A DNA stretch of 20,840 nt from Candidatus Micrarchaeia archaeon. Lineage in GTDB: Archaea > Micrarchaeota > Micrarchaeia > Anstonellales > J096. The stretch is taken from contig JBGQMY010000022.1 in assembly GCA_041500865.1 (NCBI GenBank), positions 1 to 20,840 on the forward strand, given 5' to 3'. Positions 1 through 20,840 of this stretch are shown here, one piece after another (within the stretch, counting starts at the first letter, position 1; the number at the start of each line of letters is the position of its first letter). The notes beneath the pieces are model-generated. The model did not search any database and had not been told where the DNA came from. It saw nothing but the letters and a program-made list of their open reading frames with translations. A program made the translations under genes and the position numbers.

Positions 1-110
1 TGCTCTTCTGTAGACAATGCCAGCTTCTCGCTTTTTGCGATGTCTGGCTTTTTCTGTTTTGGCCTTATCCTTTCCATCATCCGCCTTAGGAGCGGCTTCC
101 TTTCCTGCAT
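1..110 (-). CDS. Partial CDS (runs off left edge), probable N-terminus of a further ankyrin-family protein
   Basis: Manual translation from ATG at 110 (minus): MQERKPLLRRMMERIRPKQKKPDIAKSEKLALSTEE..., open to the window edge. Preceded by the same upstream element as the two ankyrin genes. No ankyrin repeat is visible inside the window. Confidence 0.6.
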   Translation of the reverse strand, partial: MQERKPLLRRMMERIRPKQKKPDIAKSEKLALSTEE

Positions 111-117
111 GCCTTTA

Positions 118-140
118 TTGTGCGGCAAAGGTGTTAAAAA
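118..140 (-). promoter_or_regulatory. Conserved TATA-like + TTTGCCGCACAA element, copy 1
   Basis: Minus strand reads TTTTTAA-CACC-TTTGCCGCACAA-TAAAGGC-ATG; matches copies at 14540-14562 and 15854-15876. Confidence 0.7.
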
Positions 141-195
141 ACATCGCTGGGCTCTGCCCGTTACCATTTTAAATGATGCCTCTGATATGCTTCCG

Positions 196-1365
196 ATGGT
201 GCCCCTGACAAGGAAGTACATGCCGAAATCCGTATCAGACATCATAGGCAACGCAGACGTCAGGGAGGCTGCGCGCAAATGGGTTGAGGCCATCCTCAGC
301 GGCAAGAAAGAGAAGCCGCTCATGGTGGGTGGGCCCTCGGGCGTAGGAAAGACCAGCCTCGCATATGCGCTTGCAAAGGACTTCGGCCTTGAGATGCTCG
401 AGATTTCGTCAAGCGGGCTGAGGGACAAGGCAACGCTTGAAAGGAACATAAGGCCGGCGTTCTTCTCAAAAACAGTTTTCGGCAAGAAAAGGATTATCCT
501 TGTTGACGACGCGGATGCGATGACAAAGGACGACAGGGGAGGCATAAGCGAGCTTGTTGAGCTGATAAAGAATGCGAGCTTACCGGTCATAATAACGGCA
601 AACGACACGTCGGAGCCCAAGCTAAGGCCCCTCAGGATGTACGTGAAAACGGTCCAGATGAAGCGCATCGCGCCATCCGAAGTCGCAAACGTCCTCCGCG
701 ACATAGCGAAGAAGGAAAAGCTTGACGCAACCGAGGGGGCGATAATGAAGATAGCCGCAGGCTGCTCAGGCGACTTGCGCTCCGCGCTCAACGACCTGGA
801 GGCAACGGCGTCCGGCATAAGGGACAGGAAGATAGACGACAAAAGCGTATTGAAAACAATTTTCAGGTGCTCCACGCTTTCAGGGGCGCGTTATGCCTCG
901 TCCGTCATGGACATGGACACTGACATGCTGAAGCTCTGGCTTGACGAGAACATAGCCAGGGAATACGAGACGCCGGAGGAAATCGCGGAGGCGTTCAACT
1001 GGCTGTCAAGGGCGGATGTCTTTGACGGAAGGATATTCAAGAGGCAGTATTACGGGTATATGCGTTATTCGGTTACGCTGATGACCGCAGGCGTGGGATT
1101 GAGCAAGAGGCACGTGTACAACAAGCCGATTGAAAACTACCAGTTCCCGCTTTACCTGGTTGAGATGAGCCGCTCAATGGCAGCAAGGGCGATGGCGAAA
1201 TCGGTCGCACTGAAAATAGGGAAAAGGGTCCATACTTCGTCAAAAAGGGTGCTGCCGTTCCTGCCCCTGTACGCAAAGCTCATTTCAAGGGAGCCGGAAA
1301 AGGCGAAGATATTTTACACGTTAAGCGATGAGGAGATGGAGCACCTGGCGTCGCTTGCAAATTAA
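196..1365 (+). CDS. rfcL: Replication factor C large subunit (clamp loader)
   Basis: N-terminus MVPLTRKYMPKS resembles the RFC box W.EKYRP; Walker A GPSGVGKT; Walker B ILVDDAD; PVIITAND; GDLRSALNDL; large-subunit C-terminal motifs WLDENI, LSRADVF and YMRY. Start moved to ATG 196 (TTTTAAA at 167-173). Confidence 0.92.
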   Translation: MVPLTRKYMPKSVSDIIGNADVREAARKWVEAILSGKKEKPLMVGGPSGVGKTSLAYALAKDFGLEMLEISSSGLRDKATLERNIRPAFFSKTVFGKKRIILVDDADAMTKDDRGGISELVELIKNASLPVIITANDTSEPKLRPLRMYVKTVQMKRIAPSEVANVLRDIAKKEKLDATEGAIMKIAAGCSGDLRSALNDLEATASGIRDRKIDDKSVLKTIFRCSTLSGARYASSVMDMDTDMLKLWLDENIAREYETPEEIAEAFNWLSRADVFDGRIFKRQYYGYMRYSVTLMTAGVGLSKRHVYNKPIENYQFPLYLVEMSRSMAARAMAKSVALKIGKRVHTSSKRVLPFLPLYAKLISREPEKAKIFYTLSDEEMEHLASLAN

Positions 1366-1381
1366 TATTCATGGTGAAGTG

Positions 1382-2107
1382 ATGGCAGCAATGAAAGGGG
1401 ACGGGCCGCACAAAATGGACGAGGCCCACAAGGTCGGCATGGGCCGCATGTTCCGCAACCTAATCCTCGGCGGGCAGGACGGCATAGTGAATGTCCTTGG
1501 CATAGCGCTGGGCGTCGCGACAGCGACAAGCTCCAGCCACATTGTGCTGCTTGCAGGCCTTGCAGCGACGTTCGCCGAAAGCGTCAGCATGGCGGCTGTA
1601 GCCTACACGTCCACGCGCGCAGAGGCCGAACACTACGAATCAGAGCGCAAAAGGGAAGACAGGGAAATTGACGAGGTCCCATTGAACGAAAAAAAGGAGA
1701 TAGAGGAAATTTACCGGAAAAAGGGTTTCAGCGGCAGCTTGCTGAAAGGCATCGTTGACAGGATAACGTCCGACCGCAAGGTATGGCTGGAAACGATGAT
1801 GCGCGAGGAATTAGGGCTTGAGAACCCGAGCGAGGGCATGTCGCCGTTCTGGCAGGCGGCGCTTGTCGGCGGCAGCGCACTGATTGGCTCGTTCGTCCCG
1901 ATACTGCCGTTCTTCTTCCTGACGGTGCAGGCCTCAATCCCGGTATCGCTGGCAGCCTCGCTGGCGCTCCTTTTCATCATCGGCGCGTACAAGAGCAGCG
2001 AGACGTCGGGGAAGTGGCTGAAGGGCGGCATTGAGCTCATGGTCATAGGCGGAGTTGCGGCGCTTGCGGGATACGCGGTGGGCCTGTTCTTCCAGGCGCC
2101 CGTCTAA
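1382..2107 (+). CDS. VIT1/CCC1 family iron/manganese transporter
   Basis: ILGGQDGIV and AESVSMA motifs, Glu-rich cytosolic segment (EREDREIDEVP...MMREELG), about 5 TM helices; start at ATG 1382 after GGTGA. Confidence 0.9.
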   Translation: MAAMKGDGPHKMDEAHKVGMGRMFRNLILGGQDGIVNVLGIALGVATATSSSHIVLLAGLAATFAESVSMAAVAYTSTRAEAEHYESERKREDREIDEVPLNEKKEIEEIYRKKGFSGSLLKGIVDRITSDRKVWLETMMREELGLENPSEGMSPFWQAALVGGSALIGSFVPILPFFFLTVQASIPVSLAASLALLFIIGAYKSSETSGKWLKGGIELMVIGGVAALAGYAVGLFFQAPV

Positions 2108-2117
2108 TAAACCGTTC

Positions 2118-2410
2118 CCAGCCCCATTAAAAAAGCGCATTGGCATTCTTATGAATTTAAAAACTTTTTTAGCCATTTATGGCAACAAGTGATATTATGG
2201 CTGAGCAAATGATGAAGAAGCACCCTAATGCATGGCGCAGATTGATTAGATGGAGGCATGAATGCTCCAAGTTTCATTGCGTGTCATGGAGCCCAGGTGC
2301 CTGTATGGGCTGCGATTCGCCTTCCAGCCCCTTGATTACCGGTTTGCCGGCAGGACGCCATGGGAAAAATAGGGTTCACTGAGCCGTCCGTCGTCCAGCC
2401 CCATTAAAAA
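2118..2410 (+). repeat. 16-bp direct repeat CCAGCCCCATTAAAAA flanking a small ORF
   Basis: Exact copies at 2118-2133 and 2395-2410; partial copy (TTCCAGCCCC) at 2322-2331. Confidence 0.8.
2179..2382 (+). CDS. Small hypothetical protein with four Cys (C-x4-C-x7-C-x2-C)
   Basis: 67-aa ORF; TATA-like TTTAAAAA at 2156-2163; no recognised family; start could be 2179 or 2197. Confidence 0.4.
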   Translation: MATSDIMAEQMMKKHPNAWRRLIRWRHECSKFHCVSWSPGACMGCDSPSSPLITGLPAGRHGKNRVH

Positions 2411-2452
2411 GCTTTCGGAGCTATATTTGGCAGAAAGCGTTAGGGAACCGGT

Positions 2453-2470
2453 CAACGTTTTTAAACGTTG
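2453..2470. promoter_or_regulatory. Palindrome CAACGTTT-TT-AAACGTTG overlapping the TATA box of the tRNA-Ser/ribosomal protein operon
   Basis: Perfect 8-bp inverted repeat; TTTTTAAA at 2458-2465 lies about 30 nt upstream of the tRNA. Confidence 0.5.
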
Positions 2471-2490
2471 CCCACAATAAAGATAATCTC

Positions 2491-2605
2491 GCCGGGGTGG
2501 CGGAACCTGGTTAACGCGTACGCCTGGAAAGCGTATGCCCGCAAGGGCTCATGGGTTCAAACGTTATTGGCGCATAGCCTTTAGCTGAAATTCCCATCCC
2601 CGGCG
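2491..2605 (+). tRNA. tRNA-Ser(GGA) with 30-nt intron (2562-2591) in the T-loop, position 59/60
   Basis: Acceptor GCCGGGG/CCCCGGC with G discriminator; anticodon arm TACGC-CT-GGA-AA-GCGTA; long variable arm GCCC-GCAA-GGGC; T arm ATGGG/CCCAT. Removing 2562-2591 restores TTCAAAT, and the junctions form a BHB. No encoded CCA. Confidence 0.95.
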
Positions 2606-2625
2606 TTCAAAGTCATGGTGATTGG

Positions 2626-3345
2626 ATGGCGTCAAAGGAGAAAAAGCAGGAAGAGGAAAATGCTGACAAAAAGGAAGCCCCAGCCGAGGCAAAGGAGCAG
2701 AAGCCGCACAAGAAGGAAGCGAAAGAAGCCCACAAGGAGGCCCCGAAGCACGACATAAGAGGAACAAAGAAGGGCATCGTCAGGATTGCGGGAAAGGACA
2801 TGGGCGGCGACACCAGACTCAAGAACGCTGTCCTAAGGATAAGGGGCATCGGCCATTCTCTCAGGAACGCTGTAACAAGGCTCATTGAGAAGAAGCTTGG
2901 CATAAGCCCGGAGGTCCAGATAGGCGACCTTTCGGACGAGCAGATAGCCAATATTGACAAGGTGCTTTTCGGCATAACAAGCAACGACCTGCCGAAGTTC
3001 CTGCTGAACAGGCAGAGCGACCCTTCAACAGGGGAAAGCAAGCAGATGATAATGAACGACCTTGCGTTCGTGCTCAGGCAGGACCTGGAAGGCAAGAAGA
3101 AGAACAGGACATGGCAGGGATTCAGGGCGCTGAAAGGCAAGAAAGTCAGGGGACAAAGGACAAGGAACACCGGAAGGAAAGGCCTTACCATGGGAGTCAT
3201 GAGGGAAAAGCTCAAGCCAGGCCAGCTTCCTGAAGAAGAGGGCGGAAGGGGCGCCAGGCAAAGGGCATCCTCGTCTGGAGCGGCCCCGGCAGCTCCGGCT
3301 GCTGCGGCCCCTGCGGCTGAGAAGAAGCCTGCGGAGAAGAAATGA
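2626..3345 (+). CDS. rps13: 30S ribosomal protein uS13 with N- and C-terminal low-complexity extensions
   Basis: IVRIAGKD, IRGIG, LLNRQSDPSTGE, WQGFRALKGKKVRGQRTRNTGRKG; first gene of the S13-S4-S11-RpoD cluster. Confidence 0.96.
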   Translation: MASKEKKQEEENADKKEAPAEAKEQKPHKKEAKEAHKEAPKHDIRGTKKGIVRIAGKDMGGDTRLKNAVLRIRGIGHSLRNAVTRLIEKKLGISPEVQIGDLSDEQIANIDKVLFGITSNDLPKFLLNRQSDPSTGESKQMIMNDLAFVLRQDLEGKKKNRTWQGFRALKGKKVRGQRTRNTGRKGLTMGVMREKLKPGQLPEEEGGRGARQRASSSGAAPAAPAAAAPAAEKKPAEKK

Positions 3346-3357
3346 GGGTGAACGCTT

Positions 3358-3933
3358 ATGGGCGATCCTAGGAAAATAACGAAGAAATACAAGAAGCCGA
3401 AAAAGCTGCTCGACAAGACAAGGGTCGTCGAGGAGGGCAAGCTGAAAAGGGAGTACGGGCTCAAGAACGCGCGAGAGCTGTGGATTGCGCAGTCCGAGCT
3501 TAGGCGCGTGAGGCGCGAGGCAAGGAAGCTGCTCGCCCTTTCCGAAGAGGAGAGGAAGAAGGGCGCTGCCGTCGTGCTCGGAAAGCTCGAGAGGATGGGC
3601 ATACTTGCAGGGGACGCGACGATAGACAACGTCCTTTCGCTTACAGTGAGGAATTTCCTTGAAAGGAGGCTGCAGACGATTGTATTCAGGAAGGGCATGG
3701 CAAGGACGCCTGTCCAGGCAAGGCAGCTGATAACGCACGGCTACATTGCAATTAAAGGAAGAAGGATAACGTCCCCCGGAACAACGGTGACGCGCGCAAC
3801 TGAGGGGGACATCGCTTACTACAAGCCGATAGACATTTCCGTTCCGGAAAAGGAAGAGCCTAAGCCTGCGGAGGCGCCGGCAACAGAAGCGCCGGCTGCC
3901 GAAGAGCCGAAGAAGGAGGGTGAATCCCAATGA
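3358..3933 (+). CDS. rps4: 30S ribosomal protein uS4
   Basis: [44 protein letters not shown]. Confidence 0.97.
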
Positions 3934-4319
3934 GCAGCAACAGGGTCGCGATAATCTACATCTACTCGTCAAAGAACGACACGATAATGACGTCAACGGA
4001 CCTGAGCGGCTCCGAAACGCTGACTTGGGCGTCGGGCGGCATGATGGTCGACTCCTCAAGGGAGGAGGGAAGGCCGTATGCGGCCATGAGGGCCGCGCAG
4101 AAGATATCTACCGATTTGAAGGAGAAAGGCATATCCAACGTCATCATAAGGATAAGGGGCCAGGGCGGAAACAAGGCCAAGTCTCCCGGCTCGGGAGCGC
4201 AGGCCGCAATCAGGATGATATCAAGGTCCGGCCTGTCCATAAAGAGGATAGAGGACGTTACTCCGCTTCCTACCGATTCCATGAGGAAGAAGGGCGGAAG
4301 AAGGGGAAGGAGGGTCTGA
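3930..4319 (+). CDS. rps11: 30S ribosomal protein uS11
   Basis: [52 protein letters not shown] overlap with rps4. Confidence 0.97.
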
Positions 4320-4323
4320 TTAC

Positions 4324-4899
4324 GTGAAAATCGCGAACTATTCCGAAAAGGGCGGGAAGGTCTCCTTTGACATAGCGGACGGCGACGTTAAGCTTGCCAA
4401 CACCCTGAGGAGGTACCTCATAAACGGCGTTCCTGTCTATGCGATAGACAAAATCGTGGTTTATGAGAACACGACCTCATTCTTCGACGAGTACATCGCG
4501 CACAGGATAGGCATGATACCGCTTACCACGCCGGAAGCGGACATAGACCCCGAGAAAATAGGGTTTTACCTTGACTTTGCCGGGCCTGGAACAGTGTATT
4601 CCAAGGACATCAAGAGCAACAGCGAGGCCGTGAAGGTCGCAATAGACGACATACCCATCATAAGGCTTCTGGAGGGCCAGGTCCTGCGCATTGAGTGCAA
4701 GGCAAAGAAGGACACGGGCAGGGAGCATGCCAAGTTCCAGTCCGGCATAGCGTCCTACGACATCGACGAGAAGGGGGCAATCCACTTCTGGGCGGAGAAC
4801 ATGCACCACATGGAAACGTCCGAGCTCATAAGGCGCGCGCTCAAGAAGATGGACGCGGACTTCAAGTCGCTTCACGAAGCGATAAAGGAAGCGAAATAG
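4324..4899 (+). CDS. rpoD: DNA-directed RNA polymerase subunit D (Rpo3), short form
   Basis: ANTLRR, ENTTSFFDEYIAHRIGMIPL, GPGTVYSKDI, IPIIRL..GQ, GREHAKFQ; GTG start; conserved position after rps11. Confidence 0.95.
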   Translation: MKIANYSEKGGKVSFDIADGDVKLANTLRRYLINGVPVYAIDKIVVYENTTSFFDEYIAHRIGMIPLTTPEADIDPEKIGFYLDFAGPGTVYSKDIKSNSEAVKVAIDDIPIIRLLEGQVLRIECKAKKDTGREHAKFQSGIASYDIDEKGAIHFWAENMHHMETSELIRRALKKMDADFKSLHEAIKEAK

Positions 4900-4934
4900 G
4901 TTTTTTAACTGTTTTCCTTATTATATGATATTAG

Positions 4935-5020
4935 GCAGGGATCGCCAAGCATGGTCAAAGGCGCTAGGTTGAGGGCCTAGTCTCCATTGGGGTTCGTGGG
5001 TTCAAATCCCACTCCCTGCA
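4935..5020 (+). tRNA. tRNA-Leu(GAG)
   Basis: Acceptor GCAGGGA/TCCCTGC with A discriminator; anticodon arm CTAGG-TT-GAG-GG-CCTAG; long variable arm; GTGGG-TTCAAAT-CCCAC; no intron. Confidence 0.96.
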
Positions 5021-5021
5021 A

Positions 5022-5044
5022 TAGGCTTTTTCAAAAAAAGCCTA
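5022..5044 (+). terminator. Inverted repeat / T-tract directly after tRNA-Leu
   Basis: TAGGCTTTTT (5022-5031) pairs with AAAAAGCCTA (5035-5044). Confidence 0.5.
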
Positions 5045-5184
5045 GGGAAAAACCGACTGTGTTTTTCTTCACCCCAAAAGAAACTACTTTAGAAGAAAAA
5101 GAATCTCCCTGCGGAAAGAAAACTACTTTTGGAAGGATTGCCCGAATGTGTGAAATTTAAAAACCCTGCATCGGATATGTTGAC

Positions 5185-5634
5185 ATGAAACTGGCAATCG
5201 TTTCATTTGCAGCGTTGCTTCTCATGGCATCGTCCCTTTGTGCCAACATAACCAATGCATCCGGGGCTGCCAATCCCACGGCGCCCATGGACTGGAAAAT
5301 GGCGCTTCTTGCTGTTTCCATAGTGTTCATAATAATCGCAATCATAATATTCTTGCTTACTGGCAAAAAGGAGCAGCTGCACGAGGCGGCAGTTGAAGGC
5401 AACAGGGGGCTTTCCGAGGACGAGGACAGGTTCCTGCTCATCCTTTACGAGAACGAGGGCACAATCGGGCAGGCTGAGCTAAGCAGGCAGTCATCCTGGC
5501 CCGAAGCAAAGGCAAGCCTGCTCGCAAAGTCTCTTGAATCCCAAGGCTACGTGAAAAGGATAAGCAAAGGAAGAAAAAGCATAGTGAAGGCGACAGAAAA
5601 GGGAAACGCCTTCAACCGGCAGAGGCGCCAGTGA
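5185..5634 (+). CDS. Membrane-anchored winged-HTH protein (COG2512-like)
   Basis: Signal-peptide-like N-terminus, short linker with NIT/NAS sequons, TM helix, then LSEDE..L..L..NEG.IGQAEL...AKAS.L...LE.QGYVKR...GR, typical of the C-terminal HTH of this archaeal family. Confidence 0.75.
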   Translation: MKLAIVSFAALLLMASSLCANITNASGAANPTAPMDWKMALLAVSIVFIIIAIIIFLLTGKKEQLHEAAVEGNRGLSEDEDRFLLILYENEGTIGQAELSRQSSWPEAKASLLAKSLESQGYVKRISKGRKSIVKATEKGNAFNRQRRQ

Positions 5635-5647
5635 ATACCACAACATA

Positions 5648-5817
5648 AGGCGCCAAAATGCTTTCTTTTGAACCCGGGGCTTTTGCGCCAGCAGGCGCCT
5701 AAATGCTTTTTTCTTTCCCGTGGACGGCTTTCTTTTTCGCAAAAAGAAAGGGGCCATTCCAGGTCCGCAGACCAAAATGAAGGAAGGTTGACCGTTAAGG
5801 GAACCTTGGTTCCCTTA
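5648..5817. repeat. Structured intergenic region: direct repeat and two inverted repeats
   Basis: AGGCGCC[A/T]AAATGCTTT starting at 5648 and 5693; CTTTCTTTTT-CGC-AAAAAGAAAG (5728-5750); TAAGGGAACC-TT-GGTTCCCTTA (5796-5817). Confidence 0.7.
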
Positions 5818-5864
5818 CGATTTGGGCAAAAAGTTATAAATAGGGAAAGAGGCAACACACCTGC

Positions 5865-6158
5865 ATGGATGCCAGGTCGCGCCTGCTGTATTGGATGCTG
5901 GAGGCGTCAAGGGGCGGGCCCACGCGGCGCAGGATAATAAGGGCATTGCACAAAAGCCCGTCCAACATGCACCAGCTTGCAGTGTCGCTGGATTTGGACT
6001 ACAAGACCGTGCAGGGGCACGTGGAAACCCTTGCCGAAAACGGCATAATATACAGGATGAAGGAAGGCTACGGGGCCGTGTATTTCATAAGCCCGGAGTT
6101 TGAAGGCAATGATTACATGAAAAAGGCTTTGGGGAGTGGTGAAAATGGGGACGAATGA
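5865..6158 (+). CDS. ArsR-family winged-helix transcriptional regulator
   Basis: RLLYWML..SRGG.TR.RII..L...P.N..QLA..L.LDYKTV..H...L.EN.I......YGAVYF.S matches a common archaeal ArsR subfamily; TATA TTATAAAT near 5834. Confidence 0.88.
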   Translation: MDARSRLLYWMLEASRGGPTRRRIIRALHKSPSNMHQLAVSLDLDYKTVQGHVETLAENGIIYRMKEGYGAVYFISPEFEGNDYMKKALGSGENGDE

Positions 6159-6585
6159 GAAAGGCGGGAAAACGGCTACTGAAAAGCCAAAGAAAGACTA
6201 CACGGCTGCTGCCGCGCTAGGCACTTTGGGAATAATAGTTGCATCCATCGCTATGATAGCGGTCACTGACCTGCTTTTCCCGTTCTGGCGCGGGCCCATA
6301 AGCGACATGCTGATGTTCCTTGCTATGAACGCCGTCTCCATGCTCATGCTCGCGCTCTCCGTCTTCCTCACGTTCATTTACCTGAAGGACTACCTTGAGC
6401 TGAGGAGCGGGTTCACGTTCGGCATACTGATGGCAGTAGTGTCGTTCATGCTGTTCGCGATAACGTCAACGCCGCTGCTGTACTGGTTCATGGGGATTTA
6501 CGGCAGGACCGGCATGTTCTCAGTGGTGCCTTACGTGTTTGCGACCATATCGCTTGCAATACTGGCATGGCTGAGCTCGAAATGA
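6145..6585 (+). CDS. Four-TM membrane protein, likely partner of the ArsR regulator
   Basis: Four hydrophobic segments; IYLKDY..LRS.FT.G motif; overlaps the ArsR stop; start 6145 (ATG) or 6136 (GTG). Confidence 0.75.
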   Translation: MGTNEKGGKTATEKPKKDYTAAAALGTLGIIVASIAMIAVTDLLFPFWRGPISDMLMFLAMNAVSMLMLALSVFLTFIYLKDYLELRSGFTFGILMAVVSFMLFAITSTPLLYWFMGIYGRTGMFSVVPYVFATISLAILAWLSSK

Positions 6586-6662
6586 GGGGAGATTTGGGTA
6601 TTAATCCGGCAAACCCTTTTATAGCCGCGGAAAGGCATTTGTTTTAGGACTGTGTTTTTGCT

Positions 6663-6683
6663 GGGCGGCGGAAGGCGCCGCCC
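6663..6683 (+). promoter_or_regulatory. GC-rich hairpin in the probable 5' leader of the ABC operon
   Basis: GGGCGGCG-GAAGG-CGCCGCCC between TATA-like TTTTATA (6617-6623) and ATG 6706. Confidence 0.4.
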
Positions 6684-6705
6684 GCACAAAACTTAAAGTG
6701 ATGTT

Positions 6706-7422
6706 ATGGCTTCGCTGATAGAGCTTTCGAATGTTTCCAAGTCATACGACGGGGGCAGCCCATTCCTTGCGTTGAAAGGCGCAAGCTTCAGGGTCAATGA
6801 GGGCGAATTTGTTTCAATCATAGGGCAGAGCGGAAGCGGAAAAAGCACGCTGCTCCACATATCAGGGCTGCTTGACAAGCCCAGCTCCGGCACCGTGTCC
6901 TTTGACGGAAACGTTGTGTCAAAAATGCCTGAAGACGGGCTTGCGATGATACGGAGGGACAACATAGGGTTCGTGTTCCAGGCGTTCAACCTGTCCGCGA
7001 ACATGAGCGTCTCGCGCAACGTGGAGCTGCCGCTAATGATTAAGGGCGTTCCGGCCCCGGAACGCAGGGCAAAGGTGGAGAAGACCCTTGCCATGGTCGG
7101 CATACTGGACAAGAAAGAGCGCATGCCTTCCGAGCTCAGCGGCGGGCAGAAGCAGCGCGTCGCGATAGCCAGGGCGCTTGTCACCAATCCGCGCATATTG
7201 CTTGCGGACGAACCGACGGGAAACCTTGACTCCGTAACAGGGACGGCGGTGCTTAGCTTCATATCGTCCTTGCATAAGGACCTTGGCATAACAGTCATAC
7301 TTGTGACGCACGACCATATGGTGGCGTCCCTTGCAAACCGGACCATACACATAAAGGACGGCATGATAGACAAGGACGTCACCAAGCCGCAGCGCGCAGC
7401 TGTCAATAATAAGGAGGAATGA
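6706..7422 (+). CDS. ABC transporter ATP-binding protein (LolD/MacB/SalX type)
   Basis: Walker A GQSGSGKST, IGFVFQAFNL, signature LSGGQKQRVAIARAL, ILLADEPTGNLDS, VTHD. Confidence 0.95.
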   Translation: MASLIELSNVSKSYDGGSPFLALKGASFRVNEGEFVSIIGQSGSGKSTLLHISGLLDKPSSGTVSFDGNVVSKMPEDGLAMIRRDNIGFVFQAFNLSANMSVSRNVELPLMIKGVPAPERRAKVEKTLAMVGILDKKERMPSELSGGQKQRVAIARALVTNPRILLADEPTGNLDSVTGTAVLSFISSLHKDLGITVILVTHDHMVASLANRTIHIKDGMIDKDVTKPQRAAVNNKEE

Positions 7423-9059
7423 ACAATATGAACAAAATAAAATGGTTTGCCGCATTCGCGGCGGTTTTGCTTGTCGGGCTTGCGGCTGCCGCAACCACGG
7501 CATCAACGAGCACCAGCACATCAACGGATACGGGCGGGGCCACCGTGCAGGTTTCCGGCTATTCAACGATACCGGACACCGTTTACAGCGGCTCGTACGC
7601 CCAGCTGAAGCTGGACATAGGCAACGCCGGGACAGAGACCGCGCAATCCACCACCATCTATTATTCGTACGGGACTGAGGACAATTACATGAGCGTGGGG
7701 GACATAGGCCCGGGCTCGTCCACGATAACGGCGTTGCCTTTCCACATCCCTGACGGGTATGAAGGCGGGGTTATCATCATTTATCTCAGGATATCCTGCC
7801 AGGATTCCTCAGGAATACATACTACATACGCATCCATACCGGTAAGCATATCCGGTAGGAACGACGTATCCGCCAACGTTCTGGACGCAAGCCCATCGGA
7901 AATATATCCAGGTGACTCGCTTTCGGTCAAGCTTTCGCTGAAGGACATAGGCGGGAACGACATAAGCGACGTGGCCATTGAGCCTTATCCTGATTCCGGG
8001 TTTTTCCTTAACGGGACATCCGCGATACAGCTGGGAGAAATGAAAGACGGGGAGGAACGCAACGTGTCGCTTGCGCTCGTGCTTTCATCGCCTTCCTCCT
8101 ATGGAAGGCAGATGGTGCCCATCCTTTTGACGTATGAGGACGCGCTGCACAACAGGGCGAACGAGACGGTTTATGCGGGGCCGATTGGCATAATGAGGTC
8201 CAACACAAAATGGGCCCTTTCGCTTTCTCCGGCAACGCCCGTGGAGATAGGCTCAGGGGCCGTTTTCTCCCTTTCAATCAAGAACAGGGGCGCAGACCCC
8301 GATTCCGCGGTCGTGGACATAGGCAGCGGGAACGAGTTCATGCCGCTCGGCTCGTCAAAGATATACTTTGACAACGTCGGGCCGGGCGAGACCCGCAACA
8401 CGAATGTCACAATCGGCATAAGCCCAAGCGCGGCTGCAGGATACTACGACCTGCCTGTAAGCATCCTTTCGGGAAACGACCAGTCGTGGAACGGGAGCGT
8501 GGGCGTGCTCGTACAGGCGACCCCGGAATTGACGATAAGCAACGGCCAGACGCTGACGCCTGGAAGCGAGGCCAAGGTGTCCATAAAGATAGCCAACACT
8601 GGCAACTCCGCAATACGCAGCGCGTATGTGAGCGTGGAGCCCAAGGCAAACAGCGGCCTTAGGGTCACCGCTTCAGCAACGGAGTTCATAGGCACGCTGA
8701 ACGTGGACGACTCCTACACGGCACAGCCCACGGTTTCTGCGCCTTATGCGACTGGAAGCTATCCTCTTTTGGTGACAGTGACATTCAGGGACAGCATGAA
8801 CCAAGAAAAGATTGTGACAAAGGAGCTTGATATCGTTGTAGGCAGCTCAACAGACGCTTCATCTGCCGGATCAAGCGGCAACATGAACGGCGGCCCAGGC
8901 CAGTTTAGCAGGAATTCCAGCAGCGGCATCCGGGTTTTTGGGATTGACATAATTCCCATAGCTGCGATTGCCGTTGTGCTTGGCCTGGCATACTTTGTCT
9001 GGATTAAGAAATTCAGGCGCAAAAAGGAAGATCCAAAAAAAGAGGAGCAGAGGAAATGA
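7419..9059 (+). CDS. COG1361-type S-layer-domain/CARDB-like surface protein with signal peptide and C-terminal TM anchor
   Basis: Signal peptide, Thr/Ser linker, repeated Ig-like units (L.I.N.G...A; G.YdL.V.I), C-terminal TM plus basic tail; lies between ABC ATPase and permease with ATGA overlaps. Confidence 0.8.
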   Translation: MNNMNKIKWFAAFAAVLLVGLAAAATTASTSTSTSTDTGGATVQVSGYSTIPDTVYSGSYAQLKLDIGNAGTETAQSTTIYYSYGTEDNYMSVGDIGPGSSTITALPFHIPDGYEGGVIIIYLRISCQDSSGIHTTYASIPVSISGRNDVSANVLDASPSEIYPGDSLSVKLSLKDIGGNDISDVAIEPYPDSGFFLNGTSAIQLGEMKDGEERNVSLALVLSSPSSYGRQMVPILLTYEDALHNRANETVYAGPIGIMRSNTKWALSLSPATPVEIGSGAVFSLSIKNRGADPDSAVVDIGSGNEFMPLGSSKIYFDNVGPGETRNTNVTIGISPSAAAGYYDLPVSILSGNDQSWNGSVGVLVQATPELTISNGQTLTPGSEAKVSIKIANTGNSAIRSAYVSVEPKANSGLRVTASATEFIGTLNVDDSYTAQPTVSAPYATGSYPLLVTVTFRDSMNQEKIVTKELDIVVGSSTDASSAGSSGNMNGGPGQFSRNSSSGIRVFGIDIIPIAAIAVVLGLAYFVWIKKFRRKKEDPKKEEQRK

Positions 9060-10306
9060 ACATACAGGACCTTGCGTCGATAGCCGTTGACACGCTGCGC
9101 CACAGGAGCCTGCGCAGCTGGCTTGCCATACTCGGCATCGTGATAGGCGTTGCCGCAGTCGTCACGCTGGTTGCGATAAGCTTCGGCATGAGCGACAGCA
9201 TAAGCAGCAGTCTGAACACGCTTGGCACCAACATAATCTCCATAAGCCCTGGCGGAACATCCACTGAAAGGATCGGCATGATGGCAGGAGGGGGTTTTTC
9301 GGGGGACGGGGGACCCCCGGATTCCGGTTTCCAGACCAGGCAAACAAGCACCATAACATTCACTGAGGCTGATGCTTTGCGCACGGTAGCTGGGGTGAAC
9401 TCGCTTGACGCCCAGGTCTCAGGCCGTGCCGAAGTGGAATATTCAGACATGAAGTCGTCCGTGACTGTTGTGGGGACAGAGCCGCGCGAGTTCCCGAAGA
9501 ATGTGGGCGTCAATTTAAGCGCAGGCAAGTTTCTGGGCACGGGCGACGTGTATACTGCTGTCATCGGCGCCTCAGTCGCAAACCGCACGTTCAAGGGGGC
9601 AGACATGCTAGGCAAGCAGATAAAGATAGGCGGCCTGGCGTTCAGGGTCGTGGGAATCCTGAACTCATCCGGCTCGTCCTCGTTCGGCAGCTCGGACAGC
9701 AGCGTATACATACCGCAGAAGGCCGCGAAGGCCCTGCTTAACCAGACAAAGGACGTGAGCAAGATAGTTGTTATAGTGGCAGACGGATATGGCACTGCGG
9801 CCGTTGCGAAGAGCATGACAGAGGCGCTTGAAGCGCTCCATGGGATAACCGACAGCAGCAAGGACGATTTCACTGTCACCACGGCAGAATCCATGCAGGC
9901 CACGGTTTCCGCGATGACGAGCACGCTTACGCTGTTTTTGGGCGGGATTGCGTCGGTCGCCTTGATTGTCGGCGGGATTGGCACGGCAAACACGATGTTC
10001 ATGAGCGTGCTGGAGCAGACGCGGCAAATCGGCGTCTACAAGTCCCTTGGCATGACCGGCCCGGACGTGCTGATGCTGTTCGTGATTGAGGCGTGCATAA
10101 TCGGCACCGTCGGCGGGGTTTTGGGCGTGTTCTTGAGCTTCATAATCTCATCAATTGTCACGAGCCTCGGCCTTGCGGTTAACATAACGCCCGTGCTTGC
10201 CCTTTTCGGCGTGGCGTTTTCCGCAGTCGTCGGAATAATCTCCGGGGTCATACCTGCGCGGAACGCATCGTCCATACCGCCGGTTGAGGCGCTGAGGTAT
10301 GAATGA
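9056..10306 (+). CDS. ABC transporter permease (MacB/FtsX family)
   Basis: RSWLAILGIVIGVAAVV, large extracellular loop, VGGIG.ANTMFMSVLE.TR.IG..K.LG, PARNAS...PVEALRYE. Confidence 0.95.
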   Translation: MNIQDLASIAVDTLRHRSLRSWLAILGIVIGVAAVVTLVAISFGMSDSISSSLNTLGTNIISISPGGTSTERIGMMAGGGFSGDGGPPDSGFQTRQTSTITFTEADALRTVAGVNSLDAQVSGRAEVEYSDMKSSVTVVGTEPREFPKNVGVNLSAGKFLGTGDVYTAVIGASVANRTFKGADMLGKQIKIGGLAFRVVGILNSSGSSSFGSSDSSVYIPQKAAKALLNQTKDVSKIVVIVADGYGTAAVAKSMTEALEALHGITDSSKDDFTVTTAESMQATVSAMTSTLTLFLGGIASVALIVGGIGTANTMFMSVLEQTRQIGVYKSLGMTGPDVLMLFVIEACIIGTVGGVLGVFLSFIISSIVTSLGLAVNITPVLALFGVAFSAVVGIISGVIPARNASSIPPVEALRYE

Positions 10307-10318
10307 GCGCGGATTTAA

Positions 10319-10511
10319 AATTCAGATATTCTTTTAAACAGTTTTATAAGAGATAATATTGACATGCCGGTTCTTGGGATATTTTTCGCGAAGAACAAGA
10401 ATAAATTCAATATGCAACTGCTCAAAAAGCTGGCAAAAACGTATTATGGGAAAGGAATGGCTGGGCTGGACAAAAAACGAGTTTTACGGCAAGATGGGGG
10501 AATTTGAATGA
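10319..10511 (+). pseudogene. Probable remnant of the upstream partner gene of the nucleotidyltransferase
   Basis: One frame reads DILLNSFIRDNIDMPVLGIFFAKNKNKFNMQLLKKLAKTYY; the +1 frame ends GWTKNEFYGKMGEFE* with an ATGA overlap onto the next start (10508). Reads like a 5'-truncated, frameshifted C-terminus; family match is from memory only. Confidence 0.4.
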
Positions 10512-11260
10512 CAGAAAAATTCACGAAGGGCGATTTGGAAGGCGAATTCGGAAAGATAGGGGGAAGAATACGGGGAAAGGTTGAGGTTTTCCTGCTGGGG
10601 GGCGGCGCCATGTGCTTCCGCAACCAGAAGAACGCAACAAAGGAATTGGATTTGGTGTTCAGGGATGCAAATGGCCTCAATGCCTTCGTAAAGGCGATAG
10701 CCAAGTTAGGCTTTTCCGAGCCAAAAAGGATAGAAACGGAATATGCGGAGATGAAAGCCTCCGGAATCTGGAAAAACAGGGATGGCTTAAGGCTGGATTT
10801 GTTTGTCGGCAAGGTCTGCGGGGTGCTTGAGCTTTCAGAATGGATGGCGTCCCGTTCAGAACTGCTTGGAACCTACGGGAATATGGCAGTGAAGATGGTT
10901 TCAAACGAGGATGTGATCCTTTTCAAAGGCATAACTGAAAGGGCTGACGACGCAGATGACATTGCGGCGATAATCCGCACTTCAAGGATAAAATGGGACG
11001 TTGTGCTTGCGGAATGCGCCGCCCAAAGCGAGGCAAAGGCGTGGTATGTCGCGCTTTACAACAAATTGGTTGAATTGGAGGAGATGCACAAGATAACCGT
11101 TCCGATAGCAAGGAGGCTGAAAAAGCTGGACAGTGCGGCGATACTGAAGGAAGCTTATGCAACCCGCATCAACAGGGGATTAAGCCGCAAGTCTGCAGTT
11201 GAAGAGCTTATTAAAATCGGATTTACGAAAGAAGAGATAGGGAAAGCGATAAAGGAATAG
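10508..11260 (+). CDS. DUF6036/AbiEii-like nucleotidyltransferase
   Basis: VFLLGGGAM...K.ATKELDLV, RLDLF, S.ED..LFK.IT.R..D.DD motifs of the Pol-beta-superfamily nucleotidyltransferases. Confidence 0.8.
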   Translation: MTEKFTKGDLEGEFGKIGGRIRGKVEVFLLGGGAMCFRNQKNATKELDLVFRDANGLNAFVKAIAKLGFSEPKRIETEYAEMKASGIWKNRDGLRLDLFVGKVCGVLELSEWMASRSELLGTYGNMAVKMVSNEDVILFKGITERADDADDIAAIIRTSRIKWDVVLAECAAQSEAKAWYVALYNKLVELEEMHKITVPIARRLKKLDSAAILKEAYATRINRGLSRKSAVEELIKIGFTKEEIGKAIKE

Positions 11261-11299
11261 GCAAGCCCCAATCTCCCCACTTTCTAAATGGGCCACGGC

Positions 11300-11386
11300 T
11301 CACTTCTTCTTTTGGGGAAGCCTCTTTCTCGGCAACCCGAACAGGTCGTACAGCTTGGTTCTTATCTTTATTTCCGGAAGTTTCAT
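11300..11386 (-). CDS. Putative 28-aa basic peptide
   Basis: Manual translation MKLPEIKIRTKLYDLFGLPRKRLPQKKK*; starts 4 nt after the stop of 11391-11693 with SD-like GAGTGA. Confidence 0.4.
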   Translation of the reverse strand: MKLPEIKIRTKLYDLFGLPRKRLPQKKK

Positions 11387-11390
11387 GTCA

Positions 11391-11693
11391 TCACTCTTTT
11401 GTTGTTCCCCTTTCTATCAGCCCTTTCAGGGTCGGGCGCAACAGCAGCCCCTGGACGAATGCGCCTATGAAATTCGTTTCAAACAGGATGCTCAACAAGC
11501 CCCCGATGAAACAGAAGAACAGCACATAATGGATTTTTTCCAGGTAAGGATTTTCTATGTTCTCCGATGTTTCCTCTATCTTCACAAAACCGGATTTTAC
11601 CACGGCAAAATAAGTGAGGGCGCCTATCGCTCCGAGCACGAACCTAAAAACCACTATTGAATTTGCCAGTATATATTGGCTAATGGCATCCAT
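11391..11693 (-). CDS. Small hypothetical membrane protein (about 3 TM)
   Basis: Hydrophobic G-rich helices; AT-rich; TATA-like TTTATAAA about 25 nt upstream on the minus strand. Confidence 0.7.
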   Translation of the reverse strand: MDAISQYILANSIVVFRFVLGAIGALTYFAVVKSGFVKIEETSENIENPYLEKIHYVLFFCFIGGLLSILFETNFIGAFVQGLLLRPTLKGLIERGTTKE

Positions 11694-11806
11694 TGTATCT
11701 TATTTTTCATTCGGGTAGTTTATAAATATTCCTGTTTCTGGAAAAGGACGCGCTCAGGCAAAGGCCCAACGAACCTTTAAAACCCTTATACTTTCTATAA
11801 AGGGGC

Positions 11807-13414
11807 ATGGAGCCAAATCCCCAAGACCCCCCGAGAGACATGAACAAGGATTTCAGGGAGCACTCAGTAGCGGAATTCTTCAAGAAAAACAAGCACATGC
11901 TCGGCTTCTCAGGAAAGACAAGGAGCCTCACCACTATCATTCACGAATACATGACAAACTCGCTTGACGCATGCGACGAGCACGGCATACTCCCGAACAT
12001 CAGGATAGAGGTAACGGAAATGGGGGAAGAACGGTACAGGGTCGTTGTTTCTGACAATGGCCCCGGCATGCCGAAATCCATCATCGGCAAGGCGCTGGGC
12101 AAGATGCTGGCAGGGACAAAATTCCACCGCTACATGCAGCAAAGGGGCCAGCAGGGCATCGGCGCAACAGGATGCACGATGTACGCGCAGATAACGACCG
12201 GAAAAGCCGTCCATGTCCTATCGGCGCATAAGGGCAAGGCCATATCCTGCGACGTTAAAGTGGACTTGAAAACCAACGAACCGATAATAGAGAACATGGC
12301 GGAGCAGGACGCGTCATACAGCGGGCTCACGGTGGAGGCGGAGTTCGGCGAAGTCAAGTTCGACAAGGGCGCATACGGCGTCCTGGAATACGTCAAAAGG
12401 ACCGCGATAGCGAACCCGCATGCGCAGATTGAGCTGATAGCGCCGGGAAACGAGGTTTACAGGTTCGCAAGGTCCGTTGACGCTGCCCCGAAAAGGCCGA
12501 AGGAGGTACAGCCGCATCCGCTTGGCATAAGCACTTACGATTTGCAGGCGATGGCGCACGGCGCAAAGGAAGCGAAGCTTTCGGCGTTCCTTACTGAAAA
12601 TTTCACCAGGTTTTCCGCGCAGAAGGTGCAGGAGCTTAAGGGACTGACTGACATTGACTTCAGCAAGAGCCCAAAGGAACTGTCATGGGAAGAATCAGAG
12701 AAGCTGGTCAATGCCATCCAGAAGCTGAAATGGATAGCCCCTCCATTGGACTCTGTCATACCGATAGGCAAGGAGCAGATAGAAAAGAGCATGAAGAACG
12801 TGCTTGAGCCGGAGTTCGTGAACGTCGTTGAACGGAACATACAGATATATTCGGGCGGCATACCATATGCAGTGGAGGTCGGCATAGCGTTCGGCGGCAA
12901 AATCAACGAGAAAAAGGGCGAGATATACAGGTATGCGAACCGAACCCCGCTCATGTTCGACGCATCAGGATGCGCAATCGTCGAATCGGTAAAGGAGATA
13001 GACTGGAAGAGGTACGGCATTGACATGGAGAACGACCCTGCCGTGATTTTGGTTAACGTGTCAAGCGTGCACATACCCTACGTCGGGGCAGGCAAGCAGG
13101 CCATATCCGACATAGATGAGGTAAAACAAGAGATAAAGAACGCGATAATGGAGTGCGCAAGGGGCATCAAGATGAGCCTCGGAAGGAAGAGAAAGGCCGG
13201 CGACATGGAAAAAAGGAAGACTGCGCTGATGAGATACATCAAAAGGCTCAGCGAGGACCTGGCAAACCTCTCAGAGGAAAGCAGCAAGGCCGAGCTGGAA
13301 AGGAAGCTTACGCATATCATAGAGACGAAATATGCGGCGGATATGGACGAAGAAGAGGAAAAGCCCGCAGAAAAGAGCGGAGGGGAGGAGAATGGCAACG
13401 GAGAAGAGGAGTGA
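11807..13414 (+). CDS. top6B: DNA topoisomerase VI subunit B
   Basis: SVAEFFKKN, GHKL motifs EYMTNSLDAC / SDNGPG / RGQQGIG, NPHA, PHP.G, RYANRTPL. Confidence 0.97.
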   Translation: MEPNPQDPPRDMNKDFREHSVAEFFKKNKHMLGFSGKTRSLTTIIHEYMTNSLDACDEHGILPNIRIEVTEMGEERYRVVVSDNGPGMPKSIIGKALGKMLAGTKFHRYMQQRGQQGIGATGCTMYAQITTGKAVHVLSAHKGKAISCDVKVDLKTNEPIIENMAEQDASYSGLTVEAEFGEVKFDKGAYGVLEYVKRTAIANPHAQIELIAPGNEVYRFARSVDAAPKRPKEVQPHPLGISTYDLQAMAHGAKEAKLSAFLTENFTRFSAQKVQELKGLTDIDFSKSPKELSWEESEKLVNAIQKLKWIAPPLDSVIPIGKEQIEKSMKNVLEPEFVNVVERNIQIYSGGIPYAVEVGIAFGGKINEKKGEIYRYANRTPLMFDASGCAIVESVKEIDWKRYGIDMENDPAVILVNVSSVHIPYVGAGKQAISDIDEVKQEIKNAIMECARGIKMSLGRKRKAGDMEKRKTALMRYIKRLSEDLANLSEESSKAELERKLTHIIETKYAADMDEEEEKPAEKSGGEENGNGEEE

Positions 13415-14519
13415 AAAAAGGAACGAGGACCAAAAGGCCTACGATAACCTCGTAAACCTTGGAAAGGACATGGTCAGCGAGGTCGACAGGGACACCACGC
13501 CTACTTTTGAGACTTCGTTAAGAGGCAAAAGCAACATACTTTTCGACAGCAAAGACGGATACCTGAAACTGGGCGACAAGACTGAAACAAGGAAGTTCAT
13601 GAATTTAGGGCAGGCAAGGACATTCATGCAGACGATAAGCATTGCAAACAAATTGAAGCAGTTTATACGCGAAGGCCTGCACACCAGCATCAGGGGCCTT
13701 TATTACCAGATGAAGTTCAGCTTGGGCGACGACTTAGATGAAAGCCTGTTTGAGGAACAGAGCGAGTCAAACGTGCTTGTTGAGGATTTGGAGGTCGCGA
13801 TAGGCGCGAAAAGGGAGGACTTTCATTTAACGACAGACAGGAAGGGCGTGCTGGCCGGAAACATAAAGCTGATTGACAGGTTCGGCGGCGAGGAGATAAC
13901 GATAGACGGGACGAAGCAGGGAAGGAGCGGCTGGATGATTCCGAGCGACGTGGACAACGGCATGGAAATAGAAAGCGTGAAGGCGGACTACGTGCTTGTA
14001 GTTGAAAAGGACGCGCTCTGGCAAAGGCTCAACGAGGACAGGTTCTGGCAGAAGGAAAAGGCCATACTCATAACGCCAAAAGGCCAGAGCTCAAGGGGAA
14101 CAAGAAGATTGATACGGAAGCTGGCTGACAAGGGACTGCCGGTTTACGTCTTCACGGACTGCGACGCCTGGGGATGGTACATCTACTGGACTTTGAAAAC
14201 AGGCTCGATGAATCTTGCGTATTTGGGAAAGGAGTTCAGCATACCGAATTCACGGTTTATAGGCGTGACGATGAGCGACATTGACCGTTACGAGTTTTTG
14301 CAGAAATTGACAATAAACGCAAAGGAGCTGGACATCAAGAGGGCAAAGGAGATGATGGAGTATCCCTGGATAGCCAAGCATCCTGAGTGGGTAAAGGAGC
14401 TGAAGAAGGTCCTGGACACGAAGAAGAAGATAGAGCAGGACGCTTTGCAGGGGCAAAGATTGACGTTCGTCAGCGAGTACGTCAGGGACAAGATAGAGCA
14501 CAACGAAGTTTTACCGTAG
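13392..14519 (+). CDS. top6A: DNA topoisomerase VI subunit A (Spo11 family)
   Basis: Catalytic RGLYY, F.EQ.ES...VEDLE, Toprim VVEKDA and DCDAWG, K.EQDA; start ATG 13392 after GGAGGAG, 23-nt overlap with top6B. Confidence 0.97.
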   Translation: MATEKRSEKRNEDQKAYDNLVNLGKDMVSEVDRDTTPTFETSLRGKSNILFDSKDGYLKLGDKTETRKFMNLGQARTFMQTISIANKLKQFIREGLHTSIRGLYYQMKFSLGDDLDESLFEEQSESNVLVEDLEVAIGAKREDFHLTTDRKGVLAGNIKLIDRFGGEEITIDGTKQGRSGWMIPSDVDNGMEIESVKADYVLVVEKDALWQRLNEDRFWQKEKAILITPKGQSSRGTRRLIRKLADKGLPVYVFTDCDAWGWYIYWTLKTGSMNLAYLGKEFSIPNSRFIGVTMSDIDRYEFLQKLTINAKELDIKRAKEMMEYPWIAKHPEWVKELKKVLDTKKKIEQDALQGQRLTFVSEYVRDKIEHNEVLP

Positions 14520-14539
14520 ATTCAGCTCCTGCGGCGCTA

Positions 14540-14562
14540 TTTTTAATTCCTTTGGCGCACAA
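14540..14562 (+). promoter_or_regulatory. Conserved TATA-like + TTTGGCGCACAA element, copy 2
   Basis: TTTTTAA-TTCC-TTTGGCGCACAA-TGAATCT-ATG(14570). Confidence 0.7.
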
Positions 14563-14569
14563 TGAATCT

Positions 14570-15346
14570 ATGCAGAAAAATCGGCTCCAAAGAAATATGC
14601 GGGCAAAGGAACAAGCTCAAATCAAAGTTGGCATTATCCCAAGCGGTAAGCTGGCAGCATTGCCAGCAAGTAAACAAAAACAATTCAATGATATGCTTAT
14701 CCATGCAGCCTTCAATGGCGACAATGACGAAATAAGGCGGCTCATCAAGGCAGGCGCAAACATAATGGCAACAGATGAGTGCGGAGAGACAGCCCTGCAT
14801 AACGCTGCATGTATGGGATATATAGAAACCTGCGCCATGATTATATCTGAATACGCAAATTCGGTCGGAGACGTAAAGAAACTGATTGCCGCAAAGAATC
14901 ATAAAGAAGATGAAAACGATGAAGAAGAAGAGGATGGAGGCAATACTGCCCTGCATATAGCTGCATATAACGGATACGTTAAGGTATGCAGACTGCTCAT
15001 AGATGAATACGCAAAAGCAGGGGGAAACGTAAAGAAACTGATTGCCAAAACGAATGATGGATTTTCAACAGCCCTTCACGATGCCGCAACCAACGTCAAC
15101 AGACCCAACAGCGAATCTAAAATTTGCGCTTTGCTGATTGAGAAGTATGCAGAAGCAGGCGGCGAGGTAAGAAAGCTCATTGCCATAAAGGATGTATGGG
15201 GAAGGACAGCCCAGCAAAGAGCTGATGGAAATGAATGCATTAAAACGGCTAAGTTCCTAAAATCAATAAAAAAATTAATAAGAATAATGGAAAAGGAGGC
15301 ATTGGGTTCATTTATGAAGTCTTTCACCGAGTGTGTTGCCGCCTAA
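14570..15346 (+). CDS. Ankyrin-repeat protein (258 aa)
   Basis: LIHAAFNG...LIKAGANI, GETALHNAA.MG, GNTALHIAAYNG, STALHDAA, GRTA; start set at 14570 by the upstream element and to avoid overlapping top6A. Confidence 0.9.
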   Translation: MQKNRLQRNMRAKEQAQIKVGIIPSGKLAALPASKQKQFNDMLIHAAFNGDNDEIRRLIKAGANIMATDECGETALHNAACMGYIETCAMIISEYANSVGDVKKLIAAKNHKEDENDEEEEDGGNTALHIAAYNGYVKVCRLLIDEYAKAGGNVKKLIAKTNDGFSTALHDAATNVNRPNSESKICALLIEKYAEAGGEVRKLIAIKDVWGRTAQQRADGNECIKTAKFLKSIKKLIRIMEKEALGSFMKSFTECVAA

Positions 15347-15347
15347 C

Positions 15348-15845
15348 TTATAGACCAACGCATTCCGAGAAGCTGGGCAGGAAATATTTGAATTGTTCCC
15401 TGCCAGTCAGCCACGACAGGAGCCCTGCATAAAAAAGGAAATCCGCTGTTTTTTGGCATTCTCCTGAACGTCTGCCATAGCCCATTCCTGATTTGGCAAA
15501 TCTTAGCGCAGAGTTACCGGAGTCACTTTTTTCATCCAGGTTTGCGCCGTTTGCAAGCAGGAATACGCATACATCGGTGCGCCCGTAAAATGCGGCCATC
15601 ATAAGCGGCGTTATGCCAACAAAGGCATTTATGTTGACATTGGCGCCGGCTGAGACAAGCTCTTTTATGCGTTCCCAATCTCCAGATTGGGGATCGTTGT
15701 TGAACTTAGACTTTATCATGCCGGCAAGCTCTTGATTAAGCCTGATCTCTGATACCGCGCGTTCCGGGCTAAGCTTTTTCAGCAATAGGATTGATTTTTT
15801 TGCAATGCTCTTGGCCCTTTCGCGGAACGTCCTGCGCTCTGCCAT
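15348..15845 (-). CDS. Ankyrin-repeat protein (165 aa)
   Basis: LVSAGANVN, GITPLMMAAFYGRTDVCVFLLANGANLD, GNSALRFA; convergent with the previous gene, stops 1 nt apart. Confidence 0.9.
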   Translation of the reverse strand: MAERRTFRERAKSIAKKSILLLKKLSPERAVSEIRLNQELAGMIKSKFNNDPQSGDWERIKELVSAGANVNINAFVGITPLMMAAFYGRTDVCVFLLANGANLDEKSDSGNSALRFAKSGMGYGRRSGECQKTADFLFYAGLLSWLTGREQFKYFLPSFSECVGL

Positions 15846-15853
15846 GCCTCCTT

Positions 15854-15876
15854 TTGTGCGGCAAACAGGTTAAAAA
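15854..15876 (-). promoter_or_regulatory. Conserved TATA-like + TTTGCCGCACAA element, copy 3
   Basis: Minus strand TTTTTAA-CCTG-TTTGCCGCACAA-AAGGAGGC-ATG(15845). Confidence 0.7.
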
Positions 15877-15947
15877 TAGTGACCGTAGACGCCCTTGGCA
15901 CCCACGTCCCAAGCGGGTTAAAAGGCTTTTGATGCAACAGGGAAGCA

Positions 15948-17222
15948 ATGGAAGAGAACCCGAAGCAGGACATAGCCTTGATACCGTCGCACGCGCTTAT
16001 AGAGCACGCCACAGCGAGGCTTGGGCAGGGCGCCCAGCTCAAGGAGCTGAAGGAGCTCAGGGACGAGATGGTAAGGCGCGGGTTCGTACACCCGTTTGCG
16101 CACATGGCAAGGATTCCGGGCGATGCGGAAAAGAGGGAACAGGAAGACATAAAGAAGCACATGGACCATTTCATGAGGATGGCTGTGCTTAAGAAGTACA
16201 CGCTTGTCAAGACGCAGGCGATGATAGCCGAAAATGCGCTCAAAAAGGCGCTGGCAAGGAACGGCTATACCGACCTGATTGCGCACATGCCGAGGAACGG
16301 CGATTACATAGGCGAGCTGATAATACACGGCAACGGCGCAGTAAAGGCGTACAAGGAGCTTGACGGATACCTGTCAAAGTCCGGCCATACCGAGGAAAGG
16401 CACTATGTCGAGGTTGAAGAGCTTGGCATGGTGTACACTAAAAAGGGAAAGACAAGGGAGGAGGCGATGGCAGGCCTCCCAAACGAAGCGATAATCAAGA
16501 AATCTGGAAAGACGAAAAAGAGGTTCCCGATAATCAGGAGCAAGATGATAAGGAAGCTGCTGTGCGCGTCCGTAGCCTGCTATGTTTCCGATTTGGCGAT
16601 AGGCCAGTTCAACGCAGGGAAGATAAGGGAATACAACAAGGCGCTGCTGGAGCTGGGCATAGCGCCGTTCAGCAGGCTGGACTATGCAGAGGGATTCGAG
16701 AAGGAGAAGAGGGAGCTTGCAAAGAAGGGATACATGGAAAGCGACGGAGAGGCGTTCAAGACCAGGAAGGAGTGGGTTGAGGAAATATACAGGACAAGGG
16801 ACGGCATGAACAAGTGGATAATGAGGAACGCCGCTGCGATGCTCTTCACGCCCATAATGAAATACTATTTGCTGAACAACAGGACGCAAAGGGAAAGGGG
16901 CCTCGTGTTCCCGACGCTTGCCCCGATGCCCAGCGAGGAGCAGGTTGCGGTCTTCGTGTACCTGAGGAGCCTGCTCGGGATAGACGCATACAGCGTCATA
17001 AGGAGAAAGCTGCAGTTTGAGAATGTCATGGAGTCGGGGGAATTGGCTGCAGGGCTTCTTGCCATATACGGGACAAAGGAGATAGCGTCAAAAATGACTG
17101 GCATGGACGAAGCCGGCGTAAGCAAGGCAGAGGCAAGCGTAAAGGCAATCATGGAGGGCGGAAAGGGGCATGAGTTCGCGGCATACCTTGGAGATAAGGG
17201 GGACAAGGAAGGCAATAGCTGA
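15948..17222 (+). CDS. Conserved archaeal protein, DUF530-like
   Basis: L.ELRDEM.RRGF..PF, F...A.LKK.TL, P..GDY, P..KYYL, FP.L...P resemble DUF530 proteins as I recall them; genome-typical codon usage. Confidence 0.6.
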   Translation: MEENPKQDIALIPSHALIEHATARLGQGAQLKELKELRDEMVRRGFVHPFAHMARIPGDAEKREQEDIKKHMDHFMRMAVLKKYTLVKTQAMIAENALKKALARNGYTDLIAHMPRNGDYIGELIIHGNGAVKAYKELDGYLSKSGHTEERHYVEVEELGMVYTKKGKTREEAMAGLPNEAIIKKSGKTKKRFPIIRSKMIRKLLCASVACYVSDLAIGQFNAGKIREYNKALLELGIAPFSRLDYAEGFEKEKRELAKKGYMESDGEAFKTRKEWVEEIYRTRDGMNKWIMRNAAAMLFTPIMKYYLLNNRTQRERGLVFPTLAPMPSEEQVAVFVYLRSLLGIDAYSVIRRKLQFENVMESGELAAGLLAIYGTKEIASKMTGMDEAGVSKAEASVKAIMEGGKGHEFAAYLGDKGDKEGNS

Positions 17223-17550
17223 ATTGTTAACGCCCAATCCGGAGATAACGGATGTCATGCTTTACGCGAAGCCATCAAAGAGGATGCTCTTTGCCATGCT
17301 GAACGCGCTGCCGAACCTCAAGAGGATAACGGTTGGAAAGGGAATAGCAAGGCAGATATCAAAGAGGCAGATGGAAGCGCTGGACAAGGTGGGCATAGAG
17401 GTAATTCTGGAGGACAGGAAACGCGGAAGGAAGCCAATGTTCTCAGCAGAGCAAAGAAAAGCCATAATGGAAGAATTCGCAAGGGACCCGTCCTCCATGG
17501 CAAAGTACGGGATAGGCAGAAGGGCGGTCTATTACTGGATGAAAAAGTAA
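17170..17550 (+). CDS. DUF1699-like protein with C-terminal HTH
   Basis: PNLKRI.....A.Q.SK....AL...GIEV...RGRKP.F followed by HTH-like YGIGRRAVYYW; overlaps the upstream gene (start 17170 ATG or 17188 TTG). Confidence 0.65.
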   Translation: MSSRHTLEIRGTRKAIAELLTPNPEITDVMLYAKPSKRMLFAMLNALPNLKRITVGKGIARQISKRQMEALDKVGIEVILEDRKRGRKPMFSAEQRKAIMEEFARDPSSMAKYGIGRRAVYYWMKK

Positions 17551-19971
17551 TCAGCCAATCTGCGCATTGGGCGCATAAATCCTTATTTTCGCGTCCATTG
17601 CCTTGTAGTATGCGTCGCTGGCGCAGCCCCCGCAAGCGTCTATCGCGCCCATGTAGGCTGAAAGCACCTGCGTGCCATACTGTATCTTCGGGTATGCGCC
17701 CTTCACCTTTGAGTAGAACGTGACTGGGTCCATTTTTGCGTTTCCGCAGACGCCATACTGGTTCTTGTAGTTCCATTTCTTGTTGTCGTAGCTGCAGCAC
17801 AGGGACTGGCCGATGCTGTTCATCTTGCCGCAGTCGCTGCCCTTGTCCACGTTGGGCCTGAAGCTGCTCCAAAGCGGGACGTATGTGTCAGACCCGCTGC
17901 TTATTGGGTTCCCGTAATAGCGCTCTGCAGTGAACTCAACTGTCAGGGCGTCCCTGAGGTTCTGGTTGTCTGCATCTGAAAATGACGAGACGTTGAATAT
18001 GTCGCGGTTGTTGGACACCGCGGAAGACGCATCAGGAAGGAACTGCCACGCTATCTTATAGGCTGCTGCGCAGATGCTGTGGCTGGCATTGAACGGGTTG
18101 AAGCTGGCGCCGCCGCATGCCTTCACCTCCGGAGGCATCGCAAGGCCGCGCTGCGCATACATGGCGCCTGGCAAATCAGTGGTCTGCATCATGCCGCTCG
18201 CGCAGATGGTGTACTGCGGCTGGGGCGCGCCTGGCTGCCGGCTGTTGTCATAAGGCGGGTCAGGCATGGAATTTACGTCGCACCCTGCCTGGCCTGCTGC
18301 GTCCACAATGTCGGACTTGTGTACGACTATCCCTGTGCACTTGGATGCGTCGCTTGCATTAAGGTATGAGATGGCGCAGTGGTCAAAACCGGATTCCTGC
18401 TGCGCGATGGCCCTCAGAAGGTTTGAGTCTATGTCGTAAAGCTCGCCGTAGAACTCCATCCTGCGTATGGCGTCATCGGGCTTGGTGCAGTGCGAGCTGT
18501 CAAAGCTGCCCTTGATGCCCTTGAGGAAGGGCGGCGTGTCCTTTGAGTCGTAGATGAGGAAGCATGCCTTGCACCTGTACGTCTGGTCTTCCTTGTTCCC
18601 GTAGTTCACGTCGGCAAGGGGCACGTAGTCGCCCGTGCTCTGCCTTCCCCCGTACGTCATCGTCTTCTCCGGAATGAAGTCAAGGACCCCGCACTTGTCC
18701 CCCAACGGCGAAGTGTCAATCGCAAAAAGCTGGAAGTTCCTGTTTCCGTAGTAGTTTTGGCACAAGGAGAACCACGTGGACGAGGCGCTCTGCCTCAGCG
18801 ACGGGCTTGACAAATCCGGGTTCATGAACGACATGTTTTCAACGGGCTCGAAGAACGCGTCTGAATAGAACGGCTCGGGGGACATGCCAAGCACGCCGTT
18901 TTTGGACATTTCTGGTATGTCGTTGAACATCAGCCAGAAAATCTTGCGCTCCTCGAAGTCGCTCCACCTGCACGCGCTCCTGTTGATGTTTACGTAATAC
19001 CAGAAGGTCGGCTTGCCGTACTTCGCCCTTATCGCAGTGCTCGCCTCCTCTGCCAGGCCCTCAAGATGGTCTCCTGAGCCGCAGTTCGTGTCGTTGTTGT
19101 CAACAAGGTAGTCGCTGTCGATGCCGAAGCCGACGAAATCAACGTACTGCAGCGAGTCGTAGCCCGATTCATTCAGCGCATTGAGCATCTTGGTGCCGTT
19201 GGGCCCGTTCCTTATGGACAATCCGACCATGCAGTTCGGGCAGTTGAGCCTTATCTCCCTTATCTCGTTGTTTATCTTCCCTATGTTGCCGTCGCTTGAC
19301 TGGGGGTTCATCTCAGTCGCTATCATCACGGGGCCCAAACCTGACATCTGGCTTGCGAAGTCCGCAGCGTTCTCCTGGTCTGGGACTGTGCCGTTGTTGT
19401 AGAGTATGTAGAGCGGAATCACGCTCTTGTCAAGGAAGCACGCCGCTCCGGAATACGACTTCGGCGAAAATGAGTATTTCACTCCGTCAAGGGAGCGGAC
19501 CAGCTTGACCGCATACCTGAGCGAATTGTTGCAGTACGGGTTGGCGTCGTTGAAGTCCGCAAAGCTCATGCCCTGGCCTATGCCGAACTCGCGCGCATAG
19601 TAGACGCCCTTGCTTAGGTTGGTCATGGTATCGTTCTTGTTCTCGTTCGTGACGTTCTGGAGCCAGCAGCTGCCGCCGATGAGCGAGGGGTCCATCCATT
19701 GCCAGTAGCGAGCGCTGTAGTACATGAACTTTACCCACTTGCTGAAAGAGGACGTGGCCTTTGAGGCGTTCTGGCACACCAGTATGCTGCAGCTTCCCTG
19801 GCTGAGGTAGGCGTCCAGCTTCGCCTTGTCCACGCTCATGTTCGGATTCATGATGGTGTTGCTGTCTATAAGATACTGATTCGTGCTTGAGGCTATCATG
19901 CTTTGCGTGCATCCTGAAAGCAGCGCCAAGGAAATTATGACTGTCAATGCCAAAACCTGTGCCTTATCCAT
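17551..19971 (-). CDS. Large Cys-rich lipoprotein with putative glycoside-hydrolase-like TIM barrel and SLT/GH23 lytic transglycosylase domain
   Basis: Signal MDKAQVLALTVIISLALLSG|C (lipobox); SLT motifs YDIDSNLLRAIAQQESGF, ASGMMQ, NPFNASHSICAAA; many N-x-S/T sequons. Start 19971 after TGAGGT, or 19986 by ATGA overlap. Confidence 0.8.
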   Translation of the reverse strand: MDKAQVLALTVIISLALLSGCTQSMIASSTNQYLIDSNTIMNPNMSVDKAKLDAYLSQGSCSILVCQNASKATSSFSKWVKFMYYSARYWQWMDPSLIGGSCWLQNVTNENKNDTMTNLSKGVYYAREFGIGQGMSFADFNDANPYCNNSLRYAVKLVRSLDGVKYSFSPKSYSGAACFLDKSVIPLYILYNNGTVPDQENAADFASQMSGLGPVMIATEMNPQSSDGNIGKINNEIREIRLNCPNCMVGLSIRNGPNGTKMLNALNESGYDSLQYVDFVGFGIDSDYLVDNNDTNCGSGDHLEGLAEEASTAIRAKYGKPTFWYYVNINRSACRWSDFEERKIFWLMFNDIPEMSKNGVLGMSPEPFYSDAFFEPVENMSFMNPDLSSPSLRQSASSTWFSLCQNYYGNRNFQLFAIDTSPLGDKCGVLDFIPEKTMTYGGRQSTGDYVPLADVNYGNKEDQTYRCKACFLIYDSKDTPPFLKGIKGSFDSSHCTKPDDAIRRMEFYGELYDIDSNLLRAIAQQESGFDHCAISYLNASDASKCTGIVVHKSDIVDAAGQAGCDVNSMPDPPYDNSRQPGAPQPQYTICASGMMQTTDLPGAMYAQRGLAMPPEVKACGGASFNPFNASHSICAAAYKIAWQFLPDASSAVSNNRDIFNVSSFSDADNQNLRDALTVEFTAERYYGNPISSGSDTYVPLWSSFRPNVDKGSDCGKMNSIGQSLCCSYDNKKWNYKNQYGVCGNAKMDPVTFYSKVKGAYPKIQYGTQVLSAYMGAIDACGGCASDAYYKAMDAKIRIYAPNAQIG

Positions 19972-19982
19972 TGTCAAAAACC

Positions 19983-20840
19983 TCATTTGTACTCTACGCC
20001 GCATTGCGTGCATGAGCCTGCCCCCCTTCTCACAAGGCTGCCGCACTGGCTGCATTTCATCATGTAGTTGGTTCCGCCTAGCGTTACTGCCGCTATGTTC
20101 AGCGGCGCTGAAAGCGTACTTGCAAAGAAGTTTGCGGTCGCGCCCCCTACTTTTTTGGCAAAACGCTTTGGCGCTGCTTCTGGCCGTCCGGTCAGCGGGT
20201 CTATCGGTCCTTCCTCCTCCATAGCGTCCCTGGCTCTGTCGTATATGTTGTTCAATCCCCTTTCCACTGTGCTGGACAGGAAGTTTGTTGCTATGAGCGG
20301 GTTTATCATTATGCCCATTGCGTGCCTTGACGGCGAATAGTACGAAAGCTCCTGCTCCCTCTTGAAATAGTCGTCCACAATCGTGGTGTGCCTCTTCCTT
20401 ATGCTTAACGACGCATACGCAAGGTCGTCCTTGTCGGCCATGTTCATGGAGCTGGTCTTAGGCTCCTTGAAAACCCATTGGTCTCTGCCCGGATCCTCGT
20501 TCCGCTTCCATTCCTGTGTCTTGAACTCATAAAGGTTGTAGACCTTCCATTGCTGGGCCGGCTCCACGACGTGCCTGCCCGTGCCCCATTGGAAATGCTC
20601 CCTGCCAGGTATGTCCGCAGGCGTGCCGAACTCGTTTGAGTACCAGTAGAAGTGCGATGAGACTCTCCTTGCGAGATGTGTTTCCTCCTTGTCGGCTATC
20701 GCGCTCCCCTCATTGGGGTTTGTGGAAGCTATCCAGTTTCCGACAGGCTCCATCCTCTTCTTTGACCAGGACCAGACGTTCGCCCCTCCTAACCTCTTCC
20801 ACAGGTCAATTCCTTCTGAAGTGTCTGAGTCTGTCTTGAA
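19983..20840 (-). CDS. Partial CDS (5' end outside window), hypothetical protein with C-terminal zinc ribbon
   Basis: Frame stays open from 20753 to the window edge (FKTDSDTSEGIDLWKRLGGANVWSWSKKR precedes the listed Met); ends CSQCG-x8-CTQCG; tightly coupled to the SLT lipoprotein gene. Confidence 0.8.
   Translation of the reverse strand, partial: FKTDSDTSEGIDLWKRLGGANVWSWSKKRMEPVGNWIASTNPNEGSAIADKEETHLARRVSSHFYWYSNEFGTPADIPGREHFQWGTGRHVVEPAQQWKVYNLYEFKTQEWKRNEDPGRDQWVFKEPKTSSMNMADKDDLAYASLSIRKRHTTIVDDYFKREQELSYYSPSRHAMGIMINPLIATNFLSSTVERGLNNIYDRARDAMEEEGPIDPLTGRPEAAPKRFAKKVGGATANFFASTLSAPLNIAAVTLGGTNYMMKCSQCGSLVRRGAGSCTQCGVEYK

Follow-up and report, generated by a model that had tools for sequence, protein, structure and literature searches.

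A probable leaderless core promoter recurring before an expanded ankyrin gene family in a Micrarchaeota genome and likely copied with its genes

The window, by which we mean the whole 20,840-nt stretch of DNA that was analysed, carries the element TTTTTAA-N4-TTTG[CG]CGCACAA in three exact copies, at 118-140 (minus strand), 14540-14562 (plus strand) and 15854-15876 (minus strand), with gaps of 7, 7 and 8 nt, respectively, between element and ATG. No further match was present in the window at up to 3 mismatches. Shuffled versions of the window gave a mean of 0.05 matches and none of 100 shuffles reached 3 matches, so that the three copies first noticed in a sequence-only reading are real and far above chance. 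Copy 1 (a TATA box, a 4-nt spacer and the box, with the ATG 7 nt later) stands before the first 36 codons of an ankyrin-family gene (3-110, minus strand), which have a basic leader and are truncated by the contig end. It falls within a contig-end overlap: contig C13 repeats bases 1-141 of the window without change at each of its two ends, so that copy 1 and the two C13 matches constitute one 141-nt sequence rather than three independent observations. The identity between window and C13 stops 1 nt upstream from the TATA box, and the same gene start also begins a 248-aa ankyrin protein at one end of C13.

Copy 2 is composed of a TATA box (14540-14546, plus strand; -30 to -24 from the ATG) and a box (14551-14562, plus strand) with a T-run at -19 to -17, a weakly constrained GC core and CAYAA at -12 to -8, which we take to be the location of the archaeal promoter-proximal element. 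Directly upstream, positions 14529-14539 (plus strand) resemble in part, as judged by eye, the terminal portion of a family of intergenic repeats; members of this family stand before several ankyrin promoters in the genome and end next to them. The gene behind copy 2 (14570-15346, plus strand; 258 aa) encodes a basic leader, ankyrin repeats and a tail ending in F-x-x-C-V-A-A, and the gene behind copy 3 (15348-15845, minus strand; 165 aa, with its ATG 8 nt after the element) encodes a basic leader, an ankyrin core and a two-helix tail ending in F-x-x-C-V-G-L; both match Pfam ankyrin families, and the two genes are convergent with a 1-nt gap. The structure of the 165-aa protein, predicted from an alignment of 49 sequences (pLDDT 90.8), matched chiefly designed ankyrin proteins (best E-value 3e-4), with nothing specific to the leader or tail. 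The 258-aa protein, folded without an alignment, reached a pLDDT of 41.6 and its model was set aside. Five close homologs (P0002-P0006) were recorded. The weaker look-alike that the sequence-only reading had pointed out is present at 2458-2477 (plus strand), with its CAA 3 nt nearer the TATA box than in the element, before a probable intron-containing tRNA-Ser; this apparent tRNA-Ser(GGA) (about 2491-2605, its T arm carrying an insertion) was read by eye, and ARAGORN and Rfam list only a tRNA-Leu (4935-5020) in the window.

The element was found 72 times in the 1.04-Mb genome (G000) of this symbiont-type Micrarchaeota archaeon, and 58 of the 69 matches having a nearby ATG head ankyrin-family genes or relics. 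This genome holds 118 ankyrin ORFs, about 11% of called genes, where the calls come from a simple in-house caller (1,088 genes) and the denominators are approximate. An in-frame ATG with a TATA box starting at -29 to -32 was available for 82 of 116 called ankyrin genes (starts picked for having a TATA box). The box occurred within 2 mismatches in 39/82 of these TATA-led ankyrin genes versus 7/214 other TATA-led genes, and GCAYAA occurred in 42/82 ankyrin promoters versus 9/214 other promoters and 1/30 tRNAs. The proposed tie of the element to the ankyrin class therefore holds genome-wide, with the reservation that some non-ankyrin accessory genes that have basic leaders carry similar promoters. 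Scores of the ankyrin promoters form a broad gradient from none to perfect.

With its TATA box at -30 to -24 from the ATG, the element would give leaderless mRNA, as the earlier reading implied. Among the 214 non-ankyrin TATA-led genes, T had frequencies of 0.57 and 0.47 at -19 and -18, C 0.41 at -12, A 0.58 at both -11 and -10, and pyrimidine 0.83 at -1, and of the 30 tRNA promoters that are TATA-led, 19 have a T-run after the TATA box. The ankyrin promoters had A at 0.74 at -11 and 0.84 and 0.82 at -9 and -8, and pyrimidine at 0.95 at -1 (the ATG serving as proxy for +1). The TATA box at -30 to -24, T-run at -19 to -17, A-rich segment at -12 to -8 and -1 pyrimidine are thus the peaks of the other promoters of this genome, where they are weaker. 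We found one gene each for TBP and TFB (with two repeats) in G000, G002, G005 and G008, the TFB match of G001 being split over two contigs, and a promoter class of the haloarchaeal type with alternative TBP or TFB was rejected on account of the single TBP and single TFB. With regard to a sigma-70-type promoter, the sigma-domain family PF04542 gave one below-cut-off match in G000 and none in G002 (86% complete, motif present), G001, G005 and G008.

The earlier reading had further proposed that a TTG-N5-CAA dyad between TATA box and start site is an operator or specialised promoter that defines an ankyrin regulon; as an operator, it would be bound by a homodimeric transcription factor repressing that regulon. 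Archaeal repressor sites often overlap the polymerase footprint, as the dyad does, its outer TT and AA pairs are conserved, and the exact box recurs across the protein tree. However, the dyad is present in 22/82 ankyrin promoters, and across 68 promoters its three pairs were complementary in fractions of 0.79, 0.69 and 0.38 versus 0.78, 0.67 and 0.31 expected from column frequencies, the last being the inner G/C pair, so that there is no symmetry beyond column bias. Parsimony on a 50-protein tree, noisy as a tree of repeat proteins is, assigned 3 changes per site to TT, 5.5 to AA, 6 to A-11, 9 to C-12 and 11 to G-13, compared with 21, 22 and 16 at -16 to -14, 18.5 and 16.4 in the two spacers and 16.6 at four-fold (synonymous) sites. 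The inner dyad positions G-16 and Y-10 (21 and 18 changes) are therefore not conserved above neutral sites; within the family, constraint is confined to TT (-19/-18), CA (-12/-11) and AA (-9/-8), which fall where ordinary promoters peak. The contrast of conserved boxes with differing spacers consequently describes the three copies in the window and breaks down family-wide. Inspection by eye of the genes that follow the motif, nine of them also scanned, turned up no recognisable DNA-binding protein. We regard an operator of this kind as very improbable, and the sequence-only reading of an ankyrin-class element with a dyad operator as partly supported.

Relatives were sampled in part (G001, G002 and G008), their ankyrin loci being chosen from Pfam match lists. 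Among fetched TATA-led ankyrin genes, the box was present within 2 mismatches in 13/45 in G002, 1/26 in G001 and 0/19 in G008, so the motif has not persisted everywhere that the supposed ankyrin regulon has. G001, a congener with a similar ankyrin expansion, retains TT...A in 15/17 cases with core GC down to 0.34 and has largely lost the GC core; the ankyrin genes of G008, from another genus, share a different promoter. Between G000 and G002, core identity was 0.64 for 9 ankyrin best-hit pairs (0.60 at four-fold sites) and 0.66 for 41 non-ankyrin pairs (0.47 at four-fold sites). The top6A-DUF530 site holds two ankyrin genes in the window, one in L010 and none in L009, and contigs from runs X2 and X4 lack the two genes; the L010 gene is the ortholog of the 165-aa gene and keeps 11 of 12 box bases, with 3 of 4 spacer bases differing. 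L009 and L010 may be the genomes of the two congeners and were not counted as independent of them. A metagenome scan for orthologous loci returned only 2 unrelated ankyrin stretches. The 12-nt box before a presenilin/SPP gene is identical in G000 and G002, and 4/68 non-ankyrin pairs likewise agree at all 12 positions. Regulon membership of the SPP gene was rejected as unproven: in G001 its ortholog stands behind a different promoter, and the box is missing from the orthologs of other genera.

A possible though unlikely reading is that selection keeps a sharpened TTT-N3-GCAYAA through which ankyrin genes and further accessory genes with a basic leader are turned on or off in concert, for instance on host contact; the agent would be a non-dyad activator or the basal machinery itself. 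The TFB of this genus is 439 aa long in G000 with a long basic N-terminal extension, similar in G002, whereas G005 and G008 have a TFB of about 300-310 aa. The moderate constraint on G-13 and C-12 points this way, as do basic hydrophilic leaders in 7/22 non-ankyrin genes with the skeleton versus 14/191 others (thresholds set after the fact), fewer matches in the fetched part of G002 for non-ankyrin skeleton genes (5/23) than for others (93/191; p=0.015), and a cupin gene, one of the chimeras recognised by eye, whose promoter and leader are of the ankyrin type in G000 as well as in G002, the leader subtypes differing. Ankyrin promoters are also poor in an A-rich BRE, at least 2 A at -6 to -3 from the TATA box occurring in 25/82 of them versus 116/214 others (p=0.0003). 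Yet this poverty is explained by the DNA upstream of the TATA box being the neighbour's stop codon in 39/82 ankyrin promoters, and no BRE-versus-skeleton trade-off was seen among non-ankyrin genes (rho 0.01), for which reason BRE compensation was rejected. The graded scores and the loss of the core in G001 despite its expansion likewise argue against a class promoter, and capture of 5' modules accounts for the chimeras without co-regulation. Outside the ankyrin genes, profile searches with leader and tail picked up just ankyrin fragments and one uncalled frame.

The reading that we favour, and consider probable, is that a single ancestral ankyrin gene had an ordinary leaderless core promoter, that the element is this promoter, and that it was duplicated together with its gene while the family grew beyond 100 members; co-duplicated promoter DNA, raised earlier as a caveat, fits the evidence best. 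In this view the single TBP would bind at the TATA box, recognition of the T-run and of the A-rich melting zone would fall to TFB together with RNA polymerase, and the start of transcription would be at or just before the A of the ATG. The copied unit would span TATA box to stop codon and would spread through tandem duplication and unequal recombination and by being scattered into intergenic spacers; now and then its 5' module, made up of promoter and basic leader, would be exchanged among paralogs or passed to other genes. The GCCGC filling would be ancestral sequence in near-neutral drift, probably re-spread by recombination. A TATA box comes no more than 6 nt after the stop codon in 26/115 ankyrin genes versus 34/952 others, the gap from a stop codon to the next TATA box often being 0-4 nt, and core identity rises with protein identity among paralog pairs, from 0.34 to 0.61. 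The 11 exact-box carriers are dispersed on the protein tree (10 changes versus 10.1 when shuffled), and simple recent clade duplication is therefore insufficient, recombination or some selection being needed. This scatter, the GCAYAA excess, the identical SPP box, the L010 box and the basic-leader enrichment among non-ankyrin skeleton genes count against the favoured reading.

It is extremely unlikely that the ankyrin genes are integron-like cassettes for which the element serves in addition as site-specific recombination site. Unit boundaries at TATA box and stop codon, the varying presence of ankyrin units between relatives, contig ends inside ankyrin-family ORFs (10/72) and the repeat family ending beside several promoters are in its favour; against it, the tyrosine recombinase family PF00589 had 0 matches in G000 (92% complete), the one Y1-transposase-like match covers 31 aa at a contig end, host genes downstream of cassettes mostly retain their own promoters, the junctions compared share no common target sequence (relatives' sequence was found for 14/29 host genes), and the element sits at ordinary promoter distance from the ATG. 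Insertion exactly at host TATA boxes was also considered and dismissed, since some cases abut a TATA box with no general rule.

The motif, then, is nothing unusual in kind; on the favoured reading it is a clean example of a promoter passed on along with its gene family, and it cautions that shared upstream DNA need not mean a regulon. In the literature covered, which largely leaves out subscription journals, we found no description of this promoter or of such an ankyrin expansion in Micrarchaeota, and the data give a first sequence-based picture of leaderless promoters for this lineage. More surprising is the ankyrin library: it comes close in number to the 126 of Babela and is equipped with a basic leader and F-x-x-C tail, on a scale known from amoeba parasites. 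It seems doubtful, and rather improbable, that promoter and basic leader form an exchangeable 'express and export' module through which more than 100 ankyrin binders and captured enzymes (cupin, methyltransferases) are co-expressed and delivered to a host by a DPANN archaeon. A library of this size with a Cys-ended tail may leave room for a eukaryotic (protist) host, although we found none described for Micrarchaeota; if the ankyrin proteins act on a host, DPANN host manipulation becomes directly testable.

Multigene families with a co-inherited 5' region evolve by unequal crossing-over and gene conversion, and the present family resembles them in its tandem arrays, dispersed copies, mosaic 5' modules and lineage-specific promoter variants, differing in that its unit is trimmed to TATA-to-stop. 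The archaeal core promoter of leaderless mRNAs (PMC5316973, PMC2151090) comprises a BRE, a TATA box, an A/T-rich promoter-proximal or 'WW' element at -11/-10 and a -1 pyrimidine. The element shares the skeleton of TATA box, A-rich -12 to -8 and -1 pyrimidine with this leaderless type and with the genome's other promoters, but it is much sharper (as the GCAYAA counts indicate), poor in upstream A-rich BRE, and recurs dozens of times with one gene family. Babela massiliensis has 126 ankyrin proteins and Amoebophilus 94, both being amoeba-associated bacteria (PMC4378268), while among 133 archaeal strains surveyed in 2014, 15 had ankyrin proteins, with more than one such protein in four species (PMC3932732). 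The number here is similar, in a genome of about 1 Mb, but the library belongs to an archaeon, and in place of the signal peptides predicted for 79/126 Babela proteins a hydrophobic N-terminal segment is present here in 2/113, the rest having mostly a basic leader. Queried with the tail, Atlas returned a single hit at 0.93, to an unnamed 28-aa cluster, and otherwise only leads below 0.9. Legionella AnkB has a CaaX end that is farnesylated by the host (PMC5506055); similarly, in 53 of 115 complete ankyrin ORFs a Cys lies four residues from the C-terminus (for instance CVAA, CISQ and CIGQ), and these would be putative prenylation substrates, whereas in 36 further ORFs the Cys lies 3 or 5-11 residues from the end, the residue before last is mostly A, G or S, and the G008 relatives run about 14 residues past the Cys.

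The element, a TATA box (TTTTTAA) separated by 4 nt from a 12-nt box (TTTG[CG]CGCACAA) that precedes an ATG, is real and tied to the ankyrin class, and was most likely inherited as promoter DNA. All three copies described in the sequence-only reading were present in the window (118-140, minus; 14540-14562, plus; 15854-15876, minus), 7, 7 and 8 nt from the ATG, and a scan allowing up to 3 mismatches returned no fourth match there (chance expectation 0.05). The latter two head ankyrin protein genes (14570-15346, plus; 15348-15845, minus); the gene behind the remaining copy is truncated by the contig end. The first 141 bases of the window recur unchanged at both ends of another contig, C13 (1-141 and 31686-31826), where the same gene start leads into a 248-aa ankyrin protein; the common sequence starts a single nucleotide upstream of TATA. 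Since C13 carries these 141 nt at its start and again at its end, either identical ankyrin 5' ends flank it or the assembly contains a loop; 10/72 contig ends in this genome fall inside ankyrin-family ORFs. The look-alike noted before tRNA-Ser was also located (2458-2477, spacing 3 nt shorter), and the probable tRNA-Ser(GGA) behind it (2491-2605, plus; read by eye, with a T-arm insertion of about 30 nt) was missed by ARAGORN and Rfam. Elsewhere in the window, an 834-aa Cys-rich protein (17551-20055, minus) combines a lipoprotein-like signal with a weak, below-cut-off match to SLT transglycosylase (E 6e-4). Relatives of top6B were nearly all Micrarchaeota records among the 80 matches listed.

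Across the genome (1.04 Mb in 36 contigs, the window being contig C22), the element scan (up to 3 mismatches) gave 72 matches, 15 of them exact, and 69 had an ATG 6-9 nt downstream. Based on translations read by eye, 58 of these 69 precede members of the ankyrin family, whether genes, fragments or relics, and the remaining 11 precede other genes. Among genes with a TATA box starting at -29 to -32 from the ATG, the box was found within 2 mismatches in 39/82 ankyrin genes versus 7/214 others. One of those seven is an ankyrin fragment, two immediately follow the stop codon of an ankyrin gene, and the remainder carry ankyrin-like or basic leaders. The motif is therefore not common before housekeeping genes, and the association is real.

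Using a profile made from the family's own repeats, we identified 118 ankyrin ORFs, of which 116 fall among 1,088 genes called by a simple purpose-made gene caller; Pfam Ank_2 gave 113 matches. The proteins begin with a basic leader (median net charge of +6 in 30 residues versus +1), and a hydrophobic N-terminal segment was found in 2/113. Genome-wide, 89 of 115 complete ORFs carry a conserved two-helix tail ending in F-x-x-C plus 2-10 residues, with exactly three residues after the Cys (a CaaX-like register) in 53/115. The predicted structure of the 165-aa protein (pLDDT 90.8), one of two encoded between top6A and DUF530, matches canonical ankyrin folds.

With the ATG included and up to 1 mismatch allowed, the motif occurred 46 times in this genome and 11 and 2 times in the congeners G002 and G001, whereas 16 other family genomes had no match; a 41-genome search for the motif without ATG gave 0-2 matches in each of the other 38. 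Ankyrin expansions reach further: Pfam matches number 93 and 95 in the two congeners, 73 in another genus (G008), and 42, 25, 19 and 12 in other Micrarchaeota lineages (G020, G030, G018 and G023), the first two of which belong to another family. In fetched ankyrin promoters the box was present within 2 mismatches in 13/45 (G002), 1/26 (G001) and 0/19 (G008); in the more AT-rich DNA fetched from G001, the TT...A frame is retained in 15/17 and core GC falls to 0.34, the core being the GC-rich middle of the box. Several G008 ankyrin genes share a purine-rich promoter of their own, and the G008 tail is related and Cys-containing with a longer end. Each lineage therefore has its own family promoter. 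The presenilin/SPP gene has the box in this genome and G002 and a different promoter in G001.

The skeleton of the element corresponds to the published archaeal layout, in which TATA is followed by an A/T-rich element around -10 and by a pyrimidine at -1 (PMC5316973, PMC2151090), the ATG presumably lying at the transcription start. A fainter version of this skeleton is seen in the genome's other promoters (T at -19/-18, C at -12, A at -11 to -8, pyrimidine at -1), and a T-run follows TATA in 19/30 TATA-led tRNA promoters. As judged from sequence, the element fits an archaeal leaderless core promoter in three of the four features examined (TATA position, A-rich -11/-10 zone, -1 pyrimidine) but not in the BRE, the A-rich stretch upstream of TATA, in which ankyrin promoters are poor. 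On a tree of 50 tail-bearing ankyrin paralogs, few changes per site were counted at TT (3), AA (5.5) and A-11 (6), intermediate numbers at C-12 (9) and G-13 (11), and 21, 22, 16 and 18 at -16, -15, -14 and -10, the references being 18.5 and 16.4 in the spacers and 16.6 at four-fold sites. The proposed operator, a TTG-N5-CAA dyad, is not supported: 22/82 ankyrin promoters contain it, and the inner pair is complementary in 0.38 versus 0.31 expected. The genome has one TBP and one TFB, and alone among five genomes it has a weak sigma-domain match. Its TFB (C15, locus L169, 1474-2793, minus; 439 aa) has a Lys/Arg-rich N-terminal extension of about 135 aa, similar to one in G002 (L168) and absent in G005 and G008.

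The caveat that the copies are co-duplicated promoter DNA became our preferred reading: among paralogs, core identity increases from 0.34 to 0.61 as the proteins become more similar, with TT and AA steady at 0.76-0.96. Between this genome and the fetched part of G002, 9 ankyrin best-hit pairs had a core identity of 0.64, compared with 0.66 for 41 non-ankyrin pairs; 8/68 non-ankyrin pairs kept 11 or 12 of the 12 box bases. A promoter specific to the class is unlikely, and keeps what probability it has because exact-box carriers are unclustered on the protein tree (10 changes versus 10.1 shuffled), GCAYAA is far sharper in ankyrin promoters (42/82 versus 9/214), the ortholog of the 165-aa gene in a relative (L010) retains 11/12 box bases with 3/4 spacer bases changed, ankyrin promoters are BRE-poor, and, under post hoc thresholds, skeleton-bearing non-ankyrin genes are enriched in basic hydrophilic leaders (7/22 versus 14/191) and have fewer matches in fetched G002 (5/23 versus 93/191).

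Under inheritance as promoter DNA, a unit from TATA to stop codon would spread by duplication and recombination, and 5' modules may be exchanged between genes. A TATA box lies no more than 6 nt behind the stop codon of 26/115 ankyrin genes versus 34/952 others, and a same-direction ankyrin gene comes next for 37 of the 115. The top6A-DUF530 spacer is empty in one relative (L009), holds the 165-aa gene's ortholog in L010 and holds both genes in the window; contigs of two sequencing runs (X2, X4) skip both. At L010 4619-5563, top6A is truncated at the junction with the ankyrin gene's 3' end, either an assembly error or a real break. Ankyrin-type promoters with basic leaders also head a cupin, two methyltransferase-like proteins (one identified through Pfam, the other by eye) and one unannotated protein (C13 22697, plus; C12 25008, plus; C17 6451, plus; C8 ~17960, minus); the cupin gene has both in G002 too, with a different leader subtype. 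A family of intergenic repeats (21 matches, 16 intergenic) contains hairpin-like A/T tracts and is GC-rich at one end; its copies often adjoin ankyrin promoters or stop codons, and the repeat ends beside several promoters. It occurs in the window at ~5030-5140 and at 16 or more intergenic sites, among them C7 4811, C10 22639-22704 and C29 1421. Tyrosine recombinase PF00589 had no match in this genome (92% complete) and is present in all 14 control genomes; the end of C4 has a short Y1-transposase-like match. In ankyrin arrays on C1, C2, C15 and C25, some members are without the family promoter, their start lying 0-4 nt past the preceding stop, and GG-rich tail codons could serve them as ribosome-binding sites.

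The element's main interest is the ankyrin library that it reveals, which is out of the ordinary in itself. Our literature searches, mainly of openly accessible papers, turned up nothing on this promoter or on such an ankyrin expansion in Micrarchaeota. A 2014 survey recorded any ankyrin proteins in 15/133 archaeal strains (PMC3932732), and the Babela massiliensis report gives 126 ankyrin proteins (PMC4378268), compared with 118 ankyrin ORFs here.

Follow-up and report, generated by a model that had tools for sequence, protein, structure and literature searches.

A cysteine-bearing C-terminal tail shared by a large ankyrin-repeat family in a genus of Micrarchaeota

Examining a 20,840-nucleotide stretch of archaeal DNA (here called the window), we found two ankyrin-repeat genes that lie tail to tail and whose products end in the same short element. 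The plus-strand gene (14570..15346) encodes a 258-residue protein with a basic N-terminal leader and the C-terminus CVAA, and the minus-strand gene (15348..15845) encodes a 165-residue protein, likewise with a basic leader, that ends in CVGL. Each ATG is abutted by a promoter of the same family type (TTTTTAA box ... CACAAT), at 14540..14569 on the plus strand and 15846..15876 on the minus strand. The Pfam matches of both proteins are to ankyrin families only, and the Ank repeats above cut-off together with the ankyrin fold class them as ankyrin-repeat proteins. The two stop codons (15344-15346, plus; 15348-15350, minus) are separated by one nucleotide, and the last 37 residues of the two proteins align without gaps at 15 of 37 identical positions, both as the first-pass annotation had described. 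In run X3, which belongs to a second study, one contig covers 15176-15448 without a single difference, indicating that the stop-stop junction is no assembly artefact. All six sequencing runs with matching DNA are sediment metagenomes, three of them containing at least half of the words and one, X1, being possibly where this DNA comes from, and none of the runs found is an RNA dataset containing window DNA. Elsewhere in the window, the plus-strand ankyrin protein carries an acidic run (EDENDEEEEDGG) between its repeats (14900-14940), and an 834-residue protein (17551-20055, minus) combines a hydrophobic N-terminal stretch with a weak match to transglycosylase SLT at residues 538-567 (E 6e-4, below cut-off).

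The shared 37 codons occupy 15233..15343 in the plus-strand gene, where, judged from a paralogue's model, they would form the end of the last ankyrin helix, a linker helix and the tail helix, and 15351..15461 in the minus-strand gene. An AlphaFold2 model of the minus-strand protein (pLDDT 87.5), taken with the alignment, divides them into an extended last ankyrin helix (residues 127-147), a Gly and a tail helix (149-163), with pLDDT values of 94, 88 and then 68 in the final block. In this model the segment opens (ECxKTAxFL) with helix two of the last ankyrin repeat, and the specific motif is, as modelled, about 16 final residues, narrower than the 37 noted at first. Its core reads F-x3-F-x2-C-V-A-A in the plus-strand gene (15311..15343; Cys codon 15332-15334) and F-x3-F-x2-C-V-G-L in the minus-strand gene (15351..15383; Cys codon 15360-15362).

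The genome that contains the window (G000; 1,043,478 bases in 36 contigs, 92% complete) carries an archaeal 16S gene (G000:C12:22572-24065), and its RNA-polymerase subunit gene at window 4324-4896 has its closest named relatives in Micrarchaeia/Micrarchaeota MAGs (91, 80, 56 and 54%), with an Anstonellales MAG at 47%. A profile made from the genome's own repeats detects 118 ankyrin ORFs, 115 of them with a stop; set against 928 non-ankyrin proteins in rough gene calls, these represent about 11% of the genes. Ninety-four end in F-x3-F-x2-C-[VI]-small-small. The family is also marked at its start, with a net leader charge of +4.9 over 30 residues versus +0.65, and by the promoter directly before the ATG: 55 of 64 sites scoring at least 25 bits precede ankyrin genes, using a matrix trained on the ankyrin genes themselves. 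The same promoter type stands before five non-ankyrin genes (G000:C13:22697, C12:25008, C17:6451, C10:16027 and C8:17963), namely a cupin, two methyltransferase-like genes, a PknB-type kinase and an orphan, several with charged low-complexity leaders and none with the tail. The leader of the cupin gene resembles an ankyrin leader by eye, but no alignment supported homology.

The 21 complete ankyrin ORFs outside the tailed count comprise three with a hydrophobic signal peptide (all three such ankyrins are without the tail), three whose tail lies in another frame or past the stop, one with Cys at -14, one in which Arg replaces Cys, and about 13 seemingly intact paralogues without a tail. Matches severed from any ankyrin frame occur at G000:C1:17381-17443, C12:12189-12263, C23:1218-1259, C17:1056-1112 and C11:280-333 and are marks of copy decay in a family with gene gain and loss. 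Trees of the ankyrin parts carry too weak a signal to order the gains and losses of the tail or to count the origins of its Gln ends. Eleven of the 94 tailed genes are translationally coupled to a downstream gene, and some of the ends with Cys at -5 or -6 and some Lys-containing ends are among them. In two head-to-tail arrays (G000:C1:52261-54759 and C25:4701-7796), the next ATG lies at or just past the stop, and Gly-Gly or Lys-Gly follows the Cys.

Aligned on Cys as position 0, the tail has Phe at -7 and -3, Val or Ile at +1, small residues at -8, -4, +2 and +3, an acidic residue at -1 and Gly at -14. Widening the set to 182 tails, drawn from 226 distinct ends of G000, of the loci read in its congeners G001 and G002 and of 46 library representatives, we found Cys in 181 even when its column was left unscored; the sole Cys-less tail sits in a gene that looks broken, and Ala, Ser or Val replaces Cys in none of the 182. 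Counted from the C-terminus, Cys lies at -4 in both window proteins, as first reported, but this is not a family rule: in the 94 tails of G000 it stands at -3 in 20, -4 in 56, -5 in 12, -6 in four, and -10 and -11 in one each, and in the wider set at -3 in 41, -4 in 109, -5 in 18 and -6 in 10, with four longer. Measured from Cys, the chain ends three to five residues away in 168 of 182 and 6 to 16 residues past it in the other 14. A Cys at -4 occurs in 42 of 95 clustered ankyrin proteins versus 11 of 927 other called proteins, an excess of terminal Cys far beyond chance. However, this family also places Cys at a buried position of the ankyrin repeat (121 of 134 repeats), so conservation of the tail Cys need not mean thiol chemistry.

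The identity of the last residue follows the terminus. Gln fills the second position after Cys in 11 of 42 tails where that position is terminal versus 1 of 137 where it is internal, and the third position in 27 of 109 versus 0 of 28; it is the final residue in 38 of 179 tails, within an overall bias to Ala, Gln, Gly and Ser. Among paralogues that are not independent in these counts, the last residue is under selection and, on this sequence pattern, appears to be read as a terminus rather than as a helix position. A DNA or RNA element beneath the motif was considered and rejected, since synonymous codons alternate at the Phe, Glu and Ser positions and each of the three stops is in use (54 TGA, 21 TAG, 19 TAA). 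The constraint therefore acts on the protein, and the mixture of stops also speaks against readthrough. Gln ends are often paired with TAG (9 of 14 in G000). The tail helix is amphipathic (hydrophobic moment 0.46 versus 0.27 when shuffled) and carries a net charge of 0.06 over the last 25 residues, so that it is not basic. Its distance from the last repeat varies by one turn of helix and is most often 14 or 18 residues. In the nine closest cross-genome pairs, its core is conserved at 60%, compared with 61% for the repeats.

A tail profile built from 55 of the 94 G000 tails matched 91, 25 and 34 times in the genus's three genomes, whereas among the other 28 relatives two had a single weak match each, neither at an ankyrin end; over a sample of 301 phylum genomes it matched G000 and G002 only. 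By these profile searches the tail is confined to the genus of G000. Among 1.84 billion representatives there were 46 matches, some of them G000's own proteins, all C-terminal, of which 43 are ankyrin proteins and three are fragments shorter than 50 residues. No Pfam family is common to the 55 tails scanned, comparison with PDB sequences yielded one weak match (DAD1, E 0.23), and fold searches returned ankyrin proteins in which the tail helix was barely covered, the ESM Atlas returning generic ankyrins.

Separate ankyrin expansions exist elsewhere in Micrarchaeota, with 70-116 first-look candidates in each of five genomes (G120, G008, G183, G078 and G127), and in the stretches read every one retains a distinct terminal segment. 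Of 85 complete ankyrin ORFs from ten other Micrarchaeota genomes, none places Cys among its final six residues. The ankyrins of G008, a genome of the same family (L060-L070, L135-L153), carry L-x3-L-x2-C-[DN]-K followed by another helix, with Cys at -13 to -18. This Cys helix gave 19 matches, all in G008 among 31 genomes, and its homology to the G000 tail was rejected, there being no profile match.

Across the library's 46 matches and the loci that were read, one non-ankyrin protein of G000 ends in F-x3-F-x2-C (G000:C13:15921-16910; L003:5922-6911, minus). It has 330 residues, a basic leader and a predicted all-helical fold, and in its four-member family (56-62% identity) the two Phe, an Asp and the Cys are invariant. 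For the strict pattern, which was defined with the family already in view, the chance expectation over the ends of 928 proteins is 0.0013. Since this protein scores only 5.6 bits against the tail profile and is conserved over its whole length, the match is only suggestive of the tail signal on a second, helical scaffold. Structure prediction for this protein gave a model of middling confidence, weak over the tail, with designed helical repeats as the best fold match (Z 7.0), and the protein was not found in 30 relatives.

The first-pass annotation had likened the tail to the CaaX prenylation pattern. The canonical pattern does not describe it: Cys is at -4 in 56 of 94 tails (109 of 182 in the wider set) and otherwise at -3, -5, -6 or further in, and a2, mostly Ala, Gly or Ser, is aliphatic (V/I/L/M) in 1 of 94. 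With Cys variable in position and a2 almost never aliphatic, the tail is not a canonical CaaX. A yeast Ydj1 screen covering all 8000 CXXX sequences offers a broader measure; as presented in its text and tables, farnesylation is blocked by a charged a2 and by K, P or R at X, with Q at X as the sole positive pattern (PMC10320760). In its Ydj1 table, 47 of the 56 four-residue G000 ends (26 of 34 distinct) reach an HM score of at least 3, and four of the nine below it come from one coupled array whose ends overlap the start region of the next gene. CVGL, described in the earlier annotation as a poor fit, does have a non-aliphatic a2, but it scores 3.25 against the cut-off of 3, and CVAA scores 4.81 and appears as 100% farnesylated in Table 3 of the same paper. 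Under the simple rule given there, 90 of the 109 wider ends pass, compared with 71% of all CXXX; the figure is 527 of 928 among proteome ends and 531 of 751 among internal controls. Moreover, three-, four- and five-residue Cys ends have been described as farnesyltransferase substrates in the portion of PMC11121372 available to us, and M, S, Q, A or C as the last residue favours this enzyme in the corresponding portion of PMC12493179; one of these five ends 110 of 179 tails versus 186 of 928 other proteins. The tail ends appear compatible with shunt farnesylation and are modestly enriched for it, by a permissive test that is no proof.

The enzymes of such a pathway were sought in G000 itself. 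At 92% completeness, it has no match to the prenyltransferase alpha, beta or cyclase-fold families (PF00432, PF01239, PF13243), the beta search having matched in 1 of 31 relatives with no control matched, and a DHHC search, run without a positive control, gave no match either. A Rce1-like gene is found in 18 of 31 genomes overall and in 0 of 3 of the genus. Present are an M48 peptidase and an ICMT-family membrane methyltransferase gene (G000:C6; L219:1117-1836), which adjoins a gene labelled RuBisCO-like by eye.

Putting these observations together, we tentatively favour the reading that the tail is a membrane-anchoring tag read in trans, its Cys lipidated and likely so in a host. The ankyrin proteins would be exported from the archaeon, as presumed from the basic leader and from the presence of conjugation-type ATPases and pilin-like genes; an enzyme would recognise Cys together with the carboxylate at the chain end, in the manner of the non-canonical shunt route for CXXX sequences; and after the presumed export the Cys would be prenylated, most likely by a host farnesyltransferase. 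The amphipathic helix would assist the lipid anchor, its two Phe providing a second contact with membrane or pocket, and the variable ankyrin parts would bind different targets. Certainty falls along this chain, from a reader in trans through the Cys thiol plus carboxylate, the lipid anchor and the host enzyme to a eukaryotic host. Counted for a lipid anchor are the near-invariant Cys, the chain end mostly three to five residues from it, the Gln that tracks the terminus, the yeast scores, the helix moment, the lack of the tail on signal-peptide ankyrins and the share of genes given over to ankyrins. Counted against it are the permissiveness of the yeast test, which most CXXX pass, the non-independence of paralogues, the unmet canonical a2, the 14 ends that run 6 to 16 residues past Cys, the Cys at a buried repeat position, the Phe helix with no linker before the Cys, and the other Micrarchaeota expansions without terminal Cys. 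Prenylation sites usually come after a flexible linker rather than a Phe-bearing helix.

Compared with known systems, such an anchor would have precedents that differ in kind. Like shunt farnesylation ends such as CASQ of yeast Ydj1 (PMC10320760), the tail has Cys near the C-terminus, a small non-aliphatic a2 and Gln, Ala or Ser last, but it belongs to an archaeon without a prenyltransferase match, is preceded by a conserved Phe-bearing helix and has Cys from -3 to -6. The Legionella effector AnkB, with other host-prenylated or palmitoylated effectors as treated in part of PMC4951486, likewise combines ankyrin repeats with a C-terminal Cys open to lipidation by a host enzyme; AnkB, however, is a single F-box protein with a CaaX end, whereas here there are about 94 paralogues with non-canonical ends, from an archaeal source. 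The two ankyrin proteins of the window match Ank families only, and searches of G000 for the F-box (PF12937) and for an ATP/ADP translocase, both run without a positive control (that for the F-box having matched nowhere), gave no match. In its working, the tail would be comparable to a non-canonical CXXX anchor carried by ankyrin effectors, outside the canonical CaaX, BC-box and PRANC kinds.

If the reader were a farnesyltransferase, the host would be a eukaryote. The corresponding picture is doubtful: the genus would live as a symbiont or parasite on a eukaryote, for instance a protist of the sediment, export ankyrin effectors through a conjugation-type machine and have them anchored at the tail Cys by the host's farnesyltransferase. 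Among bacteria, ankyrin-rich proteomes mark symbionts of eukaryotes, and these resemble G000 in joining a small genome to many ankyrin genes, as far as the survey in PMC3932732 describes them. Against a eukaryotic host stand cultured Micrarchaeota, which live on archaeal hosts according to the part of bioRxiv 2025.05.29.656868 available to us, and the weak transglycosylase-like window protein, which points to bacterial cell walls. To our knowledge, the known partners of DPANN archaea are other archaea.

The tail could instead serve export without any lipid, which we consider somewhat unlikely; the helix and free C-terminus would dock on the archaeon's conjugation-type machine or a chaperone, in analogy to the C-terminal signals of type IV secretion substrates. 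G000 encodes a VirB4/CedB-like ATPase (G000:C1:83636-85216) and a TraD/TrwB-like ATPase cut by the contig end (C5:2-1399), besides weak T4SS-pilin matches and two arrays of six and five unnamed polytopic membrane genes; the ATPases, pilin-like genes and membrane-gene arrays lie at C1:79972-86062, C5:2-1399, C1:6770-14363, C16:12894-19319, C6:6540-7230, C15:1-273 and C29:5977-6804. The selected last residue, the untailed signal-peptide ankyrins and the distinct terminal segments kept by other expansions are all in keeping with an export signal. However, the machine matches fall below curated cut-offs except for Pfam DUF87/AAA_10/TraG/TrwB, and the VirB4-like gene is found in 30 of 31 relatives and therefore does not track the tail, which only the genus of G000 has. 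Moreover, the promoter-sharing non-ankyrin genes have no tail, the basic leader is the broader candidate signal, the tail is not basic, and an export role leaves the Cys unexplained.

Descent of a structural cap from a founder gene is unlikely but retains weight, because carriers are almost all paralogues (among the 46 library matches, everything but the three fragments is an ankyrin protein), every independent expansion has its own post-ankyrin segment, and the core is conserved like the repeats. Two helices would fold back on the last repeat, with both Phe and the Cys filling the core, in line with the confidently modelled helices that continue that repeat and with the use of Cys at a buried repeat position. 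A cap loses weight because about 13 paralogues have no tail, the spacing shifts by a turn and Gln tracks the terminus instead of the helix position; the Cys that is never replaced by Ala, Ser or Val and the invariant matching end in the non-ankyrin helical family also count against it. The first-pass annotation had named a capping helix of variable Cys position, found solely on close ankyrin paralogues, as the outcome that would tell against a signal. Cys does vary in position and nearly all carriers are paralogues, but these are not close, with a median identity of 34% among tailed paralogues.

Adaptor function is distinctly unlikely, although the architecture is a familiar one. Poxviral ANK/F-box (PRANC), ANK/BC and cellular ankyrin-SOCS-box proteins are likewise expanded ankyrins that share one short conserved C-terminal element, and in the BC box a key Cys lies on a helix as in the archaeal tail, going by the portion of PMC6232478 available to us; here, too, variable ankyrins would be substrate receptors and the tail would bind one shared scaffold. 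Groove binding would suit the small residues that flank the Phe stripe at -8 and -4, and the possible tail on a second helical scaffold would fit. However, BC-box spacing is L-x3-C-x3-phi as described there, whereas the archaeal tail has F-x3-F-x2-C and sits at the extreme end. The BC/SOCS pattern [TSP]-L-x3-[CSA]-x3-phi falls on the tail Cys in 2 of 94 tails and anywhere in the last 45 residues in 4 of 94, and the PRANC/F-box pattern phi-P-x2-phi-x3-phi is found in 1 of 94. An adaptor would need no free, selected last residue. Last, modification by the archaeon itself, in which an unrecognised transferase would act on the Cys, the M48 protease trim and the ICMT-family enzyme methylate to give an anchor in its own membrane, is very improbable. 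All 3 genomes of the genus carry the ICMT-family gene and none of 16 other genomes in the family does, but a gain shared by the genus counts only once; the gene has no ankyrin neighbour, scores 49 bits where the named enzyme requires 160, belongs to a family matched in 5 of 14 control genomes and is missing from G008 with its similar Cys helix, and the genome has no prenyltransferase, cyclase-fold or Rce1-like match.

Returning to a lipid-anchored tag, the broader suggestion of the first-pass annotation, that the tail is a shared signal for export, membrane targeting, lipidation or adaptor binding, gains from the blind-scored Cys, the selected last residue, the absence from signal-peptide ankyrins and the non-ankyrin match, while its canonical CaaX form falls away. 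The tail is a new motif on a family very large for an archaeon. A 2014 survey counted 15 ankyrin-bearing strains among 133 archaeal ones, and just four species with more than one ankyrin protein, so far as its available portion shows (PMC3932732), in contrast to the 118 ORFs of G000. A literature search that covered, among supplements, only that of PMC10320760 found nothing on an ankyrin expansion or a Cys tail in Micrarchaeota, and the word "ankyrin" is absent from the main text of PMC12892359 and PMC8204110.

VirB4-type machines in DPANN archaea have been proposed to secrete "yet unknown effectors", in the part of PMC10266531 available to us. With their common promoter, basic leader and Cys tail, the roughly 100 ankyrin proteins represent a concrete candidate effector set. 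If the tail is built for a eukaryotic enzyme, it would point to a eukaryotic host, and if the symbiont reading is true, this would be an archaeal counterpart of the AnkB strategy at hundredfold scale. Even as an export signal or a cap, it would be a motif without a match in Pfam or the PDB, carried by roughly one tenth of a proteome. The transglycosylase-like window protein, if of peptidoglycan type, would bear on the identity of the host.

Other Micrarchaeota show that ankyrin expansion has occurred repeatedly, each time with its own tails. Further expansions with conserved ends of their own were seen in G183:C12, G078, G203, G269 and G031, and that of G127 has a conserved N-terminal motif instead. 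In G120 (C1:686000-725999; L193, L194), a head-to-tail array holds 38 ankyrin ORFs in the 40 kb read.

Follow-up and report, generated by a model that had tools for sequence, protein, structure and literature searches.

Can a surface protein of an archaeon that is not known to make peptidoglycan be directed at the wall of another cell and, if so, at whose wall? The question is raised by a gene near one end of a 20,840-nucleotide stretch of DNA (the window) from a very small, symbiotic-type Micrarchaeia archaeon of the order Anstonellales, a name taken here from the labels of its relatives. The gene encodes a predicted lipoprotein in which a barrel is followed by a domain of the SLT (GH23) type. 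Anstonellales are without a known host, and the cited literature contains no demonstration of a DPANN archaeon that lives on a bacterium; earlier hints of bacterial targets consisted of scattered, easily annotated SLT genes. The reading that is tentatively preferred below, with a probability of about 0.45, is that the lipoprotein is a surface-anchored glycan cutter and an accessory of a contact machine, opening the peptidoglycan wall of another cell for it.

The gene, its product and the integrity of the locus

The features of the locus are collected in Table 1, where all lipoprotein residues are numbered from the start at 19971 (806-residue form). A start 15 bases upstream, at 19986, is likelier: its ATG shares bases with the TGA of the gene upstream, and the database gene call (P0002, 811 residues) matches it. 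An earlier reading made from the sequence alone (referred to as the sequence-only reading) had described a lipoprotein with a barrel-like and an SLT domain, an intact catalytic Glu and many Cys. This anatomy proved right, and the open reading frame at 17551-19971, LSGC, AIAQQESGF, GMMQ, NPFN (residues 625-628), HSICAAA (residues 631-637) and the 27 Cys were all recovered in place.

Table 1. Positions of the lipoprotein gene, its parts and its neighbors in the window
Feature	Position	Strand	Remarks
Whole lipoprotein gene	17551..19986	-	811 aa from 19986, 806 aa from 19971
Signal peptide and lipobox LSGC (residues 18-21)	19909..19971	-	Cys21 at 19909-19911
N-terminal segment, residues 22-124	19600..19908	-	conserved Cys61, Cys66, Cys102; low pLDDT
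(beta/alpha)8 barrel, clan GH-A-like, residues about 125-410	18742..19599	-	structure match
Glu220, end of barrel strand 4 (putative acid/base slot)	19312..19314	-	Glu in 124/136 relatives
Tyr326 on barrel strand 7, GH-A nucleophile slot	18994..18996	-	Tyr in 129/136, Glu in 0/136
Cys-containing linker, residues 411-485	18517..18741	-	
Lysozyme-fold SLT/GH23-like domain, residues about 486-786	17614..18516	-	large Cys-rich insertions
SLT motif I AIAQQESGF, residues 521-529	18385..18411	-	catalytic Glu526 = GAA 18394-18396, then Ser527
Motif II GMMQ (GLMQ type), residues 593-596	18184..18195	-	Gly593 in 131/136, Gln596 in 102/136
Degenerate AYNxG equivalent, A682...Y686-G687	17911..17928	-	Ala in 86/136, Tyr in 103/136, Gly in 106/136
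Tyr773, conserved Tyr of last helix	17653..17655	-	123/136 relatives
Giant partner gene, 3' end	19983..20840	-	cut by contig end; stop overlaps lipoprotein start
Two convergent neighbors (DUF530-like, 424 aa; DUF1699/HTH-like, 126 aa)	15948..17550	+	each in 22/31 loci
Topoisomerase VI B and A genes	11807..14519	+	archaeal chromosomal context, recurrent neighbors

The hydrophobic signal ends in the lipobox Cys, with Gly20 and Cys21 kept in 120/136 and 125/136 relatives, respectively, which points to export and lipid anchoring at Cys21. Besides its 27 Cys the protein has 15 sequons. When set against the 228 long open reading frames of the genome, a mechanical set that includes false frames, its Cys content is 3.35% versus a median of 0.95% (above 93% of the set) and its sequon density 1.86 versus 0.45 per 100 residues (above 89%); disulfides would brace the protein at the surface. 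Members of the family are 600-1,100 residues long (1,094 residues for the longest among 150 relatives listed). A second match of the family profile elsewhere in the genome covers the signal region alone. A weak match to a cephalosporin acylase, the sole result of a single-sequence search of solved structures, was dismissed as chance, and a scan for promoters and terminators, which used a bacterial promoter model, gave signals at chance level only.

The sequence-only reading had also raised the concern of a chimeric contig. The gene does lie near the contig end, the 5' part of the upstream gene is found on contig C30, and no exact overlap joins C22 to C30. An artifact, whether a chimera, a contaminant or a recent phage or bacterial insert, is nevertheless extremely improbable. 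The same neighbors are found in independent genomes, the GC content is like that of the rest, and one sequencing record covers 11000-20840 at uniform depth, although the window may itself come from that run (the records X2 and X3 cover the stretch in short pieces only). The concern is refuted already by the presence of the gene in 165 of 176 genomes of the order, including 61 of the 63 high-quality ones. The family tree follows genus and family labels and lent no support to an early idea that this copy had been swapped between families; among viral contigs no relative was found (109 pattern matches, 0 confirmed). The gene is thus a core, vertically kept gene of its order, neither chimeric nor a recent import.

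Two domains with glycosidase-type folds

In the first full-length model, built from 11 sequences (pLDDT 62), only barrels were listed as structural matches, and the SLT half was therefore refolded alone. The model of residues 486-806 (pLDDT 94.1, pTM 0.89) matches MltC with Z 11.2 (rmsd 3.9, 151 aligned residues), followed by MltE (Z 10.9), MltF (Z 10.9), a Neisseria-type lytic transglycosylase (Z 10.8) and Slt70 (Z 9.9), the four best matches all being lytic transglycosylases. As modeled, the C-terminal domain is lysozyme-like and closest to family-1 lytic transglycosylases, and the possibility that such a fold might be missing, allowed for in the sequence-only reading, has not materialized. 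Foldseek placed MltE on top at E 0.012; at E <= 0.001 neither this model nor the barrel-listing one had a match in the PDB or among viral structures. The Pfam SLT profile matches motif I alone, i.e., residues 510-539, with E 5.5e-4 and 19.9 bits against a cut-off of 21.3 in the protein search and with 22.6 bits in the genome search; it matches 8 of 11 close family members.

Motif I aligns with that of MltC and EtgA. Of 136 relatives, mostly at 21-32% identity, 113 retain Glu526, and 120 have Ser or Thr at the next position. The Asn of the AYNxG segment is mostly absent, with AYNAG and SYNAG found in two relatives, and the Tyr of the last helix is what we take to be motif IV. Glu, Ser/Thr, Gly, Gln and Tyr773 occur all together in 87/136 relatives, and the copy in this genome has the Glu, the Ser, the GLMQ-type motif and the last Tyr. 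On the basis of fold and residues, the domain is predicted to use Glu526 to cleave glycan strands in bacterial peptidoglycan. At the same time, Glu526 is missing in 23/136 relatives, where entire clades have Asp or Asn, and in two members that were inspected next to the giant gene (genomes G144 and G174) the SLT domain is missing altogether; the barrel, and not the SLT domain, is therefore the constant part of the family. In two genomes (G073 and G093) the SLT half also exists on its own, at a distance from the module; a search for shorter SLT-half forms returned one fragment, cut by its contig end.

The N-terminal half is a barrel, in agreement with the strands PLYILY, PVMIATE, VDFVGFG, YGKPTFWYY and GVLG, all of them present, from which the sequence-only reading had predicted one. 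Its closest match is the GH53 galactanase 6gp5 (Z 14.3, rmsd 4.5, 237 aligned residues), with GH5, GH26, GH10, GH39 and GH1 enzymes within 1 Z unit, and eight strands are seen in the model, although parts are under pLDDT 50. Enzymes of clan GH-A have an acid/base Glu at the end of strand 4 and a nucleophile Glu at the end of strand 7. Here, the fold and the strand-4 Glu are found (Glu220, placed after strand 216-218 by strand count rather than superposition), while the strand-7 Glu is not: in this protein strand 322-328 is free of acidic residues, and Tyr326 takes the nucleophile slot in a register taken from the GH-A motif rather than from residue-level superposition. Because a Tyr occupies that slot, the barrel is not a standard clan GH-A enzyme, and no Pfam GH match to it was found. 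It may bind, and perhaps cut, an N-acetylated glycan through Glu220 alone, for which the substrate-assisted chemistry of GH18, GH20, GH25 and GH56 offers an analogy.

It is also conceivable, though quite unlikely, that the protein is a non-catalytic adhesin, i.e., that both domains are enzyme-derived lectins that recognize the surface of a partner, as might be read from a barrel that lacks the GH-A nucleophile in 136/136 relatives and from the clades that have lost Glu526. Retention of Glu526 in the large majority at such low identity, along with the Ser, the GLMQ motif and the last Tyr, argues against this idea. The enzyme role proposed in the sequence-only reading is qualified by the barrel, which is without the usual nucleophile, and by the several lineages in which the SLT half is degenerate or absent.

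Gene neighborhood and proposed target

The giant gene upstream encodes about 1,900 residues in a genome of the same genus, with a C-terminal zinc ribbon. The lipoprotein gene adjoins it in 15 of 17 long loci and in 105 of the 113 genomes listed, this adjacency persists while other neighbors change, and both genes have a nearly identical family-level range; such coupling suggests that the lipoprotein is made together with the giant membrane protein. Prediction of a complex between residues 21-480 and the outer domain of the giant protein, run without controls, gave a score of 0.00, which is evidence neither way. The two convergent neighbors are conserved in position and probably stand outside the module.

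An array of six paralogous membrane-protein genes lies within 14 kb of the lipoprotein gene in 29 of the 66 genomes listed and is unlinked in the other 37, as in this assembly. The six giant-linked paralogs make up six ortholog groups, each with one gene of the C1 array of this genome, and this linkage suggests that the lipoprotein belongs with one of two six-paralog arrays. In Micrarchaeum A_DKE, a paralogous array abuts an ATPase operon that has an ortholog in this genome (ATPase 52% identical), and the orthologous operon adjoins the lipoprotein gene in genome G148; operon and lipoprotein gene are adjacent in 1/17 long loci. An early idea, that A_DKE has the same array and is short of the enzyme alone, was revised, as none of its array genes belongs to the six giant-linked ortholog groups; these groups contain no gene of five genomes that the ARMAN probe recovered.

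The linkage data also bear on whether a machine is needed at all. The lipoprotein could be a stand-alone lysin or scavenger that breaks open the walls of living or dead bacteria, as food or in defense, its neighborhood being inherited gene order and not physical partnership. A lipid anchor and two glycan-active folds require no machine, the biosynthetic capacity of Anstonellales is sizeable (PMC12892359), and both the free-standing SLT halves and the frequently unlinked array fit such a role. Against it speak the start/stop overlap with the giant gene, an adjacency that outlasts changes in other neighbors and the matching range of the two genes, which leave a lone lysin unlikely.

As for the identity of the machine, the ATPase has its best CedB match at E 6.5e-23 and 81 bits against a cut-off of 700, and the CedA and TrbL HMMs have no match in this genome. 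In a comparison of the array with plasmid R388, the protein in the VirB6 position came first of 140 open reading frames, but at E 0.074, and was unranked by hhalign; the array profile had no match among plasmids or the sequences of solved structures, and its 12 matches elsewhere are only Micrarchaeota-labeled or unnamed proteins. The VirB6/CedA identity suggested for the array is accordingly weak, as judged from such profiles, and an ancestry of arrays and ATPase in type IV secretion is weakly supported. The arrays would probably work with the VirB4/CedB-like ATPase. A VirB1-like role, as proposed in the sequence-only reading, thus gains from the gene context (giant gene, array and, in G148, ATPase operon) but loses from the weak identity of the array.

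The bacterial target proposed there fares similarly: it gains from a search of 151 genomes in the order of A_DKE, whose host is a Thermoplasmatales archaeon (PMC8975820), in which no member of the family turned up, but the lysozyme-like fold also serves GH124 cellulases and GH23 chitinases. Other, ordinary SLT genes are present in 16/151 genomes of that order, so that an SLT gene alone is no marker of a bacterial host, and the family may have been lost there just once, for some other reason. The same machine might instead have the lipoprotein cut or loosen an archaeal glycan (pseudomurein, methanochondroitin, S-layer N-glycans or matrix polysaccharide), whether that of an archaeal host or, during machine assembly, that of the cell itself. 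This alternative deserves weight even if it is on balance unlikely: every host named for Micrarchaeota is archaeal (PMC12892359), lysozyme-fold enzymes with other substrates, the GH124 cellulase at Z 8.5 and the GH23 chitinase at Z 8.2, rank close to the best matches, large insertions reshape an SLT domain of which only about 150/321 model residues align, some lineages have dropped the SLT part but none the barrel, and near-universal single-copy retention suits a housekeeping envelope role. Yet the closest matches are murein lytic transglycosylases, the full motif set is common among relatives, and the one order with an established archaeal host yielded no member of the family.

In the preferred wall-opening reading, the anchored and disulfide-braced lipoprotein would act like VirB1, but on the wall of another cell, a bacterial host or prey of Anstonellales-type Micrarchaeota. 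It draws on the murein-type fold matches, the motif set, the core status of the gene, its linkage to giant gene and array, the range it shares with the giant gene, the negative search in the order of A_DKE and the Patescibacterium precedent given below; it is set back by the GH124 and GH23 chitinase matches, the loss of Glu526, the SLT-less members, the degenerate AYNxG segment, the weak array identity, the genomes with an unlinked array, the possible single loss in the order of A_DKE, the ordinary SLT genes of that order and a search of this 92% complete genome that found neither a LysM nor a PG_binding_1 gene. The family escapes annotation thresholds, is near-universal in its order and is absent from the sampled genomes of the archaeal-host order, which together provide a testable hint that bacteria are the cells acted on and a concrete host-range prediction, with Glu526 and Glu220 as the residues to probe (E526Q, E220Q). 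The family also links an enzyme whose function can be guessed with a set of envelope genes that is otherwise anonymous; this set may be how these cells touch their partners. A bolder proposal, improbable as a whole, is that a large part of Micrarchaeota, namely Anstonellales and several of their sister lineages, preys on bacteria or grows on them as epibionts; that an eight-gene module (six VirB6/CedA-like paralogs, giant gene and lipoprotein gene) opens the wall for a domesticated conjugation-type machine; that the archaeal-host order lacks exactly that module while keeping the motor and the second array; and that the barrel represents a new family of glycosidases, marked by one Glu and an unvarying Tyr.

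Comparison with known systems

Mlt enzymes are lipoprotein-anchored, as this protein would be. With the family-1 lytic transglycosylases (GH23, SLT PF01464; MltC, MltE, Slt70 and P. aeruginosa MltF) it further shares the fold (Z 9.9-11.2), the Glu-Ser pair and the GLMQ-type motif. The hallmarks of that family are a catalytic Glu followed by Ser or Thr, a GLMQ motif and an AYNxG motif (PMC550655), the last of which is degenerate here; the protein also differs in its 13-17% identity, a score below the Pfam cut-off at the protein level, a domain about twice as long owing to Cys-rich insertions and fused behind a barrel, and a cell that is not known to make peptidoglycan. The barrel, in turn, resembles clan GH-A (GH53, GH5, GH26, GH10, GH39 and GH1) in its (beta/alpha)8 fold and conserved strand-4 Glu and departs from it in the strand-7 slot, which holds Tyr and never Glu, and in an identity of 6-13%.

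VirB1-type hydrolases of type IV secretion systems, which have two domains in monoderms, likewise combine an SLT domain with a second hydrolase-type domain near genes for a membrane machine, for which there are candidates here. The second domain of the lipoprotein is, however, a glycosidase-type barrel and not a peptidase, and the wall that is cut cannot be the cell's own peptidoglycan. Compared with R388 VirB1, the lipoprotein aligned over 22 columns of motif I alone (probability 0.3%), and the SLT profile failed to pick R388 VirB1 from the 140 plasmid open reading frames, which marks the plasmid scan as insensitive. Wall hydrolases that adjoin virB4 are essential for the epibiotic growth of a Patescibacterium (PMC12102498).

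Within DPANN, murein transglycosylases have been reported as fam00969 of Pace- and Woesearchaeota (PMC8204110), as GH23 enzymes of Woesearchaeota (PMC9723730), in three Micrarchaeota genomes (PMC5864196) and in one Norongarragalinales genome (PMC8561730). As such enzymes, Micrarchaeota included, were already published as a hint of bacterial targets (PMC5864196, PMC8204110, PMC9723730), an archaeal SLT protein is in itself less of a surprise; the present family shares with them an extracellular SLT/GH23 domain in a small archaeon and the same proposed target. Judged by their descriptions, the published enzymes reach up to 3,000 residues or are sporadic and were found by ordinary annotation, whereas this family is shorter, cryptic, near-universal in its order, fused to a barrel and accompanied by a fixed partner gene. 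A precedent for activity comes from archaeal peptidoglycan hydrolases that kill bacteria, which are modular with a peptidoglycan-binding domain, occur in about 5% of genomes and, where studied, are M23 peptidases (PMC12352652). Like the lipoprotein, they are secreted archaeal enzymes with a peptidoglycan-active domain; the lipoprotein has no recognized binding domain and, unlike them, is encoded by a vertically kept core gene.

Domain architecture of the lipoprotein

The window makes up the entire contig C22 of an archaeal genome (G000) of 1.04 Mb that is 92% complete. The gene considered here would encode a lipid-anchored protein. An alternative ATG at 19986, which overlaps the stop codon of the upstream gene, extends the product to 811 aa and matches the form in the protein collection. 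Its relatives are labelled Ca. Micrarchaeota and Ca. Anstonellales, and the lineage is named after these labels. The motifs picked out in the sequence-only reading are all found in place, including Glu526, the catalytic Glu of the SLT domain (18394-18396), 27 Cys and 15 sequons.

The Pfam SLT match is confined to residues 510-539 and falls slightly below the cut-off. A structure predicted for residues 486-806 from a 94-sequence alignment is confident (pLDDT 94.1, pTM 0.89) and, among 48,161 solved chains, best matches MltC (Z 11.2, rmsd 3.9, 151 aligned), followed by MltE (Z 10.9), MltF (10.9), a further lytic transglycosylase (10.8), goose-type lysozyme (10.0) and Slt70 (9.9); lower in the ranking, Z is 8.5 for a GH124 cellulase and 8.2 for a GH23 chitinase. 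MltE is also the top Foldseek match (E 0.012), and SLT clusters score 0.93-0.94 by language-model features. Conservation was assessed in 136 aligned proteins, i.e., the query, 10 of the 11 first-search hits (the window's own protein being excluded) and 125 of 148 further listed representatives; 23 representatives shorter than 600 aa were excluded and two doubtful members retained. Glu526 is found in 113 of these, Ser/Thr527 in 120, Gly593 in 131, Gln596 in 102 and Tyr773 in 123, and all five together in 87. Of the motifs Glu-Ser, GLMQ and AYNxG (defined in PMC550655), the third is degenerate in the family. The structural matches and conserved residues identify the C-terminal domain, by modelled fold and by residues, as a heavily expanded family-1-like lytic transglycosylase with predicted activity. 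That the protein is instead a non-catalytic adhesin appears quite improbable given this conservation, although Glu526 is absent from 23/136 relatives, which counts against a simple reading.

For the N-terminal barrel, a model of mixed confidence built from 11 sequences gives eight strands with helices at residues ~125-410 and resembles clan GH-A enzymes (GH53: Z 14.3, rmsd 4.5, 237 aligned; GH5, GH26, GH10, GH39 and GH1 tied). Glu220, at the end of strand 4, is kept in 124/136 relatives. Strand 7 (KPTFWYY) carries Tyr326 in 129/136 and Glu in none, at what we take to be the GH-A nucleophile slot, the register being set by a sequence motif rather than by superposition. With Tyr and never Glu at this slot, the barrel is, as judged from its residues, not a standard GH-A glycosidase. 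Substrate-assisted N-acetylhexosaminidases use a lone strand-4 Glu plus a conserved Tyr, and the barrel's pattern would fit an N-acetylated glycan substrate; a binding-only role is equally possible.

Coordinates of the features discussed
Feature	Location	Strand	Description
Lipoprotein ORF	window 17551-19971	-	806 aa
ABC operon	window 6706-10306		one operon: ABC ATPase, CARDB/NEW3 surface protein, MacB/FtsX-like permease
DUF6036 gene	window 10508-11260		nucleotidyltransferase-like; lower-GC patch, before topoisomerase VI B
Ankyrin-repeat genes	window 14387-15845		two, convergent; between topoisomerase VI A and DUF530-like gene
Six-paralog array	C1:6767-14363 (L094)		G000
Six-paralog array	C16:12000-19464 (L097)		G000, separate from C1 array
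Second giant ORF	L097:11731-17883		G000 C16; >=2,051 codons, cut by contig end; divergent from HTH gene
Five-gene operon	C1:79970-86063 (L095:7970-14063)		G000; encodes a two-TM protein, a VirB4/CedB-like ATPase, a small TM protein and two proteins of 232 and 829 aa
Barrel-only form	L115:16005-17474		489 aa; after giant gene
Barrel-only form	L118:4019-5371		450 aa; after giant gene
SLT-half paralog	L113:5621-6889		free-standing, secreted; Glu-Ser and GLMQ intact; away from module
SLT-half paralog	L114:5104-6147		free-standing, secreted; Glu-Ser and GLMQ intact; away from module

Range and inheritance

The family is present in 165/176 genomes of its order (61/63 of those of high quality) and in 161/401 genomes of a phylum sample, where its range has sharp gaps (families f13 0/94, f14 0/83, f15 0/9, f16 0/7 and f17 0/21). 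A published ARMAN probe (PMC8975820, PMC5468238) identified Ca. Micrarchaeum A_DKE, which has a complete genome and belongs to another order. The lipoprotein family was not found in A_DKE, in four further probe-positive genomes or among 151 genomes drawn from A_DKE's order; the profile used detects remote families in the phylum sample at E 1e-29 or better. We infer that f13 and f14 represent A_DKE's order, from which the absence may be a single event. Some tallies (SLT genes in A_DKE's order, the array count and probably the family, giant and A_DKE-order counts) take in the genomes G472, G306 and G195, flagged as unpublished; each claim also draws on others.

The sequence-only reading had allowed for a contig that is chimeric at this locus. 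The order-wide presence, a quick tree of 40 members that follows genus and family labels, and one read record that covers 11000-20840 at even depth (its run possibly the source of the window DNA) show that the gene is old and vertically kept, neither a chimera nor a recent import, and an artefact is extremely improbable.

Elsewhere in the window, the ankyrin-repeat region is the lowest-GC patch (0.44). Because relatives lack these genes at the corresponding place and the reads there contain many loose ends as well as a joint, a variable repeat-rich insert is suggested.

Giant partner, membrane arrays and ATPase operon

The gene follows a "giant" gene, encoding a membrane-anchored protein of 1,500-1,900 aa with a signal peptide, in 15/17 long loci and in 105/113 genomes among the matches listed (both genes listed); in G000 the assembly places parts of the giant on two contigs, C30 and C22. 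Its range is close to that of the lipoprotein (170/401 genomes in the phylum sample), with hits outside it in f13 (1/94) and f14 (3/83), all weak, and in f15 (7/9, weak). The second giant ORF, on C16, showed no match to the giant partner proteins. Barrel-only members with the giant still adjacent (G144, G174) and free SLT-half paralogs (G073, G093) count against the simple reading; the 489-aa barrel-only copy lacks both Glu220 and Tyr326. A stand-alone lysin, to which the free paralogs would be akin, is improbable beside such gene coupling.

Arrays of six paralogous membrane-protein genes adjoin the giant in 5/17 long loci and lie within 14 kb of the lipoprotein gene in 29/66 genomes among the matches listed. 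The order array, 920-aa gene, giant, barrel is found in two families; the 920-aa gene resembles a tRNA ligase, going by a motif. Such arrays are more widespread than the lipoprotein (351/401 genomes, including A_DKE). In FastTree trees with long branches, giant-linked arrays form six ortholog groups that include the C1 array of G000 and 0/22 rows from the five probe-positive genomes. The C16 array is much more diverged than the C1 array, the ortholog of the giant-linked array.

In A_DKE, an array of the other type abuts an ATPase operon that is also found in G000 (52% identity) and that adjoins the lipoprotein gene in G148; the order of its five genes is identical in G148 and largely kept in A_DKE. 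The ATPase is similar to CedB and VirB4, with scores below both cut-offs. Comparisons of the array with VirB6/CedA were weak or blank; since detection of CedA, which is VirB6-like, required profile comparison (PMC9905601), blanks are expected, yet they lend no support.

Proposed function and known systems

We propose as the likeliest reading, with a probability of roughly 0.45, that the protein would be a wall-opening accessory of a contact machine, acting on the peptidoglycan of another cell. The folds, residues, gene coupling and range are observed, whereas lipid anchoring, catalysis, this substrate, a physical partnership and the host belong to the proposal. Several observations count against its simple form: all Micrarchaeota hosts named so far are archaea (PMC12892359), ordinary small SLT genes occur in 16/151 genomes of A_DKE's order, and LysM and PG_binding_1 genes were not found in G000. 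An archaeal glycan as the target would agree with the hosts named and is rather unlikely in view of the family's absence from A_DKE, whose host is archaeal.

Seven of the small SLT genes were inspected and their contexts are scattered; four of the seven adjoin the same neighbour, which suggests a lineage-fixed position. Four genomes of that order (G531, G455, G522, G544) have SLT matches within open frames of 1,900-2,700 codons, candidates for tape-measure-like or fam00969-like proteins.

The murein-transglycosylase theme is already in print, and the lipoprotein observation is real. Three Micrarchaeota genomes are on record as carrying murein transglycosylases, from which attack on bacteria was inferred (PMC5864196); such enzymes are also described from Pace- and Woesearchaeota (PMC8204110, PMC9723730, PMC11537232), and GH23 from one Norongarragalinales genome (PMC8561730). 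We found no published description of the joined barrel and SLT domains, the partner gene or the family's distribution; supplementary family tables (PMC8204110, PMC12892359) may list the family. A cryptic core gene whose lineage pattern tracks host type would make the open question testable. Archaeal enzymes that hydrolyse peptidoglycan are able to kill bacteria (PMC12352652), and cryo-tomography of Microcaldus revealed a barrel-shaped envelope complex of unassigned identity at contact tubes (PMC11329633). A close functional precedent is found in a Patescibacterium, where a wall-hydrolase pair beside virB4 is needed for epibiotic growth (PMC12102498).
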